In this document: positions 1-64,000 of the stretch, piece by piece
Layout of the letters: the number at the start of each line of letters is the position of its first letter
Numbering within the stretch: the stretch's first letter is position 1
Notes under the pieces: generated by a model
What the model was told of the DNA's origin: nothing
Database searches by the model: none
The model's input: only the letters and a program-made list of their open reading frames with translations
Made by a program: the position numbers and the translations under genes
Assembly (NCBI RefSeq): GCF_017348835.2
Contig: NZ_CP071375.1
Reading direction: 5' to 3' (one strand)
Length of the DNA: 64,000 nucleotides
Origin: Escherichia coli
GTDB taxonomy: Bacteria > Pseudomonadota > Gammaproteobacteria > Enterobacterales > Enterobacteriaceae

Positions 1-527
1 GTCTGATGCAAATGGCTGAACGCTTTAAGATGCCAATCATCACCTTTATCGACACCCCGGGGGCTTATCCGGGCGTGGGCGCAGAAGAACGCGGTCAGTC
101 TGAAGCTATTGCACGCAACCTGCGTGAAATGTCTCGCCTCGGTGTACCGGTAGTTTGTACGGTTATCGGTGAAGGTGGTTCTGGCGGCGCGCTGGCGATT
201 GGCGTGGGCGATAAAGTGAATATGCTGCAATACAGCACCTATTCCGTTATCTCGCCGGAAGGTTGTGCGTCCATTCTGTGGAAGAGCGCCGACAAAGCAC
301 CGCTGGCAGCTGAAGCGATGGGTATCATCGCTCCGCGTCTGAAAGAACTAAAACTGATCGACTCCATCATCCCGGAACCGCTGGGTGGTGCTCACCGTAA
401 CCCGGAAGCGATGGCGGCATCGTTGAAAGCGCAACTGCTGGCGGATCTGGCCGATCTCGACGTGTTAAGCACTGAAGATTTAAAAAATCGTCGTTATCAG
501 CGCCTGATGAGCTACGGTTACGCGTAA
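1..527 (+). CDS. accA: Acetyl-CoA carboxylase carboxyltransferase alpha subunit, C-terminal part (gene starts upstream of window)
   Basis: ORF 6..527 translation matches AccA C-terminus as recalled; frame is open to the window edge. Confidence 0.9.
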
Positions 528-544
528 TTCGCAAAAGTTCTGAA

Positions 545-572
545 AAAGGGTCACTTCGGTGGCCCTTTTTTA
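545..572 (+). terminator. Rho-independent terminator after accA
   Basis: GC stem aaagggtcac...gtggccc followed by a T-run. Confidence 0.5.
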
Positions 573-625
573 TCGCCACGGTTTGAGCAGGCTATGATTA
601 AGGAAGGATTTTCCAGGAGGAACAC

Positions 626-2767
626 ATGAACATCATTGCCATTATGGGACCGCATGGCGTCTTTTATAAAGATGAGCCCATCAAAGAACTGGAGTCGGCG
701 CTGGTGGCGCAAGGCTTTCAGATTATCTGGCCACAAAACAGCGTTGATTTGCTGAAGTTTATCGAACATAACCCACGAATTTGCGGCGTGATTTTTGACT
801 GGGATGAGTACAGTCTCGATTTATGTAGCGATATCAATCAGCTTAATGAATATCTCCCGCTTTATGCCTTCATCAACACCCACTCGACGATGGATGTCAG
901 CGTGCAGGATATGCGGATGGCGCTCTGGTTTTTTGAATATGCGCTGGGGCAGGCGGAAGATATCGCTATTCGTATGCGTCAGTACACCAACGAATATCTT
1001 GATAACATTACCCCACCGTTCACGAAAGCCTTGTTTACCTACGTCAAAGAGCGGAAGTACACCTTTTGTACGCCGGGTCATATGGGCGGCACCGCATATC
1101 AAAAAAGCCCGGTTGGCTGTCTGTTTTATGATTTTTTCGGCGGGAATACCCTTAAGGCTGATGTCTCTATTTCGGTCACCGAGCTTGGTTCGTTGCTCGA
1201 CCACACCGGGCCACATCTGGAAGCGGAAGAGTACATCGCGCGGACTTTTGGCGCGGAACAGAGTTATATCGTTACCAACGGAACATCGACGTCGAACAAA
1301 ATTGTGGGTATGTACGCCGCGCCATCCGGCAGCACGCTGTTGATCGACCGCAATTGTCATAAATCGCTGGCGCATCTGTTGATGATGAACGATGTAGTGC
1401 CAGTCTGGCTGAAACCGACGCGTAATGCGTTGGGGATTCTTGGTGGGATCCCGCGCCGTGAATTTACTCGCGACAGCATCGAAGAGAAAGTCGCTGCCAC
1501 CACGCAGGCACAATGGCCGGTTCATGCGGTGATCACCAACTCCACCTATGATGGCTTGCTCTACAACACCGACTGGATCAAACAGACGCTGGATGTCCCC
1601 TCGATCCACTTCGATTCCGCCTGGGTGCCGTACACCCATTTTCATCCGATCTACCAGGGTAAAAGTGGTATGAGCGGCGAGCGTGTTGCGGGACAAGTGA
1701 TCTTCGAAACGCAATCGACCCACAAAATGCTGGCGGCGTTATCGCAGGCTTCGCTGATCCACATTAAAGGCGAGTATGACGAAGAGGCCTTTAACGAAGC
1801 CTTTATGATGCATACCACCACCTCGCCCAGTTATCCCATTGTTGCTTCGGTTGAGACGGCGGCGGCGATGCTGCGTGGTAATCCGGGCAAACGGCTGATT
1901 AATCGTTCAGTAGAACGAGCTCTGCATTTTCGCAAAGAGGTCCAGCGGTTGCGGGAAGAGTCTGACGGTTGGTTTTTCGATATCTGGCAACCGCCGCAGG
2001 TGGATGAAGCCGAATGCTGGCCCGTTGCGCCTGGCGAACAGTGGCACGGCTTTAACGATGCGGATGCCGATCATATGTTTCTCGATCCGGTTAAAGTCAC
2101 TATTTTGACACCGGGGATGGACGAACAGGGCAATATGAGTGAGGAGGGGATCCCGGCGGCGCTGGTGGCAAAATTCCTCGACGAACGTGGGATCGTAGTA
2201 GAGAAAACCGGCCCTTATAACCTGCTGTTTCTCTTTAGTATTGGCATTGATAAAACCAAAGCAATGGGATTATTGCGTGGGCTGACGGAATTTAAGCGCT
2301 CTTACGATCTCAACCTGCGGATCAAAAATATGCTACCCGATCTCTATGCTGAAGATCCCGATTTCTACCTCAATATGCGTATTCAGGATCTGGCGCAAGG
2401 GATCCATAAGCTGATTCGTAAACACGATCTTCCCGGTTTGATGTTGCGGGCATTCGATACTTTGCCGGAAATGATCATGACGCCACATCAGGCATGGCAG
2501 AGACAGATTAAAGGTGAAGTAGAAACCATTGCGCTGGAACAACTGGTCGGTAGAGTATCGGCAAATATGATCCTGCCTTATCCACCGGGCGTACCGCTGT
2601 TGATGCCTGGAGAAATGCTGACCAAAGAGAGCCGCACAGTACTCGATTTTCTACTGATGCTTTGTTCCGTAGGGCAACATTACCCCGGTTTTGAAACGGA
2701 TATTCACGGCGCGAAACAGGACGAAGACGGCGTTTACCGCGTACGAGTCCTAAAAATGGCGGGATAA
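626..2767 (+). CDS. ldcC: Lysine decarboxylase, constitutive
   Basis: 713 aa ORF with RBS aggagg upstream; fold-type I PLP decarboxylase sequence; position after accA. Confidence 0.9.
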   Translation: MNIIAIMGPHGVFYKDEPIKELESALVAQGFQIIWPQNSVDLLKFIEHNPRICGVIFDWDEYSLDLCSDINQLNEYLPLYAFINTHSTMDVSVQDMRMALWFFEYALGQAEDIAIRMRQYTNEYLDNITPPFTKALFTYVKERKYTFCTPGHMGGTAYQKSPVGCLFYDFFGGNTLKADVSISVTELGSLLDHTGPHLEAEEYIARTFGAEQSYIVTNGTSTSNKIVGMYAAPSGSTLLIDRNCHKSLAHLLMMNDVVPVWLKPTRNALGILGGIPRREFTRDSIEEKVAATTQAQWPVHAVITNSTYDGLLYNTDWIKQTLDVPSIHFDSAWVPYTHFHPIYQGKSGMSGERVAGQVIFETQSTHKMLAALSQASLIHIKGEYDEEAFNEAFMMHTTTSPSYPIVASVETAAAMLRGNPGKRLINRSVERALHFRKEVQRLREESDGWFFDIWQPPQVDEAECWPVAPGEQWHGFNDADADHMFLDPVKVTILTPGMDEQGNMSEEGIPAALVAKFLDERGIVVEKTGPYNLLFLFSIGIDKTKAMGLLRGLTEFKRSYDLNLRIKNMLPDLYAEDPDFYLNMRIQDLAQGIHKLIRKHDLPGLMLRAFDTLPEMIMTPHQAWQRQIKGEVETIALEQLVGRVSANMILPYPPGVPLLMPGEMLTKESRTVLDFLLMLCSVGQHYPGFETDIHGAKQDEDGVYRVRVLKMAG

Positions 2768-2823
2768 CTTGCCAGAGCGGCTTCCGGGCGAGTAACGTGC
2801 TGTTAACAAATAAAGGAGACGTT

Positions 2824-3213
2824 ATGCTGGGTTTAAAACAGGTTCACCATATTGCGATTATTGCGACGGATTATGCGGTGAGCAAAGCTTTCTACTGCGA
2901 TATTCTTGGTTTCACGCTGCAAAGCGAAGTCTATCGCGAAGCGCGCGACTCGTGGAAAGGGGATTTGGCGCTTAATGGGCAATATGTGATTGAGCTTTTC
3001 TCATTTCCGTTCCCGCCGGAGCGCCCCAGCCGACCGGAAGCTTGCGGCCTGCGTCATCTGGCTTTTAGCGTTGATGATATCGATGCGGCAGTGGCGCACC
3101 TTGAAAGCCATAACGTGAAGTGTGAAGCCATCCGTGTCGATCCATACACGCAAAAACGCTTCACGTTCTTTAACGATCCGGACGGGCTGCCGTTGGAACT
3201 GTATGAGCAGTAA
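2824..3213 (+). CDS. yaeR: VOC / glyoxalase-family protein YaeR
   Basis: ORF 2797..3213; likely start at internal Met 2824 (MLGLKQVHH); conserved synteny. Confidence 0.75.
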   Translation: MLGLKQVHHIAIIATDYAVSKAFYCDILGFTLQSEVYREARDSWKGDLALNGQYVIELFSFPFPPERPSRPEACGLRHLAFSVDDIDAAVAHLESHNVKCEAIRVDPYTQKRFTFFNDPDGLPLELYEQ

Positions 3214-3277
3214 GGCTTGTCATCGCCGCATTTGCCCGGTAACGTGCCGGGCATTGCTACTGTAAAATCGCACCATC

Positions 3278-4573
3278 ATGACACTCACGCTCAATAGACA
3301 ACTTCTCACCTCACGCCAGATTCTGGTGGCCTTTAGCGGCGGGCTTGACTCCACCGTTCTGCTGCATCAGTTGGTGCAGTGGCGGGCGGAAAATCCGGGC
3401 GTCACTCTGCGCGCTATTCATGTGCATCACGGTTTAAGTGCCAATGCCGATGCCTGGGTTAGGCATTGCGAGAACATCTGCCAACAGTGGCAGGTGCCGC
3501 TGGTGGTCGAGCGCGTGCAACTTGCGCAAGAAGGACTGGGCATTGAGGCCCAGGCGCGGCAGGCGCGTTATCAGGCATTTGCCCGCACCTTGTTGCCCGG
3601 TGAAGTGCTGGTCACCGCGCAACATCTCGACGATCAATGTGAAACTTTTCTGCTGGCGCTAAAACGCGGTAGCGGCCCTGCCGGGCTTTCGGCTATGGCG
3701 GAAGTTTCGGAGTTTGCCGGAACACGGCTTATCCGCCCGTTGCTTGCCCGCACGCGGGGGGAACTGGCGCAGTGGGCATTGGCGCATGGTTTACGCTGGA
3801 TTGAAGACGAAAGTAATCAGGACGACTCATACGATCGTAACTTTCTGCGCCTGCGCGTAGTGCCGTTATTGCAGCAGCGTTGGCCGCATTTTGCCGAAGC
3901 AACAGCCCGCAGCGCCGCACTTTGCGCTGAACAAGAGAGCCTGTTGGATGAACTGCTGGCGGATGATTTAGCACACTGTCAATCGCCGCAGAGGACGCTG
4001 CAGATTGCGCCAATGCTGGCGATGAGTGATGCCCGCCGCGCGGCGATTATCCGCCGCTGGCTTGCAGGGCAGAATGCACCGATGCCTTCCCGCGACGCGT
4101 TGGGGCGGATCTGGCAGGAAGTGGCGCTGGCGCGGGAAGATGCCTCCCCCTGTTTACGTTTGGGCGCGTTTGAAATCCGACGCTATCAGTCGCAACTGTG
4201 GTGGATTAAATCCGTCACCGGGCAAAGCGAAAACATTGTGCCGTGGCAGACGTGGCTTCAACCGCTGGAATTACCGGCGGGGCTGGGAAGTGTACAGCTT
4301 AATGCGGGAGGCGATATTCGCCCTCCGCGTGCAGACGAAGCGGTCAGCGTGCGTTTCAAAGCGCCAGGATTGCTGCATATTGTCGGGCGTAACGGCGGAC
4401 GTAAGCTAAAGAAAATCTGGCAAGAGCTGGGCGTGCCGCCGTGGCTACGTGACACCACGCCACTGCTGTTTTATGGCGAAACGCTGATTGCGGCGGCAGG
4501 GGTATTTGTGACGCAAGAAGGTGTGGCTGAAGGTGAGAATGGCATAAGTTTTGTCTGGCAGCGAAACGCTTAG
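3278..4573 (+). CDS. tilS: tRNA(Ile)-lysidine synthetase
   Basis: 431 aa ORF; PP-loop motif SGGLDS near the N-terminus. Confidence 0.9.
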
Positions 4574-4625
4574 TTAAGTGAAGGCCGGATATGACGCATT
4601 AAGCGTCGCATCCGGCGAAAGTCAA

Positions 4626-4886
4626 TCAGGACTCGCTCACCACCACCGTACCGATTTCCGGGTGGCTAAAGCTGGTAATTTTATCCAGACGTAGCTCACG
4701 GGTTTCGCCAGCGGCCTCGACGACCAGATACTCCACATTTTTGCGGGAGACTAAATCGCTGGCTTTTGCCTGCAATTTTTCGCCATCTTTCAGCTCAAGT
4801 GTCAGCATTAAATGATGCTGGCAGGCGAGCTCAAGATTATCGTAATCATCACAATTGATTGGTTGATACGTATCATTCATTGACAT
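4626..4886 (-). CDS. rof: Rho-binding antiterminator Rof
   Basis: 86 aa ORF matches Rof as recalled. Confidence 0.85.
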
Positions 4887-5073
4887 AATCGCTCACCAGT
4901 AAGTTTGCCGCAGCGTATGCTGCTTTTTCCCTGACAGCCTCAGAAAGGGCGTCGTCGGCAGCCATTTCATTCAGCACTTTCAAAACGCAGCCCAGCGCGT
5001 CCGGAACGTATCCTAAGTCTCCGCTGGCGATTTCCGCGTACCGCTTGCGTATTAACTCACAATATTTTTCCAC
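4873..5073 (-). CDS. yaeP: UPF0253 small protein YaeP
   Basis: ORF 4873..5091; probable GTG start at 5073 gives the 66 aa product. Confidence 0.7.
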
Positions 5074-5238
5074 ATGCCCTCCTGTCAGCACTCTGACTTA
5101 ACCGTGGATGCAAGTCTAAGCCTACGAAGATAAACTCTGTTTCGCAAGGTGACTATACCACACTCATTTCTGCAATATCAGCGCCGCAACTGCACGTATT
5201 CCGTTACAATGGCCTCCTGATTCGAAAGGAGTTTTCTT

Positions 5239-5784
5239 ATGGCGCTTAAAGCGACAATTTATAAAGCGACGGTTAATGTGGCCGATCTCGACCGCAACCA
5301 GTTTCTCGATGCCTCTCTGACGCTGGCGCGCCACCCTTCAGAAACCCAGGAGCGTATGATGCTGCGCTTGCTGGCGTGGCTGAAATATGCTGATGAACGT
5401 CTGCAATTTACCCGTGGTTTGTGTGCCGATGATGAGCCGGAAGCGTGGCTGCGTAACGATCACCTGGGCATTGATTTGTGGATTGAGCTGGGGCTGCCGG
5501 ATGAGCGGCGGATTAAGAAAGCCTGCACCCAGGCCGCAGAAGTGGCGCTGTTTACCTATAATAGTCGGGCGGCGCAAATCTGGTGGCAGCAAAATCAGAG
5601 CAAATGTGTGCAGTTTGCCAATCTTTCCGTCTGGTATCTGGACGATGAACAACTGGCGAAAGTAAGCGCCTTTGCCGATCGTACCATGACGCTGCAGGCA
5701 ACGATTCAGGATGGCGTGATCTGGTTATCGGATGATAAGAATAATCTGGAAGTGAACTTAACCGCCTGGCAACAACCTTCATGA
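5239..5784 (+). CDS. yaeQ: YaeQ family protein
   Basis: 181 aa ORF; synteny. Confidence 0.8.
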
Positions 5785-6203
5785 TTGTGATTTCCCGACA
5801 TGTTGCTATTCCCGATGGTGAGCTTGAGATCACCGCCATTCGTGCGCAGGGCGCGGGCGGGCAGCATGTTAATAAGACCTCAACGGCTATTCATCTGCGT
5901 TTTGACATTCGGGCGTCCAGCCTGCCAGAGTATTACAAAGAGCGTCTGCTCGCCGCCAGCCATCATTTGATCAGCAGTGATGGCGTGATTGTCATTAAGG
6001 CACAGGAATACCGCAGTCAGGAACTGAACCGCGAAGCAGCTCTGGCCCGGCTGGTGGCTGTGATTAAAGAATTAACAACAGAACAAAAAGCCCGACGACC
6101 CACGCGGCCCACCCGTGCATCGAAAGAGCGCAGGCTGGCATCGAAAGCACAAAAATCAAGCGTGAAGGCGATGCGCGGCAAAGTGCGCAGCGGTCGGGAA
6201 TAA
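5781..6203 (+). CDS. arfB: Alternative ribosome-rescue factor / peptidyl-tRNA hydrolase ArfB
   Basis: 140 aa ORF with GGQ motif ([10 protein letters not shown]) and basic C-terminal tail. Confidence 0.85.
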
Positions 6204-6216
6204 AAAGAAGGAATGG

Positions 6217-6927
6217 ATGGTGAAAAAAGCGATAGTGACAGCGATGGCTGTAATCAGCCTCTTTACTCTGATGGGTTGTAATAATCGGGCCGAAGTCGAT
6301 ACGCTTTCTCCGGCGCAGGCAGCCGAACTGAAACCGATGCCGCAAAGTTGGCGCGGCGTGCTGCCGTGTGCCGATTGCGAAGGAATCGAAACCTCTCTGT
6401 TCCTCGAAAAAGACGGAACATGGGTGATGAATGAGCGTTATCTCGGTGCTCGTGAAGAACCTTCCTCCTTCGCTTCCTACGGTACATGGGCGCGAACCGC
6501 TGACAAGCTGGTATTAACCGACAGCAAAGGTGAAAAGTCATATTATCGGGCGAAAGGCGATGCGCTGGAGATGCTCGATCGTGAAGGTAAACCGATTGAA
6601 TCGCAGTTCAACTATACGCTGGAAGCGGCACAATCCAGTTTACCCATGACGCCGATGACTCTGCGGGGCATGTATTTTTATATGGCTGATGCGGCGACCT
6701 TCACTGATTGCGCGACCGGAAAACGTTTCATGGTAGCGAATAACGCAGAGCTGGAGCGTGGCTACCTGGCTGCGCGCGGGCACAGTGAAAAACCGGTGTT
6801 ACTGTCAGTAGAAGGTCACTTTACGCTTGAGGCTAATCCGGATACCGGTGCGCCGACCAAAGTATTAGCGCCCGATACGGCGGGTAAATTTTATCCGAAC
6901 CAGGATTGCAGTAGTTTGGGGCAGTAA
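6217..6927 (+). CDS. nlpE: Outer-membrane lipoprotein NlpE (Cpx activation)
   Basis: Lipoprotein signal with lipobox LMGC; CxxC motif CADCEG. Confidence 0.85.
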   Translation: MVKKAIVTAMAVISLFTLMGCNNRAEVDTLSPAQAAELKPMPQSWRGVLPCADCEGIETSLFLEKDGTWVMNERYLGAREEPSSFASYGTWARTADKLVLTDSKGEKSYYRAKGDALEMLDREGKPIESQFNYTLEAAQSSLPMTPMTLRGMYFYMADAATFTDCATGKRFMVANNAELERGYLAARGHSEKPVLLSVEGHFTLEANPDTGAPTKVLAPDTAGKFYPNQDCSSLGQ

Positions 6928-6939
6928 ACCTGCTTAAGG

Positions 6940-7070
6940 CAGAAACAAACGCAAAATTGCCTGATGCGCTGCGCTTATCAGGCCTACAGCATATAATGCA
7001 ACATTTTGAATTAGCACGATTTTGTAGGCCGGATAAGGCGTTCACGCCGCATCCGGCATTTTGTGCACGA
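6940..7070. repeat. REP / BIME palindromic elements
   Basis: gccggatgcggcgtgaacgccttatccggcctac-type palindromes. Confidence 0.5.
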
Positions 7071-7081
7071 GGCTGGCTTTA

Positions 7082-7915
7082 TCACTGAGTCAAACCAACA
7101 AAGCGACCCGCCTTGATATAAATCCCTGGCTTCAGGTGCCCAACATACTGTAACTGCGTTTCTGGCTTAAACGCAGAGACATCACCAATACGCATATGCA
7201 TCAGATCGGCAGGGCTAATCCAGCCCGATTGCGCCAGCGTAAGCGGATGCCCGGCTTTGGCAAATGCATCAGTGACAAATTCCGAACAAAACCACGACTT
7301 TTTGTCTCCTTCGCCCACACTGCTTAACTGCGCTTTCGCCAGGCCGCTGACGCACTGTTGGCGAAAATCCTCGGAGAACGGATTCAGTGAGCACATCTGG
7401 CGAGTCACCATAAAGGGAATAAATTCGACAATGCCGCGATAGTTGTAACCGCTATCTTTAATTTTGTTGGCGAACGCGGTGATTTCTGTGGCTTGTTGCG
7501 GGGTAAGATCCGGGACTCGTAAGACGAAAAGCTTATCGCTATGCTTCATCGCTTTTTTAAGGGAAACAATCTGGACGCCAGCCCCTGTCGCTTCTGCAAC
7601 GTTGTTATCACCCAGATAGATTGCAACGTGACTCACTGAGGAAGTGCTGAAGACGCGGATACCAAATGAGGTTACCCCAAGACTTGAGGAGAACAGCAAA
7701 TCGCCGGGTTTGAGGTCAGGTTCTGTTATTTCTTTTATTGATTGTTCGGTGAAAGAGCTTTGATGCTGGAATTTGACAGCCCATGTTTTCGTCTCGGTAT
7801 CTATCGCTGTGGCTGAGGAGTCTGGCTGGCTGATATCAACGGTACAGGCCGAAAGTAAAAGAAAGCAGGGGAGAAGCAGGCGGCAGTATGCCTTTGGTTT
7901 ATCCATTTTATACAA
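7082..7915 (-). CDS. yaeF: Lipoprotein YaeF (NlpC/P60-like)
   Basis: 277 aa ORF with N-terminal lipoprotein signal (LLSAC). Confidence 0.7.
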   Translation of the reverse strand: MYKMDKPKAYCRLLLPCFLLLSACTVDISQPDSSATAIDTETKTWAVKFQHQSSFTEQSIKEITEPDLKPGDLLFSSSLGVTSFGIRVFSTSSVSHVAIYLGDNNVAEATGAGVQIVSLKKAMKHSDKLFVLRVPDLTPQQATEITAFANKIKDSGYNYRGIVEFIPFMVTRQMCSLNPFSEDFRQQCVSGLAKAQLSSVGEGDKKSWFCSEFVTDAFAKAGHPLTLAQSGWISPADLMHMRIGDVSAFKPETQLQYVGHLKPGIYIKAGRFVGLTQ

Positions 7916-7920
7916 TCCCT

Positions 7921-7952
7921 GTAAAAAAGGGTCCTGAAATTCAGGACCCTTT
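7921..7952 (-). terminator. Rho-independent terminator downstream of proS
   Basis: Palindrome aaagggtcctgaa.ttcaggaccctttc. Confidence 0.5.
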
Positions 7953-7958
7953 CTGGCA

Positions 7959-9677
7959 TCAGCCTTTAATCTGTTTCACCAGATAATCGACGATGTCACC
8001 GGTCTTAATTAACTGTTTCTCGCCGTTACGACGGTATTTGTATTCGATATCGTCGTTGTCGAGGTTACGGTCGCCCAGCACAATAGTGTGCGGAATACCG
8101 ATCAGTTCCATATCAGCAAACATCACGCCCGGACGCTCTTTGCGGTCATCCAGCAGGACTTCGATACCTTGTGCACGCAGTTCGCTGTACAGCTTCTCGG
8201 CCAGCTCTTGTACACGGAAGGACTTGTGCATATTCATAGGCAGAATCGCTACCTGGAACGGTGCGATCGCGTCAGGCCATACGATGCCGCGTTCGTCGTA
8301 GTTCTGCTCAATTGCTGCAGCTACTACGCGCGTTACGCCGATACCGTAGCAACCCATAGTCAGGATTTGGTTACGGCCATCTTCACCCTGTACGGAGGCT
8401 TTCAGTGCTTCGGAGTACTTGGTACCCAGCTGGAAGATGTGACCGACTTCGATACCACGTTTGATCAGCAGCGTACCCTGACCATCCGGGCTTGGATCGC
8501 CCGCCACCACGTTGCGGATATCAGCAATTTCTGGGGTAGCGACATCGCGATCCCAGTTGATACCGAAGTAGTGTTTACCATCGATGTTAGCACCAGCAGC
8601 GAAATCACTCATCGCCGCAACGGTACGGTCAATCACCACCGGAATCGGCATGTTTACTGGACCCAGTGAACCCGGACCGGCTTTAACCACGGCACGAATT
8701 TCTTCTTCGGTCGCGAAAGTCAGCGGGCTTGCAACCTGCGGCAGTTTTTCTGCTTTAACTTCGTTCAGCTCGTGATCACCGCGCACCAGCAGCGCAACCA
8801 GCGGGAAGCTACTGCCTTCAACCGCTTTAACCAGCAGAGTCTTAACCGTTTTCTTAATCGGCAGATTGAACTGTTCAACCAGTTCCGCGATGGTTTTCGC
8901 GTTCGGCGTATCAACCAGCGTCATTTCCTGGGTAGCAGCAGCGCGCGGTTCTTTCGGCGCGATAGCTTCTGCCAGTTCAATGTTCGCTGCATAGTCAGAG
9001 GTGTCGGAGAAGACCACATCGTCTTCACCGCTCTGCGCCAGCACCTGGAATTCGTGAGAGGCGCTGCCGCCGATAGAACCGGTGTCGGCCTGTACGGCGC
9101 GGAAATCCAGCCCCATGCGGCTGAAGATTTTGCTGTAGGCCGCATACATTGCATCGTAGGTTTCCTGCAGGGATTCCTGAGAAGTATGGAAAGAGTAAGC
9201 ATCTTTCATCAGGAATTCGCGGGAACGCATGACGCCGAAACGCGGACGCACTTCGTCGCGGAACTTGGTCTGGATCTGATAGAAGTTCAGCGGCAGCTGT
9301 TTGTAAGAGCTAAGCTCGTTACGAATCAGGTCAGTGATAACTTCTTCATGAGTTGGGCCGAGTACGAACGGACGCTCGCCACGGTCAACAAAACGCAGCA
9401 GTTCCGGACCGTACTGTTCCCAACGACCACTCTCTTGCCACAAATCGGCTGGCTGAACCACCGGCATCGACACCTCGATTGCACCGGCGTTGTTCATCTC
9501 TTCACGCACGATGTTTTCGACTTTTTTCAGAACGCGCACGCCGGTCGGCAGCCAGGTATATAACCCGGAGGCCAGCTTGCGGATCATCCCGGCGCGCAGC
9601 ATCAGCTGATGGCTGATCACCTCGGCGTCGGCAGGTGTCTCCTTGAGAGTGGAGAGCAGGTATTGGCTAGTACGCAT
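7959..9677 (-). CDS. proS: Prolyl-tRNA synthetase
   Basis: ORF 7959..9731; probable true start at internal Met ([13 protein letters not shown]) at 9677. Confidence 0.9.
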
Positions 9678-9787
9678 GTTGTTACGGTTCCAGTTGGAAG
9701 GTAGAACAGGCTCAAGGCGAGCCTGGGACAAAAAAAGTGATTTAGTTTACCAGTGCAAAAGAAATGTCAAAAGAGAAGGGCGTGAAT

Positions 9788-10495
9788 TTAACGCGGTTCC
9801 AGCGCAAAGACTTCAAAACCTGCGTCGGTGACGCGCCAGCGAACGTTAAAATCATGTAGCCAGACGGCATAGGTTTTACCCGTTTCCTCACCTTTACGAT
9901 AGGCCGGGCGTGGGTCTTGCGCCAGTACTTCGCGGATAAACAGGGTTAACTGCGGATAACGCTTCTCCAGCGTCAAAAGCTGCTTTTCGACCTCTGCGGT
10001 AAAACTCACCGTCATCTCTGCCGCTGGCGCACTTTGCGCATAGCTGGCACAGGCATCGGGAAGCGATTCAGCAAAGGGGAGATACGGTTTGATATCCACT
10101 ACCGGCGTACCATCGACCAGATCCATACTGCCGAGCTTCAGAATCACGCTGTCTTTATGGCAAACAACCTCTTTCAGCTCTACCAACGACATACCAATTG
10201 GGTTAGGGCGAAAAGTGGAACGCGTAGCGAAAACACCCATTCTGGCATTACCGCCAAGACGAGGCGGACGCACAGTCGGACGCCAGCCGCCTTCCATCGT
10301 TTGATGAAAGACGAAAAGGATCCATAAATGGCTGAATGCTTCCAGGCCGCGAACGGCGTCGGCCTGGTTGTAGGGAGCAATGAGATGCAGTTCGCCGTTG
10401 GCGCTTTTTACCAGACCAGGCTGGCGCGGAACGGCGAATTTTTCTTTATAGGGCGAGCGAATAACGCCTATTTGCTCGAACTGGAAACTGCTCAT
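9788..10495 (-). CDS. tsaA: tRNA N6-threonylcarbamoyladenosine methyltransferase TsaA (YaeB)
   Basis: 235 aa ORF; synteny between proS and rcsF. Confidence 0.8.
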   Translation of the reverse strand: MSSFQFEQIGVIRSPYKEKFAVPRQPGLVKSANGELHLIAPYNQADAVRGLEAFSHLWILFVFHQTMEGGWRPTVRPPRLGGNARMGVFATRSTFRPNPIGMSLVELKEVVCHKDSVILKLGSMDLVDGTPVVDIKPYLPFAESLPDACASYAQSAPAAEMTVSFTAEVEKQLLTLEKRYPQLTLFIREVLAQDPRPAYRKGEETGKTYAVWLHDFNVRWRVTDAGFEVFALEPR

Positions 10496-10896
10496 TTCGC
10501 CGTAATGTTAAGCGCAGAGCCGATACATACAGCCTGACGATAGCAGCCCGGCGTACCGCTGGTGACTTCGCAGCTATGCAGTAATACAGCATTGGCTTTC
10601 ATTTTAGAGGCGTTGATTTGCATCCGCTTACGTGCGGTTGGAATGCTCGGCGGAGAGTCCTGATTAGAGGCCTGGCAAGAGTCGCCACTGACTTCACCGA
10701 GATCGCGGAACGGTTTGCCGACTAATTCTTCTGCATTGGTATAAATTCGGACCGGCGTGGCGCGCGGCGCTTTCGGTTTTGCAGGCTCCGCTTTCGGCTG
10801 GGGTGCAGTGCTTTGAACGGGTTCGACAGGGGATCTGCTTAACATGGAACAGCCGCTTAGCATGAGTGCTACTAAACAGATCGGTAAAGCACGCAT
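10492..10896 (-). CDS. rcsF: Outer-membrane lipoprotein RcsF
   Basis: 134 aa ORF; lipobox LSGC; Pro-rich linker; C-terminal Cys residues. Confidence 0.85.
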   Translation of the reverse strand: MRALPICLVALMLSGCSMLSRSPVEPVQSTAPQPKAEPAKPKAPRATPVRIYTNAEELVGKPFRDLGEVSGDSCQASNQDSPPSIPTARKRMQINASKMKANAVLLHSCEVTSGTPGCYRQAVCIGSALNITAK

Positions 10897-11013
10897 AGTA
10901 TTTCCTCAATGTATGATCAAAACGTCAATATTGAATCAGGAGCTTGTAAAAATGACAAGACGGGCAAGCGCCCGTCCTGAATGATATTACAAATTGTGGA
11001 AACAGCCTAAAAA

Positions 11014-11829
11014 TTACCAGCCTTTAACAGCGCCGCCGTTAAACACTTTGTTTGCTGCTTCGTAAACTTCGTCAGACTGATAAGCCTGGACGAATTTCTT
11101 CACGTTCTCGGCGTCTTTGTTATCTTCACGCGTCACGATCAGGTTTACGTACGGGGAGTCTTTATCTTCGACAAAGATACCGTCTTTCGCTGGAGTCAGG
11201 CCAATCTGGCTGGCATAGGTGGTATTGATAACTGCCAGAGCGATTTGCGCGTCGTCCAGAGAGCGAGGCAGCTGCGGTGCTTCCAGCTCAACAATTTTCA
11301 GATTTTTTGGGTTCTCAACAACATCAAGTACGGTCGGCAGCAGGCCAACGCCATCTTTCAGTTTGATCAAGCCCACTTTTTGCAGCAGCAGCAGTGAACG
11401 ACCAAGGTTAGTTGGGTCGTTTGGCACGGCAACCTGCGAACCATCCTGCAGTTCATCCAGTGATTTGATTTTCTTGGAGTAACCAGCAATCGGATAAACA
11501 AAAGTGTTGCCTACTGCGACCAGTTTGTAGCCACGATCTTTCAGTTGCTGATCAAGGTACGGTTTATGCTGGAAGGCGTTGGCGTCGATATCGCCTTTGC
11601 TCAATGCTTCGTTTGGCAGAACATAGTCGTTGAAGGTTACCAGCTCAACGTCCAGGCCATATTTGTCTTTCGCAACTTTCTGCGCGACTTCTGCAACCTG
11701 CTGTTCGGCACCAACAATCACGCCGACTTTAATGTGGTTTGGATCTTTTTCATCCTGACCGCAGCCTACCAGTGCCAGTGATCCGATCAGGGCTCCCACT
11801 GCCGCAAAGGTTTTGAATTTGAACGCCAT
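11014..11829 (-). CDS. metQ: D-methionine ABC transporter substrate-binding lipoprotein
   Basis: 271 aa ORF with lipobox LVGC. Confidence 0.9.
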   Translation of the reverse strand: MAFKFKTFAAVGALIGSLALVGCGQDEKDPNHIKVGVIVGAEQQVAEVAQKVAKDKYGLDVELVTFNDYVLPNEALSKGDIDANAFQHKPYLDQQLKDRGYKLVAVGNTFVYPIAGYSKKIKSLDELQDGSQVAVPNDPTNLGRSLLLLQKVGLIKLKDGVGLLPTVLDVVENPKNLKIVELEAPQLPRSLDDAQIALAVINTTYASQIGLTPAKDGIFVEDKDSPYVNLIVTREDNKDAENVKKFVQAYQSDEVYEAANKVFNGGAVKGW

Positions 11830-11868
11830 ACCTTATTCCTTCTTCAATTATTTATGTTGTGTTGAACG

Positions 11869-12522
11869 TTACTTGCGAGTGACAGCCCGGACGATGCGGT
11901 CGCCTGCGAACTGAATTAAATAAACCAGAATGACCAGCAATACCAGTACCGTATTCATAACCGTCGCGTTGTAGCCGATGTAGCCATACTGATAGCCAAT
12001 CTGACCTAAACCACCGGCACCGACTGCACCACCCATCGCGGAATAACCGACCAGGGTAATCAGGGTGATAGTTGCCGCATTCACCAGACCCGGCAACGCT
12101 TCCGGTAACAGCACCTTACGGACGATCTGCATTGGAGTGGCACCCATTGCGCGGGAAGCTTCAATTAACCCGGTTGGGATCTCCAGAAGAGCGTTCTCGA
12201 CCATACGGGCAATAAACGGCGCTGCGCCAACGGTTAACGGAACAATCGCTGCCTGCAAACCAATCGATGTACCGACAATAACGCGGGTAAACGGAATCAT
12301 CCATACCAGCAAGATAATGAACGGGATGGAACGGAAAATGTTCACAATCGCAGAAACGGTACGATACAGCTTCGCGTTAGCAATAATTTGCCCCGGACGC
12401 GTGACATAAAGCAGGACGCCAACCGGCAGACCAATCACAAACCCAAAAAATCCGGATACGAAGGTCATTGCCAGCGTTTCCCATACGCCACGAACCAGCA
12501 GCCACATCATCGGCTCAGACAT
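11869..12522 (-). CDS. metI: D-methionine ABC transporter permease
   Basis: 217 aa hydrophobic ORF. Confidence 0.9.
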
Positions 12523-13546
12523 AACCCAGTACCTCTACTTTTACATGGTGTTCCTGCAGCCAGGCAATGGCGGCTTGCGTATCTTGTTGTGTGCCATGCA
12601 TTTCAGTCAGCATGATGCCGAACTTAACGCCACCGGCGTAATCCATCTGCGCGCTAATAATGTTGTTGTTGACGTTAAAACGACGCGCGGTTTCAGAAAG
12701 CAGTGGGGCATCGACCGATTGACCGGTAAACTCCAGACGCAGCATCGGCACGCAGTCAGTGAATGGCTCCGCTTGCAGACGTTCCTGGTAATCTTCCGGG
12801 ATATCCAGATGCAGGGTTGACTGAATAAACTTCTGCGCCAGCGGCGTTTTCGGATGTGAGAACACTTCACTTACCGTGTCCTGCTCGATCAGTTCGCCAT
12901 TGCTGATGACCGCCACGCAATCACAAATGCGCTTCACAACGTCCATTTCGTGAGTGATCAACAGAATCGTCAAACCCAGACGGCGGTTGATGTCTTTCAG
13001 CAGTTCGAGAATAGAACGTGTCGTTGCCGGGTCCAGCGCGCTGGTGGCTTCATCACACAGCAATACTTTGGGATTGCTGGCTAATGCACGGGCAATCGCC
13101 ACACGTTGTTTCTGCCCACCGGAAAGATTCGACGGGTAGCTATCATGCTTATCGCCAAGACCAACCAATGACAGCAATTCCGTCACGCGACGTTTGATCT
13201 CGTCTTTCGGTGTGTTGTCCAGCTCCAGCGGCAGAGCCACGTTGCCAAAAACAGTACGCGAAGAGAGCAGGTTAAAATGCTGGAAAATCATACCAATCTG
13301 GCGGCGAGCTTTGGTCAACTCGGATTCTGACAGCGTGGTCAGTTCCTGTCCATCGACCAGCACGCTACCCTCGGTTGGGCGCTCCAGCAGGTTTACACAA
13401 CGTATAAGCGTACTCTTACCCGCGCCTGAGGCCCCGATAACGCCATAAATTTGTCCAGTTGGCACATGCAGGCTGACGTTGTTCAACGCCTGGATGGTGC
13501 GGGTGCCCTGGTGGAACACTTTGGTGATATTCGAAAGTTTTATCAT
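12515..13546 (-). CDS. metN: D-methionine ABC transporter ATPase
   Basis: Walker [10 protein letters not shown]; ABC signature LSGGQKQR; 343 aa. Confidence 0.9.
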
Positions 13547-13636
13547 TGAATATTTATTATCGTCATTAAGTTAGTCGTGGCATTTCGAATGCCTGAAACG
13601 GGCAACGCCGTCAATGAAATGGATGTTAAGGCATCC

Positions 13637-13644
13637 AGACGTCT
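13637..13644. promoter_or_regulatory. Candidate MetJ box (AGACGTCT) in the metNIQ promoter region
   Basis: Exact 8-mer agacgtct upstream of metN; only one clear box seen. Confidence 0.35.
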
Positions 13645-13733
13645 AAATCAATCAGGTTTATGCGAAGAGCACTTTCTTGCAGGTCGAAACATGCGATACT
13701 AGCGCCACATGCCTTATTAAGGAGCTATAAAAG

Positions 13734-14306
13734 GTGGCGAAGAGCGTACCCGCAATTTTTCTTGACCGTGATGGCACCATTAATGTCGATCACGGCTATG
13801 TCCATGAGATCGACAACTTTGAATTTATCGACGGTGTTATTGACGCCATGCGCGAGCTGAAAAAAATGGGCTTTGCGCTGGTGATAGTAACCAACCAGTC
13901 TGGCATTGCTCGCGGTAAATTTACTGAAGCACAGTTTGAAACGCTGACCGAGTGGATGGACTGGTCGCTGGCGGACCGCGATGTCGATCTGGATGGTATC
14001 TATTATTGCCCGCATCATCCGCAGGGTAGTGTTGAAGAGTTTCGCCAGGTCTGCGATTGCCGCAAACCACATCCGGGGATGCTTTTGTCAGCACGCGATT
14101 ATTTGCATATTGATATGGCCGCCTCTTATATGGTGGGCGATAAATTAGAAGATATGCAGGCAGCGGCTGCGGCGAACGTGGGAACAAAAGTGCTGGTGCG
14201 TACGGGTAAACCTATTACACCTGAAGCAGAAAACGCGGCAGATTGGGTGTTAAATAGCCTGGCAGACCTGCCGCAAGCGATAAAAAAGCAGCAAAAACCG
14301 GCGTAA
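13734..14306 (+). CDS. gmhB: D-glycero-D-manno-heptose 1,7-bisphosphate phosphatase
   Basis: 190 aa ORF; HAD motif FLDRDGT. Confidence 0.85.
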
Positions 14307-14309
14307 TGA

Positions 14310-14495
14310 TTAAAAGATGAGCGGTTGAAATAAAAATGCATTTTTCCGCTTGTCTTCCTGAGCCGACTCCCTATAATGCGCCTCCATCGACACGGCGGAT
14401 GTGAATCACTTCACACAAACAGCCTGTTCGGTTGAAGAGAAAAATCCTGAAATTCAGGGTTGACTCTGAAAGAGGAAAGCGTAATATACGCCACC
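14310..14495 (+). promoter_or_regulatory. rrn tandem promoters P1 and P2 with AT-rich UP region
   Basis: P1 -35 TTGTCT (14350-14355) and -10 TATAAT (14372-14377), GC-rich discriminator; P2 -35 TTGACT (14460-14465) and -10 TAATAT (14482-14487). Confidence 0.7.
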
Positions 14496-14525
14496 TCGCG
14501 ACAGTGCGCTAAAGCGCGTCGCAAC

Positions 14526-14538
14526 TGCTCTTTAACAA
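14526..14538 (+). promoter_or_regulatory. boxA antitermination element in the rrn leader
   Basis: tgctctttaacaa matches the boxA consensus. Confidence 0.6.
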
Positions 14539-14669
14539 TTTATCAGACAATCTGTGTGGGCACTCGAAGATACGGATTCTTAACGTCGCAAGACGAAAAA
14601 TGAATACCAAGTCTCAAGAGTGAACACGTAATTCATTACGAAGTTTAATTCTTTGAGCATCAAACTTTT

Positions 14670-16211
<1,542 letters not shown>

Positions 16212-16279
16212 CCTTAAAGAAGCGTACTTTGTAGTGCTCACACAGATTGTCTGATGAAAATGAGCAGTAAAACCTCTAC

Positions 16280-16356
<77 letters not shown>

Positions 16357-16398
16357 AATTTGCACGGCAAATTTGAAGAGGTTTTAACTACATGTTAT

Positions 16399-16474
16399 GG
16401 GGCTATAGCTCAGCTGGGAGAGCGCCTGCTTTGCACGCAGGAGGTCTGCGGTTCGATCCCGCATAGCTCCACCA
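16399..16474 (+). tRNA. alaV: tRNA-Ala (TGC)
   Basis: GGGGCTATAGCTCAG...CTCCACCA; anticodon loop TTTGCAC. Confidence 0.95.
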
Positions 16475-16657
16475 TCTCTGTAGTGATTAAATAAAAAATA
16501 CTTCAGAGTGTACCTGCAAAGGTTCACTGCGAAGTTTTGCTCTTTAAAAATCTGGATCAAGCTGAAAATTGAAACACTGAACAACGAGAGTTGTTCGTGA
16601 GTCTCTCAAATTTTCGCAACACGATGATGAATCGAAAGAAACATCTTCGGGTTGTGA

Positions 16658-19560
<2,903 letters not shown>

Positions 19561-19653
19561 ACAACGCCGAAGGTGTTTTGGCGGATTGAGAGAAGATTTT
19601 CAGCCTGATACAGATTAAATCAGAACGCAGAAGCGGTCTGATAAAACAGAATT

Positions 19654-19773
19654 TGCCTGGCGGCCGTAGCGCGGTGGTCCCACCTGACCCCATGCCGAAC
19701 TCAGAAGTGAAACGCCGTAGCGCCGATGGTAGTGTGGGGTCTCCCCATGCGAGAGTAGGGAACTGCCAGGCAT
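19654..19773 (+). rRNA. rrfH: 5S ribosomal RNA
   Basis: TGCCTGGCGGCCGTAGCGCGGTGG...GGAACTGCCAGGCAT; 120 nt. Confidence 0.95.
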
Positions 19774-19964
19774 CAAATTACGAAGAATGGCAATGACCTT
19801 TGAGGCAGTTCACTACTCGATAAGAGAGTAGGACAAAAGCGAAAGCTTTTGAACGTTGCGAAGCAACGGCCCGAAGGGTGAATCACGAAGTGATTCATAA
19901 ACTGCCAGGCATCAAATTAAGCAGTAAGCCGGTCATAAAACCGGTGGTTGTAAAAGAATTCGGT

Positions 19965-20041
19965 GGAGCGGTAGTTCAGTCGGTTAGAATACCTGCCTGT
20001 CACGCAGGGGGTCGCGGGTTCGAGTCCCGTCCGTTCCGCCA
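19965..20041 (+). tRNA. aspU: tRNA-Asp (GTC), distal tRNA of the rrn operon
   Basis: GGAGCGGTAGTTCAGTCGGTTAGAATACCTGCCTGTCACGCAGG...CCGCCA. Confidence 0.95.
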
Positions 20042-20050
20042 CTTATTAAG

Positions 20051-20085
20051 AAGCCTCGAGTTAACGCTCGAGGTTTTTTTTCGTC
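20051..20085 (+). terminator. rrn operon terminator
   Basis: Palindrome gcctcgagttaacgctcgaggc followed by T8. Confidence 0.6.
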
Positions 20086-20203
20086 TGTATATCTATTATT
20101 GCCAGAATCGCAAAAATCCTCTGCATTTTACGCTCTTTTTCCTCAACAGTCTGAAGCCCATAATCACCTCAGTTAACGAAAATAGCATTAAAAGAGGCAT
20201 ATT

Positions 20204-21007
20204 ATGGCTATCCCTGCATTTGGTTTAGGTACTTTCCGTCTGAAAGACGACGTTGTTATTTCATCTGTGAAAACGGCGCTTGAACTTGGTTATCGCGCAA
20301 TTGATACCGCACAAATCTATGATAACGAAGCCGCAGTAGGTCAGGCGATTGCAGAAAGTGGCGTGCCACGTCATGAACTCTACATCACCACTAAAATCTG
20401 GATTGAAAATCTCAGCAAAGACAAATTGATCCCAAGTCTGAAAGAGAGCCTGCAAAAATTGCGTACCGATTATGTTGATCTGACGCTAATCCACTGGCCG
20501 TCACCAAACGATGAAGTCTCTGTTGAAGAGTTTATGCAGGCGCTGCTGGAAGCCAAAAAACAAGGGCTGACGCGTGAGATCGGTATTTCCAACTTCACGA
20601 TCCCATTGATGGAAAAGGCGATTGCTGCTGTTGGCGCTGAAAACATCGCTACTAACCAGATTGAACTCTCTCCTTATCTGCAAAACCGTAAAGTGGTTGC
20701 CTGGGCTAAACAGCACGGCATCCATATTACTTCCTATATGACGCTGGCGTATGGTAAGGCCCTGAAAGATGAGGTTATTGCTCGTATCGCAGCTAAACAC
20801 AATGCGACTCCGGCACAAGTGATTCTGGCGTGGGCTATGGGGGAAGGTTACTCAGTAATTCCTTCTTCTACTAAACGTAAAAACCTGGAAAGTAATCTTA
20901 AGGCACAAAATTTACAGCTTGATGCCGAAGATAAAAAAGCGATCGCCGCACTGGATTGCAACGACCGCCTGGTTAGCCCGGAAGGTCTGGCTCCTGAATG
21001 GGATTAA
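20204..21007 (+). CDS. dkgB: 2,5-diketo-D-gluconate reductase B (aldo-keto reductase)
   Basis: 267 aa AKR-family ORF; synteny. Confidence 0.85.
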
Positions 21008-21918
21008 GCCTCTCTGACAGCTCCTCCGGGAGCTGTTTTTACATGCTCGCTAAGGAAATCGATAAAAGCCCGGATGCGCGTACTTACCGCACGGTCGCTG
21101 TAATAGACTGCACTGAATGGCATTTCCACTGGCAACACTTTATCTGCCATTAACTCCACCAATTCTCCGCGAGCGATTTCTCTATCGATCATATAGTCGG
21201 ACAAACACGCAATCCCGTTGCCACTCAGGCAAAGCTGTTTCAGTGTTTCCCCACTATTGGATGACAAACCGTACTTCACCTCATGTAATTGTCCATCGCT
21301 ACAGGCTATCGGCCAGGTATTGAGGGAAGCGGGTTCAGTGAATCCCAGGCAAACATGTTGCTTTAAATCGTCGATCGTTTCTGGCTTCCCGTAGCGGGAA
21401 ATATAATCGGGGGAGGCGATAATTTTTCGATAACTGTTAAATAACGGCCTGGCACGTAAGCTGGAATCCGTTAACGTACCAGCGCGTATCGCGACATCCA
21501 CTTTTCTTTCGATCAAATTAATAATCGTTTCGGAGGAGACTAGCGACAAAGTGACTTCCGGATAGCGTTCACGGAAAGGCTTAATTAACGGCATCAGAAA
21601 GTGCAGCACCACTGGAGTTGCGGCATCGATCCGTAACAGTCCACGCGGTGTATTACGCGTCTCCATAATTTCTGATTCTGCCGCTGCCATCTCCTGCAAA
21701 ATTGACTGTACGCGACGGAAATAACGCTCGCCTTCTTCCGTCAGGCTAAGTTGTCGCGTGGTCCGATTAAGCAGGCTAACGCCAAGTTTCATCTCCAGCT
21801 TTTTCACCGCCCGGCTTACCGCTGAGTTTGCTTGCCCTAATTGTTCCGCTGCCCGGCTAAAGCTGCCGCTTTCTACGACCGAAACAAAAATGGCGAGTTC
21901 TTCCGACGTGGCTTTCAT
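21004..21918 (-). CDS. yafC: LysR-family transcriptional regulator
   Basis: 304 aa ORF with N-terminal HTH, divergent from yafD. Confidence 0.8.
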
Positions 21919-22107
21919 TTTTGCTCCTGTTGCAAAATAGAAGAGATATTTTGAATTTATTTGTCATTAAACCATCAGGATGCGTGATATGTCATCCGAT
22001 TTAATGTTCTCAATAATGAGCAAAATTCTGACCGGTGTAAGCACTTGCTTACATAACAATATACAATTGCTCGTTGAAAGAGTGAGCTAAAATCCCTATA
22101 ACAGTAG

Positions 22108-22959
<852 letters not shown>

Positions 22960-23036
22960 GGTATGTCAGGTCTGCCACAGGGCAGACCAACATTTGGCGC
23001 TGCCCTTTTATACTCAAATAACAAAAGGACAGCGCA

Positions 23037-23807
23037 ATGACAATACAATCCCACCATGACCATGTAGAAAAGCAGTTTAGCTCTCAAGCCAGCGAATATC
23101 TGACCAGTACCGTACATGCATTCGGACGAGATTTACAGCGCCTGGCGGTGTGTCTGGCTGATTATCCTGATGCAAGTGTACTTGATATGGGCTGCGGAGC
23201 AGGGCATGCCAGTTTTGTCGCTGCGCAAAACGTGAGCACGGTGGTGGCGTATGACTTATCTGCCCAAATGCTGGATGTCGTGGCACAAGCTGCCGAAGTC
23301 CGGCAACTGAAAAATATCACCACCCGCCAGGGTTATGCCGAAAGTCTGCCATTTGCCGATAACGCATTTGATATTGTTATCAGCCGTTATTCTGCCCATC
23401 ACTGGCATGATGTTGGTGCAGCATTGCGTGAAGTGAACCGGATATTGAAACCTGGCGGTAGGCTGATTGTGATGGACGTAATGTCTCCGGGGCACCCAGT
23501 GCGCGACATCTGGTTACAGACGGTAGAAGCATTACGCGATACCTCTCACGTACGAAACTACGCCAGCGGTGAGTGGTTGACGTTAATCAATGAAGCCAAT
23601 CTGATAGTTGATCATTTAATCACGGATAAGTTACCGCTGGAATTTTCTTCATGGGTCGCGAGAATGCGTACGCCAGAAGCGTTAGTAGACGCTATTCGCA
23701 TTTACCAACAGAGCGCATCGACAGAGGTGAAAACGTATTTTGCTTTGCAGAATGATGGCTCTTTCACCAGTGATATCATCATGGTAGAAGCACATAAATC
23801 GGCATAA
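23037..23807 (+). CDS. yafE: SAM-dependent methyltransferase
   Basis: Motif I LDMGCGAGH; 256 aa. Confidence 0.75.
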   Translation: MTIQSHHDHVEKQFSSQASEYLTSTVHAFGRDLQRLAVCLADYPDASVLDMGCGAGHASFVAAQNVSTVVAYDLSAQMLDVVAQAAEVRQLKNITTRQGYAESLPFADNAFDIVISRYSAHHWHDVGAALREVNRILKPGGRLIVMDVMSPGHPVRDIWLQTVEALRDTSHVRNYASGEWLTLINEANLIVDHLITDKLPLEFSSWVARMRTPEALVDAIRIYQQSASTEVKTYFALQNDGSFTSDIIMVEAHKSA

Positions 23808-23814
23808 ATGAAAA

Positions 23815-23840
23815 AGGCACCGGGGGAATCGGTGCCTTTC
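23815..23840. terminator. Bidirectional terminator between yafE and mltD
   Basis: Palindrome ggcaccgggggaatcggtgcc. Confidence 0.5.
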
Positions 23841-23854
23841 TATTATCTGGTTTG

Positions 23855-25213
23855 TCAGGAGTCTGGCATGCTGTTGTTTTTCACAAACAACGTCAGCTTA
23901 TCGCCTGGTTGCAGATTCGCAGTATCGCTGTTCCAGCGCATCACATCTTTGATGTTCACGCCGTGGCGTTTAGCAATGCTTGAAAGCGAATCGCCTTTGC
24001 GTACACGATACGTAATGCTATCGCTGTTGTTTGCCAGTCGCTGTGCGCTACTGCCTGCACCAATCGTCAAACTTTGGCCTGGCTTCAGCTTAGATCCGCG
24101 CAGTTTGTTCCACTGCTGCAAATCTTTGGTGCTTACGCCGAGACGTGAAGCGATACTTGAAAGCGTGTCGCCAGAGCGTACTGTGTAAACACGGCTGTTA
24201 AGCGGCGTATTGTCGGCAACCAGCGTCGACTGTACAGCAGCAATTTCGCCTGAAGCCAGAGATTCACGCAGTTGATCTGCATGCTTCTTTGGCACCATCA
24301 CGTATTGCGGACCACTTGCGCCCAGCGTGGAGCCTTTCACGCCAGCGTTGAATGTCTTCAGCTTGCTGACGGAAATCCCCGCCATATCTGCAACCTTCGC
24401 CATTTCAACCGGGCTGCTCAGGTGCACACGCGCCAGAGCACGGCTTTCATCGGTCGTTGGCAGACGTACGCCATAACGCTTGCTGTTTTTGAGAATATCA
24501 CTCAATGCCAGCATTTTAGGCACGTACTGCTTCGTTTCCTGCGGCAACGGTAACGACCAGAAGTCCGTGGATTTCCCACGCGCTTTGTTCGTTTTAATTG
24601 CCTTCATGACCCGACCTTCGCCGCTGTTATAAGCCGCTACGGTCAGAAGCCAGTCGCCGTCAAACATTTTGTTCAGACGCTGCATCATGTTCAGCGCGGC
24701 AGTTGTTGAAGCAACAACATCGCGACGCGCGTCATAATTGCGGGTCTGTTTCAAACCATAATTGCGCCCCGTGCTCGGAATGATCTGCCAGATGCCTGCG
24801 GCATTGGCGCCAGACGTTGCGTGAGGATCAAAAGCGCTCTCCACTATGGGTAGTAGTACCAGTTCCATAGGCATGTTACGTTTTTTAACTTGCCCGGCTA
24901 TCCAGTACATATACGGCTCTGCCCGTAAAGTTACATCGTGGAGATAGCTCTTATTGCGTAAATATTTCTGTTTCTGTTCGCGAATCCGGTCATTTTCCGG
25001 AATTCCCATCTTTAGCTCGTCGCCAATGAAAGCCCACAAGTCACCATCTGGCGCGATAGACGTCCCATCGTCCATCCATCGTGCCTGACTTGTAAACTTT
25101 GCTGCTTCCCCTTGACCAGCTGCAGAAAGGCTCTGTGCGTGCTGTTGAACGTTGCCGGTACTCTGGCAACCCACGAGCAGGACAGAGGCGAGTAATATCG
25201 CTTTTGCCTTCAT
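23855..25213 (-). CDS. mltD: Membrane-bound lytic murein transglycosylase D
   Basis: 452 aa ORF; lipoprotein signal LVGC; C-terminal LysM repeats. Confidence 0.85.
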   Translation of the reverse strand: MKAKAILLASVLLVGCQSTGNVQQHAQSLSAAGQGEAAKFTSQARWMDDGTSIAPDGDLWAFIGDELKMGIPENDRIREQKQKYLRNKSYLHDVTLRAEPYMYWIAGQVKKRNMPMELVLLPIVESAFDPHATSGANAAGIWQIIPSTGRNYGLKQTRNYDARRDVVASTTAALNMMQRLNKMFDGDWLLTVAAYNSGEGRVMKAIKTNKARGKSTDFWSLPLPQETKQYVPKMLALSDILKNSKRYGVRLPTTDESRALARVHLSSPVEMAKVADMAGISVSKLKTFNAGVKGSTLGASGPQYVMVPKKHADQLRESLASGEIAAVQSTLVADNTPLNSRVYTVRSGDTLSSIASRLGVSTKDLQQWNKLRGSKLKPGQSLTIGAGSSAQRLANNSDSITYRVRKGDSLSSIAKRHGVNIKDVMRWNSDTANLQPGDKLTLFVKNNSMPDS

Positions 25214-25284
25214 GTGTGTGTCAATAGTTGCTTAAAAGACGACCGATCATAACGGCGAACGGAGCCGATGACAAGAAAGTTTTA

Positions 25285-26034
<750 letters not shown>

Positions 26035-26046
26035 TTACCTCTCAGT

Positions 26047-26787
26047 GTGAAACGGAAGGTTGTGATGAAACCGGCAAGAGTCCCTCAAACTGTCGTGGCT
26101 CCTGATTGCTGGGGCGATTTGCCCTGGGGAGAGCTTTATCGCAAGGCGCTGGAGCGCCAGCTCAACCCATGGTTCACGAAAATGTATGGTTTTCATCTGC
26201 TTAAGATTGGCAATTTAAGCGCAGAAATCAATTGCGAAGCGTGCGCGGTTTCTCATCAAGTGAATGTTTCTGCTCAAGGAATGCCCGTCCAGGTGCAGGC
26301 GGATCCACTTCATCTTCCTTTTGCCGATAAATCCGTTGATGTTTGTCTATTGGCACATACATTGCCGTGGTGCACCGATCCGCATCGTTTATTGCGTGAA
26401 GCCGATCGGGTATTGATTGATGATGGCTGGCTGGTGATTAGTGGCTTCAATCCCATTAGTTTAATGGGATTACGCAAACTTGTGCCGGTATTGCGAAAAA
26501 CCTCGCCCTATAACAGCCGGATGTTTACTCTGATGCGGCAACTGGACTGGCTCTCTTTGTTGAATTTTGAAGTGCTGCACGCCAGCCGTTTCCATGTTCT
26601 CCCGTGGAACAAACACGGAGGAAAACTATTGAATGCGCATATTCCTGCGCTTGGTTGCTTACAACTTATTGTTGCCCGGAAACGGACTATTCCTTTAACG
26701 CTAAACCCGATGAAACAGAGTAAAAACAAGCCACGAATTCGCCAGGCGGTTGGAGCCACCCGGCAATGTCGTAAACCACAGGCTTAA
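26047..26787 (+). CDS. yafS: Putative SAM-dependent methyltransferase YafS
   Basis: 246 aa ORF; synteny; true start may be a few codons downstream. Confidence 0.7.
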
Positions 26788-27251
26788 ACTTCGACTTGGT
26801 AGCCCGTATCTTCCAGTGTGGGGTTCATCGCCGCGGCACGAGCCAGTTCATCACAGCGTTCGTTTTCCGGGTGTCCGGCATGGCCTTTAACCCATTCCCA
26901 TTTGATTTGATGCTGCCCCAATGCAGCATCAAGACGTTGCCAGAGATCGACATTTTTTACTGGTTTTTTGTCTGCTGTTTTCCAGCCACGTTTTTTCCAG
27001 TTATGGATCCACTGGGTGATACCCTGGCGGACATACTGGCTGTCGGTACTCAAAATGACTTCGCAATGTTCTTTTAACGCCTCCAGCGCGACAATAGCGG
27101 CCATCAACTCCATACGGTTGTTGGTGGTGCGGGTGTAGCCTGCGCTAAAGGTTTTCTCGCGTCCGCGATAGCGTAAAATAGCGCCGTAACCCCCAGGTCC
27201 AGGATTACCCAGACACGAACCATCGGTGAAAATTTCTACCTGTTTAAGCAT
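26784..27251 (-). CDS. rnhA: Ribonuclease HI
   Basis: ORF 26784..27362; true start [23 protein letters not shown] gives 155 aa. Confidence 0.9.
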
Positions 27252-27315
27252 CTCTGGTAGACTTCCTGTAATTGAATCGAACTGTAAAACGACAAGTCTG
27301 ACATAAATGACCGCT

Positions 27316-28047
27316 ATGAGCACTGCAATTACACGCCAGATCGTTCTCGATACCGAAACCACCGGTATGAACCAGATTGGTGCGCACTATGAAGGCCACA
27401 AGATCATTGAGATTGGTGCCGTTGAAGTGGTGAACCGTCGCCTGACGGGCAATAACTTCCATGTTTATCTCAAACCCGATCGGCTGGTGGATCCGGAAGC
27501 CTTTGGCGTACATGGTATTGCCGATGAATTTTTGCTCGATAAGCCCACGTTTGCCGAAGTAGCCGATGAGTTCATGGACTATATCCGCGGCGCGGAGTTG
27601 GTGATCCATAACGCAGCGTTCGATATCGGCTTTATGGACTACGAGTTCTCGTTGCTCAAGCGCGATATTCCGAAGACTAATACCTTCTGTAAGGTCACCG
27701 ATAGCCTTGCGGTGGCGAGGAAAATGTTTCCCGGTAAACGCAACAGCCTCGATGCGTTATGTGCCCGCTACGAAATAGATAACAGTAAACGAACGCTGCA
27801 CGGGGCATTACTTGATGCCCAGATCCTTGCGGAAGTTTATCTGGCGATGACCGGTGGTCAAACGTCGATGGCTTTTGCGATGGAAGGAGAGACACAGCAG
27901 CAACAAGGTGAAGCAACAATTCAGCGCATTGTACGTCAGGCAAGTAAGTTACGCGTTGTTTTTGCGACAGATGAAGAGCTTGCAGCTCATGAAGCCCGTC
28001 TTGATCTGGTGCAGAAGAAGGGCGGAAGCTGCCTCTGGCGGGCATAA
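27316..28047 (+). CDS. dnaQ: DNA polymerase III epsilon (proofreading) subunit
   Basis: [17 protein letters not shown] exonuclease motif; divergent from rnhA. Confidence 0.9.
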
Positions 28048-28179
28048 ATACATGTAAAAGGCGCTAAAAATAGCGACTTGGGCGATTTTTGCAGCAAACG
28101 ATTCAAAAGATGAGAAAAACCGTTGACGAAGGTCGAGGCAATCCGTAATATTCGCCTCGTTCCCAACGGAACACAACGC

Positions 28180-28256
28180 GGAGCGGTAGTTCAGTCGGTT
28201 AGAATACCTGCCTGTCACGCAGGGGGTCGCGGGTTCGAGTCCCGTCCGTTCCGCCA
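28180..28256 (+). tRNA. aspV: tRNA-Asp (GTC)
   Basis: Identical in sequence to the tRNA-Asp at 19965-20041. Confidence 0.95.
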
Positions 28257-28387
28257 ATATTCAGAAAGCCCGAATCAGTAATGATTCGGGCTTTCGTCGT
28301 TTTGGTGAAGTGAGAATTTTTCACTCCGGAAGTAAAACGGATATGATTTAAAAAATGGCCAGACATTATAAATTCTGGCCACTTCTG

Positions 28388-29434
28388 TTACTCCAGCGCA
28401 TCCCATTTCTCCAGCAGTTCTACTGGAATTTCATTTATTACCTCCGAGAAGCGTTTTCCGACCAGGCGTTCTGCCTGGCGCAGCAAAGGAATGGACGGGC
28501 TGCTCGGTTCGCTGTGCTCAAACCAGCGACGGATAACACGCAGGCGTTCCAGCGCGTCGTTCCGGTCGCGGATCTGCCGGGGTTCTGCGCCGGTCATCGG
28601 TGATATTTCCTCCGAGATACGCACCGGTAGCGCAATCTGCTCTGCCTGCATCTGTTCAGTATGATCGATGGTGGCGTTCTCCGGCTGTTCAGCCTGTGGT
28701 TGTGGCAGGATCTCCGGCGTGGTGCTCTGCACTGCTCCCGGCAACAGGGCTAGCAGTTGCGTCAGACGGGAGAAGTCCGGTGCCTGGTCATTCAGCGTTT
28801 CACGCGCATGGTGTTGCAGCCGCTCAGTGGTCTCTGCTGCCTGGCGAAAGGCATCCAGCGGCAGTGTGCCGCGCGCTTCCAGGTCTGCCAGTTGCTGGCG
28901 TACCGATTCTGGTGCCAGCGCATCCGCCGGACGTAATGCAGATAGCGAACGCTCCACATCCCGTACCTGAAGGCGCATGACAGCATTATTTGACAGTGTA
29001 ATGCCACGAATATCCGCCATTACGCCTTCGTGGTCCAGCAACGCCGCCAGCGCGTTACTGCGTGCCACCGCAGCATCTTCGGCGGTGATATCTTCAGTCG
29101 CGAGCAGTTGAGGATGGATGGCGTCCGGGTACGTGGCGCACAACGTTTCCAGCAGCGTGAGCGTCTCCGCCAGTCCCCTGGCACCGGCCTGCTGGATACG
29201 GCAGCGCAGCAGGACAACCAGAATGCGGATATCTTTGCTGCGCATCAGCAGACGATGGGCGTCCCGCTCAAGCTCCGCCCAGTTAATGTTTTCAGGCGTA
29301 CTGACAAAATCGCCATATTGCGCTTCTTCACGCGGTGCGGCGCGGGTGAACAGCAGCAGGTATTCCGGATCGTACTCCAGATCCGGGCCGCAGGGGCATT
29401 CCGCCGAAATTGGGTCAGACAGGAATATTTCCAT
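28388..29434 (-). CDS. tssA: T6SS TssA-family protein (ImpA N-terminal domain)
   Basis: 348 aa; N-terminal LSDPISAECPCGPDLEYDPEYLL resembles the ImpA_N domain; adjacent to tssG/tssF. Confidence 0.55.
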   Translation of the reverse strand: MEIFLSDPISAECPCGPDLEYDPEYLLLFTRAAPREEAQYGDFVSTPENINWAELERDAHRLLMRSKDIRILVVLLRCRIQQAGARGLAETLTLLETLCATYPDAIHPQLLATEDITAEDAAVARSNALAALLDHEGVMADIRGITLSNNAVMRLQVRDVERSLSALRPADALAPESVRQQLADLEARGTLPLDAFRQAAETTERLQHHARETLNDQAPDFSRLTQLLALLPGAVQSTTPEILPQPQAEQPENATIDHTEQMQAEQIALPVRISEEISPMTGAEPRQIRDRNDALERLRVIRRWFEHSEPSSPSIPLLRQAERLVGKRFSEVINEIPVELLEKWDALE

Positions 29435-29444
29435 TTAATTATCC

Positions 29445-30473
29445 TCAGTGCGCCAGGTAGTGTTCTGGTTCGAAAATCATGCCCGTCACCGGGTTGTCGT
29501 GCATGGCTTTACCCGCCCATGCGGTCCAACCCAGTTGGTACGGACCACCGGTAACAGCCGGAGGGGCGGCGTGGGGCTTTAGCTGTAGCTCAATTTCCCA
29601 GCAGTATTCAAAACCACTAAAGGCGCGGACCAGTTCGGTCAGGACAGGCAGGTTATTGCCGCCAGGCAGAAAACGTCGGTAATCCTCCAGCGTCAGCGGG
29701 CCGATAACCAGCCGGAACTTATACTGCATGTCCGGCACGGCCTGGCCGATAAGTGCACCATTGCCAATAACGGAAGAGGGGGCAGGCATCCCCAGCCGGG
29801 TTATCTCATCGTCCGCCACGGTTATCCAGTGCAGCACATACTCTTGTATCCGGAAAGATACACCGAAATAGTGCGCCAGCGTGGTGGCCAGACCGTCCGG
29901 ATTGCGGGACTCACGCACCAGATGGGCCGATGCCGCCAGACGAGCGTGATCCGGCAACGGGCTGTCGGCACTCTCCCGCAAATCCTGCCCGCTGAGGCTG
30001 GCGACATAAAAGGCAAAGCGGTCATGTTGCGGTTTATCCAGACCGCCCCCGGCGGACTGGGCGCTGCGCCATGCCTGGTAAAACTGCGTCAGCCAGCGGT
30101 GATGAAAAAGATCAGAAAAACGGGTTAGCGTCGGGTCTCTTCGGCTTTCAGTCCGGTTGCGCGCCAGTTCGCTGTAGTGCAGCGGCAGTGGACCGTTCGG
30201 CCCCCACAGCCCGAGACTGTACAAACTGATGTGCAAGCGCTCTTCCTGCCAGCTCACACTGGCGATTTCCCGTGGCGCAAAGGTCAGCGCGGGCGTTTGT
30301 CCGAGGCGAAATTTTTCTATCCGTGGTTGCCAGGTGTTGCCCGCCGGAACGCGACACAACTGCACATCAACGCGGCGCATCAGGTTCAGAAAACCGTAAC
30401 GCCAGGGGGTTTCCTGCGCCTGAGTGAAATCGTTGCTCATACGCTTCCCCGCTGTCCCGCCCTGACAGGCCAA
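29445..30473 (-). CDS. tssG: T6SS baseplate protein TssG
   Basis: 342 aa ORF immediately downstream of tssF with overlap; size and position typical of TssG. Confidence 0.55.
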   Translation of the reverse strand: MACQGGTAGKRMSNDFTQAQETPWRYGFLNLMRRVDVQLCRVPAGNTWQPRIEKFRLGQTPALTFAPREIASVSWQEERLHISLYSLGLWGPNGPLPLHYSELARNRTESRRDPTLTRFSDLFHHRWLTQFYQAWRSAQSAGGGLDKPQHDRFAFYVASLSGQDLRESADSPLPDHARLAASAHLVRESRNPDGLATTLAHYFGVSFRIQEYVLHWITVADDEITRLGMPAPSSVIGNGALIGQAVPDMQYKFRLVIGPLTLEDYRRFLPGGNNLPVLTELVRAFSGFEYCWEIELQLKPHAAPPAVTGGPYQLGWTAWAGKAMHDNPVTGMIFEPEHYLAH

Positions 30474-32320
30474 GTCATAATTTTACCGCGCTGCATGCTG
30501 TGCAGCGTCATCTGCGAGAAGGTATTAATGGAAACATGGCGGGCGATATAGTGTTCCAGCACCAGGCCGAACAGATACGGACTGATGCCGGAAAAACCTT
30601 CTTCATCCACCGTCAGTTCACAACTGACGCCACGCCCATAGGCCAGTAGTCCGGAACCGGGCAGACGGCGGGTGACCGGGGTCGTTTTACAACCAATCAG
30701 GCTGCGCACCTGGCGCGATTGCGGACTGTCATGAGCAGGAATAAACAGGTTCAGCAGATCTCGCAACGCCTGGCCGCCGGTACGGTGATCCAGATCGGCC
30801 AGCGGCAGATAATTAAAAGATAACTGGCGGATCAACCGCCATGCCATCTCACGTTCAGCCAGCGGGGGCTGCGGCGAGCGTGGCGGGCGGATAAGCCCTA
30901 CGCCCGCCACCGGGATGGCCGCATCCACGGTTAGATCGTCCCGGCCATTGCGGGCAATAAGACAGGGCAGATCGCGGTTAGTGACCATGGCCGTGATGGT
31001 GATGTGGCGCAGATTTTCCGGGTACGGCGCTTCATACTGGTCAACCAGCGACAGGAACACTTCCGAGCCCGTATAGGGGGTACGGGTGCCGTAACGGCGG
31101 GCGTTTTCTGATAAGCGGCGGGGCTCCCGGTGCAGGGAAAAATAACGTCCGTGATTGCCTTCATCATTATTGCGGGTGTGGTAGAGCGGGCGAAAGGCCA
31201 TCTTCCGTGTGGTGTCGGTTTCCAGCCCTTCCACTTCCTGGACCGAGAACACCTCATAATCCAGCGGATGGGTTCTGTCCACCACCAGATGCTGTTCCGT
31301 CGTGCTGTGCGTGACATCGATCCGGGCGGTGACGCGGGGAAACAGGTTGATAACCGGGGTACAGAACAGGCTGAACTGTGCCGCATTTGTCTGGTGGATC
31401 AGCCAGTCCGGCGGCAGGCGGTTCAGCAGGATAACAATCTCCGCCACGCCACCGTCAATTTTCTGTAATCCGGCAGACAGGCCTGTCGGGGTGAAAAAAT
31501 AGAAGCGTTCCGGACAGGCAAAATATTCATGCAGCAGGTTATGACCGTGAAACACGTTCCACGCCAGCGGCAGCAGCCCCTGATCCGGCTCCAGGCCTTC
31601 GTACATAACGGGCTGTTGCAGATTCACATCCAGCGCGCCGTCAAAATGTCCCGGAATGCCAGCCAGGGTCGCGATGGCGCTGGTATGTAGAAGTTCTAAC
31701 AGGTGTGAGGCCGTACGCTCCTCGCCGCAGAGATAAAACGGCAGCCTATCCAGTCCTGCAAGCTGACTGAACGTTAGTTCACCAAAGGTGCGCAGGGTAA
31801 TACGCAGCGCCCCGGCGACGTGAATGTTGGCCGGCAGGTAGCGATGCAGGGCAGGCATATCCGGTGGCGCGGCGGTCAGTCGCGCCTCTTCGATGGCGAG
31901 CGGCCACAGCGTTACATCCTGGCTGCTGCGAAACTGGCAGGCAGTGCTTTCGCCTTCCGGAATGGCGGAGAAAAAGGCCGTGTCGCGCGGGACGGTAAAT
32001 CCTTTCGCCAGATCGCCTTCTTCCGTATCGGGATGCAACTGCGCCACGCTCATTGAGGGCGTGGGTGTGACGTAATTGGGGCTGACCACTTCCAGCAGGC
32101 GCTGGGTGAAACGGGGGAATTCAGCGTCAATTTTTAGCTGCGTGCGGGCGGTCAGGAAGCTGAAGGCCTCGACCATTCGCTCTACATACGGATCGGCAAT
32201 ATCCGTTCCCTGCATGCCCAGCCGGGCGGCGACTTTGGGATGACGGGCGGCAAATTCGGCTCCCGTTTCCCGCAGATAGCTTAGTTCGCGGTTGTAGTAT
32301 TCCAGTAGCCGTGGATCCAT
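30437..32320 (-). CDS. tssF: T6SS baseplate protein TssF
   Basis: 627 aa; N-terminus [36 protein letters not shown] matches the TssF (ImpG/VasA) N-terminal signature as recalled. Confidence 0.75.
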
Positions 32321-32425
32321 CGGTCTCTCTCTGAATTAAAAAAACGTAATGCGGCTCTGCTCCATATCCAGCGCGCTACGTACGCGGGTTCAGCCGTAAC
32401 CGATGTATCTGGTGCCGCCGAGGAG

Positions 32426-34591
32426 ATGGCAGAACAGGCAGCGGCGGACCTGTTTGGTGCGTTGCCGGAACCGTCAGGTCTGGTTAAAGCCGCAGTAGCT
32501 GCTGCGCAGGCTGCCGCTGCAGCAGCAGGGATCCCGGATATGGCTGGTGCAGTTCAGGATGCGGCGGCGTCGATTGCTGCCGGTGGACCGGGGGCGCATA
32601 ACGTCACAGTAAGTGGTAGTGCGGTGCCGCCGCAGCTGCTTTTGTTTGCAGGCATGAATGGTTCGGAAGGGCTTGGAAACCTGTTTTCCTACACAGTACA
32701 GCTTAAAACCCCGGATACCCTGAACCTCGGATATGTCTCCCCCGCAGCCAACCTGCCGCTCAAGCCGATGGTGGGCAAAGACCTGTGCGTCAGTATCGAA
32801 CTGGACGGCGGCGGCAAACGGCATATCAGCGGGCTGGTGACAGCGGCGCGGGTGGTGGGCTATGAGGGCCGCTCGGTAACGTATGAATTACGCCTTGAGC
32901 CGTGGCTGAAACTGCTGACCCATACCAGCGACTACAAAGCGTTCCAGAATAAAACCGTGGTGGATATTCTCGATGAAGTACTGGATGAATATTCCTTTCC
33001 GGTGGAAAAGCGGCTGGTGGAAAATTATCCACCCCGCGCCTGGCAGGTGCAGTATGGTGAAACCGACTTCGATTTCATCCAGCGCCTGATGCAGGAATGG
33101 GGGATTTACTGGTGGTTTGAGCACAGCGAGAACAGCCACACGCTGGTGCTGGCGGATGCCATCAATGGTCATAAAGCGTGCCCTGACTCGCCGCTGGTGG
33201 AGTGGCACCAGGAAGGGCTGAAACTGGACAAGGAATTTATCCACACCATTACGGCCAGTGAGAGGCTGCGTACTGGAAAGTGGGTGATGGACGATTTTGA
33301 TTTTATGAAGCCTCGTTCGCTGCTTAAAAGTACCGTGGCTAGTCCGCGTGATACCGGTCATGCTGAATACGAGCATTATGAATGGCCTGGTGATTACTTC
33401 ACTACGGGCGAAGGCGAGATGCTGACGCGCATTCGTATGGAAGCGCAGCGCAGCCCCGGCAGCCGGGCACATGGGGCAGGTCATATCCGCACCCTCATGA
33501 CGGGTTACACCTTTACGCTGATGAATCATCCAACGGCAGAGGTCAACCAGGAATACCTACTGGTACAGACCACGCTGTTTTTACGGGATAATGCGCAGCA
33601 CAGCGGTCAGGAGCAGCATTTTACCTATGTCACCACGTTTGAACTGCACCCCACCAGCGAAGTTTACCGCCCACAGCGAACCCTAAGCAAACCCCACACC
33701 AAAGGCCCGCAGAGCGCCATCGTCACCGGCCCGGCAGGGCAGGAAATCTGGACGGATAAATATGGCCGGGTGAAGGTGCAGTTTGGCTGGGACCGTTACC
33801 TGTACGATGCGGAACAGCCGTACACGCCGGTGGCCGCCATCACGGGGCGCGGAGAGAGCCGGAAAATCTGGTATTACCACACGGACCTGACGGGCACGGT
33901 ACAGGAGGTGACCGCGCCGGACGGGACGCTGGTGTGGGCGGGCTATCAGGCGGGATTTGGTGAAAACCGGGGCGACATCAGCAACAGCGGGGCGTACTTT
34001 GAGCAGCCGCTGCGGCTGCCGGGGCAGTATTATGATGAAGAGACGGGGCTGCACTATAATCTGTTCAGATATTATGCGCCGGAGTGCGGGAGGTTTATCA
34101 GTCAGGATCCGATTTCGATCCGTGGGGGGCTGAATCTTTACCGGTATGCGCCTAATCCGCTGAGATGGATTGATCCGCTTGGATTAGACTGGAATTATCA
34201 TTTAACAGATAGTGATGGTAAGGTTTATTATCATGGACGTGCAAGTGATAATGCGTCAATGGAAGATGTTGCCCGTCGTCACAGCAATACAACAGGAGCT
34301 GATAAGGCAAGATTTGGAGAAACAGATACCATGACACGAATAACTGAGCCGGGTACGCCAAAATTAACAGCACAAGGTGTGGAAGGTATTGCCATAGGTG
34401 ATAATACTATCGGGCGAAGAGCTGATAACGGTAATAGGGGTCGGGGTAATAATATTCGGGGTGTTAATCCCAATGCAACCAATGCTACTGAAAAACTAAA
34501 TGCGGGTAAAGAATTTTTAAATGGACGAATACCAAGTGAAATGACTGGTGAAACATTGACAGGTAAGGAGTATTTTGAATCAAAATGTTAA
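32426..34591 (+). CDS. Chimeric protein: VgrG N-terminal (gp27-like) region fused in frame to an Rhs C-terminal core segment and a C-terminal toxin domain
   Basis: VgrG-like up to KVQFGWDR, then [21 protein letters not shown]...[27 protein letters not shown], which is nearly identical to 38200-38586 in the downstream Rhs; then an AT-rich unique tail. Confidence 0.7.
33795..34185 (+). repeat. Rhs 3' core segment, copy inside the VgrG chimera
   Basis: Near-identical nucleotide sequence to the Rhs core 3' ends at 38200-38586, 40930-41319 and 43520-43907. Confidence 0.8.
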
Positions 34592-35463
34592 AATTAACCG
34601 ATGTAAATAAAAATGCATTAAGAATACTTAAAAAATATAACGTGCTGGCAGAAGGTGACATAATAAGAGGTCATCCATTAAGTGAGCGGGATTTGAAATA
34701 TGTTGAGGCGCATTGTATTACAACTGAAGAACGAGCCTTTTTAAATGAAAAAGGTTTGGGGTTCGGATTTATTTCTGTGACTCATGATGAAGCATTAAGA
34801 GATTCGTTTACATATTTTAAATCTTCTAATAAAAATGATGTGACAGCTTCTTTTCTGGTGAGCCTGAGTAGTGCCAGATTAGACTACAGAAGTGGATTGT
34901 CTGCATTTGCAATTATGCAAACAATGCCGATGCATGGCTTTGAACCAAATCAGGCTTCTTTTTGTAAAGTATGTTCCGCAGAAAAATATAAAAAGCATTT
35001 TGATCTAACCAGCTTAAATCAGACTCGTTTCTTTAGTGGTTCTCTAGCAGTCTTTAAAACTCCTTATGAAATTTCTTTTTTTCTGGAGCAACAATCAAAA
35101 TTGGAAGTCGTTCAGCCAACCGAAAAAGATTTCTCTATCTTTAATGCGATTTTGAAAATAATTGTTGACGCAGAATCTGGCGAAAAACTGACATCAATAA
35201 TTAAAAAAATTAGAGCGATTGATGGCTTCAGGATAACTACAGATCAGTGTCGATGTCTTCTGGAAACGCTGGGATTTTGTGGGATTCTGGAAACGAAGGA
35301 ACACAAAGGGTATCTGACTTACTTTACTAATCCTGGACTGGCTCCGAGTAAATCTCATAGTTCTAACTGGGCCTATCCGGTTGATTTCTGGACCGGAGGG
35401 GATGGAATAAATCGCGAAGCGTTAAAATTCTGGTTTGGTGAATATAAAGAAATTGTTATCTGA
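34585..35463 (+). CDS. Putative immunity protein for the chimera's C-terminal toxin
   Basis: 292 aa AT-rich ORF; start overlaps the toxin stop (ATGTTAA), which suggests translational coupling. Confidence 0.45.
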
Positions 35464-35557
35464 TTAATTATTTTATAAATTTTTAATCGAGGGACGGATG
35501 GAAATCAATGCCGGATCCCCACCAGTACTAACAGGCGAAAATCCGGGAGAACTGATC

Positions 35558-35887
35558 TTACGGTTGAATAAGATCGTCAATAAACACCGCACCGTCAACG
35601 GTACGCAACCAGCGTGGCGCTTTCAGTTTTGCCGCAAAGAACCAGACCAGTTCACAAAGCAGCCCCGTCAGGGGTTGTTCCATTTTAGATCCCTGCGCCT
35701 GTTCCGTCAGGAGCTGGAGTAATACCTCGCAATATTCACACAATTGCTCAGGATCCAGGTCAAAGTGCGGAAATGAGGCAGGCAGGTCGTCGAGTGTCAG
35801 GCTGTCTACCAGATGGGGTGGAATAGGATCGTTCAGCGTGGGAGACAGAATGGCGATACAGGCGCGAAGTCGTCCGAACAACGCCAT
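35558..35887 (-). CDS. Hypothetical protein, possibly the distal part of a frameshifted gene that starts near 36021
   Basis: 109 aa ORF; upstream on the same strand a 36-codon ORF with RBS ggaggt ends in a stop just before it. Confidence 0.2.
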   Translation of the reverse strand: MALFGRLRACIAILSPTLNDPIPPHLVDSLTLDDLPASFPHFDLDPEQLCEYCEVLLQLLTEQAQGSKMEQPLTGLLCELVWFFAAKLKAPRWLRTVDGAVFIDDLIQP

Positions 35888-36097
35888 TTTCAGCGCCGGA
35901 TCGTGACACTCTATAAGGGTTCAGCGAAGCGATCGCAGTGATCGGCCAGGTCTGTGAAATCGGTGGCAGAACTGAAAGGAATGGACAATAAATCATAATC
36001 AGGGGTGAGGACTGTAGCCATAAGGCAACCTCCGATAAGTAGGCGTTAAAACCACCACCGAAGAGACCAATCTTACGGGTGGTGGAACCGGGCGGAG

Positions 36098-38932
36098 TTG
36101 GTCTTACCGGCCTTATCGGATACCGGCGCATCTTTCGATGCCACCGCCCGGCCCACCATTGAGGTACAGCCGTGCGTGCAACACAAAAAAGACGCTGGCG
36201 CGTCATGTGTCGCCGATAAGACTTATTCAGGAGACCAATCCCGACGCCTGATTTTGCAGACGCGGCATAACGATACAACGATCGCGAAATGGCGACAAAC
36301 CCCTTTCCCGGAAGGCGGCTCGCAAAATCAGAAATATCACAGGGAAAGACAGAGCGCCGCAACGCGGCGGGATGTACCGCTTCACGTACAACGAAAACCA
36401 TTTTCCGGTAGCGGTGGAACTCCCCGGCGAACGCAGGTAACGCTGGAATACGACACCCTGAGCCGGGTGGTGAAAGAGACGGACCCGGCAGGCCGGGTGA
36501 CACAGACGCAGTGGAACGGCAGTTTTGCTGAAATCACGCGCCGGGCACTGGATGACGACCACGTATGGAAGGCGGATTACAACGAACACGGCCAGGTGAT
36601 ACGGGAGACGGACCCGGAAGGGCGCGTCACGCGCTACGGGTATGATGAACAGGGGCTGGCGGTCAGCCGCACGGATGCGCGGGGCGGCGAGGCTGCGCTG
36701 GCGCATGATGCGCGCGGCCAGCTGAGGCGTTACACCGACTGTTCAGGGCGTGCCACGGGTTATGAATACGATGAAGACGGCAACCTGACGGTGGTGACGG
36801 ACGCGGAGGGGAAAACGGTACGTATCCGCTATAACCGTCTGGGACTGCCGGAGACGGTAAATCATCCCGGTAAACAGCAGGACCGTTACACGTGGAACGC
36901 GCTGGGGTTACTGAGCAGCCACCGTCGCATCACAGGCAGTGTGCAGTCCTGGCAGTATACGCCGCGCGGTCTGCTGGCGCTCCACGTAGATGAAGAGAAA
37001 CGGGAGACGCGCTGGCATTATACCGCGGAGGGATGGATTGCCAGTCTGAGCAACGGCAACGGAGCGCTTTACCGGTTCAGTCACGATGCGGACGGACGGC
37101 TGACGGGAGAACAGCGCCCGGACGGTCTGATACGGATGTTTGTGCTGAATGCGGGCGGGTATCCGGTCATCATCCAGACGCAGGGTACAGAAGGCGGGGG
37201 GCGCAATGAACAGCAGGAGCGTGACGCGCTGGGCCGCCTGCTGCGCAGTGACACGCAGCACAGTACACGGACCTTCAGCTACAACCGTCTTGACCAGATA
37301 ACGGAAGTGACGCTCACCCCGACGAAAGAAGGGGAACGGCTGCACCACATGCAGGCGGACACGGTGCGCTTTGCGTATGACCGCAGCGGCTGGCTGACGG
37401 CAGAGCACAGCGTGCACGGCAGCATAAAATATCAGCGTGACGCGCTGGGCAATCCCACCGATATCACGTTGCCGGACGGGCAGCATCTCAGTCATCTTTA
37501 CTACGGCAGCGGACATCTGCTCCAGACGGCACTGGACGGTATCACGGTCAGCGAATATGAGCGTGACAGTCTGCACCGTCAGGTGATGCGCACGCAGGGG
37601 AAACTGGCGACGTTCAGCGGCTACAACGCCGACAACCGGTTAAGCTGGCAGCGCAGTCTGCCAGGTGGCAGCCAGAATCCACAGCAGACCGGTAACCCCC
37701 CGGCGCAGAACGACAGCGTGACGGCGCGGGACTATATCTGGAATGCGGACGGTGAGGTCGGCGGCATCAATGACAAACTGCGCGGTTGCCTGGTGTTCAG
37801 CTATGACCGCAGCGGCTGGCTGACCAGTCGCACGGGTCAGATGTACGACCATGACCATTATTATTACGACAAAGCGGGCAACCTGCTGACGGACGAGTAT
37901 CAGAGCGCGGTGATGGATAACCGCCTGCCGGGCTACGGGCGTGACCGTTACCGCTATAACGAATGGGGCGAACTGACAGAGCGCAGGGACCAGCAACTGG
38001 AGTGGAATGCGCAGGGCCAGTTAACGCGGGTCATCAGCAGCAACAGCGAGACGCGGTATCAGTATGATGCGCTGGGCAGGCGTATCAGCAAGGCGACCAG
38101 CAATCTCCATACCGACCGGGGAGAACGAAGCCGGACAACGTTTGTGTGGGAAGGGGTCCGGCTGTTGCAGGAGACAACGTGGCAGGGAAAGCGGACGTAC
38201 CTGTACGACGCGGAACAGCCGTACACGCCGGTGGCCGCCATCACCGGGCGCGGAGAGAGCCGGAAAATCTGGTATTACCACACGGACCTGACGGGCACGG
38301 TACAGGAGGTGACCGCGGCGGACGGGACGCTGGTGTGGGCGGGCTATCAGGCGGGGTTCGGAGAAAACCGGGGCGACATCAGCAACAGCGGGGCGTATTT
38401 TGAACAGCCGCTGCGGCTGCCGGGGCAGTATTATGATGAAGAGACGGGGCTGCACTATAATCTGTTCAGATATTATGCGCCGGAGTGCGGGAGGTTCGTA
38501 AGCCAGGATCCGATTTCGATCCGGGGTGGTCTGAATCTTTACCGGTATGCGCCGAATCCGATTACTTGGATCGATCCGTGGGGATTGGCAAAGGGGGATT
38601 ATGGTAAAATGCCTACGTTCCCTGGTTGGCAGAAACATCATAATATTCCACAAAATATGGCTACTCATTCGGCAATTGTTGACTCTGGATTTGATATACA
38701 TAATAGTCGTAACATTACAACCTTGCCAAAAACTGGAAGTATAGATACTGCCAGAACAGTGCACAGTGGAATGCACACAGGAGATTATGACAGGATGGTA
38801 AAAAATGCTTTAGATCAAATTGACTCGTTGAATGCTTCCCCTGAGATCAAAAAAATGCATATAGAAGCCTTATCTGATGATATTGGCAATAAATTGAGAA
38901 CAAAACAAATTACGTTAAATGCTGCATGTTGA
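36098..38932 (+). CDS. Rhs / YD-repeat protein, 5'-truncated and frameshifted near 36425, with a C-terminal toxin domain after DPWGL
   Basis: YD repeats (RYxYD, YxYDxxG); frame switch at gaacgcaggtaacgctg; core ends ...NPITWIDPWGL, followed by an AT-rich tip. Confidence 0.7.
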   Translation: MVLPALSDTGASFDATARPTIEVQPCVQHKKDAGASCVADKTYSGDQSRRLILQTRHNDTTIAKWRQTPFPEGGSQNQKYHRERQSAATRRDVPLHVQRKPFSGSGGTPRRTQVTLEYDTLSRVVKETDPAGRVTQTQWNGSFAEITRRALDDDHVWKADYNEHGQVIRETDPEGRVTRYGYDEQGLAVSRTDARGGEAALAHDARGQLRRYTDCSGRATGYEYDEDGNLTVVTDAEGKTVRIRYNRLGLPETVNHPGKQQDRYTWNALGLLSSHRRITGSVQSWQYTPRGLLALHVDEEKRETRWHYTAEGWIASLSNGNGALYRFSHDADGRLTGEQRPDGLIRMFVLNAGGYPVIIQTQGTEGGGRNEQQERDALGRLLRSDTQHSTRTFSYNRLDQITEVTLTPTKEGERLHHMQADTVRFAYDRSGWLTAEHSVHGSIKYQRDALGNPTDITLPDGQHLSHLYYGSGHLLQTALDGITVSEYERDSLHRQVMRTQGKLATFSGYNADNRLSWQRSLPGGSQNPQQTGNPPAQNDSVTARDYIWNADGEVGGINDKLRGCLVFSYDRSGWLTSRTGQMYDHDHYYYDKAGNLLTDEYQSAVMDNRLPGYGRDRYRYNEWGELTERRDQQLEWNAQGQLTRVISSNSETRYQYDALGRRISKATSNLHTDRGERSRTTFVWEGVRLLQETTWQGKRTYLYDAEQPYTPVAAITGRGESRKIWYYHTDLTGTVQEVTAADGTLVWAGYQAGFGENRGDISNSGAYFEQPLRLPGQYYDEETGLHYNLFRYYAPECGRFVSQDPISIRGGLNLYRYAPNPITWIDPWGLAKGDYGKMPTFPGWQKHHNIPQNMATHSAIVDSGFDIHNSRNITTLPKTGSIDTARTVHSGMHTGDYDRMVKNALDQIDSLNASPEIKKMHIEALSDDIGNKLRTKQITLNAAC
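36848..38586 (+). repeat. Rhs conserved core repeat, copy 1
   Basis: About 1.7 kb, near-identical to 39583-41319; 3' part near-identical to 42465-43907. Confidence 0.85.
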
Positions 38933-38947
38933 ATAACGAGGGAATAT

Positions 38948-39538
38948 ATGATTTATTTTTTATCTGATAAAAAAAATACCTTCGGGTTGTTGCATTATGA
39001 TCATAAAACTTCGATCGACTACACAGTATTTAATGAGGGGGTTAGCATAACAGGAATAGACATTAATATTAAATATACATCAAACAATAAAAATGATTTA
39101 AAACGGCTCGAAAAGTGTAACATTATAGAAACGACAGGTCCGACATTGATAAATAATAAGATTAGACATGTTTTTGAAAAATATGCAAGCAATGCGGTTG
39201 AATTTTTTGATGTAGACATTAACGATGATATAGATTTATCAAGGAAGTTTTGTGCGATTAATTTATTATGGGTCTTACCATGTTGTGATATGGAAAAGAG
39301 TGAATTTACATTAAGTAATTTCGATCTTGCCAATCCTAACTATATGTTTATGTATAAAGTTCTAAAAAATGATATTAATAGAGAGGTGGATATATTTCGG
39401 TGTAAGGAGCAGCATACTGAAATTGTTGTAAGTGAAGGAGTTAAGCAAGCATGTATGGACGCGGGAATTAAAGGATTGCGTTTTTGTACGGCTATTGATT
39501 TAACTCCAAAAAATAGATCTGAGTGTGTATTTATTTAA
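38948..39538 (+). CDS. Putative immunity protein for the toxin tip of the Rhs at 36098-38932
   Basis: 196 aa AT-rich ORF immediately after the toxin. Confidence 0.45.
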   Translation: MIYFLSDKKNTFGLLHYDHKTSIDYTVFNEGVSITGIDINIKYTSNNKNDLKRLEKCNIIETTGPTLINNKIRHVFEKYASNAVEFFDVDINDDIDLSRKFCAINLLWVLPCCDMEKSEFTLSNFDLANPNYMFMYKVLKNDINREVDIFRCKEQHTEIVVSEGVKQACMDAGIKGLRFCTAIDLTPKNRSECVFI

Positions 39539-39547
39539 TATATATGT

Positions 39548-41656
39548 ATCACGCGGTGCGGGTATGACGAACAGTTCCTGCCGGAGACGGTCAGCCACCC
39601 CGGTAAACAGCAGGACCGTTACACCTGGAACGCACTGGGGTTACTGAGCAGCCATCGTCGCATCACGGGCAGTGTGCAGTCCTGGCAGTATACGCCGCGC
39701 GGGATGCTGGCGCGCCATACGGATGAAGAGAAACGGGAGACGCGCTGGCAGTACACCCCGGAAGGGCTGGTTGCCAGTCTGAGCAACGGCAACGGAGCGC
39801 TTTACCGGTTCAGTCACGATGCGGACGGACGGCTGACGGGAGAACAGCGCCCGGACGGTCTGATACGGATGTTTGTGCTGAATGCGGGCGGGTATCCGGT
39901 CATCATCCAGACGCAGGGTACAGAAGGCGGGGGGCGCAATGAACAGCAGGAGCGTGACGCGCTGGGCCGCCTGCTGCGCAGTGACACGCAGCACAGTACA
40001 CGGACCTTCAGCTACAACCGTCTTGACCAGATAACGGAAGTGACGCTCACCCCCACGGAAGAAGGGGAACGGCTGCACCACATGCAGGCGGACACGGTGC
40101 GCTTTGCGTATGACCGCAGCGGCTGGCTGACGGCAGAGCACAGCGTGCACGGCAGCATAAAATATCAGCGTGACGCGCTGGGCAATCCCACCGACATCAC
40201 GTTACCGAACGGGCAGCACCTCAGCCATCTTTACTACGGCAGCGGGCATCTGCTCCAGACGGCACTGGACGGTATCACGGTCAGTGAATATGAGCGTGAC
40301 AGTCTGCACCGTCAGGTGATGCGCACGCAGGGGAAACTGGCGACGTTCAGCGGCTACAACGCCGACAACCGGTTAAGCTGGCAGCGCAGCCTGCCAGGTG
40401 GCAGCCAGAACCCACAGCAGGCCGGTAACCCCCCGGCGCAGAAAGACAGCGTGACAGCGCGGGATTATATCTGGAACGCAGACGGTGAAGTCGGCGGCAT
40501 CAATGACAAACTGCGCGGTTGCCTGGTGTTCAGCTATGACCGCAGCGGCTGGCTGACCAGTCGCACGGGTCAGATGTACGACCATGACCATTATTATTAC
40601 GACAAAGCGGGCAATCTGCAGACGGATGAGCATCAGGGAGCGGTGCCGGATAACCGCCTGCCGGGCTACGGGCGTGACCGCTACCGCTATAACGAATGGG
40701 GCGAACTGACAGAGCGCAGGGACCAGCAACTGGAGTGGAATACGCAGGGCCAGTTAACGCGGGTCATCAGCAGCAACAGCGAGACGCGGTATCAGTATGA
40801 TGCGCTGGGCAGGCGTATCAGCAAGGCGACCAGCAATCTCCATACCGACCGGGGAGAACGAAGCCGGACAACGTTTGTGTGGGAAGGGTTCCGGCTGTTG
40901 CAGGAGACAACGTGGCAGGGAAAGCGGACATACCTGTACGACGCGGAACAGCCGTACACGCCGGTGGCGGCCATCACGGGGCGCGGAGAGAGCCAGAAAA
41001 TCTGGTATTACCACACGGACCTGACGGGCACGGTACACGAGGTAACCGCGCCGGACGGGACGCTGGTGTGGGCGGGCTACCAGGCGGGATTTGGCGAAAA
41101 CCGGGGCGACATCAGCAACAGCGGGGCGTACTTTGAGCAGCCGCTGCGACTGCCGGGGCAGTACTTTGACGAAGAAACAGGGCTGCATTACAATCTGTTC
41201 AGGTATTATGCGCCGGAGTGCGGGAGGTTCGTAAGCCAGGATCCGATAGGGTTGCTTGGTGGGCTGAACTTATATGCTTATGCGCCTAATCCGCTGTCAT
41301 GGATCGATCCGTTAGGTTTGACTCCATGTGCAAATGGGGGGAATGCTAAAAAACATGGTGGCACAGGACATAATAATTTTATTGATAATCTTATTGCGGA
41401 TGCTCGCAGTCAGGGTGCTACAAATATCAGGAAAAACCAATGGCAGGTAGATGTTAATGGAAATGTTGTTGGTAAAAATAGACCGGATGTTCAATTTGAT
41501 TTAAATGGTAAACATTATAATATTGAGGTTGATACAACAATAAAAGGCAGCGTTGGTCACCAAAATACTATACCTACACTTGATCCCAACTCAAGAAATA
41601 CATTTTGGCTAATTGATGACTTAGGGAATATTTTAAATGGCCACTCAACCATCTGA
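39548..41656 (+). pseudogene. Orphan 5'-truncated Rhs fragment with a distinct C-terminal toxin domain
   Basis: Rhs homology starts abruptly right after the upstream immunity gene; ORF track gives 39674..41656; core ends DPLGL, then a unique tip. Confidence 0.65.
39583..41319 (+). repeat. Rhs conserved core repeat, copy 2
   Basis: Near-identical to 36848-38586. Confidence 0.85.
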
Positions 41657-42221
41657 TAATAAAAAATTAGTGTTTGCTGTAGTGAACAGTGATTTTAATG
41701 ATATAGAAAGAACTATCCATAATGGATTGAACTGGCCGAGTGAACCAATAAGTAGTCGAAAACTTATTGAGGAAATACACTTGACTATTCAACGTGGTGG
41801 GGTCTTGCCGTCCGAGGGGGTTTTCTATTATCCGTGTATAAATGACAGCAAATTAATTTTTCTGTCTAATTTATCTGATGGATGGGACTCTTTACTTTAT
41901 TGCCTGTCAAAACAGAATAAATCTAGCTATCTACTGTTTAGGTTATTGATGGGGGAATACCCTCTGATGGAAATGAGTTTTATAGAGTCAGGGAAAACAA
42001 TACGTTTAATTAGAGTGATAAAAGAAAATAAATGGATTTTTTATGAGGTCGGGGAACCGTTATGGTTTGAAGAAAAGGAAAACTATTCAAAAAGAAGAAT
42101 CGCAGATAGAATTACTTATGATCTCTTACTCTCCTATTCACGGAAAAATGGCATTGACTTTGATTCCCCCGCATTTTTTAAAACGGAAAAAGAATCACTA
42201 TGGTTGAATGAAATACGATAG
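41637..42221 (+). CDS. Putative immunity protein for the second orphan toxin
   Basis: 194 aa AT-rich ORF overlapping the toxin 3' end. Confidence 0.4.
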   Translation: MATQPSDNKKLVFAVVNSDFNDIERTIHNGLNWPSEPISSRKLIEEIHLTIQRGGVLPSEGVFYYPCINDSKLIFLSNLSDGWDSLLYCLSKQNKSSYLLFRLLMGEYPLMEMSFIESGKTIRLIRVIKENKWIFYEVGEPLWFEEKENYSKRRIADRITYDLLLSYSRKNGIDFDSPAFFKTEKESLWLNEIR

Positions 42222-42232
42222 TTTATTTAAAT

Positions 42233-42271
42233 AAAAAGCCGGAAAAGAAATTAAACTTTCCCGGCTTTTTT
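42233..42271. terminator. Bidirectional hairpin terminator
   Basis: aaaaagccggaaaag...ctttcccggctttttt; homologous to the hairpin at 44613-44650. Confidence 0.5.
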
Positions 42272-42276
42272 ATTAT

Positions 42277-42465
42277 TTAACTCTCGTTCAGCACACTAAA
42301 CATCCCGTCCCGCATCCCCTTAACTGCCTGTTTAACCTGATAAAGCTCCCTGCGCAGTTCCTGTACTTCGTTGTTATCCGCAAGCAGGATCAGACATCCC
42401 TCCGAGATCTTCACGGTAACGCCCGTGCCGATCTCAAATCCCGCTTCTCTCAGCCATTTGGCGCT
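42277..42465 (-). pseudogene. SymE-like toxin gene, 5'-truncated by the adjoining Rhs fragment
   Basis: C-terminal 60 aa AKWLREAGFEIGTGVTVKISEGCLILLADNN... resemble SymE; the upstream part of the ORF is antisense Rhs sequence. Confidence 0.5.
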
Positions 42466-43907
42466 GAATGCGGGCGGGTTTCCGGTCATCATCCAGACGC
42501 AGGGCACAGAGGGCGGGGTGCGTAATGAGCGGCAGGAGCGTGATGCGCTGGGCCGCCTGCTGCGCAGTGACACGCAGCACAGTACACGGACCTTCAGCTA
42601 CAACCGTCTTGACCAGATAACGGAAGTGACGCTCACCCCCACGGAAGAAGGGGAACGGCTGCACCACATGCAGGCGGACACGGTGCGCTTTGCGTATGAC
42701 CGCAGCGGCTGGCTGACGGCAGAGCACAGCGTGCACGGCAGCATAAAATATCAGCGTGACGCGCTGGGCAATCCCACCGACATCACGTTACCGAACGGGC
42801 AGCACCTCAGCCATCTTTACTACGGCAGCGGGCATCTGCTCCAGACGGCACTGGACGGTATCACGGTCAGTGAATATGAGCGTGACAGTCTGCACCGTCA
42901 GGTGATGCGCACGCAGGGGAAACTGGCGACGTTCAGCGGCTACAACGCCGACAACCGGTTAAGCTGGCAGCGCAGCCTGCCAGGTGGCAGCCAGAACCCA
43001 CAGCAGGCCGGTAACCCCCCGGCGCAGAAAGACAGCGTGACAGCGCGGGATTATATCTGGAACGCAGACGGTGAAGTCGGCGGCATCAATGACAAACTGC
43101 GCGGTTGCCTGGTGTTCAGCTATGACCGCAGCGGCTGGCTGACCAGTCGCACGGGTCAGATGTACGACCATGACCATTATTATTACGACAAAGCGGGCAA
43201 TCTGCAGACGGATGAGCATCAGGGAGCGGTGCCGGATAACCGCCTGCCGGGCTACGGGCGTGACCGCTACCGCTATAACGAATGGGGCGAACTGACAGAG
43301 CGCAGGGACCAGCAACTGGAGTGGAATACGCAGGGCCAGTTAACGCGGGTCATCAGCAGCAACAGCGAGACGCGGTATCAGTATGATGCGCTGGGCAGGC
43401 GTATCAGCAAGGCGACCAGCAATCTCCATACCGACCGGGGAGAACGAAGCCGGACAACGTTTGTGTGGGAAGGGTTCCGGCTGTTGCAGGAGACAACGTG
43501 GCAGGGAAAGCGGACATACCTGTACGACGCGGAACAGCCGTACACGCCGGTGGCGGCCATCACGGGGCGCGGAGAGAGCCAGAAAATCTGGTATTACCAC
43601 ACGGACCTGACGGGCACGGTACACGAGGTAACCGCGCCGGACGGGACGCTGGTGTGGGCGGGCTACCAGGCGGGATTTGGTGAAAACCGGGGCGACATCA
43701 GCAACAGCGGGGCGTACTTTGAGCAGCCGCTGCGGCTGCCGGGGCAGTATTATGATGAAGATACGGGGCTGCACTATAATCTGTTCAGATATTATGCGCC
43801 GGAGTGCGGGCGGTTTATCAGTCAGGACCCGATAGGGCTGGCGGGAGGAATAAACCTATATGCTTATGCGCCTAATCCGCTAAGTTATATTGATCCTCTT
43901 GGGCTTT
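42465..43907 (+). repeat. Rhs conserved core repeat, copy 3
   Basis: Near-identical to 37146-38586 and 39880-41319. Confidence 0.85.
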
Positions 43908-44335
43908 GTAAATTAAGGGGAAGCGATGGGCGCTACAGAAGTGCACAGAATATTCAGGAAGAAATAGGCGGCCTACCCAATTTTGCAGGAAAAACTCCAG
44001 GAGAAATACGACAAACTTTGCGTAATCGAGGTTATTCGTCGGTACAAGCGTATAGTGGAGGAGAGGTCTGGACAAAAGCATTACCTGACGGAAATACTGT
44101 TGCAGTGAGGCTTGATCCGGCAAATCCTCGCTCACCTTCACATTATGCTGATGCTGTACCTCATGCTCATATTGAAACAGTTCCAACATCCAGTGTTTCT
44201 AATGGGAATTATCGCCCGCGAGACGTGACTGGCAGGCATACTGCCACTGGTGGGGTTTCTGATCGAGGAACAAATCCGAATCATAACGCTGATGTTTACA
44301 TTCCAATGTCTCCGGGACGATTCCCATATGATTAA
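42465..44335 (+). pseudogene. Orphan 5'-truncated Rhs fragment with a third distinct C-terminal toxin domain
   Basis: Rhs homology starts at gctgaatgcgggcggg (matches 37139 in copy 1); core ends DPLGL at 43907, followed by a unique tip. Confidence 0.65.
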
Positions 44336-44346
44336 TGTGAGGTTTT

Positions 44347-44610
44347 ATGAATATCCGAAATCAATATAATGAAGCCTTAAATAAATTAGAAGTTGATGTT
44401 AATGATGGTTTGAGAGATTTAATAAACATATATTGTGTGGCTATTGATTCTTTTGAAAATGATATCGTTGACTCGATTGCTTTATACGTGATTGATATGG
44501 GAAATAAAGATACTTGTCGATATCTACAAGAAGTCTTATCAGAGAATGAAGATCCTTATTTAGTAAAAGAATTTAATGCATGGATAAAAGAAATTAAGAA
44601 AAAATATTAA
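44347..44610 (+). CDS. Putative immunity protein for the third orphan toxin
   Basis: 87 aa AT-rich acidic ORF immediately after the toxin. Confidence 0.4.
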   Translation: MNIRNQYNEALNKLEVDVNDGLRDLINIYCVAIDSFENDIVDSIALYVIDMGNKDTCRYLQEVLSENEDPYLVKEFNAWIKEIKKKY

Positions 44611-44612
44611 AA

Positions 44613-44650
44613 TAAAAGCCGGGAAGGTTATAAAATCTTCCCGGCTTTTT
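44613..44650. terminator. Bidirectional hairpin terminator
   Basis: aaaagccgggaagg...cttcccggcttttt. Confidence 0.5.
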
Positions 44651-44654
44651 ATTT

Positions 44655-44939
44655 TTAATTCTCGTTCAGTACACTAAACATCCCGTCCCGCATCCCCTTA
44701 ACCGCCTGTTTAACCTGATAAAGTTCCCTGCGCAGTTCCTGTACTTCGTTGTTATCGGCAAGCAGGATCAGGCAGCCTTCCGAGATCTTCACAGTAACGC
44801 CCGTGCCGATCGAAAATTCCGCTTCTCTCAGCCATTTGGCGCTGATTTTGATCACCGGCGTGTCGCTGCTGTTGGGCAGATATCCTACGGTACAACGGCG
44901 TTGTGTTTTGGAAATGGTGACTTCTGGCGTAATATCATG
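44655..44939 (-). CDS. SymE-like toxin homolog; no canonical ATG at the 5' end of the open frame
   Basis: The open frame reads ...RRCTVGYLPNSSDTPVIKISAKWLREAEFSIGTGVTVKISEGCLILLA..., resembling K-12 SymE (LTVSY...ITLKGQWLEAAGF...GTAVDVKVMEGCIVLTA) as recalled; ORF track starts at 44855. Confidence 0.5.
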   Translation of the reverse strand, partial: HDITPEVTISKTQRRCTVGYLPNSSDTPVIKISAKWLREAEFSIGTGVTVKISEGCLILLADNNEVQELRRELYQVKQAVKGMRDGMFSVLNEN

Positions 44940-45001
44940 TTTAAGTTAGGGGCTTTCGTAGTCATACCCCGACTCTCCCCGGCCCTAAACACAACCCCCA
45001 C

Positions 45002-45781
45002 TCACCACAACCTAAACTCATCCGCATCCTGCCATGCCGGAAACTTTTCTCTATATTCCCGCAATGCCATCATCGACAGCTCCGCATCAATGCGCGTTGC
45101 CTGATGCGCGTCGGCAGTAGCGATAATCTCGCCTTGTGGATTAATCACCCGGCTGTCACCGCGATAATGGCAGCCGTTGCCATCGCTGCCGACGCGATTG
45201 CATCCCGCCACATACGCCTGATTCTCAATCGCGCGGGCCGTCAGCAATGCCTGCCAGTGCAGAGAGCGCGGAGCAGGCCAGTTGGCGACGTACAGGGCGA
45301 GGTCATAATCGTTGAGATTGCGCGACCACACAGGAAAACGTAAGTCGTAGCACACCAGCGGCAAAATACGCCAGCCGCGCCATTCCACAATCACTCGCGC
45401 ATTGCCCGCTTTATAATGCAGATGCTCATCAGCCATTCGGAACAGATGACGCTTATCATAAAAATGTACCGTGCCGCCCGGCTCAACCAGCAAAAAGCGG
45501 TTAACTGAACCAGACTCCGTTTGTAATGCAACACTGCCTGCAATCAGCGCATTGCACTGCTGCGCTTTAGCTGTCATCCAGTTCACTACGTCATCTTGCG
45601 CTAGCGACGAAGCTGCCGCTTCCATGGCAAAGCCGCTGGTAAACATCTCCGGTAGAACGATCACATCGCGCCCGGTAATACCTTCCAGTTGACGATCAAA
45701 ATGACGCAGGTTGGCAGGACCATCCATCCACACCAGTGGTTGCTGCAAAAGCGTAATCTTCAAACCAGGCACGGTGTACAA
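45002..45781 (-). CDS. yafV: Omega-amidase YafV (nitrilase superfamily)
   Basis: 259 aa C-N hydrolase family ORF; synteny with ivy. Confidence 0.8.
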   Translation of the reverse strand: MYTVPGLKITLLQQPLVWMDGPANLRHFDRQLEGITGRDVIVLPEMFTSGFAMEAAASSLAQDDVVNWMTAKAQQCNALIAGSVALQTESGSVNRFLLVEPGGTVHFYDKRHLFRMADEHLHYKAGNARVIVEWRGWRILPLVCYDLRFPVWSRNLNDYDLALYVANWPAPRSLHWQALLTARAIENQAYVAGCNRVGSDGNGCHYRGDSRVINPQGEIIATADAHQATRIDAELSMMALREYREKFPAWQDADEFRLW

Positions 45782-45925
45782 CTCCTTTATGCGAAGGGTT
45801 TTATAACTTTAACACCTTATCAGGCAGTTGCCTTAGCGCAGAATAAATTGATAACAAATGCTGATATTGGAAATATCTGATTTGCAAATTATCGTGTTAT
45901 CGCCAGGCTTTAGGAGGTTAATAAC

Positions 45926-46399
45926 ATGGGCAGGATAAGCTCGGGAGGAATGATGTTTAAGGCAATAACGACAGTCGCCGCTCTGGTCATCGCCACCAGT
46001 GCAATGGCGCAGGATGATTTAACCATTAGTAGCCTTGCAAAGGGCGAAACCACCAAAGCTGCGTTTAATCAGATGGTGCAAGGGCATAAGCTGCCTGCAT
46101 GGGTGATGAAAGGCGGTACTTATACTCCCGCACAAACCGTAACGTTGGGAGATGAGACGTATCAGGTGATGAGCGCGTGCAAACCGCATGACTGTGGCTC
46201 GCAACGTATCGCTGTGATGTGGTCCGAGAAATCTAATCAGATGACGGGGCTGTTCTCGACTATTGATGAGAAAACGTCGCAAGAGAAACTCACCTGGTTG
46301 AATGTGAACGATGCGCTTTCGATTGATGGTAAAACGGTGCTGTTCGCGGCGTTGACCGGCAGCCTGGAAAACCATCCGGATGGCTTTAATTTTAAATAA
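45926..46399 (+). CDS. ivy: Inhibitor of vertebrate lysozyme
   Basis: 157 aa with signal peptide; CKPHDC motif. Confidence 0.85.
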   Translation: MGRISSGGMMFKAITTVAALVIATSAMAQDDLTISSLAKGETTKAAFNQMVQGHKLPAWVMKGGTYTPAQTVTLGDETYQVMSACKPHDCGSQRIAVMWSEKSNQMTGLFSTIDEKTSQEKLTWLNVNDALSIDGKTVLFAALTGSLENHPDGFNFK

Positions 46400-46441
46400 T
46401 TAGCGGATAAAGAAACGGAGCCTTTCGGCTCCGTTATTCAA

Positions 46442-48886
46442 TTACGCGGCTTCAACTTTCCGCACTTTCTCCGGCAACTTTACCGGCTTCGTCGCCAGCT
46501 CTTCCGGATCAAAGTCATCAACGTTAATACTGCGCAGACGGCTTTCTTCCGCTTTCACCAAAATGGCGGCTTCATCTTTATCAATCAGCCCCTTCGCCAG
46601 CGCGTTGTGCGCCAGTTCATCCAGACGGGTAAATGGCAGATTTTTACCCAGCTCTTTACAGATCCGCTGATGAATCGGGTCGGCGGCAATCACATCCACC
46701 AACGCCTCTTCCAGTAAACCAACCGGATTATGCTCGCTCGGCGTCAGGTACTGACCGCGACCAATACGTGAGCGAGTGGCGTTCGGCACTTGTAAAATCT
46801 TCGCCACTTTATGATCCAGCTTGTCAGACGGTGCCAGATAATGACGTCCGGTCGGGAAGATCACTACATTCAGCAGCCCGGCAACCACGCGGTTCGGGAA
46901 GTTTTGCAGTAAATCGTCCATCGCCTGTTCAGCCTTATACAGCGCATCCTGTACGCCCCAGTGCACCAGCGGCAGATCGGCTTCATTACGGCCTTCGTCG
47001 TCATAACGCTTCAGAACGGCGGAGGCGAGGTAGAGCTGGCTTAAAATATCCCCCAGACGTGCCGAGATACGCTCACGACGTTTCAGGCTGCCGCCCAGCA
47101 CTGCCATCGAGACATCAGAAAGCAGGGCGAGGTTGGCGCTCAGGCGGTTAAGATGCTGATAGTAGCGTTTAGTGGCATCGCCGGTTGGCGTGCTGCTGGT
47201 TAAACCGCGCGTCAGGCCCAGCCAGAAGCTGCGAACTTTGTTGCTACCGACGTGACCGATATGTTTGAACAACAGTTTATCGAACGCGTTAACGTCATTG
47301 TTCTTCGCTGCTTCCATCTCTTCCAGCACGTACGGATGGCAACGAATCGCCCCCTGGCCGAAGATCATCATGCTGCGGGTCAGAATGTTAGCCCCTTCAA
47401 CGGTGATGGCAATCGGTGCGCCCTGGTAAGCACGCGCCAGGAAGTTGCTTTGCCCGAGCATAATGCCTTTGCCACCAGTGATATCCATCGCATCAATAAT
47501 CGACTGCTGCCCGCGGTGGGTACAGTGATACTTAACGATAGCCGACAGCACGGCAGGTTTTTCGCCGAGCATAATGCCGTAGGTAATCAGCGATGCCGCA
47601 GCATCCATTACATAAGCGTTCCCGGCAATACGCGCCAGCGGCTCTTCAATCCCTTCCATCTTACCAATAGAAATTTTGAACTGACGACGAATGTGCGCAT
47701 ACGCACCCGTTGCCAGCGCTACTGATTTCACGCCGCCGGTTGAGTTGGAAGGCAAGGTGATGCCGCGGCCTACCGAGAGGCACTCCACCAGCATCCGCCA
47801 GCCTTGCCCGGCCATTTTTGGTCCGCCGATGATGTAATCGATCGGTACGAAGACATCTTTACCGCGCGTCGGTCCGTTCTGGAAAGGTACGTTAAGCGGG
47901 AAGTGGCGACGACCAATTTCCACGCCCGGCGTGGTGGTCGGGATCAGCGCACAGGTAATACCTAAATCTTCTGCGCCACCCAGCAGCTTTTCCGGGTCGG
48001 AGAGTTTAAACGCCAGCCCAAGCACAGTCGCAATCGGTGCCAGCGTAATGTAGCGTTTGTTCCAGGTCAGACGCATCCCCAGCACCTGCTGGCCCTGCCA
48101 TTCGCCCATGCAGACAATCCCGGTGTCCGGAATCGCGCCCGCATCGGAACCCGCTTCCGGGCTGGTTAGTGCAAAGCAAGGGATTTCCTGACCACGCGCC
48201 AGACGCGGCAGATAGTGATCTTTCTGCTCGTCAGTGCCGTAATGTTGCAGCAGCTCGCCCGGGCCTAATGAGTTCGGCACGCCGACGGTAATCGCCAGGA
48301 TCCCGCTCACGCCGGAGAGTTTTTGCAGCACGCGAGACTGGGCATAAGCCGAGAACTCCAGCCCGCCGTACTCTTTTTTGATGATCATCGCGAAGAAACG
48401 ATGCTCTTTAAGGTACGCCCACAACTCCGGCGGCAGATCCGCCAGTTCATGGGTGATCTGGAAATCATTCGCCATCCGGCAGGCTTCTTCTACCGGGCCG
48501 TCGAGAAACGCTTGCTCTTCAGCCGTCAGGCGCGGCTGCGGATAGTTATGCAGCTTTTTCCAGTCCGGCTTGCCCTGGAACAAGTCGCCCTCCCACCAGG
48601 TGGTGCCCGCATCAATCGCTTCTTTCTCAGTGCGCGACATCGGCGGCATCACCTTACGGAAACCACGAAATACCGGCGCGGAAATCATCGACTTACGCAT
48701 AGGCGCAAAGTTAAATGGCACGAGGATAATGGCCAGAGGCACCAGTACCCACGCCGACCACAGACCAGCAACGCCGAGGGCGGCTGTCCAGGCGAGCAAA
48801 ATCAGACTGCTGATAAATAAGCTCACGCGGTGATAGAACAACGCGCCGAGCAGGACAACCGTAGCGAGAATACTCAAAATCATCAT
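46442..48886 (-). CDS. fadE: Acyl-CoA dehydrogenase FadE
   Basis: ORF 46442..48964; likely start [11 protein letters not shown] at 48886 gives 814 aa. Confidence 0.9.
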
Positions 48887-49125
48887 AACGAAAAGCCCCT
48901 TACTTGTAGGAGGTCTGACCACTTGTGATGATATGGTTGTAGTGGATGTAAAAACATTTAGCAATGTGTTTACAATATAATTACAACAAAGCTCACATTG
49001 TTGCTGTTTTTATCCGCACTTCAGGTCAAAAAGTCCTGGTCATAGCACCTGCCCGTACTTCTCGCTTTTGGCGGTATCCGGTACACTGCATTTTGTCTAT
49101 TACATTTATGCTGAAGGATATCCTC

Positions 49126-49704
49126 ATGTACCAGGATCTTATTCGTAACGAACTGAACGAAGCGGCGGAAACGCTGGCTAACTTTTTAAAAGATGACGCC
49201 AATATTCACGCCATTCAGCGCGCGGCGGTCCTGTTAGCAGATAGCTTTAAAGCCGGTGGCAAAGTGCTTTCCTGCGGCAACGGCGGCTCCCATTGCGACG
49301 CCATGCACTTTGCCGAAGAACTGACAGGTCGCTACCGTGAAAACCGTCCGGGCTACCCGGCGATTGCCATTTCTGACGTTAGTCATATTTCCTGCGTCGG
49401 TAATGATTTCGGTTTCAATGATATTTTCTCCCGCTATGTTGAAGCGGTAGGTCGCGAAGGCGATGTACTGCTGGGGATCTCCACCTCCGGTAACTCTGCA
49501 AACGTGATCAAAGCGATCGCAGCGGCGCGTGAGAAGGGGATGAAAGTGATCACCCTGACCGGTAAAGACGGCGGCAAAATGGCTGGTACGGCGGATATCG
49601 AAATTCGCGTTCCGCACTTTGGTTATGCCGACCGCATTCAGGAGATTCACATTAAAGTAATCCATATCCTGATCCAGTTAATTGAAAAAGAGATGGTTAA
49701 GTAA
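49126..49704 (+). CDS. gmhA: Sedoheptulose 7-phosphate isomerase
   Basis: Start [13 protein letters not shown] at 49126 inside the longer ORF; SIS domain. Confidence 0.9.
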
Positions 49705-49708
49705 GTCT

Positions 49709-49850
<142 letters not shown>

Positions 49851-49909
49851 AAATTCTTAAATCAATCTTCGCCGGGGGCCATGCGCTCCCGCTGTTGTGG
49901 AGGTTACCC

Positions 49910-50677
49910 ATGTGCGAATTGCTCGGGATGAGCGCCAACGTCCCTACCGATATCTGCTTTAGTTTCACCGGTCTGGTGCAGCGTGGTGGTGGAACCGGGC
50001 CACATAAAGATGGCTGGGGCATTACCTTTTACGAAGGTAAAGGCTGTCGCACATTTAAAGATCCACAACCCAGCTTTAATTCCCCCATCGCCAAACTTGT
50101 CCAGGACTACCCGATAAAATCCTGTTCGGTGGTGGCTCATATTCGCCAGGCTAATCGGGGCGAGGTGGCGCTGGAAAATACTCACCCATTTACCCGCGAG
50201 TTATGGGGGCGTAACTGGACTTATGCCCATAACGGACAACTGACGGGCTACAAATCACTGGAAACCGGCAACTTCCGCCCGGTAGGCGAAACCGACAGCG
50301 AAAAAGCCTTCTGCTGGCTCCTGCATAAATTAACGCAGCGTTACCCGCGCACACCGGGCAACATGGCGGCGGTATTTAAATATATCGCCTCACTGGCGGA
50401 TGAACTGCGGCAGAAGGGCGTTTTCAACATGCTGCTTTCTGACGGGCGCTATGTAATGGCGTATTGCTCGACTAATTTACACTGGATCACCCGCCGCGCG
50501 CCGTTTGGCGTGGCAACGTTGCTGGATCAGGATGTGGAAATCGACTTCAGCTCGCAGACCACACCGAATGATGTGGTCACGGTGATTGCAACACAGCCGC
50601 TGACGGGCAATGAAACCTGGCAAAAGATTATGCCAGGCGAATGGCGCTTATTTTGCCTCGGGGAGCGTGTAGTTTGA
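49910..50677 (+). CDS. yafJ: Class II glutamine amidotransferase YafJ
   Basis: Start [12 protein letters not shown] with Cys2 nucleophile. Confidence 0.8.
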
Positions 50678-51388
50678 TGCCAGCTGTGGTTGCACAACTT
50701 CGTGGCTTAACGGCTTGCTGACCACGTAACGACCATTGACCACAGAAACGGTCGGTGGCTTACGGGTTTGCTCAAAGTAGTCGTAACCCGGCTTCAGTTG
50801 CTCCCAGAAGTCCTTAAAGTTGGAATATTTATGGCGCTTCATATTGGCGTCGGTCATGCGGAACGGGTAAATACTCACTTGCACGCTCGGCTGACCAAAC
50901 ACCAGCGCACCAGTAACGAACTGGAAGATCTCATCAATACCCTGATTGGTCATTGCGTAGCAGCCGATGGAAACACAATCGCCGTGGATCATCAGATATT
51001 TCCCTTCATAACCATGCGCACGGTCATAGGCATTGGGGAATCCAATATTAATCGCTTTGTAGTAACGGCTGTCTGGTTTTAATTGATTACGCTGGACGCT
51101 ATAAAACCCTTCCGGGCTTTTGAAATCGCCCTGACGCTGTTTTGGCCCTAAGCCGCCGGAATATTTACAGATTTTATAGCTGTCGAGCAGTTGATATTGC
51201 TCGCCCATTTTGACGTAGAGATCGAGCGTACGTTCTTCCTTGAAGATCTGGATGTAGACAGGGGATCCCATCAACTGCTGCTTATACTCTTTGCTCACTG
51301 GCGTGGTCGAGCTACTGCTGCCCAGCAAACCGGCAAACGAAACGCACGGGATCAACAACATCGCAAGAATTAATGCGATTTTACGCAT
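50648..51388 (-). CDS. yafK: L,D-transpeptidase-domain periplasmic protein YafK
   Basis: 246 aa with signal peptide; YkuD-like. Confidence 0.8.
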
Positions 51389-51543
51389 ACTGCTTATTCC
51401 TTGATAAAACGGTTACACACGCCAGGACGGCAAAATGGATCCCAAATCGGAATAGTCTGGATTTGGAAGGCTCACATTATCACCAAAAGAGTTTTACGCA
51501 AGCCTGTCGGCGCAGGGTTTACAAATTTCATCGGAAGCGGGCT

Positions 51544-51822
51544 TTACCCAAAGAGCACCGCGTGAGTTCCAGTTCTCTCAAATCGTAAAAGTTTATCGGT
51601 AAGTTTGTAAATCAGGAGCCAGTCCGGTTCGACATGAGCATCGCGATAACCTTTCCATGAACCCTGCAGCGGGTGGTCTTTATAAACAGCTGGAAGCGGT
51701 AAAGTATTATTGATAAGAAGCGTCATAAGATATTTCAATTTATTCATATCATTATGACGCTTTTGTGCAAGTTTTACATCCTTTGAAAATTGTCCCGAGT
51801 ATTCAATATCCCTTTGAATCAT
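51544..51822 (-). CDS. yafQ: Type II toxin YafQ (RelE-like mRNA interferase)
   Basis: 92 aa; paired with upstream dinJ. Confidence 0.85.
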   Translation of the reverse strand: MIQRDIEYSGQFSKDVKLAQKRHNDMNKLKYLMTLLINNTLPLPAVYKDHPLQGSWKGYRDAHVEPDWLLIYKLTDKLLRFERTGTHAVLFG

Positions 51823-51824
51823 AT

Positions 51825-52085
51825 TTAAATTCCTAATTTATCAAATAAATCATCGGCGTCTTTGGCCTTATGAACATCAACGCCAGCTTCGCTGTTTTTG
51901 ATTGATTGAATGGTTAATTGATTAGGCTCGCGTAAATCAAACGGCAATGCCTTTTCACGCGCGACCTTTGTGAGGGTTATGCGAACCAGGTCAGAGATGG
52001 TCAGCCCCATCCCGGCCAGTACGTCCGCCGCCTGATTCTTCAGATCTTCATCGATTCGGGCGCGAACAAATGCATTTGCAGCCAT
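51825..52085 (-). CDS. dinJ: Antitoxin DinJ
   Basis: 86 aa RHH-type ORF upstream of yafQ. Confidence 0.85.
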   Translation of the reverse strand: MAANAFVRARIDEDLKNQAADVLAGMGLTISDLVRITLTKVAREKALPFDLREPNQLTIQSIKNSEAGVDVHKAKDADDLFDKLGI

Positions 52086-52101
52086 TGGGGTATCTCCTGT
52101 G

Positions 52102-52117
52102 CTGTATATATATTCAG
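52102..52117. promoter_or_regulatory. LexA (SOS) box upstream of dinJ
   Basis: CTGTATATATATTCAG matches CTG-N10-CAG. Confidence 0.6.
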
Positions 52118-52234
52118 CTTGAATTGTAGCTCAATTGAGCAACAGCGGCAATTCATGAGCAATTCAATAAACTGATGTATTTACATAATTCACTGAAATA
52201 TATATGTTAATTTTATAATAATGGTTTATTAAGT

Positions 52235-53044
52235 TTGTTCAGAAACGATCCGGGATACACTGCAACATTAAAGCATGACCAGCCATTATTGAGTATGTCC
52301 TTGCCGTCGATTCCATCCTTTGTATTGTCGGGATTACTGTTGATTTGTTTGCCGTTTTCTTCATTTGCCAGCGCCACCACATCACATATCTCTTTCAGCT
52401 ACGCCGCCCGCCAGCGGATGCAAAACCGTGCGCGTTTATTAAAACAGTACCAAATCCATCTGAAAAAACAGGCCAGCTATATTGTGGAAGGCAATGCCGA
52501 AAGCAGAAGGGCGCTACGCCTGCACAACCGCGAACAGATAAAACAGCACCCGGAGTGGTTTCCTGGTCCGCTCAAGGCGAACGACCGACGCTGGCAGGCG
52601 CTCGCAGAAAACAACCATTTCTTAAGCAGCGACCACCTGCATAACATCACCGAAGTGGCGATTCACCGCCTAGAGCAGCAGCTTGGCAAGCCTTACGTCT
52701 GGGGCGGCACGCGGCCCGATAAAGGCTTCGACTGTAGCGGGTTGGTTTTTTATGCCTACAACAAGATCCTTGAGGCGAAGCTCCCGCGCACGGCCAATGA
52801 GATGTATCACTACCGCCGGGCAACGATTGTGGCGAATAACGACCTGCGCCGGGGAGATTTGCTGTTTTTCCATATTCACAGTCGTGAGATTGCCGACCAT
52901 ATGGGGGTGTATCTGGGCGATGGGCAATTTATCGAGTCGCCACGCACCGGGGAAACCATTCGGGTAAGCCAGTTAGCTGAACCTTTCTGGCAGGACCATT
53001 TTTTGGGCGCGCGCAGGATTTTGACGGAAGAGACGATTTTGTAA
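52235..53044 (+). CDS. yafL: NlpC/P60-family peptidase YafL
   Basis: 269 aa; catalytic motif DCSGLV. Confidence 0.75.
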   Translation: MFRNDPGYTATLKHDQPLLSMSLPSIPSFVLSGLLLICLPFSSFASATTSHISFSYAARQRMQNRARLLKQYQIHLKKQASYIVEGNAESRRALRLHNREQIKQHPEWFPGPLKANDRRWQALAENNHFLSSDHLHNITEVAIHRLEQQLGKPYVWGGTRPDKGFDCSGLVFYAYNKILEAKLPRTANEMYHYRRATIVANNDLRRGDLLFFHIHSREIADHMGVYLGDGQFIESPRTGETIRVSQLAEPFWQDHFLGARRILTEETIL

Positions 53045-53100
53045 ATGGGTAATATTGACGAACTGGCAAAAGGCCGGATGCCACACGGCATCCGACTTGT

Positions 53101-53457
53101 TTACATCTGGGCTGAAAACTCACGTTCTAAGACATCAACAATGAGCTGGTTTTTTGAAATGGAATGTTGTCTGGCGACGATGGTCAGCCGCGAATCAATG
53201 TGATGAGGAACACGAAGCGTCAGGCGTTTTTGCTCTTCTTCTTCACGAAAAGGGGCAATACCGTCCTCTTCACAATCCGCCATCCACTCATCCAGCGCGC
53301 TTTCGCCCTCACGATATAATGCCTCAATGCTTGTGGCTACAAAGTCACAATAACCGTTTACATTGAGGAATTTGCCGCGAAATGCATTGATATCGGCTTC
53401 AAATGTCACTGCGGCTGGTTGACCTTTAATTGTGATAATGTTCGATGCTTTATTCAT
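53101..53457 (-). CDS. HicB-like antitoxin (N-terminal HicB fold plus C-terminal RHH)
   Basis: 118 aa; C-terminus LTLRVPHHIDSRLTIVARQHSISKNQLIVDVLEREF looks like an RHH DNA-binding domain; overlaps the upstream ORF by 8 nt. Confidence 0.45.
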   Translation of the reverse strand: MNKASNIITIKGQPAAVTFEADINAFRGKFLNVNGYCDFVATSIEALYREGESALDEWMADCEEDGIAPFREEEEQKRLTLRVPHHIDSRLTIVARQHSISKNQLIVDVLEREFSAQM

Positions 53458-53749
53458 AATCTACCCCTACACAGTTAACAAACCACTCCTTAAGACCTGC
53501 TACTGCGCCTTTATCCATCACATTCTTTGGATGTGGCTCATGTGTACTGAATTTGGTCGTTCCAATCTGAAATTTCCTTCTGGACCCATTGTTATTTTTT
53601 ATTGTTCCACCCACCGCTTTAATGAGCGCAACAACATCATCCCATTTAATTCCAGATTTTGGCGGCTCCGTCATTACATCGTCGAATGTTTTTCTATGGC
53701 GGGAGCCTAGCGCGCTGACCTTAATCATACTATCAATCCATGACATCAT
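53450..53749 (-). CDS. Putative HicA-like toxin partner (uncertain)
   Basis: 99 aa ORF translationally coupled to the HicB-like gene; family assignment is by position only. Confidence 0.3.
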   Translation of the reverse strand: MMSWIDSMIKVSALGSRHRKTFDDVMTEPPKSGIKWDDVVALIKAVGGTIKNNNGSRRKFQIGTTKFSTHEPHPKNVMDKGAVAGLKEWFVNCVGVDYE

Positions 53750-53832
53750 TGTATGGTGTCATCGTAGTATGTTTGCAATGTGACGTCAATCAATGGTGTC
53801 AGATGCATGCAAAGCATGGAAAAGAATCCCCA

Positions 53833-55572
53833 TCAACTCAACGCCCCCATAATCTTCAACTCCAGCTCATCCGGCACTTCGTTATACGACAGCACATGCA
53901 GCCCCGGCGCAAACAACCTTGCGTAGCGCGCTAGCAAAGGGCGCAGCTGCGGCGGCACCAGCAGCACCGGGTCTTTCCCCGCCGCTTTCATCTGCTCCTT
54001 CACCTGCGGCATCGTGCTCTGGAACTGGTTGAGCATATTCGGGTCGACCGGCACGCTGTCGAGCATCACTTTGCCGCCCTGTTGCGCCTGATTCACCACG
54101 TTGGTCAGCAGATTTTCCAGCTCATTATTCAGCGTATACACCGTCAGCTCCTGCTTGCGAACGAAAGGATGAGTAATGCTGCGCCGCAGCGCCAGGCGCA
54201 CATCGGCCGCCAGCAGAATATGATCTTTGGTCACCGCGCTACTGGCGACCAGCACGGTGGCGATGGTGACGATGTCGCGCAGGGAAACGCCTTCGGTCAG
54301 CAGCGCACGGTACACTTTCAGCAACTGGCTGTAATTCAGCGCCGCGCTCAAATCCTCCGCCAGGCGCGGTGCCATTGACGACAAACGGTTATGCAACTGC
54401 GTGATGTCATCATAGTTAAACAAATCAGGAATATAACTGCGCACAATCTTATTCACATGGGTGGCAATCACGCTGGCGCTGTCGATCACCTGATACCCCA
54501 TATTCAGCGCCTTCGCTTTCTGCGCAGGCTGGATCCAGGTGACTGGCATCCCATACGCCGGGTCGTTCCCCAGCACGCCGTCTATCTCGCCGTAGGTTTC
54601 GCTGGAGGGCAGGGCCATCAGTTTATCCGCCGGAATATCCGCTTCATCAGCCTTAATGCCGTTGATGAAAATGGCGTACTGGCTGGGCTTGAGGCGGAAA
54701 TTTTCCCTAATGCGGATCTCCGGCAGCAGCACGCCGTTGCCGTCGGATATCACCTGCCGCACGCCGCGGATCCGCTGGGTGAGCGGGTTACCCTGTGCTT
54801 TATCGACCAGCGCTACTAGCTTGTAGCCAAGGCTTAAGCTGATGGGTTCGATCAGCGGAATGGTTTCCCAACTGACCTGTTGCTCGCTGGTTTCAGTGAT
54901 GGTGCGGGTCAGCGTTTCGAGGCTTTTCTCCTCCGCCTCTGCCGCCTGCGGCTGTTTGCTCATTCGCCAGCCGGTAAAGCCAAGCAGGGCGCTGAACATC
55001 AGGAACGGCAGGTGCGGCATCCCCGGCACCACTGCCAGCACAAACATAATTCCGGTAGCGGTGTAGAGCACCGACGGGCTTGCCAGCAGTTGGTTACGCA
55101 CGTCATGGGCGATATCGCCGTTGTCGCTGACGCGGGTGACGATAATCGCCGCTGCGGTGGAGAGCAGCAGGGAAGGGATCTGCGCCACCAGCCCATCGCC
55201 GATGGTCATCAGCACATATTGCTGGAAGGCGGCATCGGCGCTCAGGTTGTATTTGAAGATCCTGATACAGACGCCGCCGATCAGGTTGATCGCCAGAATC
55301 ATCATCCCGGCGATGGCATCCCCGCGCACAAACTTCGATGCCCCGTCCATCGCGCCGTAGAAATCGGCTTCGCTGGCGACATCTTTACGCCGGGTTTGCG
55401 CCTGCGCCTGGTTGATCAATCCGGCGTTAAGGTCGGCGTCAATCGCCATCTGCTTGCCGGGCATCGCGTCAAGGGTAAAGCGGGCAGAAACCTCGGAAAT
55501 ACGCTCGGCCCCTTTGGTGACGACAATAAAGTTGATTGTCAACAGCGTCAGTAAATCCGAGCGTGAAAGCAT
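53833..55572 (-). pseudogene. lfhA: FlhA-like flagellar export protein fragment (Flag-2 remnant)
   Basis: 579 aa ORF homologous to FlhA but lacking the N-terminal ~120 aa. Confidence 0.7.
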
Positions 55573-55574
55573 TA

Positions 55575-56302
55575 TCGCCGCGCTGCACGGGCAGTCGATT
55601 TTTAACGGTGGTGGGCTGTCGCCGTTAAATAAAATCAGCCCGTCTCATCCGCCAAAACCTGCCACCGTGGCGGTGCCGGAAGAGACGGAGAAAAAAGCGC
55701 GTGATGTGAATGAGAAAACGGCGCTGCTGAAGAAGAAATCCGCCACCGAGCTTGGCGAGTTGGCAACCAGTATCAACACCATTGCCCGTGATGCGCATAT
55801 GGAAGCGAATCTGGAGATGGAGATTGTTCCCCAGGGATTACGCGTGCTGATTAAAGACGACCAGAATCGCAATATGTTCGAACGCGGCAGCGCGAAGATT
55901 ATGCCGTTCTTTAAAACGCTGCTGGTGGAGCTAGCGCCAGTGTTCGACTCGCTCGATAACAAAATTATTATTACCGGGCATACCGATGCGATGGCCTACA
56001 AAAACAATATCTACAACAACTGGAACCTTTCGGGCGATCGCGCGCTTTCAGCTCGTCGGGTGCTGGAAGAGGCCGGAATGCCGGAAGATAAAGTGATGCA
56101 GGTAAGCGCAATGGCGGACCAGATGCTGCTGGATGCCAAAAATCCGCAAAGCGCGGGCAATCGGCGTATTGAGATTATGGTGCTGACCAAAAGTGCGTCC
56201 GATACGCTGTATCAATACTTTGGTCAGCATGGGGATAAAGTGGTGCAGCCACTGGTGCAAAAGCTGGATAAGCAGCAGGTGCTTTCGCAGCGAACGCGTT
56301 AA
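55575..56302 (+). pseudogene. lafU: MotB-like fragment (Flag-2 remnant)
   Basis: OmpA-like C-terminal domain (NWNLSGDRALSARRV...NRRIEI); the 5' part of the ORF is antisense lfhA. Confidence 0.6.
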
Positions 56303-56340
56303 ATGCTGAATCTTTACGCATTTCTCAAACCCTGAAATCA

Positions 56341-56356
56341 CTGTATACTTTACCAG
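56341..56356. promoter_or_regulatory. LexA (SOS) box of dinB
   Basis: CTGTATACTTTACCAG just upstream of the dinB start. Confidence 0.7.
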
Positions 56357-56372
56357 TGTTGAGAGGTGAGCA

Positions 56373-57428
56373 ATGCGTAAAATCATTCATGTGGATATGG
56401 ACTGCTTTTTCGCAGCGGTGGAGATGCGCGACAATCCCGCCCTGCGCGATATCCCTATTGCTATTGGCGGCAGCCGCGAACGTCGAGGGGTGATCAGCAC
56501 CGCCAATTATCCCGCGCGTAAATTTGGCGTACGTAGCGCTATGCCGACAGGGATGGCGCTCAAATTATGCCCACATCTCACCTTGCTTCCGGGGCGCTTT
56601 GACGCCTACAAAGAAGCCTCAAATCATATCCGTGAAATCTTCTCGCGCTACACCTCGCGCATTGAACCGTTGTCACTGGATGAAGCCTATCTCGATGTCA
56701 CCGATAGCGTCCATTGCCACGGTTCTGCGACCCTCATCGCCCAGGAAATCCGCCAGACGATTTTCAGCGAGCTGCAACTGACGGCGTCTGCGGGCGTGGC
56801 ACCAGTAAAGTTTCTCGCCAAAATCGCCTCCGACATGAATAAACCCAACGGCCAGTTTGTGATTACGCCGGCAGAAGTTCCGGCATTTTTACAAACCTTA
56901 CCACTGGCAAAAATCCCCGGCGTCGGCAAAGTCTCGGCGGCAAAACTGGAAGCGATGGGGCTGCGGACCTGCGGTGATGTACAAAAGTGTGATCTGGTGA
57001 TGCTGCTTAAACGCTTTGGCAAATTTGGCCGCATTTTGTGGGAGCGTAGTCAGGGGATTGACGAACGCGATGTTAACAGCGAACGGTTGCGAAAATCCGT
57101 CGGCGTGGAACGCACGATGGCGGAAGATATTCATCACTGGTCTGAATGTGAAGCGATTATCGAGCGGCTGTATCCGGAACTTGAACGCCGTCTGGCAAAG
57201 GTAAAACCTGATTTACTGATTGCTCGCCAGGGGGTGAAATTAAAGTTCGACGATTTTCAGCAAACCACTCAGGAGCACGTCTGGCCGCGGCTGAATAAAG
57301 CTGACTTAATCGCCACCGCGCGTAAAACCTGGGATGAACGCCGCGGCGGGCGCGGTGTGCGACTGGTGGGGCTGCATGTGACGTTGCTTGACCCGCAAAT
57401 GGAAAGACAACTGGTGCTGGGATTATGA
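56373..57428 (+). CDS. dinB: DNA polymerase IV
   Basis: 351 aa; [18 protein letters not shown]-family signature. Confidence 0.9.
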
Positions 57429-57877
57429 ATAACATACAAATAAGAAACTATCAGCCTGGCGATTTTCAGCAACTATGCGCTATTTTCATTAGAGCGGTTA
57501 TGATGACCGCCAGTCAGCATTATTCACCACAACAAATTGCCGCCTGGGCGCAGATTGACGAATCTCGCTGGAAGGAGAAACTCGCGAAATCACAAGTGCG
57601 GGTTGCAGTCATTAATGCACAACCGGTTGGTTTTATTTCCCGCATTGAACATTATATCGATATGTTATTTGTTGACCCTGAATACACCCGCCGTGGGGTT
57701 GCCAGCGCTTTGTTAAAACCTTGGATTAAGTCTGAATCCGAACTTACGGTGGACGCAAGCATAACCGCAAAACCCTTTTTTGAACGTTATGGTTTTCAGA
57801 CAGTTAAGCAGCAGCGCGTTGAATGCCGGGGAGCGTGGTTTACTAATTTTTCTATGCGATATAAACCGCAACATTAA
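57425..57877 (+). CDS. yafP: GNAT acetyltransferase YafP
   Basis: 150 aa; start overlaps the dinB stop (ATGA). Confidence 0.8.
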
Positions 57878-58183
57878 ATCCAGCTTGCAATGAAAATAAC
57901 GCCCGCCTGGTATGTGCGCGTTTTCTTATTCCACAAACTGCAAGGAGGTAAATCATGACAAATCCTTTATCAATGACTCTTTGCAGACCTTTCCAGGATT
58001 AATTCTTTTTTTCTTGCCCTGGATTCGTCTGCCATTTCCTGATTTTTAATATTTATATACTCTAAATAATTCGAGTTGCAGGAAGGTGACAAGCGAGTGA
58101 ATCGCCAGGAGCTTACTAAAGTAAGTGACTGGGGTGAACGAACGCAGTCGCAGTACATGCAACTTGAAGTATGACGAGTATAA

Positions 58184-58450
58184 ATGGAATGGTACATGGG
58201 CAAATATATTCGTCCCTTATCCGATGCGGTATTTACCATCGCATCTGATGACCTGTGGATCGAGAGTTTAGCGATCCAACAATTACACACCACGGCAAAT
58301 TTACCCAACATGCAGCGCGTAGTGGGGATGCCAGATTTACACCCCGGACGCGGCTACCCGATTGGCGCAGCGTTCTTCTCTGTTGGTCGTTTTTACCCGA
58401 CAAGACGTCGCGGTAACAGTGCTGGAAACAGAAACAGGTCGTTACTCTGA
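58184..58450 (+). pseudogene. ykfJ: RtcB-like fragment
   Basis: 88 aa ORF resembling an RtcB fragment; fused out of frame to prfH. Confidence 0.5.
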
Positions 58451-58786
58451 CACCCTGCGTTCAGCGCTGGTTTCTCTGAATGGCGACAACGCATGGGCAT
58501 TAAGCGAAAGCTGGTATGGCACTATTCAGTGGATTTGTCGGAGTCCGTATCGCCCACATCATGGGCGTAAAAACTGGTTTCTGGGCATTGGGCGTTTTAC
58601 TGCTGATGAGCAGGAACAATCCGACGCGGTCCGTTATGAGACGCTGCGTTCGTCGGGGCCGGGCGGTCAACATGTCAATAAAACCGATTCGGCGGTGCGC
58701 GCCACGCATCTGGCTACCTGGATTAGCGTGAAGGTTCAGTCAGAGCGCAGCCAGCATGCCAACAAGCGGCTGGCACGATTGCTGAT
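58397..58786 (+). pseudogene. prfH: Peptide chain release factor homolog PrfH, 5' part, interrupted by an IS element
   Basis: GGQ motif [17 protein letters not shown]; reading frame continues at 60097. Confidence 0.7.
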
Positions 58787-58828
58787 TGAACCGCCCCGGG
58801 TTTCCTGGAGAGTGTTTTATCTGTGAAC

Positions 58829-59716
58829 TCAGGCTGCCAGATCATTATTTCCGATGGAAGCATAATAAGCTTTTTCTGCTTCTGCCGGAGGAATATGGCC
58901 CAGCCTTTCCAGCAATCGTCGATTGTTATACCAGTCCACCCACGTTAGTGTGGCCAGTTCCACTTCTGTCCGGTTTTTCCAGCTCTTACGGTGTATTACC
59001 TCCGCTTTGTAAAGACCATTGATGCTCTCCGCCATCGCGTTGTCATACGAGTCGCCAGTACTCCCTGTTGATGCCAGTAATCCGGCTTCCTTAAGCCGCT
59101 GCGTGTAGGCCAGCGATACATACTGAGAACCTTTATCACTGTGATGGATTGTGCCGGACGGCCGACGGGCCCACAACGCCTGCTCCAGTGCATCCAGCAC
59201 GAATGTTGTTTCCATGGATGATGAGACCTGCCATCCCACGATGTATCCGGCGAACACATCAATGATGAACGCCACATAAACGAAGCCCTGCCATGTGCTT
59301 ACCCAGGTAAAATCAGCCACCCACAACTGGTCTGGACGTTCTGCCACGAACTGACGGTTTACGCGGTCGCATGCGGCAACGGCTTTCCGGCTGACGGTAG
59401 TGCGGACCTTTTTACCCCGGAGAACACCGGCAAGTCCCATAACTGCCATGAGACGTGCCACAGTGCATCTGGCCACTCTGATACCTTCCCGTAACAACTG
59501 ACGCCAGACTTTACGCACACCGTATACCTGGTGATTTTCATCGTATACGCGCTGTATCTCTTTCTTCAGCCAGTCATCGTGCTGCGCACGGGCACTGCGT
59601 TTATCCGGATGATGTCGCTGTTGCTGACAATGGTAATACGTTGACGGGGCAATATGCAGTTCGCTGCATACCGGTCCGACCCCGTACTGCTCACGCAGCT
59701 TATCCAGCAGTGGCAT
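58829..59716 (-). CDS. IS3-family transposase OrfB (DDE integrase domain)
   Basis: 295 aa rve-domain ORF; probably expressed as an OrfAB fusion by -1 frameshifting. Confidence 0.85.
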   Translation of the reverse strand: MPLLDKLREQYGVGPVCSELHIAPSTYYHCQQQRHHPDKRSARAQHDDWLKKEIQRVYDENHQVYGVRKVWRQLLREGIRVARCTVARLMAVMGLAGVLRGKKVRTTVSRKAVAACDRVNRQFVAERPDQLWVADFTWVSTWQGFVYVAFIIDVFAGYIVGWQVSSSMETTFVLDALEQALWARRPSGTIHHSDKGSQYVSLAYTQRLKEAGLLASTGSTGDSYDNAMAESINGLYKAEVIHRKSWKNRTEVELATLTWVDWYNNRRLLERLGHIPPAEAEKAYYASIGNNDLAA

Positions 59717-60042
59717 TATTTTTTCCAGAGGCGGTCGAACTCCGCCTTCGCAAAATAAGCGGAAGCCTGGCGAAGGATATCGTTACTGCGGCGCAGTTCA
59801 CGATTTTCACGTTCCAGCTCTTTCAGACGCTGACGTTCAGCGGTGGTGAGTCCACCATCACCACTCCCGGTATCCCGCTCATGCTGGCGAACCCAGACAC
59901 GCAGAGTCTCCGGCGTACAGCCAATCTTTGGGGCAATGGAACAAATTGCCGCCCACTGTGAGTCATATTCATCCTGACTTTCCAGAACCATACGAATCGC
60001 CCGCTGACGGACTTCGGGGGAAAAACGAGTATTTTTAGTCAT
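59716..60042 (-). CDS. IS3-family transposase OrfA (HTH)
   Basis: 108 aa, [22 protein letters not shown]...; leucine-zipper-like C-terminus. Confidence 0.85.
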
Positions 60043-60096
60043 CCTGTTTACCTCTTTCTCAGGGAGTTTAGTCTCCAGGATTTCCGGGGCGGTTCA

Positions 60097-60232
60097 GATT
60101 GCCTGGAAGCTGGAGCAACAGCAACAGGAAAATAGCGCAGTGCTGAAATCGCAGCGGCGAATGTTCCATCACCAGATTGAACGTGGCAACCCGCGACGAA
60201 CGTTTACAGGGATGGCTTTTATCGAAGGATAA
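60097..60232 (+). pseudogene. prfH: PrfH 3' part (after the IS insertion)
   Basis: Translates to [43 protein letters not shown], continuing from LARLLI before the IS. Confidence 0.7.
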
Positions 60233-60239
60233 TGAAGGA

Positions 60240-60285
60240 TGAAACTGCCGGAAGGCGATTAAACGCCATCCGGCAGCAAATCAAA
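60240..60285. terminator. Bidirectional terminator between prfH and pepD
   Basis: Palindrome ctgccggaaggcg...cgccatccggcag. Confidence 0.5.
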
Positions 60286-60288
60286 TAA

Positions 60289-61746
60289 TTACTTCGCTGG
60301 AATTTCTTTCAGCAGTTCAGTCAGCAGTGTCCAGTAATGACCTACGCTTTCGATGTGAACTTGCTCATCCGGAGAGTGTGGACCGGTGATTGTTGGCCCG
60401 ATAGAAACCATGTCCATTTCCGGATACGGTTTTTTGAACAGACCACATTCCAGGCCCGCGTGGATAATCTGGATGTTCGGCGTCTTGTTGAACAGACGCT
60501 GATAGGTTTCACGTACCAGATGCATCACCGGAGAGTTAGCGTCCGGCTGCCAGCCAGGATATGCGCCTTTCGCTTCGGTTTTCGCGCCAGCCAGTTTACC
60601 CAGCGAATCCAGCATGCTCACCACGTAGTCTTTACCGCTGTCGATCAGAGAACGGATCAGGCAGTGAATTTCTACATTATTGTCAGTCATGGTCACCACA
60701 CCGACGTTCAGGGAGGTTTCGACCACACCTTTTGCCACGTCGGAATTGCGGATAACACCGTTCGGGGTGGCGTTCAGCAGACGAATAAAGGTATCGCGAG
60801 ATTTCGCAATCAGGGCAGCTTTATCGTTCGCTACAGAGTCCAGCAACAAGGCCAGATTTTTCTCTTTCTCTGCCAGCTCGTTTTTCAGGATCTCCTGATA
60901 GGTATTCACCAGAGATTTCAGGGCGTCGACTTTATCAGCTGCGACAGCAATGGTCGCAAAGGCTTCACGCGGGATGGCGTTACGCAGTGTGCCGCCGTTG
61001 AAATCAATAAGACGCAGATCCAGTTCTTCTGCATGACCCGCCAGGAAGCGCACCAGCAGTTTGTTGGCATTACCCAGGCCAACGTGGATTTCACCGCCGG
61101 AGTGACCGCCTTTCAGACCTTTTAAGGTTAACTTGAAGGTTTCAAAACCAGCTGGAACCGCTTCACGATCTAAATGCAGGTTGGAGGTGAAGTCGATACC
61201 CCCCGCACAACCCATGTAGATTTCACCTTCTTCTTCGGAGTCGGTGTTAATCAGAATATCAGCCTGCAACCAGTTGCTCTGTAAGCCGAACGCACCGTCC
61301 ATACCGGCTTCTTCGGTCATGGTCAGCAGCACTTCCAGCGGACCGTGAACCACGTTTTCGTCAGCCAGAACCGCCAGCGCAGACGCCATACCAATGCCGT
61401 TATCCGCACCCAGCGTGGTGCCGCGCGCTTTAACCCATTCGCCATCAATATAAGGCTGGATAGGATCTTTCGTGAAGTCATGCACGGTGTCGTTATTTTT
61501 CTGCGGCACCATATCGAGGTGGGCCTGTAAGACGACCGGTTTACGATTTTCCATACCTGCGGTAGCAGGTTTACGAATCAGGATATTACCTACCTGATCG
61601 CGTTCGACATGGAAACCTTTCTCTTTTGCCCAACCAACAATGTATTCAGCGAGTTGCTCTTCATGATAGGACGGGTGAGGAATAGAACAGATTTTGGCAA
61701 AAATATCCCACAGCGGCTGTGGAGATAATTGAGACAGTTCAGACAC
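60289..61746 (-). CDS. pepD: Cytosol non-specific dipeptidase (aminoacyl-histidine dipeptidase)
   Basis: 485 aa M20-family ORF. Confidence 0.9.
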   Translation of the reverse strand: MSELSQLSPQPLWDIFAKICSIPHPSYHEEQLAEYIVGWAKEKGFHVERDQVGNILIRKPATAGMENRKPVVLQAHLDMVPQKNNDTVHDFTKDPIQPYIDGEWVKARGTTLGADNGIGMASALAVLADENVVHGPLEVLLTMTEEAGMDGAFGLQSNWLQADILINTDSEEEGEIYMGCAGGIDFTSNLHLDREAVPAGFETFKLTLKGLKGGHSGGEIHVGLGNANKLLVRFLAGHAEELDLRLIDFNGGTLRNAIPREAFATIAVAADKVDALKSLVNTYQEILKNELAEKEKNLALLLDSVANDKAALIAKSRDTFIRLLNATPNGVIRNSDVAKGVVETSLNVGVVTMTDNNVEIHCLIRSLIDSGKDYVVSMLDSLGKLAGAKTEAKGAYPGWQPDANSPVMHLVRETYQRLFNKTPNIQIIHAGLECGLFKKPYPEMDMVSIGPTITGPHSPDEQVHIESVGHYWTLLTELLKEIPAK

Positions 61747-62006
61747 GTTAAGTCTCCTTGTCGATCACCCGCAAAACAGTATTGCAGGTCACAGGGTTAG
61801 CAGAAAATGTTGTCAACACAAGACATGCTTGCGAGATATGTTTGAGAATACCACTTTATCCCGCGTCAGGGAGAGGCAGTGCGTAAAAAGACGCGGACTC
61901 ATGTGAAATACTGGTTTTTAGTGCGCCAGATCTCTATAATCTCGCGCAACCTATTTTCCCCTCGAACACTTTTTAAGCCGTAGATAAACAGGCTGGGACA
62001 CTTCAC

Positions 62007-62465
62007 ATGAGCGAAAAATACATCGTCACCTGGGACATGTTGCAGATCCATGCACGTAAACTCGCAAGCCGACTGATGCCTTCTGAACAATGGAAAGGCA
62101 TTATTGCCGTAAGCCGTGGCGGTCTGGTACCGGGTGCGTTACTGGCGCGTGAACTGGGTATTCGTCATGTCGATACCGTTTGTATTTCCAGCTACGATCA
62201 CGACAACCAGCGCGAGCTTAAAGTGCTGAAACGCGCAGAAGGCGATGGCGAAGGCTTCATCGTTATTGATGACCTGGTGGATACCGGTGGTACTGCGGTT
62301 GCGATTCGTGAAATGTATCCAAAAGCGCACTTTGTCACCATCTTTGCAAAACCGGCTGGTCGTCCGCTGGTTGATGACTATGTTGTTGATATCCCGCAAG
62401 ATACCTGGATTGAACAGCCGTGGGATATGGGTGTCGTATTCGTCCCGCCAATCTCCGGTCGCTAA
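62007..62465 (+). CDS. gpt: Xanthine-guanine phosphoribosyltransferase
   Basis: 152 aa; PRPP-binding motif [11 protein letters not shown]. Confidence 0.9.
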
Positions 62466-62556
62466 TCTTTTCAACGCCTGGCACTGCCGGGCGTTGTTCT
62501 TTTTAACTTCAGGCGGGTTACAATAGTTTCCAGTAAGTATTCTGGAGGCTGCATCC

Positions 62557-63801
62557 ATGACACAGGCAAACCTGAGCGAAACCCTGTTCAAACCCCGCTT
62601 TAAACATCCTGAAACCTCGACGCTAGTCCGCCGCTTTAATCACGGCGCACAACCGCCTGTGCAGTCGGCCCTTGATGGTAAAACCATCCCTCACTGGTAT
62701 CGCATGATTAACCGTCTGATGTGGATCTGGCGCGGCATTGACCCACGTGAAATCCTCGACGTCCAGGCACGTATTGTGATGAGCGATGCCGAACGTACCG
62801 ACGATGATTTATACGATACGGTGATTGGCTACCGTGGCGGCAACTGGATTTATGAGTGGGCCACCCAGGCGATGGTGTGGCAACAAAAAGCCTGTGCGGA
62901 AGAAGATCCGCAACTCAGTGGGCGTCACTGGCTGCATGCGGCTACGTTGTACAACATTGCCGCCTATCCTCATCTGAAAGGAGATGACCTGGCCGAGCAA
63001 GCGCAGGCTTTGTCAAACCGCGCCTATGAAGAGGCCGCTCAGCGTCTACCGGGCACGATGCGGCAGATGGAGTTTACCGTACCCGGCGGTGCGCCCATCA
63101 CCGGCTTTTTGCATATGCCGAAAGGCGATGGCCCGTTCCCGACGGTATTAATGTGTGGTGGTCTGGATGCGATGCAGACGGACTATTACAGCCTGTATGA
63201 ACGTTATTTTGCGCCGCGCGGCATTGCGATGCTGACTATTGATATGCCGTCGGTGGGCTTTTCTTCAAAATGGAAGCTCACCCAGGACTCCAGCCTGTTG
63301 CATCAGCACGTCTTAAAGGCGCTGCCTAACGTACCGTGGGTGGATCACACTCGCGTCGCGGCCTTTGGTTTCCGTTTCGGCGCTAACGTTGCCGTGCGTC
63401 TGGCATACCTTGAATCGCCGCGTCTGAAAGCGGTTGCCTGTCTTGGTCCGGTAGTTCATACCCTGTTGAGTGATTTTAAGTGCCAGCAACAGGTGCCGGA
63501 AATGTATCTTGACGTTCTGGCGAGTCGTTTGGGGATGCATGATGCTTCCGACGAAGCGTTACGCGTGGAGCTGAATCGTTATTCATTAAAAGTGCAAGGA
63601 TTGCTGGGGCGTCGCTGCCCAACGCCAATGTTATCAGGCTACTGGAAGAACGATCCGTTCAGCCCGGAAGAGGACTCACGCTTAATCACCTCATCCTCTG
63701 CTGACGGTAAATTATTAGAGATCCCATTTAACCCGGTGTATCGGAATTTTGACAAAGGTCTTCAGGAAATCACGGACTGGATCGAAAAACGTTTGTGTTA
63801 A
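62557..63801 (+). CDS. frsA: Esterase FrsA (fermentation/respiration switch protein)
   Basis: 414 aa alpha/beta hydrolase ORF. Confidence 0.85.

Positions 63802-64000
<199 letters not shown>

Follow-up and report, generated by a model that had tools for sequence, protein, structure and literature searches.

Genomic Context of the Island

Between the tRNA-Asp gene aspV and yafV, this Escherichia coli chromosome carries a few T6SS genes beside an array of Rhs toxin and immunity genes, which raises the question of how such an assemblage arose and whether it can still function. The window, i.e., the whole 64-kb stretch of DNA that was analyzed, is 100% identical to E. coli PE164 (record NZ_CP114128.1), and the PGAP annotation of that record agrees with the NCBIfam gene calls. 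A first-pass annotation had described a possibly old, eroded island of about 16.7 kb at 28257-45001 with tssF, tssG, TssA-family, VgrG-derived and Rhs genes. All of these genes are present according to both NCBIfam and PGAP, and the placement and approximate size hold, whereas the edges were refined to 28303-45014 (16,712 bp) by alignment with the empty site of AVS0717. Homology to the empty site extends to 28302, a terminator hairpin lies directly 3' of aspV, and on the right the last 13 bases of yafV are replaced by the island end (Table 1). No integrase is annotated at the island and no repeat of the aspV 3' end was found there, as had been noted from the sequence; the tRNA 3' 25-mer, with 3 mismatches allowed, returned the two tRNA-Asp genes only.

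At least 80% of the island is present in only two of 5,426 genomes, PE164 and F2_81. Since empty aspV-yafV sites also occur in other genomes and the slot is occupied by an unrelated T6SS in LF82, the arrangement is not universal, which contradicts the idea that this exact gene content is ancestral and conserved everywhere at the locus. The tssA-G-F / tRNA-Asp / dnaQ order is also found in cryptic Escherichia clades and in Citrobacter amalonaticus.

Table 1. Features of the aspV-yafV island and its borders (positions in the window).
Feature	Position	Strand	Remarks
tRNA-Asp (aspV)	28180..28256	+	ARAGORN; Rfam tRNA, 67.7 bits
TssA/ImpA-family gene	28388..29434	-	TIGR03363 E 2.5e-43, under curated cut-off; PGAP 'ImpA family'
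tssG	29445..30440	-	TIGR03347, 327.9 bits, over cut-off; full length, 331 aa
tssF	30437..32320	-	TIGR03359, 618 bits; full length, 627 aa
tssE remnant	32336..32387	-	final 52 nt; stops at junction 1
vgrG fragment	32387..33799	+	codons 33-503 of 737, stop-free; TIGR03361, 355.8 bits
chimeric VgrG'-Rhs-toxin ORF	32426..34591	+	721 aa; in-frame fusion at junction 2
Rhs core end in chimeric ORF	33797-34186	+	joined to VgrG' at junction 2
P2-like promoter, module 1	34032..34060	+	ATGATG-17-TATAAT
CT1 toxin tip (putative)	34187-34591	+	no known family
imm1, candidate immunity gene	34585..35463	+	7-nt overlap with CT1 stop codon; no known family
phage/satellite-type RNA control module	35558..36276	-	Rfam C4 and isrK, both over gathering score
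ORF downstream of C4 RNA	35558-36021	-	frameshifted; 154 aa, intact in PapRG-06-5
C4 antisense RNA	36075-36163	-	Rfam C4, 70.6 bits
a1b1/isrK element	36185-36276	-	Rfam isrK, 65.8 bits
orphan rhs 2	36364..38932	+	Rhs homology from nt 1529 of 4,125-nt main rhs
CT2 tip	38588-38932	+	AHH-type HNH/EndoVII nuclease; Pfam AHH E 4e-14
imm2, Imm11-family immunity protein	38948..39538	+	Pfam Imm11 E 2e-11; PGAP
orphan rhs 3	39578..41656	+	begins at nt 2011 of main rhs
CT3 tip (putative)	41321-41656	+	no known family
imm3, candidate immunity gene	41637..42221	+	20-nt overlap with toxin gene 3' end
SymE-like gene, 5'-truncated	42277..42467 (ORF 42277-42492)	-	homology cut at ~42467 by rhs4 fragment
orphan rhs 4	42463..44335	+	begins at nt 2310 of main rhs
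CT4 tip (putative)	43907-44335	+	no known family
imm4, candidate immunity gene	44347..44610	+	by context after CT4
bidirectional terminator hairpin	44614-44649		16-bp stem; after imm4
SymE-like gene, full-length	44655..44918	-	NF010128 E 3.7e-11, under cut-off; conserved island right end
yafV	45002-45772	-	right border

Retained Genes and Deletions

The island of strain PapRG-06-5, which holds the full gene set, served as the intact reference. Compared with it, the tssA-like gene (complete at 348 aa, differing at 3 residues), tssG and tssF show 2-3 amino-acid changes each and zero internal stops; tssF no longer has the operon genes that preceded it, nor the promoter region on the tagK side. 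Sheath, tube, membrane-complex and ATPase genes (tssB/C, hcp, tssJ/K/L/M, tssH) are missing from the island, as the first-pass annotation had it, and from the whole 64-kb window, within which no complete T6SS core adjoins the island. Additionally, megablast with tssC of the T6SS-1, T6SS-2 and i3 types found no sheath gene elsewhere on the PE164 chromosome, a scope of three types and the chromosome only, which a divergent (e.g., i4b) or plasmid-borne system would escape. In the chimeric-query tssC test, PE164 gave one place and the positive control PapRG-06-5 three.

Two segments are missing relative to PapRG-06-5. Junction 1 (32387; 2-3 bp microhomology) lacks 23,138 bp from tssE to the vgrG 5' end, with loss of tagJ, tagK, tssH, tssBC, tae4/tai4, hcp, tssJKLM, tagF and the first 96 nt of vgrG. 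Junction 2 (33797-33799; TAC microhomology) lacks 4,556 bp, a stretch that runs from the vgrG 3' end, itself lost, across an Eag-type chaperone gene and through nt 1-3,363 of the main rhs, whose sequence resumes at nt 3364. The VgrG fragment is consequently without its N-terminal 32 aa and its C-terminal spike/adaptor part (codons 504-737). Both junction 61-mers are also present in the independently assembled F2_81, and the island DNA flanking the deletions is 99.0-99.7% identical to the intact island.

Judging by these sequences, the anatomy is explained by two clean microhomology deletions and not by gradual erosion. The erosion is recent, because only PE164 and F2_81 (2/5,426) carry these junctions. 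The insertion itself is old, given that other Escherichia and C. amalonaticus show this gene order beside tRNA-Asp and dnaQ. The earlier suggestion of an old, eroded island was thus right about the insertion, while an old or gradual erosion is contradicted by the two clean deletions, the flank identity and the full-length tssA/G/F. The carriers are two sister genomes only, and the two losses may have happened in either order or as one event.

Toxin/Immunity Cassettes and RNA Elements

Four Rhs-tip/immunity cassettes were identified, one fused to VgrG' and three 5'-truncated orphans. Three Rhs modules had been counted previously; there are four because the VgrG-derived gene carries, in frame, a fourth Rhs core end and tip. 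On main-rhs coordinates the four copies are truncated at nt 3364, 1529, 2011 and 2310, and the N-terminal loading region is missing from every one. All four tips harbor an intact PxxxxDPxGL motif, all four toxin and four immunity ORFs are open, and the GC content falls from ~60% in the Rhs cores to 33-39% in the tips (CT1 and imm1 together, 37.6%). CT1, CT3, CT4 and imm1, imm3, imm4 had zero family matches in Pfam, NCBIfam, PHROG or PDB, and their toxin/immunity roles are putative, assigned from context. The CT1-imm1 pair was found in 2/5,426 genomes and the CT3-imm3 pair in 3/5,426, while the imm4 region is 99.9% identical to 14EC033. The rhs3 and rhs4 cores are 97.7% identical over 1.4 kb; the cassettes still recombine through them, since F2_81 is without 2,138 bp and has already lost one cassette.

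Concerning expression, in 4/4 cassettes a P2-like -10 hexamer precedes the PxxxxDPxGL-coding sequence by 96 nt. The sites equivalent to that of module 1 end at 38461, 41194 and 43780; the second reads TTGACG-17-TACAAT, and the -35 hexamer is weak (ATGATG) in three of the four. Salmonella Typhimurium orphan rhs-CT/rhsI modules are likewise 5'-truncated rhs copies downstream of a main rhs, and they are expressed and functional, with transcription from the conserved P2 promoter in the core starting at about -89 relative to the same coding sequence (PMC7043789), a position that the predicted -10 of all four cassettes here matches. Because each cassette retains a promoter-like site at the Salmonella P2 position, toxin/immunity expression may persist in PE164. 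The difference is that PE164 has lost both the main rhs and the entire apparatus, and therefore no neighboring full-length rhs is left with which the cassettes could recombine to be reactivated.

The two SymE-like genes reported earlier are both present; the truncated one shows where the array used to end. The plus strand opposite the full-length gene matches the Ssr1 and IsrA RNA families in part (Ssr1: E 7e-71, 248 bits against a gathering score of 820). In Salmonella, the antisense RNA IsrA overlies a small gene at STM0294.1n/STM0295, a locus just past the rhs genes. The Shigella flexneri 2a SF0268 (Rhs-family)-Ssr1-yafV locus has the same position adjoining yafV, and Ssr1 is treated there as an intergenic, Shigella-only sRNA (PMC4782007), whereas here the Ssr1-homologous stretch overlaps the SymE-like ORF, an arrangement suggestive of a type I toxin/antisense pair. 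Finally, the C4/isrK module shares full-length matches to the two RNA models and the order targets - C4 - ORF with phage P1/P7 c4, Salmonella Gifsy-1 isrK and P4-like satellite 'ash' regions, and the ORF matches no known family. The C4/isrK stretch is 76% identical to a region of B19695 that adjoins an integrase remnant at thrW. Unlike in these phage and satellite regions, the module in PE164 is embedded in an Rhs array.

Comparison With Known Systems

In terms of sequence relationships, the island is what is left of a T6SS like that of Salmonella SPI-6 (subclass i3) and is distinct from the T6SS-2 usually found at aspV in E. coli. Tae4 of PapRG-06-5 matches PDB 4J30/4HFF (E 5e-94), presumably Salmonella Tae4 structures, and its TssC scores 803 bits against 5N8N and ~375 against VipB, being just 42% identical to the TssC of LF82 T6SS-1 and T6SS-2. 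SPI-6 has in common the tRNA-Asp site, the gene set of the intact reference including Tae4/Tai4 and a variable Rhs region after vgrG; it differs, in a comparison made without Salmonella DNA, in that the host here is E. coli, the saf/tcf fimbrial operons are absent and the PE164 breakpoints are lineage-specific, yielding the in-frame VgrG'-Rhs ORF. Internal SPI-6 deletions (~15 kb in Saintpaul SARA29) and residual ImpA-like ORFs have been described in several serovars (Blondel et al., 2009; PMC2907695). For E. coli, subclasses i1, i2 and i4b are the only ones named in recent surveys. T6SS-2 / PAI I (LF82, EAEC 042 Ec042-0210-0226, EHEC) occupies the exact aspV-yafV slot, also without classical att repeats, but belongs to an unrelated subclass (TssC 42% and TssF 26% identical to the i3-type here), has another gene order and contains TagH/FHA and several hcp genes.

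Origin and Persistence of the Array

The island is very probably a SPI-6/i3-type T6SS remnant that was disarmed by two deletions and retained four toxin/immunity cassettes, and the original view of a decayed T6SS with a toxin/immunity array at aspV, incapable of building a T6SS alone, stands. A chromosomal cluster of this kind would have long resided between aspV and yafV in part of Escherichia and Citrobacter, and two illegitimate-recombination deletions would have disarmed it in the ancestor that PE164 and F2_81 share. The four cassettes would be the classic outcome of incoming tips successively displacing older ones. The remaining locus cannot fire, because the tssA-like gene, tssG and tssF, though intact, are cut off from their operon, VgrG is truncated at both ends, the Rhs N-terminal regions are missing and no sheath gene was detected by the searches above.

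Other origins were weighed against this one. That the truncated arrangement is an assembly collapse over repeated Rhs/vgrG sequence is hardly credible despite the long near-identical Rhs repeats, as both junctions lie in unique sequence (tssE/vgrG and vgrG/rhs) with simple microhomology and recur identically in F2_81, likewise a complete genome, which comes from a different continent. It is also very unlikely that the island is a working auxiliary vgrG-rhs-immunity module feeding a T6SS encoded elsewhere: auxiliary vgrG-eagR-rhs islands are known in E. coli (bioRxiv 10.1101/2024.03.05.583533) and the motif and reading frames of the tips are preserved, but VgrG is without codons 1-32 and 504-737, neither the chaperone gene nor any Rhs N-terminal region survives, and the chromosome has no tssC of the three types searched. 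Slightly less improbable, yet still poorly favored, is a separate mobile island inserted site-specifically at the tRNA whose integrase was then lost. The tRNA gene adjoins and integrase-bearing elements do use aspV, e.g., one beside the PapRG-06-5 T6SS; nevertheless, integrase and tRNA 3' repeat are both absent, the island starts 46 bp past the tRNA, beyond the terminator hairpin, its position and orientation are common across genera, and Salmonella SPI-20 at aspV likewise has no flanking repeats.

A more serious contender, though a doubtful one, is that the surviving cassettes are neutral leftovers, neither expressed nor beneficial, that have yet to be deleted. The recent date of the deletions, the cassette already lost from F2_81 and the frameshifted ORF downstream of the C4 RNA speak for it, but the toxin and immunity ORFs are all open, the P2-like -10 hexamer keeps an equal distance in every cassette, and the Salmonella orphans are functional. 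Moreover, the Rhs-tip/immunity array has survived every one of the independent core deletions seen in at least five E. coli lineages and Citrobacter sp. R56. For the disarmed SPI-6/i3-type remnant, the cassettes may instead still be transcribed, each from a conserved internal site that corresponds to the Salmonella P2 promoter; retained immunity would then protect against armed relatives after loss of a costly apparatus, or the cassettes may be maintained as selfish modules resembling toxin-antitoxin systems. Decay of this sort has arisen independently in other E. coli, in Citrobacter and, according to the literature, in Salmonella, and the island is a genuine, if ordinary, case of genome decay.

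Location and content of the island

The window matches the chromosome of Escherichia coli PE164, a pig isolate from China, at 100% identity. Between its tRNA-Asp gene (aspV) and yafV, NCBIfam searches and PGAP annotation place the tssF, tssG, TssA-family, VgrG-derived and SymE-like genes that the first-pass annotation had read there from the sequence alone, and that reading is correct in outline: the finding is real. Strain AVS0717, in which aspV and yafV are separated by a gap of about 100 bp, served as the empty-site reference. Its homology with the window ends at 28302, 46 bp past the tRNA and beyond its terminator hairpin, and restarts at 45015, so the island occupies positions 28303-45014 (16,712 bp). 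[quoted passage not shown]

Main features of the aspV-yafV region in the window
Feature	Position	Strand	Remarks
tRNA-Asp (aspV)	28180-28256		ARAGORN
TssA/ImpA-family gene	28388-29434	minus	NCBIfam and PGAP concordant
tssG	29445-30440	minus	NCBIfam and PGAP concordant
tssF	30437-32320	minus	NCBIfam and PGAP concordant
Junction 1	32387		last 52 nt of tssE to vgrG nt 97; 2-3 bp microhomology; 23,138 bp missing; base-level comparison
Junction 2	33797-33799		vgrG nt 1509 to main rhs nt 3364 via shared TAC; 4,556 bp missing; base-level comparison
VgrG-derived ORF and several Rhs core/YD-repeat ORFs		plus	NCBIfam and PGAP concordant
ORF downstream of C4	35558-36021	minus	frameshifted in PE164; 154 aa, intact in PapRG-06-5
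C4 antisense RNA	36075-36163	minus	Rfam full-length, 70.6 bits (gathering score 45)
isrK / a1b1-target element	36185-36276	minus	upstream of C4; isrK 65.8 bits (gathering score 50)
SymE-like gene, 5'-truncated	42277-42467	minus	cut off by rhs4 fragment
SymE-like gene, full-length	44655-44918	minus	conserved right end; bidirectional terminator shared with imm4
yafV	45002-45772	minus

The complete 13-gene core set (tssA-M, hcp, vgrG) is not present. As had been proposed, the locus is unable to build a type VI secretion system (T6SS) alone, since it retains only the tssA-like gene, tssF, tssG, 52 nt of tssE and a fragment of vgrG, and it is a remnant rather than a functional member. No contiguous core extends beyond the island limits either, as the rest of the 64-kb window contains no T6SS genes; core genes and small toxin-antitoxin pairs are found there together with a lateral-flagella remnant, an IS3 element and prophage tail genes. 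The lateral-flagella (Flag-2) remnant at 53101-56302 comprises lafU and an N-terminally truncated flhA beside a hicA/hicB toxin-antitoxin pair, with dinJ-yafQ near, and the segment 58196-64000 carries truncated prfH and rtcB, followed by the IS3-family element and by prophage tail-fibre, Lom and tail-tip genes to the window end. A 94-nt tRNA-His called by ARAGORN inside tssF (30561-30654, minus strand) was discarded as a false positive, because it has no Rfam tRNA match and recurs in tssF of another Escherichia species.

Intact cluster and deletions

Many E. coli genomes share only the aspV side of the island, up to position 32387, and then run on into tssE, and the vgrG-like segment at 32387-33799 matches vgrG genes located about 23 kb further along in those genomes. 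Strains OZ197100, GF3-3, XJ34 and 14EC033 were rejected as intact references, each being decayed differently, and PapRG-06-5 was the first complete one, with the whole cluster established between aspV and yafV (NZ_CP048605.1 2040000-2089000). Its gene order is tssA-tssG-tssF-tssE-tagJ-tagK, with tssH, tssB, tssC, tae4, tai4, hcp, tssJ, tssK, tssL, tssM, tagF and vgrG divergent from them; after vgrG comes a DcrB/Eag-type chaperone gene, then the main rhs, 4,125 nt long and accompanied by its immunity gene, and finally orphan rhs modules.

Compared with PapRG-06-5, the PE164 island shows two deletion junctions (see table). The second is in frame and creates a 721-aa ORF (32426-34591), which joins VgrG residues 46-503, read from an internal ATG, to the terminal part of the Rhs core plus a toxin tip. 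The retained DNA is collinear with PapRG-06-5 and shares 99.7% identity over 4,145 bp and 99.0% over 1,413 bp. The tssA, tssG and tssF genes remain full length and uninterrupted by stops, each with two to three amino-acid changes; the vgrG fragment is also free of stops. It follows that erosion in this lineage was recent and proceeded by discrete deletions, not by slow decay.

Type of the system and age of the insertion

The aspV system of the E. coli literature (PAI I of LF82, Ec042-0210-0226 of EAEC 042, and EHEC) differs in gene order from the PE164/PapRG-06-5 type, and this usual system, T6SS-2, was ruled out by protein identities of 26-42% together with the LF82 gene order. TssC of the intact cluster is 42% identical to the TssC of both T6SS-1 (i2) and T6SS-2 (i1). 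TssF is 26-28% identical to its T6SS-1 and T6SS-2 counterparts (26% against the aspV system), the metV-type system of LF82 being equally distant, and 60% identical to Burkholderia-group proteins (a Paraburkholderia TssF). The cluster is distinct from T6SS-1 (i2) and T6SS-2 (i1), the two subclasses compared directly. The Tae4 of the reference cluster matches PDB 4J30, 4HFF and 4JUR, which we take to be Salmonella Typhimurium Tae4, over its full length (E-value = 5e-94), while its TssC has its best match, at 803 bits, with PDB 5N8N, presumably the P. aeruginosa H1 sheath, against about 375 bits with V. cholerae VipB. P. aeruginosa H1 is the archetype of subclass i3. The Tae4 match, the TssC score and the Burkholderia-group identity of TssF together place this intact cluster with the SPI-6 / i3 type. 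Salmonella was not returned by a TssF peptide-pattern scan of reference genomes (one per species), so the link to SPI-6 is drawn from the Tae4 match and from the literature, in which Salmonella SPI-6 is also located at aspV (PMC2907695).

In the same scan, the order tssH, divergent from tagK-tagJ-tssE-tssF-tssG-tssA, followed by tRNA-Asp and dnaQ, was found in cryptic Escherichia clades and Citrobacter amalonaticus, and this common arrangement indicates that the insertion is old. Enterobacter relatives (90% identity) are located elsewhere in their genomes. The first-pass annotation had suspected an old, eroded island; its age stands for the insertion, whereas the erosion is recent. In LF82 (NC_011993.1 240000-277000) an unrelated T6SS subclass lies in the aspV-yafV slot, which is empty in other strains. 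The E. coli slot thereby resembles what has been reported in Salmonella, where different T6SS types were acquired at one site.

Rhs array and its candidate toxin/immunity pairs

Three Rhs modules had been noticed originally; Rhs modules are indeed present, and their number is four when counted by core ends bearing PxxxxDPxGL. YD repeats and the RHS-associated core (TIGR01643, TIGR03696) score above their cut-offs. In all four copies the PxxxxDPxGL motif is intact and is followed by a distinct C-terminal tip of 111-142 aa (CT1 to CT4) and by a small ORF, the candidate immunity gene (imm1 to imm4), which overlaps the tip or lies close behind it. Every module shows a drop in G+C content, from about 60% in its core to 33-39% across tip and immunity gene. 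Family support exists for the second pair, with an AHH nuclease (E-value = 4e-14) and Imm11 (E-value = 2e-11), while CT1, CT3, CT4, imm1, imm3 and imm4 gave no match in Pfam, NCBIfam or PHROGs, and the same three tips gave none in PDB sequence searches. A guess that CT3 is a PD-(D/E)xK nuclease, made from the motif RPDV...IEVDT, was dropped as unsupported. The CT1/imm1 pair occurs in 2 and the CT3/imm3 pair in 3 of 5,426 complete E. coli genomes; CT4/imm4 is 99.9% identical in 14EC033.

Homology to the main rhs starts at its nt 3364, 1529, 2011 and 2310 in modules 1-4, respectively, so all four copies are devoid of the N-terminal part for loading onto VgrG. Neither the N-terminal PAAR/loading domain nor a full shell was found, and NF041261 scores are far below the cut-off of 2000. 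The array follows the known orphan pattern, in which incoming tips displace older ones, and it is still changing, as F2_81, the sister genome of PE164, shows. This genome does not contain window positions 40558-42694 (2,138 bp), which hold the rhs3 core end, CT3, imm3, the truncated symE and the start of the rhs4 fragment. The crossover falls in a 23-bp overlap inside the 97.7%-identical rhs3 and rhs4 cores, and the loss was caused by homologous recombination between them.

In Salmonella, an internal promoter, P2, drives transcription of rhs tips and immunity genes. Its transcripts begin 89 nt upstream of the PxxxxDPxGL-coding sequence, and the authors report P2 from E. coli too (PMC7043789). 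Each of the four PE164 cassettes has a TATAAT or TACAAT hexamer ending 96 nt upstream of that sequence (34060, 38461, 41194 and 43780), and the expected start, at -89, would thus fall about 7 nt past the hexamer. The -35 elements are weak in three of the four sites; a consensus promoter scan flagged only one site, and the other three were found by alignment. Judged from these motifs, transcription of the immunity genes and toxin tips probably continues, and cassette expression may persist.

SymE-like genes and small RNAs

For the SymE-like genes, family evidence comes from NF010128 (E-value = 3.7e-11, 42.9 bits against a cut-off of 132), from a partial match to Pfam SymE_toxin (E-value = 2e-6), and from PGAP, which names the orthologues in F2_81 and 14EC033 as SymE family. 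The occurrence of SymE genes beside Rhs or Hcp loci has been noted earlier in Erwinia and Pantoea. On the plus strand opposite both genes (44477-44918 and 42219-42534) we detected partial but significant matches to Ssr1 (E-value = 7e-71 and 6e-41; 150-248 bits against a gathering score of 820), and partial isrA matches at 28-36 bits against a gathering score of 51. The mapped position of Ssr1 in Shigella flexneri has an Rhs-family gene on one side and yafV on the other, and this RNA was called Shigella-specific (PMC4782007). In Salmonella, at 7.0 min of the map, IsrA has been proven to be a cis-antisense RNA of STM0294.1n, whose 5' end it covers (PMC2330248). Ssr1 and IsrA may both be the SymR-like partner of the SymE-like toxin that ends SPI-6-type Rhs arrays.

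Inside the Rhs array, between imm1 and the first orphan rhs, lies a C4 RNA with a1b1-type target hairpins upstream of it; the c4-a1b1 model reaches 40.2 bits, just under its 46.7. The ORF downstream of C4, a position where an icd/ant/antirepressor type is expected in P1/P7/P4, has no match among NCBIfam or PHROG families. Similar copies of the C4/isrK module exist in about 445 E. coli genomes, and a 76%-identical one in B19695 belongs to a thrW-integrated element, where it adjoins the remnant of an integrase and has a defence reverse transcriptase and AbiE as neighbours. The module looks like a captured piece of a phage or satellite immunity region.

Distribution and parallel losses

Among the 5,426 complete E. 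coli genomes, any part of the aspV-proximal tssA-G-F block is found in 178 and at least 80% of it in 126, while at least 80% of the 23-kb core missing in PE164 is present in 108. An SPI-6-like i3 T6SS at aspV occurs in roughly 2-3% of complete E. coli genomes (108-178 beside PapRG-06-5). The arrangement in the window is far from universal at this site, as at least 80% of the whole island is present in only two genomes, PE164 and F2_81.

Several other carriers have decayed along different routes. The core was lost in GF3-3, where tssF is fused to an rhs fragment, and in XJ34, where a truncated tssH is; 14EC033 has an IS2 in its tssH region and has lost all sequence as far as the rhs array. OZ197100 bears an IS1/IS26-bounded mercury and antibiotic resistance region inside tagK, ETEC1717 and strain I3 break within the tssA-like gene, and in Citrobacter sp. 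R56 a tssE stub adjoins three Rhs core ends and a SymE-like gene. The events in GF3-3, XJ34, 14EC033, OZ197100 and R56 are independent, with different breakpoints, and spared the Rhs-tip/immunity array each time. Independent deletions in five or more E. coli lineages, and in R56, removed the firing apparatus of the SPI-6-type system and left the Rhs-tip/immunity cassettes, the P2-like promoters and the terminal pair of SymE-like gene and candidate antisense RNA. Salmonella SPI-6 decays in the same pattern: one Saintpaul strain has a deletion of about 15 kb, and ImpA-like leftovers are known from several serovars (PMC2907695).

Interpretation and significance

The comparisons show a disarmed island of the SPI-6 type. 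The 61-mers spanning both junctions recur exactly in the independently assembled F2_81, which comes from an Australian pig, and this excludes an assembly artefact. An integrase-borne island, which would carry an integrase and a distal direct repeat of the tRNA 3' end, is not supported: as had been stated at the outset, there is no annotated integrase in the island and no duplicated tRNA 3' end (its 25-mer is found only in two tRNA genes with up to three mismatches allowed, and no short repeat lies at the right boundary). The island, moreover, starts 46 bp past the tRNA, and its position is common to several genera.

It could also be argued that the locus is an auxiliary effector module serving a T6SS elsewhere in the genome. 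This was addressed with a chimeric query combining PE164 tssF with the tssC of the T6SS-1, T6SS-2 and i3 types, which, on the chromosome and at megablast sensitivity, hit one place in PE164 and in F2_81, namely tssF itself, against three in the control PapRG-06-5. With no tssC of these three types found on the PE164 chromosome at that sensitivity, VgrG truncated at both ends and the chaperone gene missing, an auxiliary role is unlikely. The remnant itself cannot deliver effectors, because in addition to these last two defects the apparatus genes are gone.

If transcribed, the cassettes would either protect against armed relatives or act as self-maintaining toxin-antitoxin-like modules. One may go further and regard the remnant as a selected state, in which strains are disarmed but immune and still express their cassettes, with i3 at aspV as a fourth E. 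coli T6SS subclass; we put this forward tentatively and consider it rather improbable as a whole. Neutral debris is a real alternative for the cassettes.

Every element described here has a close precedent, be it T6SS islands at aspV, internal deletions, orphan rhs cassettes or P2, and on its own the island is a routine example of secretion-system island decay that requires no new mechanism. A 2025 survey of 131,610 genomes recognized three T6SS subclasses in E. coli, i1, i2 and i4b (PMC12282107), and we found no report of an i3 cluster in E. coli in the open-access literature searched. The existence of such a cluster in this species may be under-described, which we offer as a lead and not as a priority claim.

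The present analysis provides exact breakpoints for an E. coli T6SS of the SPI-6 type and puts its history in order, from an old insertion through recent deletions to an array that continues to recombine, and surveys limited to i1, i2 and i4b will undercount the T6SS history of the species. It also suggests a link between two published 'orphan' sRNAs, Ssr1 of Shigella and IsrA of Salmonella, and one conserved feature, the strand opposite the SymE-like gene that ends these Rhs arrays. Finally, the repeated keeping of toxin/immunity cassettes with a conserved internal promoter constitutes a natural test of whether immunity-only strains are favoured.

What the first reader, a model, noticed from the sequence alone, without database searches (positions are those of the whole stretch)
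34186..35463. Unassigned toxin tip and 292 aa cognate ORF on the VgrG-Rhs chimera
The roughly 135 aa after DPLGL ([22 protein letters not shown]...[11 protein letters not shown]...) has no motif I can place in a known toxin family. It is followed by an overlapping AT-rich 292 aa ORF, the usual layout for an immunity gene. This is a candidate uncharacterised toxin/immunity pair.
Basis: inference. Interest (0 to 1): 0.65.

Follow-up and report, generated by a model that had tools for sequence, protein, structure and literature searches.

The report
Orphan GIY-YIG-like Rhs toxin/immunity cassette
This is a real, conserved bacterial toxin/antidote gene pair (a DNA-cutting GIY-YIG-type toxin tip and an unnamed 292-aa immunity protein), but in this E. 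coli strain it sits on a dead fusion gene left by two deletions that destroyed the type VI secretion system needed to fire it.

Summary
A 134-aa, low-GC tip follows the Rhs DPLGL motif, and its stop codon overlaps by 7 nt (ATGTTAA) the start of an intact 292-aa ORF. The window is the E. coli aspV T6SS-1 island; the sequence is 100% identical to pig strains PE164 and F2_81.

The 292-aa ORF belongs to an unnamed, multi-phylum family. Its model is very confident (pLDDT 95) and has no solved structural relative. In 9 of 11 independent chromosomal loci a tip-family sequence lies directly upstream, including full-length PAAR-Rhs effectors in E. coli, Massilia and Collimonas and a full-length Rhs in Chitinophaga. 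Elsewhere it is an orphan in polyimmunity clusters. It is therefore the cognate immunity protein.

The "VgrG-Rhs chimera" is a deletion scar. One deletion (~23 kb) removed most T6SS genes. A second fused vgrG codon 503 to what was already an orphan Rhs cassette.

Verdict: a new member of a known kind, disarmed in this strain. Interest is modest.

The parts
28180..28256 (+). tRNA-Asp (aspV), the insertion site of the E. coli T6SS-1 island
   Evidence: ARAGORN; PGAP annotation of the identical PE164 locus
28388..32320 (-). Remnant T6SS-1 genes tssA (ImpA family), tssG and tssF. These are the only core genes left.
   Evidence: ORFs; PGAP names in L001; comparison with the intact locus L007
32387..32387 (.). 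Deletion junction 1. The 3' tail of tssE is joined to vgrG nucleotide 97. About 23.1 kb is lost (tssE, tagJ, tagK, tssH, tssBC, tae4/tai4, hcp, tssJKLM, tagF and others).
   Evidence: blastn of the window against intact locus L007: 31703-32387 matches L007 45001-44317, and 32387-33799 matches L007 21178-19766; gene list of L007
32426..33799 (+). VgrG fragment (gp27-like hub and the start of the gp5 OB fold, about codons 46-503 of a 737-aa VgrG). The first ATG is an internal VgrG Met. The upstream GAGGAG abuts the ATG with no spacer.
   Evidence: Pfam Phage_GPD at residues 81-389; TIGR03361 profile positions 7-391 of 513; PGAP calls it a pseudogene missing both N- and C-terminus; sequence
33797..33799 (.). 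Deletion junction 2 (3-nt overlap of the two alignments). vgrG nucleotide 1509 is fused to an Rhs core 390 nt before its end. This junction occurs in only 2 of 5426 complete E. coli genomes.
33800..34186 (+). Last ~130 codons of an Rhs core, ending in the DPxGL motif (DPLGL at 34172-34186). The upstream DPxGL-like motif reads DPISI here.
   Evidence: NF041261 positions 1154-1261 of 1261 and TIGR03696; Pfam RHS; translation
34187..34591 (+). 134-aa C-terminal toxin tip, a divergent GIY-YIG/URI-fold nuclease domain. Invariant family residues in tip numbering are Y4, Y15, G17, R31, H32, R42, D47, G64, E66 and N88 (add 587 for ORF numbering).
34585..35463 (+). 292-aa cognate immunity gene (WP_053884616.1). 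Its start overlaps the toxin stop (ATGTTAA), suggesting translational coupling. Invariant residues are H67, H117, C127, C130 and a C-terminal SHSSxWxYPxDFW-type motif.

Best explanation
Window 34187-35463 is an orphan Rhs C-terminal toxin/immunity cassette. The 134-aa tip is a divergent member of the GIY-YIG (URI) nuclease superfamily. In intact relatives it forms the C-terminus of a prePAAR-PAAR-Rhs protein. By analogy with characterised Rhs effectors, that protein encapsulates the tip in the Rhs shell, releases it by autoproteolysis after DPxGL, and rides on VgrG with a DcrB/EagR chaperone. The T6SS then injects it into neighbouring bacteria, where it is inferred to cut DNA by the one-metal GIY-YIG mechanism (Tyr/Arg/Glu/Asn). 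The overlapping, probably translationally coupled 292-aa gene encodes the cognate immunity protein, inferred to bind and block the toxin in the producer's cytoplasm. In this strain (E. coli PE164/F2_81 type) the cassette is disarmed. One deletion (~23 kb) removed most T6SS-1 core genes. A second fused a truncated vgrG in frame to the tail of the orphan Rhs core, which produced the apparent 'VgrG-Rhs chimera'. The part still likely to function here is the immunity gene, which could protect against relatives that still fire this toxin. What is shown: the anatomy, the junctions, family membership, conserved pairing, and the fold of the predicted model. What is inferred: DNase activity, neutralisation by binding, and non-delivery in this strain.
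Confidence: 0.72

Rival explanations
1. The 721-aa VgrG::Rhs-CT fusion is a functional 'evolved VgrG' specialised effector. The truncated VgrG hub would co-assemble with VgrGs of another T6SS in the genome and carry the GIY-YIG tip into prey.
For: The fusion is in frame and open over 721 codons. The gp27-like hub domain is complete. The toxin's catalytic residues and the immunity gene are intact. The identical fusion occurs in two separately deposited pig isolates.
Against: The fusion lacks VgrG codons 1-32, and its first ATG is an internal Met with no spaced RBS. It lacks the gp5 beta-helix spike from codon 504 onward, and it lacks EagR, PAAR and the Rhs shell. The adjacent T6SS-1 core genes are deleted, and the upstream DNA is a coding-sequence remnant of tssE/tssF on the other strand, so no native promoter remains. 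PGAP calls the VgrG part a pseudogene. The junction occurs in 2 of 5426 genomes.
Confidence: 0.06
2. The tip is a toxin with a different activity (for example an RNase, or a non-nuclease enzyme), and it only superficially resembles the small GIY-YIG alpha/beta fold.
Confidence: 0.15
3. The 292-aa protein is not the immunity protein. It is instead an accessory factor, a second effector or an enzyme that merely travels with the toxin.
For: It is unusually large for an immunity protein. It has enzyme-like invariant residues (H67, H117, C127, C130, S260, W262, Y264). No known immunity family matches it.
Against: It always lies immediately 3' of the toxin, often with a 7-nt overlap. It is duplicated in tandem after one toxin. 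It persists as an orphan inside polyimmunity clusters without any toxin, in both Gram-negative and Gram-positive genomes. No other candidate immunity ORF follows the tip.
Confidence: 0.08

Closest known systems
Tox-URI1 / Tox-URI2 (URI = GIY-YIG fold) polymorphic-toxin nuclease domains of Zhang et al. 2012 (PMC3482391)
   Same: These are also C-terminal toxin domains on Rhs proteins, delivered by T6SS among other routes and followed by an immunity gene. The Tox-URI1 signature 'Y, YxG, R, [RK]xxE, N' matches this family's consensus (Y4, Y15xG17, R31, VRGIEQ, N88).
   Different: No member matches Pfam Tox-URI2 (PF15653) or GIY-YIG (PF01541), 0 of 42. hhalign against a Cellulophaga Tox-URI2 domain finds nothing. 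In the window copy the [RK] of [RK]xxE is Gln (AQGVEG). The partner immunity protein is none of Imm9, 12, 14, 26, 39, 44 or 51. Membership of Tox-URI1 itself could not be tested because no model or alignment was available.
I-TevI catalytic domain and UvrC N-terminal domain (canonical GIY-YIG nucleases; PDB 1ln0, 1ycz)
   Different: Identity is only 16-18%, with no significant sequence or profile similarity. Arg-His is adjacent rather than R-x3-H. There is a longer loop before helix 1 and a ~45-residue C-terminal extension ending in a conserved Cys. There is no DNA-binding domain.
PAAR-RhsA-GIY-YIG candidate effectors of Salmonella SPI-6 (PMC10469887, PMC11669294) and Nte4 of Neisseria cinerea (PMC8263058)
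   Same: These are Rhs effectors with a GIY-YIG nuclease tip and a downstream immunity gene. The Salmonella SPI-6 locus has the same tssI-eagR-rhs gene module.
   Different: Their tips are recognised by InterPro/CDD GIY-YIG models, and the Salmonella ones are paired with a CdiI-like immunity protein. The present tip is invisible to those models and pairs with an unrelated 292-aa family.
E. coli T6SS-1 vgrGO1-eagR-rhs-CT modules and orphan rhs-CT/immunity arrays (Ma et al. 2017, as reviewed in PMC6730261)
   Same: The same chromosomal island and architecture occur in intact strains (L008, L018, L007). The window also carries the usual downstream array of orphan Rhs-CT/immunity cassettes.
   Different: Here the vgrG C-terminus, eagR, the main rhs and nearly all T6SS core genes are deleted.

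Membership tests
GIY-YIG (URI) nuclease superfamily | Core beta-beta-alpha-beta-alpha fold | tested here: met
GIY-YIG (URI) nuclease superfamily | 'GIY' Tyr and 'YIG' Tyr-x-Gly on the first two strands, 10-11 residues apart | tested here: met
   Y4, Y15 and G17 are invariant in 42 sequences, with a spacing of 11. hhalign pairs them with I-TevI Y6, Y17 and G19, although the score is not significant.
GIY-YIG (URI) nuclease superfamily | Conserved Arg on helix 1 and a metal-binding Glu on the following helix | tested here: met
   R31 (helix 25-34) and E66 (helix 59-71) are invariant. The correspondence to I-TevI R27 and E75 is by order and secondary-structure element only.
GIY-YIG (URI) nuclease superfamily | Conserved C-terminal Asn | tested here: inconclusive
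   N88 is invariant but lies in the segment 77-91, which has pLDDT below 50.
GIY-YIG (URI) nuclease superfamily | Match to the family HMM (Pfam PF01541) | tested here: not met
   0 of 42 members match at E<=0.1. Profile searches against PDB sequences find no GIY-YIG chain.
GIY-YIG (URI) nuclease superfamily | Metal-dependent endonuclease activity | not testable with these tools
   This requires an in vivo toxicity assay and an in vitro DNase assay.
Tox-URI2 (Pfam PF15653) | HMM match and the signature Y, KxG, [EQ] | tested here: not met
   There is no Pfam hit. hhalign against the Cellulophaga Tox-URI2 domain gives E 0.32. The motif here is YxG followed by RAS, not KxG.
Tox-URI1 (Zhang et al. 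2012) | Signature Y, YxG, R, [RK]xxE, N on an Rhs or other polymorphic-toxin C-terminus | tested here: inconclusive
   The family consensus fits the signature. The window copy has Q in place of [RK]. No Tox-URI1 model or alignment was available.
T6SS Rhs effector (prePAAR-PAAR-Rhs with EagR and VgrG) | N-terminal PAAR, an Rhs YD-repeat shell, and adjacent eagR and intact vgrG | tested here: not met
   The window ORF has only VgrG residues of about 46-503 plus the last 108 residues of the core. These features are present in relatives L008, L004 and L016.
T6SS Rhs effector (prePAAR-PAAR-Rhs with EagR and VgrG) | DPxGL boundary followed by a variable low-GC tip and an immunity gene | tested here: met
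Named immunity families for URI toxins (Imm9, 12, 14, 26, 39, 44, 51; CdiI-like) | Pfam HMM match | tested here: not met
   0 of 52 members match at E<=0.001, and the only hit is a weak Imm19 match at E 0.098. There is no NCBIfam, PADLOC or PHROGs family.

The most novel reading that the evidence does not exclude
Probability: 0.2. Interest if true: 0.5.

Novelty: new member of a known kind. Interest (0 to 1): 0.3.

Why it matters
It assigns a probable fold and activity (GIY-YIG DNase) to an Rhs tip family that all standard HMM libraries leave blank. It also identifies that family's cognate immunity family, which is widespread, unnamed and without a solved structure. Both could be turned into profile models to annotate "RhsA-CT unknown" effectors in Enterobacteria, Burkholderiales and Bacteroidota. 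The locus is also a clean example of T6SS decay: the weapon is deleted while an orphan toxin/immunity cassette, and in particular the immunity gene, is retained. None of this changes the current understanding of polymorphic toxin systems.

Tried and rejected
Sequence searches that led nowhere:
- Pfam, NCBIfam, PADLOC and PHROGs gave no hit for the tip or the ORF.
- phmmer and hmmsearch of the tip, of two divergent relatives, and of profiles A1 and A2 against PDB sequences found nothing.
- hhalign of A2 against I-TevI alone and against a shallow I-TevI alignment was not significant. The last homologue search returned only 9 close I-TevI relatives, too few for a useful GIY-YIG profile.
- hhalign against a Tox-URI2 domain gave nothing.
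- tblastn of the tip against phages found no match.
- The supplementary alignments of Zhang et al. are not held.

Hits rejected as chance:
- A weak PADLOC hit of the 292-aa ORF to HEC-02B (E 0.0016) was absent from 10 other family members.
- A Glyco_hydro_46 hit (E 0.023) appeared in one member only.

Other results:
- The promoter and terminator scan was no better than shuffled sequence.
- I considered and rejected the reading of the fusion as a purpose-built specialised VgrG effector (see rivals).

Full report
**Observation.** The ORF at 32426-34591 (+, 721 aa) ends with ...[11 protein letters not shown] followed by [22 protein letters not shown]...[11 protein letters not shown]...ESKC*. DPLGL is encoded at 34172-34186, so the tip is 34187-34588, 134 aa. 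An intact 292-aa ORF (34585-35463) starts inside the toxin's last codons; ATGTTAA contains both the start and the stop. GC drops from about 0.6 in the Rhs core to 0.35-0.40 over the tip and ORF. Nucleotide similarity to other E. coli Rhs cores ends exactly at 34186-34191.

**Where the window comes from.** The region is 100% identical to the chromosomes of E. coli PE164 and F2_81, both from pigs. Only 2 of 5426 complete E. coli genomes carry this tip and ORF. It lies in the T6SS-1 island next to dnaQ and tRNA-Asp (aspV, 28180-28256), bounded by yafV.

I compared the window with an intact island (strain PapRG-06-5, locus L007). At window position 32387 the 3' tail of tssE is joined to vgrG nucleotide 97. 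About 23.1 kb is missing, covering tssE, tagJ, tagK, tssH, tssB/C, tae4/tai4, hcp, tssJ/K/L/M and tagF. Only tssA, tssG and tssF remain (28388-32320, minus strand).

At 33797-33799, vgrG nucleotide 1509 (codon 503) is joined to an Rhs core 390 nt before its end, with a 3-nt overlap of the two alignments. The ATG at 32426 is an internal VgrG methionine, and GAGGAG abuts it without a spacer. HMMs agree with this picture: the VgrG profile is covered only at positions 7-391 of 513, and the Rhs core only at positions 1154-1261 of 1261. PGAP annotates a VgrG pseudogene plus a 271-aa "RHS repeat-associated core" protein.

In another E. coli assembly (L018) the same tip and ORF (98.8% nt identity; immunity 99% aa) form an orphan cassette. 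It sits downstream of an intact VgrG (737 aa), DcrB/EagR, a main Rhs (1370 codons, different tip) and that Rhs's own immunity gene. The window's cassette was therefore already an orphan. A deletion of roughly 6.2 kb then fused it in frame to the truncated vgrG. The "VgrG-Rhs chimera" is a scar, not a designed effector.

**The tip.** No library places it:
- Pfam, NCBIfam, PADLOC and PHROGs give no hit.
- PDB sequences give no hit.

A word-indexed search found 7 relatives. An exhaustive profile search of 1.84 billion representatives found 67 at E<=1e-3, of which 41 were at E<=1e-10. Almost all lie directly after DPxG[LW] at the C-terminus of Rhs proteins, and the full-length examples are 1100-1500 aa.

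An alignment of 42 tips (A2) has ten invariant residues: Y4, Y15, G17, R31, H32, R42, D47, G64, E66 and N88. Their order is Tyr, 11 residues, Tyr-x-Gly, Arg(His) on the next helix, Glu on the following helix, then Asn. This is the catalytic signature of GIY-YIG/URI nucleases. It also fits the "Y, YxG, R, [RK]xxE, N" signature that Zhang et al. give for Tox-URI1 (PMC3482391); the family consensus reads VRGIEQ, while the window copy reads AQGVEG.

- Eco29kI, T4 EndoII, SLX1 and HIGLE also appear among the top 17.

The caveats are real:
- Only 2 of the 5 AF2 models are confident.
- Residues 77-91, which include N88, are poorly modelled.
- No sequence-level method confirms the link: Pfam matched 0 of 42 members, PDB profile searches found nothing, and hhalign against I-TevI was not significant, though it aligned the expected residues.

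I put the GIY-YIG-fold nuclease assignment at about 0.75.

**The 292-aa ORF.** It has 95 homologues at E<=5e-26 in Enterobacteria (E. coli, Citrobacter, Salmonella), Burkholderiales (Massilia, Collimonas), Methylomonas, Pseudomonas and Bacteroidota (Chitinophaga, Cellulophaga, Tenacibaculum, Flavobacterium, Aquimarina). All are "hypothetical" and none has a Pfam domain. None of 52 members matches Pfam at E<=0.001.

The alignment (A3) has invariant H67, H117, C127 and C130, which I infer could form a zinc site. It also has an almost invariant C-terminal block, [48 protein letters not shown].

**Is it the cognate immunity protein?** I built HMMs of the tip and the ORF and scanned six-frame translations of every fetched locus. 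A tip-family sequence lies directly upstream of the ORF family in 9 of 11 independent chromosomal loci:

| Locus | Organism | What precedes the ORF-family gene |
|---|---|---|
| window | E. coli PE164 type | orphan tip on the fusion ORF |
| L008 | E. coli | VgrG, DcrB, prePAAR-PAAR-Rhs (1385 aa); tip 82% and immunity 79% identical to the window |
| L004 | Massilia | prePAAR-PAAR-Rhs (1422 aa), followed by two tandem paralogues of the ORF |
| L016 | Collimonas | Rhs (1463 aa), next to tssF/G/H |
| L005 | Chitinophaga | Rhs (1376 aa) |
| L002 | Cellulophaga | orphan tip |
| L012 | Tenacibaculum | two decayed tip/ORF pairs |
| L013 | Methylomonas | tip fragment, with an IS element inserted between it and the ORF |
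| L015 | metagenome contig | tip remnant |

The exceptions are orphan copies in clusters of known immunity families:
- In Flavobacterium the neighbours are Imm26, Imm51 and SUKH.
- On a Niallia plasmid the neighbours are DUF2716, SMI1/KNR4 and DUF4304.
- In Pseudomonas ovata the copy stands without a recognisable toxin.

The 7-nt toxin/ORF overlap is conserved in E. coli, Massilia and Collimonas. Tip and ORF divergence co-vary across five pairs (r = 0.76). This is the standard comparative-genomic signature of a toxin/immunity pair, and I put the assignment at about 0.85.

**Mechanism.** In intact relatives the protein is a prePAAR-PAAR-Rhs effector. By established knowledge of Rhs effectors, the tip is enclosed in the YD-repeat shell and released by autoproteolysis at DPxGL. 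The effector is mounted on VgrG with the DcrB/EagR chaperone and fired by the T6SS. This part is inferred by homology to characterised Rhs effectors. Inside the target cell the GIY-YIG tip is expected to nick or cut DNA using a single metal ion held by Glu/Asn, with Tyr and Arg in catalysis; this too is inferred. The producer is protected by the co-translated 292-aa protein (inferred).

In this window the delivery parts are gone. The most plausible residual function is the immunity gene, which could protect against kin that still deliver this toxin, as L008-type E. coli can.

**Comparison with known systems and novelty.** URI/GIY-YIG toxins on Rhs are an established class:
- Zhang et al. 2012 defined Tox-URI1 and Tox-URI2.
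- PAAR-RhsA-GIY-YIG candidate effectors are described in Salmonella SPI-6 (PMC10469887, PMC11669294).
- Nte4 of Neisseria cinerea carries a GIY-YIG domain (PMC8263058).
- Recent Stenotrophomonas, Dickeya and Pectobacterium surveys also list them.

This clade differs in two ways. It is invisible to the existing HMMs, and it is paired with an unnamed immunity family that has no solved structural relative. The E. coli vgrG-eagR-rhs-CT module and its orphan arrays are also known (PMC6730261). The finding is therefore a new member of a known kind. Its annotation value is real but its conceptual surprise is limited, and in this strain it is a decayed, disarmed copy. Interest: 0.3.

Noticed in passing
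window 28388-33799: The E. coli T6SS-1 island is decayed. A ~23.1-kb deletion (junction at 32387) removed tssE through tagF and the first 96 nt of vgrG, leaving only tssA, tssG and tssF. Both deletion junctions occur in only 2 of 5426 complete E. coli genomes (PE164 and F2_81, pig isolates).
   Followed up: yes
window 36098-44610: An array of further orphan Rhs-core fragments with their own tips and putative immunity genes lies downstream. The first is an AHH nuclease tip (38609-38932) with an Imm11 gene (38948-39538). The second is a tip at about 41320-41656 (…DPLGLTPCANGGNAKKHGG…) with a 194-aa ORF (41637-42221). The third is a tip at about 43905-44335 (…DPLGLCKLRGSDGRY…) with an 87-aa ORF (44347-44610). 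The last two tips and their partner ORFs have no NCBIfam family, so they are additional unassigned candidate pairs. A SymE-family toxin gene lies antisense at about 42277-42492.
   Followed up: partly
window 35558-36021 (minus strand): A frameshifted hypothetical gene lies on the opposite strand just after the immunity gene. Intact 154-aa versions occupy the same position in other E. coli loci (L009/L010 at 8974-9438; L007 at 13273-13737). Its function is unknown, and it is conserved between the main rhs module and the first orphan.
   Followed up: no
window 34105-34120: The upstream DPxGL-like motif of the Rhs C-terminal region reads DPISIRGG here, whereas relatives have the usual DPIGLxGG. 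Whether this affects C-terminal autoproteolysis is unknown.
   Followed up: no
window 30561-30654 (minus strand): ARAGORN calls a 94-nt 'tRNA-His' inside the tssF coding sequence. It is absent from the RefSeq annotation of the identical locus and is probably a false positive.
   Followed up: no
L013 (Methylomonas) 7189-7671; L014 (Flavobacterium) 6973-7836; AFDB A0A1I1QHV1: Orphan copies of the 292-aa family repeatedly sit next to, and in one Ruminococcus protein appear fused with, Imm26 or Imm51. Zhang et al. 2012 link these two immunity families to Tox-URI1 toxins. This could be coincidence or could reflect clustering of anti-URI immunity genes.
   Followed up: partly
L002 (Cellulophaga) 4809-5670: Immediately upstream of the Cellulophaga orphan tip/immunity pair is another orphan cassette with a Pfam Tox-URI2 tip and Imm44. 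Two different URI-type toxin cassettes are therefore stacked in one array.
   Followed up: no

What the first reader, a model, noticed from the sequence alone, without database searches (positions are those of the whole stretch)
38587..39538. Rhs toxin tip with HNH / AHH-like nuclease signature, plus 196 aa putative immunity gene
After DPWGL the tip contains WQKHHNIPQ, followed by N...LP and a second His cluster (HSGMHTGDYD). This is consistent with the His-Me finger (HNH/EndoVII) nucleases of the AHH/GHH/SHH clade described in polymorphic toxin systems. A coupled AT-rich ORF follows. The family assignment is from motif reading only.
Basis: inference. Interest (0 to 1): 0.6.

Follow-up and report, generated by a model that had tools for sequence, protein, structure and literature searches.

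The report
Stranded Rhs AHH-nuclease toxin and immunity cassette
This is an ordinary, already-annotated E. coli Rhs toxin tip of the AHH (His-Me finger) nuclease family with its Imm11 immunity gene, but it sits on a truncated "orphan" Rhs fragment in a largely deleted type VI secretion locus, so the toxin is probably not deployed.

Summary
After DPWGL (38573-38587) a 114-aa tip (38588-38929) carries WQKHHNIPQ, N…LP and HSGMHTGDY. A 196-aa AT-rich ORF (38948-39538) follows 15 nt later, behind a GAGG ribosome-binding site.

The interpretation also holds, and can be narrowed:
- The tip matches Pfam AHH (PF14412, E=7.6e-16) and no other HNH-type family.
- In 63 relatives the invariant or near-invariant residues are H17, H18, N42, H59, H63 and Y67, which is the published Tox-AHH signature.
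- The ORF is Imm11 (PF07791, E=6.9e-13) and matches the solved Imm11 prototype MXAN_0049, the immunity partner of an AHH DNase.
- Relatives of the tip end full-length T6SS Rhs proteins and are followed by 196-197-aa Imm11 genes.

- The window is E. coli PE164-like.
- The Rhs carrier lacks residues 1-510 of a full-length Rhs and is frameshifted at its 5' end.
- The T6SS-1 locus retains only tssA, tssG and tssF plus a vgrG'::'rhs remnant.

The cassette is therefore an intact but stranded orphan module. NCBI already names these exact proteins "AHH domain-containing" and "imm11 family". Interest is low.

The parts
36366..38587 (+). Orphan Rhs core fragment, equivalent to residues ~511-1255 of a 1398-aa full-length T6SS-1 Rhs. 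It is frameshifted near 36422-36437 and ends in the Rhs-associated core and DPWGL.
   Evidence: tblastn of E. coli A20 Rhs against the window. NCBIfam YD_repeat, Rhs_assc_core and RHS_core hits. PGAP marks it 'frameshifted; incomplete; missing N-terminus'. The mechanical 944-aa ORF (36098-38932) begins in unrelated DNA.
38573..38587 (+). DPWGL, the end of the Rhs-associated core. In intact Rhs proteins this is the boundary (processing site) between shell and toxin.
   Evidence: Sequence. The TIGR03696 match ends at ORF residue 830, model position 76 of 76. The processing role comes from established knowledge of Rhs/Tc proteins and was not tested.
38588..38932 (+). Tox-AHH (PF14412) nuclease domain, 114 aa plus stop. 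This is ORF residues 831-944.
   Evidence: Pfam AHH E=7.6e-16. 91 relatives in an exhaustive search. AF2 model with pLDDT 95.4. PGAP: 'AHH domain-containing protein' WP_096220697.1.
38636..38641 (+). HH dyad (tip H17-H18, ORF H847-H848). These are the predicted metal ligand and general base.
   Evidence: Invariant in 63 of 63 relatives. The equivalent H385A/H386A mutants abolish V2a DNase activity (PMC6971182).
38711..38728 (+). N42…L46-P47 (NITTLP), the conserved Asn and LP of the second strand.
   Evidence: N42 and P47 are invariant and L46 is present in 59 of 63. Strand E43-47 in the AF2 model.
38762..38788 (+). H59-x-G61-x-H63-xxx-Y67 (HSGMHTGDY), the second His cluster. Predicted to supply further metal ligands, at the start of helix 65-79.
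   Evidence: H59 in 63 of 63, G61 in 61, H63 in 61 and Y67 in 58. Matches the '[AG]HH, N, H, H, Y' signature of Zhang et al. 2012.
38938..38943 (+). GAGGGA ribosome-binding site, 4 nt before the immunity ATG.
   Evidence: Sequence. Function is inferred.
38948..39538 (+). Imm11-family (PF07791 / DUF1629) immunity gene, 196 aa.
   Evidence: Pfam Imm11 E=6.9e-13. PDB 6a4c MXAN_0049 E=2.3e-4. 39-44% identical, end-to-end alignable with the Imm11 genes that follow related Rhs-AHH toxins. PGAP: 'imm11 family protein' WP_089637935.1.
39548..41656 (+). Right-hand boundary of the cassette. The next orphan Rhs fragment starts here (equivalent to full-length residues ~662-1252, plus a different tip).
   Evidence: tblastn and direct repeats D1-D4.

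Best explanation
The region is a polymorphic-toxin cassette: a C-terminal Tox-AHH DNase domain and its cognate Imm11 immunity protein.

In an intact system the mechanism would run as follows:
1. The AHH domain is enclosed in the Rhs YD-repeat shell and released by cleavage at DPxGL.
2. It is carried on a PAAR/VgrG spike by T6SS-1 into a neighbouring bacterium.
3. There it cuts DNA. H17, H59 and H63 hold a divalent metal and H18 activates water. N42 braces the hairpin.
4. Imm11 binds and blocks the toxin in the producer and its kin.

In this genome the cassette is an orphan. Its Rhs carrier lacks the first ~510 residues (prePAAR/PAAR and the start of the shell) and is frameshifted. The cognate vgrG is reduced to a vgrG'::'rhs chimera, and eagR and most T6SS-1 genes are deleted. 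The toxin is therefore most likely silent. It is a reserve module that could only be activated by recombination into a full-length rhs. The intact immunity gene may still protect against neighbours that fire the same toxin.

Shown here: family membership, conserved residues, gene linkage, truncation and the locus deletions. Inferred: DNase activity, residue roles, neutralisation and lack of expression.
For: - Family: Pfam AHH E=7.6e-16 and Imm11 E=6.9e-13.
- Conserved residues: H17, H18, N42, P47 and H59 are invariant; P21, L46, G61, H63 and Y67 are at least 90% conserved in 63 relatives. This equals the Tox-AHH signature, and Imm11 is a listed partner.
- Structure: the AF2 model has pLDDT 95.4 with the order strand(HH)-strand(N..LP)-helix.
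- Immunity: it matches the solved MXAN_0049, partner of the AHH DNase MXAN_0050, whose DNase activity and neutralisation were shown (PMC12077131; PMC12077181).
- Catalytic dyad: HH-dyad mutants abolish V2a DNase activity.
- Linkage: relatives 47-62% identical sit at the C-termini of Rhs proteins followed by 196-197-aa Imm11 genes, next to hcp/vgrG or clpV/tssG.
- Orphan status: tblastn places the fragment at residues 511-1255 of a full-length Rhs, with a frameshift. PGAP flags it as a pseudogene.
- Locus decay: tssF/tssE' joins vgrG at codon ~33, and vgrG codon ~501 joins rhs codon ~1122. The intact reference cluster is; only tssA, tssG and tssF remain here.
- Carriers in NCBI: the longest NCBI protein carrying this exact tip is 543 aa.
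Against: - No activity, expression or binding data exist for this protein.
- The literal [AG]HH is KHH here.
- No solved AHH structure was found by sequence.
- Both tip and immunity ORFs are fully intact. That may reflect recent acquisition or ongoing selection, and hence some use.
- Other T6SS or rhs loci elsewhere in the genome were not examined.
Confidence: 0.85

Rival explanations
1. The Rhs-AHH protein is an active, delivered T6SS effector in this strain, as a plain reading of 'Rhs toxin tip' would imply.
For: A 944-aa uninterrupted ORF exists. Tip and immunity are intact. tssA, tssG and tssF are nearby.
Against: - Rhs homology starts only at 36366, in another frame, and corresponds to residue 511 of a full-length Rhs. 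There is no PAAR and no N-terminal plug.
- The ORF's first codons lie in P4-like DNA, antisense to the C4 and isrK RNAs.
- vgrG is truncated and fused, eagR is absent, and tssE through tssM are deleted.
- PGAP calls it a pseudogene in both genomes.
Confidence: 0.04
2. A stand-alone 107-aa AHH protein is translated from the internal ATG at 38609 (as PGAP annotates in PE164). Together with Imm11 it acts as a cytoplasmic toxin-antitoxin-like addiction pair that stabilises the orphan array.
For: PGAP calls a 107-aa 'AHH domain-containing protein' from 38609. A purine-rich AAGGGGGA lies 12-19 nt upstream. Both ORFs stay intact although the secretion genes are lost.
Against: The Met belongs to a conserved internal 'MP' of the domain in relatives embedded in long Rhs proteins. 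No convincing promoter was found: 6 promoter-like sites against 4.5±2.4 expected. No precedent was retrieved.
Confidence: 0.05
3. The domain has the AHH scaffold but a different or lost activity, for example an RNase, a nickase or an inactive relic.
For: Lys replaces Ala/Gly before HH. Fold searches did not recover His-Me nucleases. The module is stranded, so selection on the toxin could be relaxed.
Against: Every signature residue is present and the domain aligns end to end (residues 1-114) with relatives. KHH relatives occur in full-length T6SS Rhs proteins scored as AHH by Pfam. The characterised AHH toxins are DNases.
Confidence: 0.06

Closest known systems
Myxococcus xanthus MXAN_0050 / MXAN_0049 (T6SS AHH nuclease toxin and Imm11 immunity; PDB 6a4c)
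   Same: Same two Pfam families in the same order, toxin then immunity. The window's immunity protein aligns with MXAN_0049 over residues 58-179 at E=2.3e-4. DNase activity and neutralisation were shown for that pair.
   Different: The Myxococcus toxin uses a separate or N-terminal PAAR rather than an Rhs shell. Sequence identity is low. The window's copy has no functional carrier.
Agrobacterium tumefaciens 1D1609 V2a (Tox-AHH T6SS DNase)
   Same: AHH-family His-Me finger domain. The HH dyad is required for plasmid degradation and toxicity, and a cognate immunity protein neutralises it.
   Different: V2a is a DUF4150/PAAR-like fusion with a literal AHH motif. The tip here is Rhs-borne and has KHH.
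E. coli T6SS-1 PAAR-Rhs-AHH effectors (Ma et al. 2017, as cited in bioRxiv 10.1101/2024.03.05.583533 and PMC6971182)
   Same: Same species, same aspV-yafV T6SS-1 locus, and the same architecture of Rhs core, AHH tip and immunity. Delivery is reported to depend on VgrG-O1 and EagR.
   Different: This tip/immunity sequence was found in only 2 of 5426 complete E. coli genomes, even at ~65-70% nucleotide sensitivity. It is therefore a different, rare AHH allele. Here VgrG, EagR and the Rhs N-terminus are missing. It was not compared directly with those proteins.
Orphan rhs toxin-immunity modules downstream of a main rhs gene (Salmonella/E. coli; my own knowledge, e.g. Koskiniemi et al. 2014)
   Same: A tandem array of 5'-truncated rhs fragments shares core homology, and each fragment has its own AT-rich tip and immunity gene.
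   Different: Here the 'main' rhs has itself been deleted down to its last ~130 core codons and fused to a vgrG remnant. The usual activation route, recombination with the main gene, is therefore not available at this locus.

Membership tests
Tox-AHH (Pfam PF14412, HNH/EndoVII superfamily) | Significant match to the family profile over nearly its whole length | tested here: met
   E=7.6e-16, 58.5 bits, model positions 6-110 of 111. No other nuclease family reached E<0.1.
Tox-AHH (Pfam PF14412, HNH/EndoVII superfamily) | HH dyad at the end of the first strand | tested here: met
   H17-H18 are invariant in 63 of 63 relatives. They lie at the end of strand E14-18 in the AF2 model.
Tox-AHH (Pfam PF14412, HNH/EndoVII superfamily) | Ala or Gly immediately before HH (the literal '[AG]HH' of Zhang et al. 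2012) | tested here: not met
   It is Lys here. In the 63 relatives the position varies: K 14, R 10, A 10, S 4, N 4 and others. KHH relatives P0005, P0007 and P0009 carry precomputed PF14412 hits. This residue names the family but does not delimit it.
Tox-AHH (Pfam PF14412, HNH/EndoVII superfamily) | Downstream conserved N, H, H, Y | tested here: met
   N42 in 63 of 63, H59 in 63, H63 in 61 and Y67 in 58.
Tox-AHH (Pfam PF14412, HNH/EndoVII superfamily) | ββα-metal (His-Me finger) fold | tested here: inconclusive
Tox-AHH (Pfam PF14412, HNH/EndoVII superfamily) | Metal-dependent DNase activity that requires the HH dyad | not testable with these tools
   Shown only for homologues.
Imm11 (Pfam PF07791 / DUF1629) | Profile match and homology to the prototype MXAN_0049 | tested here: met
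   E=6.9e-13. PDB 6a4c E=2.3e-4. PGAP: 'imm11 family protein'.
Imm11 (Pfam PF07791 / DUF1629) | Encoded immediately downstream of an AHH, HNH or SHH toxin on the same strand, with the linkage conserved in relatives | tested here: met
   15-nt gap. Imm11 follows related Rhs-AHH genes in L004-L007, with 39-44% identity over the full length. The pairing is listed.
Imm11 (Pfam PF07791 / DUF1629) | Binds and neutralises the cognate toxin | not testable with these tools
   Needs co-expression and pull-down experiments.
Functional T6SS PAAR-Rhs effector | YD-repeat shell ending in the Rhs-associated core and DPxGL | tested here: met
   TIGR01643 and TIGR03696 hits. The core ends at residue 830, DPWGL.
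Functional T6SS PAAR-Rhs effector | N-terminal prePAAR/PAAR region and a complete shell | tested here: not met
   The fragment starts at residue ~511 of a 1398-aa homologue and is frameshifted near 36422-36437.
Functional T6SS PAAR-Rhs effector | Cognate VgrG, EagR chaperone and T6SS core genes | tested here: not met
   vgrG is reduced to codons ~33-501 and fused to the rhs 3' end. eagR and tssE through tssM are absent from the locus. Other loci in the genome were not examined.

The most novel reading that the evidence does not exclude
The KHH subclade of AHH tips, seen here and in Citrobacter and a few metagenomic Rhs proteins, might differ in substrate or metal use from characterised AHH DNases. 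Alternatively, the stranded cassette might persist because a 107-aa AHH protein made from the internal ATG at 38609 forms an addiction pair with Imm11. That would be a polymorphic-toxin module repurposed as a toxin-antitoxin system after loss of its secretion machine.
Probability: 0.06. Interest if true: 0.4.

Novelty: already known. Interest (0 to 1): 0.12.

Why it matters
It matters little beyond correct annotation. Rhs-AHH is reported as the most common nuclease class among T6SS PAAR-Rhs effectors. AHH-Imm11 pairs have been characterised experimentally in Myxococcus. NCBI already labels these exact E. coli proteins as AHH and imm11.

The useful points are practical:
- The long ORF is not a real gene.
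- The toxin cannot be assumed to be deployed, because the T6SS-1 locus is a remnant.
- The retained immunity gene is the part most likely to affect fitness, by protecting against neighbours armed with this rare allele.

Tried and rejected
- **Word-indexed protein search with the tip.** It found nothing, although the exact protein is in that collection. This is a sensitivity limit of the tool, not evidence of rarity. The exhaustive HMMER search was used instead.
- **PDB sequence searches.** The tip alone and the 63-sequence profile gave no significant hit, so no solved AHH relative was found.
- **PADLOC.** No hit for tip or immunity, so this is not a known anti-phage defence component.
- **NCBIfam.** Only Rhs and VgrG models hit; nothing for the tip or immunity.
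- **Promoter/terminator scan of 38300-39800.** The counts do not differ from shuffled sequence, so it is uninformative.
- **Retracted paper.** PMC6156420 (V. parahaemolyticus RhsP, AHH/Imm11) appeared in the literature search and was not used.
- **Chance motif.** Rejected on the E-values and on column conservation.
Full report
**1. What is there**

The ORF list and the raw sequence show a + strand ORF at 36098-38932. Its C-terminus reads …NPITWIDPWGL|AKGDYGKMPTFPGWQKHHNIPQ…SRNITTLP…RTVHSGMHTGDYD…LNAAC.

- DPWGL occupies 38573-38587.
- The tip is 114 aa (38588-38929), with the stop at 38930-38932.
- After 15 nt, which contain GAGGGA (38938-38943), a 196-aa ORF runs 38948-39538.
- GC content drops from 0.60-0.63 in the Rhs core to 0.29-0.35 over the tip and ORF. 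It returns to 0.63 where the next Rhs fragment begins.

The stated start is off by one base.

**2. Family assignment**

*Toxin.* Pfam places the tip in AHH (PF14412, E=7.6e-16, model positions 6-110 of 111). No other nuclease family comes close.

An exhaustive HMMER search of 1.84 billion representatives gave 91 relatives, the closest 55-63% identical. I aligned 63 of them:

| Conservation | Residues |
|---|---|
| Invariant | H17, H18, N42, P47, H59 |
| At least 90% | P21, L46, G61, H63, Y67 |

This reproduces the Tox-AHH signature '[AG]HH, N, H, H, Y' tabulated by Zhang et al. 2012 (PMC3482391).

The one departure is Lys before HH. That column varies among the relatives (K 14, R 10, A 10, and others). 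KHH relatives in full-length Rhs proteins carry precomputed AHH hits.

An AlphaFold2 model built on the alignment is confident (pLDDT 95.4). Its order is strand 14-18 (ending in HH), short helix, strand 43-47 (N..LP), then helix 65-79 just after H59 and H63. That fits a ββα-metal finger with an inserted loop.

*Immunity.* The 196-aa ORF is Imm11 (PF07791, E=6.9e-13). It matches the solved Imm11 prototype MXAN_0049 (6a4c, E=2.3e-4).

Imm11 is one of the immunity families listed for Tox-AHH. The MXAN_0050/MXAN_0049 pair is an experimentally shown T6SS AHH DNase and its immunity protein (PMC12077131; PMC12077181).

**3. Conserved linkage**

Three relatives of the tip were traced to their contigs:

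- **P0009** (47% identical tip, 1341 aa) lies in the order hcp, vgrG, an unknown gene, Rhs-AHH, a 197-aa Imm11, then tssG.
- **P0005** (62% identical) is followed by a 196-aa Imm11, next to clpV and tssG.
- **P0007** (56% identical) lies on a 2.7-kb contig that ends 84 codons into its unscored downstream gene, so that contig does not test the linkage.

Where the downstream gene could be scored (P0009, P0005), those immunity proteins align end to end with the window's ORF at 39-44% identity. Toxin and immunity have diverged together, as expected for a cognate pair.

**4. Genomic context changes the functional reading**

The window is essentially E. coli PE164 (pig, Nanjing), with 1 mismatch in 19 kb. 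The tip and immunity occur in only 2 of 5426 complete E. coli genomes, PE164 and F2_81, both from pigs. This holds even at blastn sensitivity.

PGAP already names the products 'AHH domain-containing protein' and 'imm11 family protein', and flags the Rhs part as a frameshifted, N-terminally incomplete pseudogene.

*The carrier is truncated.* I ran tblastn with an intact 1398-aa T6SS-1 Rhs from strain A20:

- Homology starts at 36366, equivalent to residue 511.
- It shifts frame near 36422-36437.
- It then runs to residue 1255 at DPWGL.

The first ~90 codons of the mechanical ORF lie in unrelated DNA. That DNA is ~76% identical to P4-like 'ash family' regions. It contains C4 antisense RNA and isrK on the opposite strand.

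*The locus is a remnant.* The intact A20 cluster runs aspV, tssA, tssG, tssF, tssE, tagJ, tagK, clpV, tssB, tssC, hcp, tssJ, tssK, tssL, tssM, tae4/tai4, tagF, vgrG, eagR, rhs. The window differs as follows:

- It keeps only tssA, tssG and tssF.
- The last ~50 nt of tssE are joined to vgrG at codon ~33.
- vgrG codon ~501 is joined, with a few bases of overlap, to rhs codon ~1122.

Three orphan rhs fragments follow, and the AHH module is the first. Among NCBI proteins carrying this exact tip, the longest is 543 aa.

**5. Mechanism**

By homology, the cassette encodes a metal-dependent DNase toxin and a blocking immunity protein:

- H17, H59 and H63 act as metal ligands, H18 as general base and N42 as a hairpin brace.
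- The residue roles follow the literature quoted and the V2a mutants.

In this strain the toxin has no PAAR, no complete shell, no VgrG or EagR and no sheath, tube or membrane complex at the locus. I conclude that it is a stranded orphan module.

The intact immunity gene is the part most likely to still matter. It could give protection against kin or competitors that fire this allele.

The DNase activity, the neutralisation and the lack of expression are all inferences.

**6. Rivals**

- **Active delivered effector (0.04).** Contradicted by the truncation and the locus deletions.
- **Internal-start 107-aa AHH plus Imm11 as an addiction pair (0.05).** Not excluded, but unsupported.
- **Altered or lost activity (0.06).** All signature residues are intact.
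- **Chance motif.** Excluded.

**7. Novelty and score**

Rhs-AHH is described as the dominant nuclease class among PAAR-Rhs effectors, including in E. coli T6SS-1. AHH-Imm11 pairing is tabulated and has been validated experimentally. These very proteins are already annotated as such.

This is a rare allele of a known kind, sitting in a decayed locus.

Noticed in passing
window 32000-34591: The T6SS-1 locus is a remnant. tssF plus the last ~50 nt of tssE are joined at ~32388 to vgrG codon ~33. vgrG codon ~501 is joined at ~33797 (3-10 nt of overlap) to rhs codon ~1122. The result is a 721-aa in-frame vgrG'::'rhs-CT chimera ORF (32426-34591). About 23 kb (tssE through tagF) and eagR are missing relative to strain A20. 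The vgrG-rhs junction occurs only in PE164 and F2_81 among 5426 genomes.
   Followed up: yes
window 35592-36282; Rfam hits at 36075-36163 (-) and 36185-36263 (-): A fragment ~76% identical to P4-like 'hypothetical protein | ash family protein' regions of more than 400 E. coli genomes sits between Rhs modules. It carries C4 antisense RNA (70.6 bits) and isrK (65.8 bits) on the minus strand. The spurious 5' end of the 944-aa ORF runs antisense through them.
   Followed up: partly
window 34187-35463; 41321-42221; 43907-44610: The three other Rhs tips are 134 aa, 111 aa and 142 aa, with downstream ORFs of 292, 194 and 87 aa. None has a Pfam hit (one concatenated scan), and none of the three tips has a PDB sequence hit. 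By eye only, the 111-aa tip has a PD…E-x-D…K-like pattern (RPDVQF…NIEVDTTIK) suggestive of a restriction-endonuclease-fold toxin. These tips are less well explained than the AHH module.
   Followed up: partly
window 42277-42492 (-) and 44655-44855 (-): PGAP annotates SymE-family type I toxin genes on the opposite strand at the junctions that follow orphan modules. The two copies form a 200-nt direct repeat (42268-42467 / 44646-44845, 93% identical).
   Followed up: no
window 38609-38932: PGAP in PE164 calls a stand-alone 107-aa 'AHH domain-containing protein' from an internal ATG. In F2_81 the same DNA is merged into the Rhs pseudogene. The two records annotate identical sequence inconsistently.
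   Followed up: partly
window ~14660-20040 and 28180-28256: This is the rrnH-type rRNA operon (16S, tRNA-Ile, tRNA-Ala, 23S, 5S, tRNA-Asp) and the aspV tRNA-Asp next to tssA, the usual T6SS-1 insertion site in E. coli. It is context only.
   Followed up: no

What the first reader, a model, noticed from the sequence alone, without database searches (positions are those of the whole stretch)
36848..43907. Three near-identical Rhs core repeats in direct orientation, each ending in a different tip
About 1.4-1.7 kb of GC-rich core is repeated almost exactly at 36848-38586, 39583-41319 and 42465-43907, with a fourth partial copy in the VgrG chimera at 33795-34185. The unique parts are the AT-rich tips and their downstream ORFs. 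Direct repeats of this length are substrates for RecA-dependent deletion, duplication and tip displacement, so the locus is likely structurally unstable. They will also collapse in short-read assemblies.
Basis: seen in the sequence. Interest (0 to 1): 0.65.

Follow-up and report, generated by a model that had tools for sequence, protein, structure and literature searches.

The report
Orphan Rhs toxin array, dead T6SS
This is a classic array of leftover Rhs toxin gene fragments, each with its own toxin tip and immunity gene, in an E. coli secretion island that has lost its machinery; the repeats are real and still recombine, but this kind of locus is well known.

Summary
Three direct copies of GC-rich Rhs core lie at 36845-38587, 39578-41320 and 42463-43903. 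They are 94.4-97.7% identical, and copies 2 and 3 share a 1,136-bp block with no differences. A 389-bp fourth copy lies at 33797-34185. Each copy ends at the DPxGL motif and is followed by a different AT-rich tip and a small ORF.

The window is E. coli PE164, at the island between tRNA-Asp (aspV) and yafV. All three copies are 5'-truncated orphans, starting at rhs nt 1529, 2011 and 2310. The locus has no intact rhs, no EagR/DcrB chaperone and no PAAR. The "VgrG chimera" is the stump of the main rhs, left by a 4.6-kb in-frame deletion. A second deletion of 21.5 kb removed tssE through tagF, so these toxins cannot be delivered from this locus.

The instability idea is supported by comparison with the near-clonal strain F2_81. 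That strain differs by a 2,160-bp deletion joined at a 23-bp intra-core repeat, and 33 of 37 SNPs between the two strains fall inside the cores as gene-conversion patches. However, the orphan junctions are shared with distant strains, so the scaffold is old.

The locus fits the published C-terminal displacement and orphan model. It is ordinary, a new member of a known kind. One side lead is an integrase-bearing element in other strains that carries tip 2.

The parts
28180..28256 (+). tRNA-Asp (aspV), the left boundary of the T6SS/rhs island
   Evidence: RefSeq annotation of PE164 (window = L001 + 25999). The same position is occupied in the intact island of strain 06-00048.
28388..32320 (-). 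tssA (ImpA family), tssG and tssF, the only T6SS core genes left in the island
   Evidence: Annotation. In the intact reference L005, tssE follows tssF.
32387..32388 (.). Junction of a 21,489-bp deletion running from tssE through tagF into vgrG nt 1-97
   Evidence: Window 32100-32387 matches L005 11773-12060, and window 32388 onward matches L005 33550 onward. The intact gene order is shown.
32387..33799 (+). vgrG remnant (nt 97-1509 of a 2,214-nt gene), forming the 5' part of the 721-aa chimeric ORF 32426-34591
   Evidence: blastn to L003, L004 and L007. TIGR03361 covers aa 67-458, which is profile positions 7-391 of 513. PGAP marks it as a pseudogene.
33797..34186 (+). Core copy 0, the last 390 nt of the former main rhs (rhs nt 3364-3752), joined in frame to vgrG through a 3-nt microhomology (TAC)
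   Evidence: TIGR03696 Rhs_assc_core matches aa 520-587. This junction is present in only 2 of 5,426 E. coli genomes.
34187..34591 (+). Tip 0 (134 aa after DPLGL), family unknown
   Evidence: No Pfam hit and no PDB hit. Found in only 2 of 5,426 genomes.
34585..35463 (+). I0, a 292-aa ORF in the immunity position for tip 0
   Evidence: ORF and annotation. No family hit. The immunity role is inferred from position only.
35511..36363 (.). Conserved spacer upstream of orphan 1, containing a frameshifted minus-strand ORF (35558-36021)
   Evidence: Contiguous with orphan 1 in PapRG-06-5 and AR_0077 as well.
36364..38587 (+). Core copy 1 (orphan 1), covering rhs nt 1529-3743, 5'-truncated and frameshifted near its start
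   Evidence: PGAP notes 'frameshifted; missing N-terminus and C-terminus'. YD repeats and Rhs_assc_core are detected.
38588..38932 (+). Tip 1, an AHH (HNH/EndoVII-superfamily) nuclease domain
   Evidence: Pfam PF14412, i-E 2.9e-14. PGAP calls it an 'AHH domain-containing protein'.
38948..39538 (+). I1, an Imm11-family immunity protein
   Evidence: Pfam PF07791, 2.2e-11, and PGAP 'imm11 family protein'.
39578..41320 (+). Core copy 2 (orphan 2), starting at rhs nt 2011 directly after the imm11 region
41321..41656 (+). Tip 2 (111 aa), family unknown
   Evidence: No Pfam or PDB hit. In strain A20 the same tip sits on a full-length 1,526-aa Rhs.
41637..42221 (+). I2, a 194-aa ORF in the immunity position for tip 2
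   Evidence: It travels with tip 2 in A20 and A36.
42222..42467 (-). symE' segment, a symE-family gene truncated at its 5' end where core copy 3 begins
   Evidence: Pfam SymE_toxin, NCBIfam PRK13605 and the repeat with 44580-44845. The same junction occurs in PapRG-06-5.
42463..43906 (+). Core copy 3 (orphan 3), starting at rhs nt 2310
43907..44335 (+). Tip 3 (142 aa), family unknown
   Evidence: No Pfam or PDB hit. Present in 24 of 5,426 genomes, for example at the ansP-pptA locus of E2348/69.
44347..44610 (+). I3, an 87-aa ORF in the immunity position for tip 3
   Evidence: WP_032280303.1, shared with F2_81 and 14EC033.
44613..44941 (-). Terminal symE-like segment, the right end of the island before yafV (45002-45772)
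   Evidence: with annotation.
39959..41094 (+). 1,136-bp block of copy 2 that is identical to copy 3 (42545-43680), probably a recent gene-conversion tract
   Evidence: F2_81 carries a different, naturally occurring haplotype at 22 sites here.
40535..40557 (+). 23-bp repeat TATGACCGCAGCGGCTGGCTGAC (also at 42695-42717), the crossover site of the 2,160-bp deletion in F2_81
38456..38461 (+). TATAAT -10-like hexamer inside the HYN codons of the hyperconserved core. Equivalents lie at 34055-34060 and 43775-43780, and as TACAAT at 41189-41194. A predicted start about 89 nt upstream of the PxxxxDPxGL coding sequence follows.
   Evidence: The position matches the internal P2 transcription start reported for Salmonella rhs (PMC7043789). 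Function was not tested.

Best explanation
The region is the variable end of the E. coli T6SS island that lies between tRNA-Asp (aspV) and yafV, in strain PE164. It is an array of orphan rhs modules. Each module consists of a 5'-truncated piece of the conserved Rhs core, a distinct C-terminal toxin tip and a cognate immunity ORF.

The arrays were built over time by C-terminal displacement. In that process, incoming units of core end, tip and immunity gene recombine into the resident rhs and push the previous tip downstream together with a piece of core. In this lineage two illegitimate deletions then removed most of the main rhs, the 3' end of vgrG, the EagR/DcrB chaperone gene and about 21.5 kb of T6SS structural genes. 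As a result, none of the four toxin tips can be loaded or fired from this locus.

Two things remain. The first is a set of immunity genes and possibly internally transcribed toxin/immunity pairs. That function is inferred, from the conserved -10 element about 97 nt upstream of the DPxGL coding sequence. The second is three long direct repeats that keep exchanging sequence with each other by gene conversion and occasionally delete units.

Shown here: the repeat structure, the truncation points, the two deletions, the conserved junctions and the recombination differences from the sister strain. Inferred: the order of events, RecA involvement, immunity function and internal expression.
For: The window is E. 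coli PE164 at 100% identity, and PGAP marks all three cores and vgrG as partial pseudogenes.

Mapping onto intact loci (vgrG, DcrB-related gene, a 4.1-kb rhs, an immunity gene, symE and yafV) places copies 1, 2 and 3 at rhs nt 1529, 2011 and 2310, and copy 0 at nt 3364. The exact deletion junctions are, and the intact T6SS gene order is.

Each copy carries the Rhs_assc_core domain and ends in DP[LW]GL followed by an unrelated tip. Tip 1 is an AHH nuclease paired with Imm11.

Tips move independently of cores. Tip 2 with I2 and symE sits on a full-length Rhs with its own vgrG and DcrB-related gene at another locus in A20. Tip 3 with I3 and symE sits at the ansP-pptA locus in E2348/69 and RM14723.

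The spacer/copy 1 and symE'/copy 3 junctions are shared with PapRG-06-5, which carries different tips.

Recombination between copies is shown by the comparison with F2_81: a 2,160-bp deletion at the 23-bp repeat, 33 of 37 SNPs inside the cores, and conversion polarity established with outgroup strains.

The published models match: Jackson 2009 (PMC2935791), Poole 2011 (PMC3150448), Koskiniemi 2014 (PMC3967940) and Starsta 2020 (PMC7043789).
Against: The canonical array has a full-length rhs at its head, and here only a 390-nt stump remains, so the locus is a derivative and not a working example.

Three of the four tips and three of the four putative immunity ORFs match no Pfam, NCBIfam or PDB family. 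Their toxin and immunity roles therefore rest on position alone.

I did not check the rest of the PE164 genome for another T6SS, or for an intact rhs of the same core class, that could capture these tips by gene conversion. The 301-bp junction query had one extra place per genome beyond those in this locus.

The clustered SNPs and the perfect 1,136-bp block could be inflated by short-read polishing of repeats.

The only deletion seen used 23 bp of identity, which is at or below the usual threshold for efficient RecA-mediated exchange (my own knowledge, not tested).
Confidence: 0.85

Rival explanations
1. The array, at least units 2 and 3, was built mainly by an integrase-bearing mobile element rather than by RecA-type exchange. 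The element would insert site-specifically near the 3' end of the rhs core and bring about 70 nt of core end, a new tip, its immunity gene and symE. Under this reading the window's symE segments are scars of such elements.
For: In A20, tip 2, I2 and symE form the left end of a 7,093-bp insert that also carries an HTH gene, a CHC2 primase gene and a XerC-type recombinase gene (526 bits against a cut-off of 371). The insert lies between two copies of the 14-mer GACCCGATAGGGCT, and an older tip with its ORF lies to the right. The same right-end junction, GGATCGTCCCGATGA|CCCGATAGGGCT, recurs three times in EC77 and once in Entomohabitans teleogrylli, each time followed by a different tip. The window has the 14-mer exactly at the ends of copies 2 and 3 and nowhere else. 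The symE flank occurs up to 8 times per genome.
Against: The window contains no integrase, no primase and no element right end. Its orphans retain 1.4-2.2 kb of core, not the roughly 80 bp that such an integration leaves behind, so long-homology or illegitimate events are still needed. No exact empty site was found in 5,426 genomes. The Entomohabitans copy has no recombinase within 5 kb. Excision was not tested.
Confidence: 0.35
2. The repeats are an assembly or polishing artefact, or a recent tandem duplication of one rhs unit whose tips later diverged.
For: Perfect 1,136-bp identity between copies 2 and 3 is what mis-polishing or a very recent duplication would produce. Only two genomes hold the full arrangement.
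Against: Every junction is reproduced in an independent assembly. The three copies start at different core positions. The tips are non-homologous, AT-rich and found on other rhs genes elsewhere. Copy 1 differs from copies 2 and 3 by about 6%.
Confidence: 0.03
3. The locus is still a working weapon. The in-frame VgrG-Rhs core-tip 0 chimera would act as a specialised VgrG effector, and the orphan tips would be deployed through a T6SS encoded elsewhere in the genome.
For: The 721-aa ORF is uninterrupted and keeps the Rhs_assc_core domain with DPLGL and a tip followed by I0. The chimera is conserved at 100% in F2_81.
Against: The VgrG part lacks its first 32 codons with the native start and roughly the last third of the protein (profile positions 392-513 are unmatched). 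Only 130 aa of a core of about 1,250 aa remain, so no Rhs shell can form. There is no EagR and no PAAR. The cognate T6SS genes are deleted. PGAP calls vgrG a pseudogene. The junction occurs in only 2 of 5,426 genomes. Similar VgrG'/Rhs' stumps occur as annotated pseudogenes at the ansP-pptA locus.
Confidence: 0.05

Closest known systems
Rhs main/orphan arrays formed by C-terminal displacement (Jackson et al. 2009, PMC2935791; Serratia marcescens SMA1610-1616 and the E. coli clade IV locus)
   Same: [quoted passage not shown] Each repeat carries an unrelated AT-rich tip and a downstream small ORF. The fragments lack proper starts and some are frameshifted (one search compared).
   Different: Here the full-length rhs at the head of the array has itself been reduced to a 390-nt stump fused to a vgrG remnant, and the T6SS genes are deleted.
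Salmonella Typhimurium SPI-6 rhs main plus orphan (Koskiniemi et al. 2014, PMC3967940; Starsta et al. 2020, PMC7043789)
   Same: Both contain orphan rhs-CT/rhsI modules that share core homology usable for recombination. In Salmonella that homology is 522 bp at 95%; here it is 1.4-1.7 kb at 94-98%. Both have a -10 element placed so that transcription would start about 89 nt upstream of the PxxxxDPxGL coding sequence.
   Different: Salmonella keeps an intact main rhs and T6SS, so recombination yields a deliverable toxin, whereas this locus cannot do that in cis. Promoter activity and type II toxin-antitoxin (TA)-like behaviour were not tested here.
Intact aspV-yafV T6SS islands of other E. coli strains (06-00048, 23S01245-7, PapRG-06-5, AR_0077)
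   Same: Same chromosomal site, same vgrG and rhs core class at 90-99% identity, and the same spacer/orphan and symE'/orphan junctions.
   Different: Those strains keep vgrG, the DcrB-related chaperone gene, a 4.1-kb rhs and, in 06-00048, the structural genes. They also carry other tips. Tips 0 and 1 occur in 2 of 5,426 genomes and tip 2 in 3 of 5,426.
Orphan immunity gene arrays left by effector displacement (Vibrio cholerae, PMC5361080)
   Same: Successive displacement leaves arrays of immunity genes that outlast the effectors they were acquired with (title and abstract).
   Different: That is a different effector family and mechanism. I used that paper only at the level of its abstract.

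Membership tests
Rhs / YD-repeat polymorphic toxin genes | YD repeats in the core | tested here: met
   TIGR01643 YD_repeat_2x matches copy 1 (6 stretches), copy 2 (2) and copy 3 (2).
Rhs / YD-repeat polymorphic toxin genes | RHS repeat-associated core domain ending in PxxxxDPxGL, followed by a variable tip | tested here: met
   TIGR03696 matches all four copies at 87-90 bits (cut-off 32.5). DPLGL or DPWGL is followed by four unrelated tips.
Rhs / YD-repeat polymorphic toxin genes | Full-length protein of about 1,400 aa with an N-terminal region and a complete shell | tested here: not met
   The copies start at rhs nt 1529, 2011, 2310 and 3364 of about 4,134. The NF041261 RHS_core scores are 92-200 bits against a cut-off of 2,000. 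PGAP notes 'missing N-terminus'.
Rhs main/orphan array (C-terminal displacement) | Direct, near-identical partial cores of differing length downstream of one another | tested here: met
Rhs main/orphan array (C-terminal displacement) | An intact main rhs at the 5' end of the array | tested here: not met
   Only the vgrG'-rhs' stump remains (33797-34186), left by a 4,556-bp deletion.
Rhs main/orphan array (C-terminal displacement) | The same tips found attached to full-length rhs genes elsewhere | tested here: met
   Tip 2 sits on a 1,526-aa Rhs in A20. For tips 0, 1 and 3, no full-length carrier was found in 5,426 genomes.
Rhs main/orphan array (C-terminal displacement) | GC-rich core against AT-rich tip and immunity segments | tested here: met
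   0.60-0.61 against 0.33-0.39.
Functional T6SS Rhs effector locus | Intact vgrG, an EagR/DcrB-family chaperone, and the T6SS core genes in cis | tested here: not met
   vgrG is truncated at both ends. No DcrB-related gene is present. The stretch from tssE to tagF is deleted. T6SS loci elsewhere in the genome were not examined.
Toxin-immunity pair | Recognisable toxin domain with an adjacent cognate immunity family | tested here: inconclusive
   The test is met for tip 1 (AHH PF14412 with Imm11 PF07791). Tips 0, 2 and 3 and I0, I2 and I3 have no family hits.
SymE/SymR type I toxin-antitoxin | Full-length SymE ORF with an antisense SymR RNA | tested here: inconclusive
   There are partial SymE_toxin hits only (model positions 23-52 of 54). 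PRK13605 scores 34 bits against a cut-off of 132. The copy at 42222-42467 is truncated by core copy 3. SymR was not searched for.
Integrase-borne rhs-tip element (seen in A20 and EC77; not a named family) | XerC-type recombinase, primase and the conserved right end GGATCGTCCCGATGA next to the 14-mer | tested here: not met
   All are absent from the window. Only the 14-mer is present, at 41240 and 43826, together with the cargo-like tip-immunity-symE segments.

The most novel reading that the evidence does not exclude
Tip acquisition in this E. coli rhs class may be driven at least partly by a family of 7-9-kb elements that encode a XerC-type tyrosine recombinase, a CHC2 primase, an HTH regulator and symE. 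These elements would integrate at a 14-bp site (GACCCGATAGGGCT, encoding DPIGL) about 70 nt upstream of the core/tip boundary. Like a phage restoring the 3' end of a tRNA gene, they would replace the end of rhs with their own core end, toxin tip and immunity gene. Under this reading the window's tip 2-I2-symE' and tip 3-I3-symE segments are decayed left ends of such elements. This would supply the 'circular intermediate' that Jackson et al. postulated but could not source. Steele et al. 2017 noted Rhs-associated integrases but left their role open. I found no description of this element in the searchable library, which is not proof that none exists.
Probability: 0.4. Interest if true: 0.6.

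Novelty: new member of a known kind. Interest (0 to 1): 0.3.

Why it matters
As found, it matters little beyond annotation. It is a well-resolved example of a known architecture. It shows that an rhs array can outlive both its main gene and its secretion system, and that its repeats go on converting and deleting between near-clonal isolates. In practice the ORFs at 36098-38932, 39674-41656 and 42371-44335 should be annotated as orphan fragments, not as effectors, and short-read typing of this locus is unreliable. Three of the four tips and their partner ORFs belong to no described family and are rare (2 to 24 of 5,426 genomes), so they are candidate new toxin/immunity pairs. The side lead could matter more: if confirmed, an integrase-borne tip carrier would give a concrete mechanism for how new Rhs toxins arrive.

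Tried and rejected
- **Tip and immunity families.** Pfam and NCBIfam scans of all tips and downstream ORFs recognised only AHH, Imm11 and SymE. PDB sequence searches with tips 0, 2 and 3 found nothing meaningful; the best was E=0.23 to a reductase.
- **Recent tandem duplication.** Rejected, because the truncation points differ, the tips are unrelated, and the junctions are shared with distant strains.
- **Assembly artefact.** Rejected for the architecture, because independent assemblies reproduce it. It is not excluded for individual SNP patches.
- **Working VgrG-Rhs effector.** Judged unlikely.
- **Empty site for the A20 element.** A synthetic core plus old-tip query found no genome covering at least 80% of it. 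The best was GF3-3 at 92.4%, running about 170 nt past the junction.
- **Element right end across species.** One scan of one-genome-per-species contigs for the right-end junction found a single hit, in Entomohabitans, with no recombinase within 5 kb.
- **Literature.** Searches for a described integrase-borne Rhs tip element found only a passing remark.
- **Not attempted.** I did not run the capped large protein-database searches or structure prediction on the tips, because the verdict on the repeats does not depend on them.

Full report

Yes. Self-blastn of the window finds three long direct repeats:

| Pair | Coordinates | Identity | Length |
|---|---|---|---|
| copy 1 / copy 2 | 36845-38587 / 39578-41320 | 94.55% | 1,744 nt |
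| copy 2 / copy 3 | 39877-41295 / 42463-43881 | 97.67% | 1,419 nt |
| copy 1 / copy 3 | 37144-38577 / 42463-43896 | 94.35% | 1,434 nt |

A 389-nt partial copy at 33797-34185 is 89.6-93.8% identical to the others. The repeat finder agrees.

The identity is mosaic. Copies 2 and 3 share a 1,136-bp block with no difference at all (39959-41094 = 42545-43680), while the longest perfect run between copies 1 and 2 is 283 bp. Cores have GC 0.60-0.61 and the tip plus downstream-ORF segments have 0.33-0.39. Each copy ends in DPLGL or DPWGL and is followed by an unrelated tip of 134, 114, 111 or 142 aa.

**2. What and where is it?**

The 14.5 kb around the finding is 100% identical to the chromosome of E. 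coli PE164, a pig isolate. The region lies between tRNA-Asp (aspV) and yafV-ivy-fadE. In other strains this site holds a complete T6SS island whose variable end reads vgrG, DcrB-related (EagR-type) gene, a 4.1-kb rhs, an immunity gene, symE and yafV.

Mapping the window onto those references shows that copy 1's rhs homology really begins at 36364, which is rhs nt 1529 of 4,134. Copy 2 begins at nt 2011, copy 3 at nt 2310, and the copy inside the "VgrG chimera" at nt 3364. So none of the repeats belongs to an intact rhs. PGAP likewise annotates all of them as partial pseudogenes, and copy 1 as frameshifted as well. NCBIfam detects YD repeats and the RHS-associated core domain in each long copy, but the full-length RHS_core model scores only 92-200 bits against a cut-off of 2,000.

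**3. Two deletions define this version of the locus.**

- At window 32387|32388, 21,489 bp of the intact island are missing, from inside tssE through tagJ, tagK, tssH, tssB, tssC, hcp, tssJKLM and tagF to vgrG nt 97 (gene order). Only tssA, tssG and tssF remain.
- At about 33797-33799, vgrG nt 1509 is joined in frame to rhs nt 3364 through a 3-nt microhomology (TAC). This removes 4,556 bp: the vgrG 3' third, the chaperone gene and the first 3,363 nt of the main rhs.

The 721-aa "chimera" ORF (32426-34591) is therefore the stump of the former main rhs with its tip 0 and downstream ORF I0. The junction occurs in only 2 of 5,426 complete E. coli genomes, PE164 and F2_81. Strain 14EC033 shows an independent decay of the same island through IS insertions. 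Similar vgrG'/rhs' stumps are annotated at the ansP-pptA locus of E2348/69 and RM14723. Such remnants are therefore commonplace.

**4. The modules.**

- Tip 1 is an AHH nuclease domain (Pfam PF14412, 2.9e-14), followed by an Imm11 protein (PF07791, 2.2e-11).
- Tips 0, 2 and 3 and ORFs I0, I2 and I3 match no Pfam, NCBIfam or PDB family. Their toxin and immunity roles are inferred from position.
- The tips are rare. Tip 0/I0 and tip 1/I1 occur in 2 of 5,426 genomes, tip 2/I2 in 3, and tip 3/I3 in 24.
- The tips are decoupled from this core. In strain A20, tip 2-I2-symE terminates a full-length 1,526-aa Rhs with its own vgrG and DcrB-related gene at another locus. Tip 3-I3-symE sits at the ansP-pptA locus in E2348/69 and RM14723.

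**5. How the array arose.**

The spacer/copy 1 junction (35511-36364 and onward) and the symE'/copy 3 junction (42234-42467 and onward) are colinear with PapRG-06-5, at 95.4% over 3,069 nt and 94.3% over 1,663 nt. That strain has an intact main rhs and different tips in those slots. AR_0077 shares the first junction. The scaffold of orphan slots is therefore old and shared, while the tips in it vary.

[quoted passage not shown] They explained it by C-terminal displacement (PMC2935791). Poole et al. showed that such arrays consist of orphan toxin/immunity modules (PMC3150448). Copy 2 begins immediately after the imm11 region, which fits a displaced former tip (tip 2) pushed downstream by the arrival of tip 1. 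That order of events is inference.

**6. Is the locus unstable?**

The closest relative, F2_81, is a pig isolate from Australia. It is colinear with window 29000-40557 at 99.68% and with 42695-49500 at 99.985%. The two segments overlap by 23 bp. The 23-mer TATGACCGCAGCGGCTGGCTGAC encodes YDRSGWLT and occurs twice per core, 426 bp apart. F2_81 joins the second occurrence in copy 2 (40535-40557) to the first occurrence in copy 3 (42695-42717). This deletes 2,160 bp, namely the end of copy 2, tip 2, I2, symE' and the start of copy 3. It leaves an in-frame hybrid core with a 142-codon internal duplication. Consistent with this, tip 2 is absent from F2_81.

Of the 37 substitutions in the first 11.5 kb, 33 lie inside the cores:

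- Ten lie at 37882-38009 in copy 1. There F2_81 carries the copy 2/3 state, while PE164 keeps the state of the orthologous orphan in PapRG-06-5. This points to conversion in the F2_81 lineage.
- Twenty-two lie at 40102-40492 in copy 2. There PE164 is identical to its own copy 3, while F2_81 carries a haplotype seen in other strains. This points to conversion in the PE164 lineage, which matches the 1,136-bp identical block.

So three recombination events separate two isolates that otherwise differ at about 5 sites in 15 kb.

- RecA dependence cannot be tested here.
- The one deletion seen used a 23-bp out-of-register repeat, not the long homology.
- Clustered SNPs in repeats are also what short-read polishing errors look like.
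- The deep conservation of the junctions shows that the array is not ephemeral.

Experimentally, 522 bp at 95% identity suffices for main/orphan exchange in Salmonella (PMC3967940).

**7. What can it still do?**

In cis, nothing can be delivered. There is no Rhs shell, PAAR, chaperone or intact VgrG, and no sheath, Hcp, ClpV or membrane complex.

All four core ends keep a -10-like hexamer inside the conserved HYN codons. It reads TATAAT at 34055, 38456 and 43775. At 41189 it reads TACAAT, with a TTGACG -35 element 17 nt upstream. A start about 7 nt downstream of the hexamer would lie about 89 nt upstream of the PxxxxDPxGL coding sequence. That is the position of the internal P2 start which in Salmonella drives TA-like expression of main and orphan Rhs-CT/RhsI pairs. 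The authors report the same promoter in E. coli (PMC7043789).

My best reading is that the surviving function is immunity to neighbours' toxins, possibly combined with selfish TA-like maintenance of the modules. This is inferred, not shown. I did not examine the rest of the PE164 genome for another T6SS or for an rhs of this class. The junction query did have one extra match per genome outside this locus.

**8. A side lead.**

The symE-bearing flank occurs in 190 of 5,426 genomes, up to 8 times per genome.

In A20, tip 2-I2-symE is the left end of a 7,093-bp insert that also carries an HTH gene, a CHC2 primase gene and a XerC-type recombinase gene (NF002331, 526 bits against a cut-off of 371). 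The insert lies between two copies of GACCCGATAGGGCT, and to its right come about 70 nt of core end, an older tip and its ORF. In EC77 the element is tandemly repeated (7.1 kb at 94%). Its right end, GTTAAAAAGTRTGACC...GGATCGTCCCGATGA|CCCGATAGGGCT, abuts three different tips. The same junction occurs in Entomohabitans teleogrylli.

This looks like site-specific integration that swaps the end of rhs. The window has the 14-mer only at the ends of copies 2 and 3. It has no recombinase and no right end, and its orphans keep kilobases of core. The element therefore cannot explain the three long repeats by itself. No exact empty site was found. Rhs-associated integrases have been noted before without a demonstrated role (PMC5727410). 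My literature searches found no description of this element.

**9. Verdict.**

- The feature is a decayed orphan rhs array of a well-described kind, with rare and mostly unclassified tips. It is a new member of a known kind.
- Interest is low to moderate at 0.3.
- The most novel reading that is not excluded is the integrase-borne tip carrier, with probability about 0.4.

Noticed in passing
window 32387-32388 (compare L005 12061-33549): A clean 21,489-bp deletion removes tssE, tagJ, tagK, tssH, tssB, tssC, hcp, tssJ, tssK, tssL, tssM, tagF and the first 97 nt of vgrG. It leaves only tssA, tssG and tssF next to aspV, so the island's T6SS is dead.
   Followed up: yes
window 33797-33799; also L009 5081-7021 and L014 8081-10021: The vgrG'-rhs' fusion is an in-frame illegitimate deletion with a 3-nt TAC microhomology. 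Comparable vgrG-partial/rhs-partial stumps are annotated at the ansP-pptA (rhsE-type) locus of E2348/69 and RM14723.
   Followed up: partly
window 42200-42467 and 44580-44941, minus strand: symE-family (type I toxin) sequences lie downstream of I2 and I3. The first is truncated at its 5' end exactly where core copy 3 starts. This flank accompanies rhs tip/immunity cassettes in 190 of 5,426 E. coli genomes, up to 8 copies per genome. SymR antisense RNA was not looked for.
   Followed up: partly
L008 6919-14012 (E. coli A20); L011 4298-11401 and 13136-20231 (EC77); L015 5152-5178 (Entomohabitans teleogrylli): An element of about 7 kb encodes symE, an HTH regulator, a CHC2 primase and a XerC-type recombinase. 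It carries an rhs tip with its immunity gene at its left end. It is bounded by the 14-mer GACCCGATAGGGCT and has a conserved right end, which recurs next to different tips. This is a possible site-specific tip-swapping element.
   Followed up: partly
window 35511-36363: The conserved spacer before orphan 1 contains a frameshifted minus-strand ORF (35558-36021). It is 90-96% identical in three other rhs arrays and about 76% identical to a gene next to 'ash family protein' genes in roughly 414 genomes, which suggests a remnant of a mobile element.
   Followed up: no
window 34055-34060, 38456-38461, 41189-41194, 43775-43780: The conserved HYN codons of the Rhs hyperconserved domain spell a consensus -10 hexamer (TATAAT, or TACAAT in copy 2). 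Its position matches the internal P2 promoter reported for Salmonella rhs.
   Followed up: partly
window 19965-20052 and 28180-28266: An 88-bp repeat at 96.6% identity corresponds to two tRNA-Asp genes. One is at the end of the rRNA operon (16S, tRNA-Ile, tRNA-Ala, 23S, 5S, tRNA-Asp) and the other is the aspV copy bordering the island. This is ordinary.
   Followed up: yes
L010 (E. coli 14EC033): The same island has decayed independently in this strain. IS2 truncates the clpV-type gene, tagJ has an internal stop, and an IS3-family element lies between rhs fragments. Yet tip 3/I3 is 100% identical to the window's.
   Followed up: partly
window about 53833-56302 and 57000-64000: Downstream of the island lie a lafU gene and a 5'-truncated flhA (a remnant of the lateral flagellar cluster), hicAB, dinB-yafP, truncated rtcB and prfH, an IS3-family element, and prophage tail-fibre genes (annotation).
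   Followed up: no
window 7024-7066 and 49712-49753: A 43-bp repeat at 95% identity turned up in the self-comparison. It was not examined.
   Followed up: no

What the first reader, a model, noticed from the sequence alone, without database searches (positions are those of the whole stretch)
36098..36440. The Rhs at 36098-38932 lacks an intact 5' end: frame switch at about 36425 and no N-terminal domain
The first hundred or so codons of the ORF do not look like Rhs. Rhs-like sequence appears in a second frame (..YRFTYNENHFPVAVELPGERR, then stop) and continues in the ORF frame from VTLEYDTLSRVVKETD. This suggests a 1 bp indel near gaacgcaggtaacgctg and loss of the normal N-terminal region, so even the most complete Rhs in the island is probably a pseudogene or orphan.
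Basis: seen in the sequence. Interest (0 to 1): 0.45.

Follow-up and report, generated by a model that had tools for sequence, protein, structure and literature searches.

The report
Truncated, frameshifted orphan Rhs toxin gene
The "Rhs gene" at 36098-38932 is an ordinary leftover (orphan) copy of an E. coli Rhs toxin gene: it has lost its first 510 codons, carries a one-base deletion 24 codons into what remains, and is already annotated as a pseudogene in public genomes.

Summary
The window is an E. coli chromosome, at the T6SS/Rhs island between tRNA-Asp (aspV) and yafV.

- **Where Rhs starts.** Similarity to intact PAAR-Rhs proteins begins at 36364/36366, at Rhs residue 511. It runs for 24 codons in one frame, hits TAA at 36438-36440, and continues one frame over from 36437 to the stop at 38932.
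- **Cause of the frame change.** One G is missing from a GGG run (the window has GG at 36436-36437). Of 13 complete E. coli genomes with this segment, 11 have GGG. The two with GG are independent pig isolates from China and Australia, so this is a real mutation in one lineage.
- **What is missing.** Nothing in the 64 kb matches Rhs residues 1-510, which hold prePAAR, PAAR, DUF6531 and the first part of the shell.
- **The first 89 ORF codons are not Rhs.** They lie antisense to a C4/IsrK-type phage-like RNA cassette.
- **The truncation is older than the frameshift.** The same junction occurs in strain PapRG-06-5, downstream of an intact vgrG-chaperone-rhs-immunity set, without the frameshift.
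- **What remains.** The locus is a classic orphan rhs-CT/immunity module (AHH nuclease tip plus Imm11) in a decayed T6SS island.

Novelty is none and interest is low.

The parts
36098..36365 (+). Non-Rhs 5' part of the mechanical 944-aa ORF (codons 1-89). An accidental open frame running antisense over the C4/IsrK cassette.
   Evidence: No Rhs similarity in any forward frame. No Pfam or NCBIfam Rhs hit for residues 1-108. No Shine-Dalgarno before any in-frame start codon. The same frame is already open in PapRG-06-5, where it is not joined to Rhs.
36364..36364 (+). Truncation breakpoint: first base of continuous identity to intact rhs genes (Rhs codon about 511).
   Evidence: Megablast matches to intact rhs genes all start at query base 965, which is window 36364. 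Four-way DNA alignment.
36366..36437 (+). Rhs codons 511-534 (GGMYRFTYNENHFPVAVELPGERR) in frame 3, out of frame with the rest of the gene.
   Evidence: tblastn and blastx, 96-100% identity, E about 1e-10 to 1e-13.
36436..36440 (+). Frameshift site: GG where relatives have GGG, followed by the resulting TAA stop (36438-36440).
   Evidence: Alignments. 11 of 13 E. coli genomes with this segment have the extra G.
36437..38587 (+). Rhs YD-repeat shell and core (equivalent to Rhs aa 535-1251) in frame 2. Uninterrupted, ending with the PNPITWIDPWGL (PxxxxDPxGL) motif at 38552-38587. GC is 61%.
   Evidence: tblastn single HSP, 94-96% identity. Pfam RHS_repeat x7 and RHS core. 717 codons without a stop and dN/dS 0.13-0.18 against relatives. 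GC content.
38588..38932 (+). Polymorphic C-terminal toxin tip: AHH (HNH/EndoVII-superfamily) nuclease domain. GC is 37%.
   Evidence: Pfam PF14412 AHH, E = 1.5e-14, covering 7-110 of 111 profile positions. PGAP calls 38609-38932 a separate AHH-domain CDS.
38948..39538 (+). Cognate immunity gene (Imm11 family) with its own ATG. GC is 30%.
   Evidence: Pfam PF07791 Imm11, E = 5.8e-13. PGAP 'imm11 family protein'.
38456..38461 (+). TATAAT at the position homologous to the -10 box of the Salmonella internal P2 rhs promoter. The -35 equivalent (ATGATG, 38433-38438) is weak.
   Evidence: Comparison by eye of the window sequence with the P2 sequences in S2 Fig of PMC7043789. The exact pattern search with up to 3 mismatches failed. 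Not picked up by the consensus scan. Function is inferred only.
36075..36163 (-). C4-type antisense RNA gene inside the spacer that replaces the Rhs N-terminal coding region.
   Evidence: Rfam RF01695, 70.6 bits against a gathering score of 45, full length. Also present in L003-L007.
36185..36276 (-). IsrK-like RNA with a1/b1 target elements of the C4 RNA.
   Evidence: Rfam RF01394, 65.8 bits against 50. RF03163 c4-a1b1 scores 40.2 bits here (below the 46.7 gathering score) and 47.0 bits in AR_0077. The 10-mer GATTGGTCTC occurs only twice in the window, at 36231-36240 and 36063-36072 on the minus strand, and is complementary to AGACCAA in the C4 RNA.
35558..36021 (-). Gene for a 154-aa protein of unknown function downstream of the C4 RNA (GGAGG Shine-Dalgarno plus ATG). 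Frameshifted in this window at about 35919.
   Evidence: Intact in PapRG-06-5 and AR_0077. PGAP 'frameshifted' in PE164 and F2_81. Indel located. No Pfam, NCBIfam or PHROG family.
32387..34591 (+). Remains of the former main locus: vgrG (aa 33-503) fused in frame to rhs (aa 1122 to end, with a toxin tip of unknown family).
   Evidence: tblastn: vgrG aa 33-503 at 32387-33799, Rhs aa 1122-1251 at 33797-34186. Pfam Phage_GPD plus RHS core. PGAP pseudogene call.
34585..35463 (+). Putative immunity gene of the fused rhs tip (292 aa, GC 36%).
   Evidence: Position and composition only. No family hit.
39551..41656 (+). Second, shorter orphan rhs (from Rhs aa 662). Its presumed immunity gene follows at 41637-42221.
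   Evidence: tblastn; ORF list.
42449..44335 (+). Third, still shorter orphan rhs (from Rhs aa 766).
   Evidence: tblastn; ORF list.

Best explanation
The feature is the first and longest orphan rhs-CT/immunity module in a decayed E. coli T6SS/Rhs island at aspV.

**How it arose.** An ancestral full-length class-I prePAAR/PAAR-Rhs gene was cut at codon 511. A DNA segment ending in a C4/IsrK RNA cassette and a 154-aa gene (inverted relative to rhs) came to lie upstream of the cut. In relatives that segment also carries the current main rhs tip and its immunity gene. This is the usual way displaced Rhs tips pile up downstream of a main gene. Later, in the lineage of pig strains PE164 and F2_81, three more lesions occurred:
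- one G was lost from a GGG run 24 codons into the orphan;
- the neighbouring 154-aa gene was also frameshifted;
- the main vgrG-chaperone-rhs set was deleted down to an in-frame vgrG'-'rhs stub.

**What it does now.** The 944-aa ORF is an accident: the 1-bp deletion joins the Rhs frame to a frame that was already open across the spacer. As a delivered T6SS effector the gene is dead.
- It has no start signal.
- It lacks prePAAR, the transmembrane region and PAAR, so it cannot load onto VgrG.
- It lacks the plug and the first third of the shell.
- There is no chaperone gene.
- The island retains only tssA, tssF and tssG.

**What may still work (inferred, not shown).**
- The Imm11 gene may give immunity to AHH-tipped Rhs toxins.
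- The intact core and tip may serve as recombination substrate for other rhs copies.
- The AHH tip and immunity gene may be expressed internally from the counterpart of the Salmonella P2 promoter, which would not depend on the 5' end.
For: **Shown here.**
- Frames and breakpoint.
- The 1-bp deletion against four comparator sequences, and against 11 of 13 genomes.
- Intact relatives carry prePAAR_I (1-53), PAAR (72-138) and DUF6531 (224-296). This ORF has none of them.
- No match to Rhs aa 1-510 anywhere in the window.
- The identical spacer|rhs junction lies downstream of intact vgrG, a DcrB-related chaperone, a 1374-aa rhs and an immunity gene in PapRG-06-5. There the orphan frame is open for 865 aa.
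- The orphans form a nested series starting at Rhs aa 511, 662 and 766.
- GC is 61% in the core, 37% in the tip and 30% in the immunity gene.
- The AHH and Imm11 domains are intact.
- No Shine-Dalgarno precedes any candidate start.
- Between aspV and yafV only tssA, tssG and tssF remain.
- PGAP labels the CDS frameshifted and incomplete.
- dN/dS is 0.13-0.18 over 717 stop-free codons, so the core diverged under selection and the decay is recent.
- F2_81 lacks one orphan module relative to the window, which shows recombination between orphan cores.

**From the literature.**
- Orphan modules lack translation initiation signals while their immunity genes can be expressed (PMC3150448).
- Internal P2 promoters express Rhs tips in Salmonella (PMC7043789).
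Against: - Apart from the single frameshift, 832 codons are open, and the substitution pattern looks selected. Some expression of a truncated product cannot be excluded.
- In PapRG-06-5 an ATG (an allelic Met at Rhs position 513) opens the orphan frame. In AR_0077 a junction deletion fuses a spacer ATG in frame to the core. This could hint at selection for orphan translation, although neither ATG has a good ribosome-binding site (and reading of the sequences).
- The order of events (insertion, then frameshift, then main-gene deletion) is inferred from four genomes only.
- I did not check whether another T6SS or a compatible full-length rhs exists elsewhere in this genome.
Confidence: 0.9

Rival explanations
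1. The missing G is a sequencing or assembly error in a short homopolymer. The true gene would then be an unbroken N-terminally truncated ORF starting at the ATG at 36372, as in PapRG-06-5.
For: The lesion is a 1-base change in a G run. A second 1-base indel lies about 500 bp away, in the 154-aa gene. PapRG-06-5 has the open version.
Against: The same GG allele occurs in two independently sequenced isolates from different continents: PE164 from China and F2_81 from Australia. These differ elsewhere in the island, including by a whole orphan module. A run of three G is not a typical error site. Even if this rival were true, the gene would still lack codons 1-510, so the orphan verdict stands.
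Confidence: 0.04
2. The 944-aa ORF is a real chimeric gene. The spacer-derived 113 residues would form a new N-terminal region, translated from TTG 36098 or GTG 36176, that gives the truncated Rhs a new function or export route.
For: The frame is open for 944 codons. Joining of the two frames is specific to this lineage. AR_0077 also has a spacer-initiated in-frame fusion.
Against: No Shine-Dalgarno precedes TTG 36098, and only a 4-base GAGG lies 11 nt before GTG 36176. The N-terminal 108 residues hit no family. The region is occupied on the other strand by two conserved RNA genes that explain its conservation. The frame is open in PapRG-06-5 without being joined to Rhs. A shell missing its first third and its plug cannot close, on the structural knowledge of Rhs cocoons such as PDB 7q97 (matched). 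The only forward promoter-like site nearby is a weak 9-of-12 match at 35972-35999.
Confidence: 0.03
3. Programmed ribosomal frameshifting at CGC-AGG-TAA restores the Rhs frame during translation from the ATG at 36372.
For: A rare AGG codon followed by a stop codon is a context known to promote recoding in some genes (general knowledge).
Against: Restoring the frame needs a -1 shift, and there is no X XXY YYZ slippery heptamer (sequence). The ATG at 36372 has no usable ribosome-binding site. Eleven of 13 related genomes simply have the extra G, so the site is not a conserved recoding signal.
Confidence: 0.01

Closest known systems
Orphan rhs-CT/rhsI modules downstream of main rhs genes (Poole et al. 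2011, PMC3150448; the C-terminal displacement model of Jackson et al. 2009, cited from memory)
   Same: It lacks a 5' end and start signals. It retains 3' core sequence with the PxxxxDPxGL motif and a distinct AT-rich toxin tip. An immunity gene with its own start follows. It sits in a nested array of successively shorter fragments. Poole et al. describe a Yersinia orphan that keeps more upstream rhs sequence but has an in-frame stop, which is essentially the same situation.
   Different: It is unusually long, keeping about 740 core codons. It is separated from the preceding immunity gene by a 900-bp inverted C4/IsrK cassette rather than abutting it. The main rhs it should sit behind has itself been deleted in this strain.
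Class I prePAAR PAAR-Rhs T6SS effectors with an EagR/DcrB-type chaperone (for example E. coli MB53 WP_257188130.1, or Photorhabdus Rhs1 in PDB 7q97)
   Same: 94-96% identical to E. coli members over Rhs aa 511-1251. It has the same RHS core and autocleavage-type motif.
   Different: It lacks prePAAR, the transmembrane region, PAAR, DUF6531 and the first roughly 210 residues of the shell. There is no chaperone gene and no intact vgrG next to it.
Salmonella Typhimurium orphan rhs expressed from the internal P2 promoter as a TA-like module (Starsta et al. 2020, PMC7043789)
   Same: The region 89 nt upstream of the PxxxxDPxGL coding sequence is homologous, and the window has a perfect TATAAT where Salmonella has TACAAT. 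An intact toxin tip and immunity gene follow.
   Different: The -35 equivalent is ATGATG instead of TTGACG. No transcript or toxicity data exist for this locus. The tip is AHH, not the Salmonella toxins.
P1/P7 immI-type C4 antisense RNA systems and Gifsy-1 IsrK (Rfam RF01695, RF03163, RF01394; PMC4825925)
   Same: The spacer on the minus strand has a1/b1 targets with IsrK, then the C4 RNA, then a second copy of the target 10-mer, then a ribosome-binding site and ORF. This is the P1 immI layout as I recall it.
   Different: It is not in a phage. The downstream gene (154 aa) has no detectable relation to icd/ant or to any PHROG family, and it is frameshifted here.

Membership tests
Full-length T6SS PAAR-Rhs effector (class I prePAAR) | N-terminal prePAAR motif with transmembrane helices | tested here: not met
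   PF25799 is found in MB53 and the PapRG main Rhs (aa 1-53) but not in the window ORF. No tblastn match to aa 1-510 in the window.
Full-length T6SS PAAR-Rhs effector (class I prePAAR) | PAAR domain for mounting on the VgrG tip | tested here: not met
   PF05488 is present in intact relatives (aa 72-138) and absent here.
Full-length T6SS PAAR-Rhs effector (class I prePAAR) | DUF6531 / N-terminal plug and a complete YD-repeat shell | tested here: not met
   PF20148 is absent. The shell starts at residue 511 of about 1250.
Full-length T6SS PAAR-Rhs effector (class I prePAAR) | RHS core with PxxxxDPxGL followed by a variable toxin domain | tested here: met
   PF03527 RHS core. PNPITWIDPWGL at 38552-38587. 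AHH domain E = 1.5e-14.
Full-length T6SS PAAR-Rhs effector (class I prePAAR) | Adjacent vgrG and Eag/DcrB-type chaperone, and a T6SS apparatus | tested here: not met
   vgrG is truncated at both ends and fused to an rhs stub. There is no DcrB-related gene. Only tssA, tssF and tssG are in the island. The rest of the genome was not examined.
Orphan rhs-CT/rhsI module | rhs fragment lacking the 5' end and translation initiation signals | tested here: met
   Breakpoint at 36364. No Shine-Dalgarno before any candidate start.
Orphan rhs-CT/rhsI module | Retains conserved core sequence up to PxxxxDPxGL, giving homology for recombination with other rhs copies | tested here: met
   94-95% nucleotide identity to the PapRG main rhs and to the other orphans in the window.
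Orphan rhs-CT/rhsI module | Distinct toxin tip followed by an immunity gene with its own start, and a drop in GC at the core/tip boundary | tested here: met
   AHH plus Imm11. GC falls from 61% to 37% to 30%.
Orphan rhs-CT/rhsI module | Lies downstream of a main (full-length) rhs gene | tested here: inconclusive
   True in PapRG-06-5 and AR_0077, which share the junction. In this window the main gene is reduced to a vgrG'-'rhs stub.
Orphan rhs-CT/rhsI module | Toxin is active and neutralised by the cognate immunity protein | not testable with these tools
   Needs expression and toxicity assays.
C4 antisense RNA / IsrK cassette (Rfam CL00128, RF01394) | Covariance-model score above the curated gathering score | tested here: met
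   C4 70.6 bits against 45. IsrK 65.8 bits against 50. Both full length.
C4 antisense RNA / IsrK cassette (Rfam CL00128, RF01394) | Duplicated target sequences complementary to a C4 loop, one upstream of C4 and one before the regulated ORF | tested here: met
   GATTGGTCTC occurs only at 36231-36240 and 36063-36072 on the minus strand (0.06 matches expected by chance) and is complementary to AGACCAA in C4. Regulation itself was not tested.

The most novel reading that the evidence does not exclude
The 900-bp spacer that replaces the Rhs N-terminus may not be random filler. A C4/IsrK antisense-RNA cassette with a 154-aa gene recurs at the right-hand end of vgrG-rhs-immunity cassettes in at least two very different E. 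coli Rhs families. Each time it abuts a fragment of the local rhs that starts about a third of the way into the gene (aa 511 here, aa 487 in Ec-U9-1). It could be the terminal module of a mobile unit that delivers new rhs tips and, on insertion, truncates the resident rhs to create long orphans. Alternatively it could be an RNA-controlled gene functionally tied to Rhs loci.
Probability: 0.15. Interest if true: 0.4.

Novelty: already known. Interest (0 to 1): 0.12.

Why it matters
Its main value is for annotation. The 944-aa ORF should not be counted as an intact Rhs effector, and this island should not be scored as an active T6SS/Rhs weapon.

The locus is a clean textbook example of how Rhs arrays decay and shuffle. 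Within a few closely related strains it shows:
- a shared ancient truncation;
- a lineage-specific frameshift;
- a junction deletion;
- a lost orphan module;
- a vgrG-rhs deletion fusion.

The intact AHH/Imm11 pair is present in only 2 of 5426 complete E. coli genomes. It may still give immunity, or act as a donor tip for recombination.

Tried and rejected
- **Rhs similarity upstream of 36364.** I searched all forward frames with a very permissive blastx and found only noise.
- **ORF residues 1-108 against Pfam and NCBIfam at E up to 10 and 1.** The only hit was a meaningless DUF5564 match at E = 0.06.
- **Was the ATG at 36372 created by the junction?** No. The PapRG main Rhs has the same GGM allele.
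- **Do the junctions here and in Ec-U9-1 fall at the same Rhs alignment column?** The two Rhs families are only 22-29% identical in this region and the repeats make the alignment ambiguous, so a common origin cannot be claimed.
- **Identity of the 154-aa spacer protein.** Pfam, NCBIfam and PHROGs gave nothing. tblastn against phage records gave a single unannotated 1.5-kb record.
- **Exact search for the Salmonella P2 promoter.** Allowing up to 3 mismatches it failed. The homologous stretch was then compared by eye.
- **Consensus promoter scans.** They gave nothing convincing for either the orphan 5' end or the tip.
- **Scripting problem.** Loci fetched in parallel calls (L002, L004) were not available to scripts. 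I pasted the MB53 protein in by hand instead.
Full report
**Where we are.** The window is an E. coli chromosome. The stretch 35400-37400 is 100% identical to pig strains PE164 and F2_81. 26 kb around it differs from PE164 at a single base. The region lies between tRNA-Asp (aspV) and yafV, the usual site of an E. coli T6SS/Rhs island. It is followed by an AHH-domain region and an imm11-family gene.

- The ORF 36098-38932 (TTG start, 944 aa) exists.
- I ran tblastn with two intact Rhs proteins of the same family: MB53 (1347 aa) and the main Rhs of PapRG-06-5 (1374 aa). Residues 511-534 fall at 36366-36437 in frame 3 (96-100% identity). Residues 530-1277 fall at 36422-38626 in frame 2 (94-96% identity).
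- The frame-3 reading GGMYRFTYNENHFPVAVELPGERR ends at TAA 36438-36440.
- DNA alignments show one base missing from a G run. The window has cgcaGGtaacg; the MB53 gene, the PapRG main gene and the PapRG orphan all have cgcaGGGtaacg.
- Continuous nucleotide identity to intact rhs genes begins at 36364.
- Upstream of that point no forward frame resembles Rhs, and ORF residues 1-108 hit no Rhs family.

**What is missing.**
- Intact relatives carry a prePAAR motif (aa 1-53), PAAR (72-138) and DUF6531 (224-296) before the YD repeats. The window ORF has only RHS repeats, the RHS core and an AHH nuclease domain.
- No part of the 64-kb window matches Rhs residues 1-510.
- The best structural relative by sequence is Photorhabdus Rhs1 (PDB 7q97), which aligns over residues 96-1251 of the intact protein. 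By that alignment and the Pfam domain positions above, the loss covers the loading domains, the plug and about the first third of the shell.

**The frameshift is real and recent; the truncation is older.**
- An 85-base query across the site finds 13 complete E. coli genomes. Eleven have an 86-base match carrying the extra G. Only PE164 (China) and F2_81 (Australia) have the 85-base allele.
- These two assemblies are independent and differ elsewhere in the island, including by a whole orphan module. A sequencing artefact is therefore unlikely.
- PapRG-06-5 has the identical spacer|rhs junction but with GGG. There the fragment is the first orphan behind an intact vgrG, a DcrB-related chaperone, a 1374-aa rhs and an immunity gene, and it is open for 865 codons.
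- AR_0077 has the same spacer but a further deletion at the junction, so that the Rhs similarity starts at the sequence corresponding to window ~36520 (the 'about 147 bp' and the short AACG repeats at its ends are my own reading of the alignment).
- The Met at the start of the PapRG orphan ORF is an allelic residue also present in that strain's main Rhs, not something created by the junction.

**What replaced the N-terminus.**
- The 900 bases between the preceding immunity gene (ending at 35463) and the breakpoint are not decayed Rhs.
- On the minus strand Rfam finds a full-length C4 antisense RNA (36075-36163, 70.6 bits against a gathering score of 45) and an IsrK RNA (36185-36263, 65.8 bits against 50), with an overlapping a1/b1 target element.
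- Downstream on that strand are a GGAGG ribosome-binding site and a 154-aa ORF (36021 down to 35558). This ORF is intact in PapRG-06-5 and AR_0077 but frameshifted here at about 35919.
- The 10-mer GATTGGTCTC occurs only twice in the window: once in the a1/b1 element and once between C4 and the ribosome-binding site. It is complementary to AGACCAA in the C4 RNA. As I recall it, this is the layout of the phage P1 immI region.
- That frame is already open in PapRG-06-5, where it is not joined to Rhs. The 1-bp deletion merely spliced two open frames together.
- None of the in-frame start codons has a usable Shine-Dalgarno.

**State of the island.**
- The former main locus is gone. vgrG residues 33-503 (32387-33799) are fused in frame to rhs residue 1122 onward (33797-34591). 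This removes the vgrG C-terminus, the chaperone gene and rhs codons 1-1121.
- Only tssA, tssG and tssF remain of the secretion apparatus.
- Downstream are two shorter orphans, starting at Rhs aa 662 and 766.
- The cores of all copies are 94-95% identical in DNA.
- GC falls from 61% in the core to 37% in the tip and 30% in the immunity gene, the classic Rhs pattern.

**How it most likely works.**
- As a delivered effector it does not work. It has no start signal, loading domains, plug or chaperone, and no apparatus in the island.
- The rest is inferred from published work on orphan modules. Orphans generally lack initiation signals while their immunity genes can be expressed, and they can serve as a reservoir of tips (PMC3150448).
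- Three observations support recent descent from functional genes and continued recombination:
  - The 717 core codons have no stop, and dN/dS is 0.13-0.18 against the PapRG main and orphan copies.
  - The same 5' junction carries three different tips in three strains.
  - F2_81 lacks one orphan module.
- In Salmonella, Rhs tips are transcribed from an internal P2 promoter 89 nt upstream of the PxxxxDPxGL coding sequence (PMC7043789). The homologous position here has a perfect TATAAT (38456-38461) but a poor -35.
- Internal expression of the AHH tip and Imm11 is therefore possible and would not depend on the damaged 5' end. I could not test it.

**Rivals.**
- *Sequencing error:* unlikely, for the reasons above, and it would not change the orphan verdict.
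- *A real chimeric protein from TTG 36098:* there is no ribosome-binding site and no homologues, the opposite strand carries conserved RNA genes, and the shell would be incomplete.
- *Programmed frameshifting:* there is no slippery site, and most relatives simply have the extra G.

**Comparison and novelty.**
- This is a member of the well-described class of orphan rhs-CT/immunity modules. It fails the membership test for a full-length PAAR-Rhs effector on every N-terminal feature.
- It is already flagged as a pseudogene in RefSeq. The AHH/Imm11 tip is rare, present in 2 of 5426 complete E. coli genomes, but it belongs to known families.
- The only mildly unusual point is the C4/IsrK cassette at the junction. 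The same cassette sits at the 3' flank of vgrG-rhs modules of a very different Rhs family (JNE151685 and Ec-U9-1). In Ec-U9-1 it abuts a 27-codon fragment of that strain's own Rhs (aa 487-513).
- The cassette is also common in integrase-linked islands, where RefSeq calls an 'ash family protein' over the C4 RNA.
- Whether it marks the end of a mobile unit that brings in rhs tips is open. The breakpoints in the two families cannot be shown to be homologous.

**Verdict.** The feature is ordinary and already known.

Noticed in passing
window 36063-36276 (minus strand), with 35558-36021: A complete P1 immI-like arrangement sits between two Rhs modules: a1/b1 targets with IsrK, the C4 antisense RNA, a second copy of the target 10-mer, then a ribosome-binding site and a 154-aa ORF of unknown family. 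The ORF is frameshifted in this strain.
   Followed up: partly
L005 6486-6659 versus 6494-6582; window 36075-36163: RefSeq 'ash family protein' CDS calls coincide with the Rfam C4 RNA hit. Translations of this stretch give only sub-threshold Pfam Phage_ASH matches (18-23 bits against a cutoff of 26). The protein annotation may be a translation of an RNA gene.
   Followed up: partly
window 32387-34591: An in-frame deletion fuses vgrG (aa 33-503) to the last 130 core residues and toxin tip of an rhs gene, giving a 721-aa ORF. The vgrG 5' end is also missing. The tip and the 292-aa gene after it (34585-35463) match no family.
   Followed up: partly
window 28388-32320: The T6SS cluster at aspV is reduced to tssA, tssG and tssF. 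The island cannot build a secretion apparatus on its own.
   Followed up: no
L007 7820-7925 (Ec-U9-1); also L006: At the end of a different T6SS island, the same C4 cassette abuts a 27-codon fragment of that strain's own, very different Rhs (aa 487-513). An ISAs1 element and a truncated dkgB follow.
   Followed up: partly
L004 9755-9800 (AR_0077), equivalent to window ~36376-36520: AR_0077 has a further deletion at the spacer|rhs junction (about 147 bp, between short AACG repeats, by my own reading of the alignment). It places a spacer ATG in frame with the Rhs core, giving an 833-aa ORF.
   Followed up: partly
L008 16139-18347 versus window 39538-43900: F2_81 has one orphan rhs module fewer than the window and PE164. 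This is consistent with recombination between the 94%-identical cores of orphans 2 and 3.
   Followed up: no
window 42277-42492 (minus strand): A SymE-family type I toxin CDS (PGAP annotation in PE164) lies antisense across the 5' end of the third orphan rhs. Similar SymE calls flank orphans in PapRG-06-5 and F2_81.
   Followed up: no
window 36355-36369 (minus strand): A perfect 6-bp GC hairpin (CGCCGC-GTT-GCGGCG) followed by a T-rich tail sits exactly on the spacer|rhs breakpoint. It could be a terminator remnant or a hotspot for illegitimate recombination.
   Followed up: no
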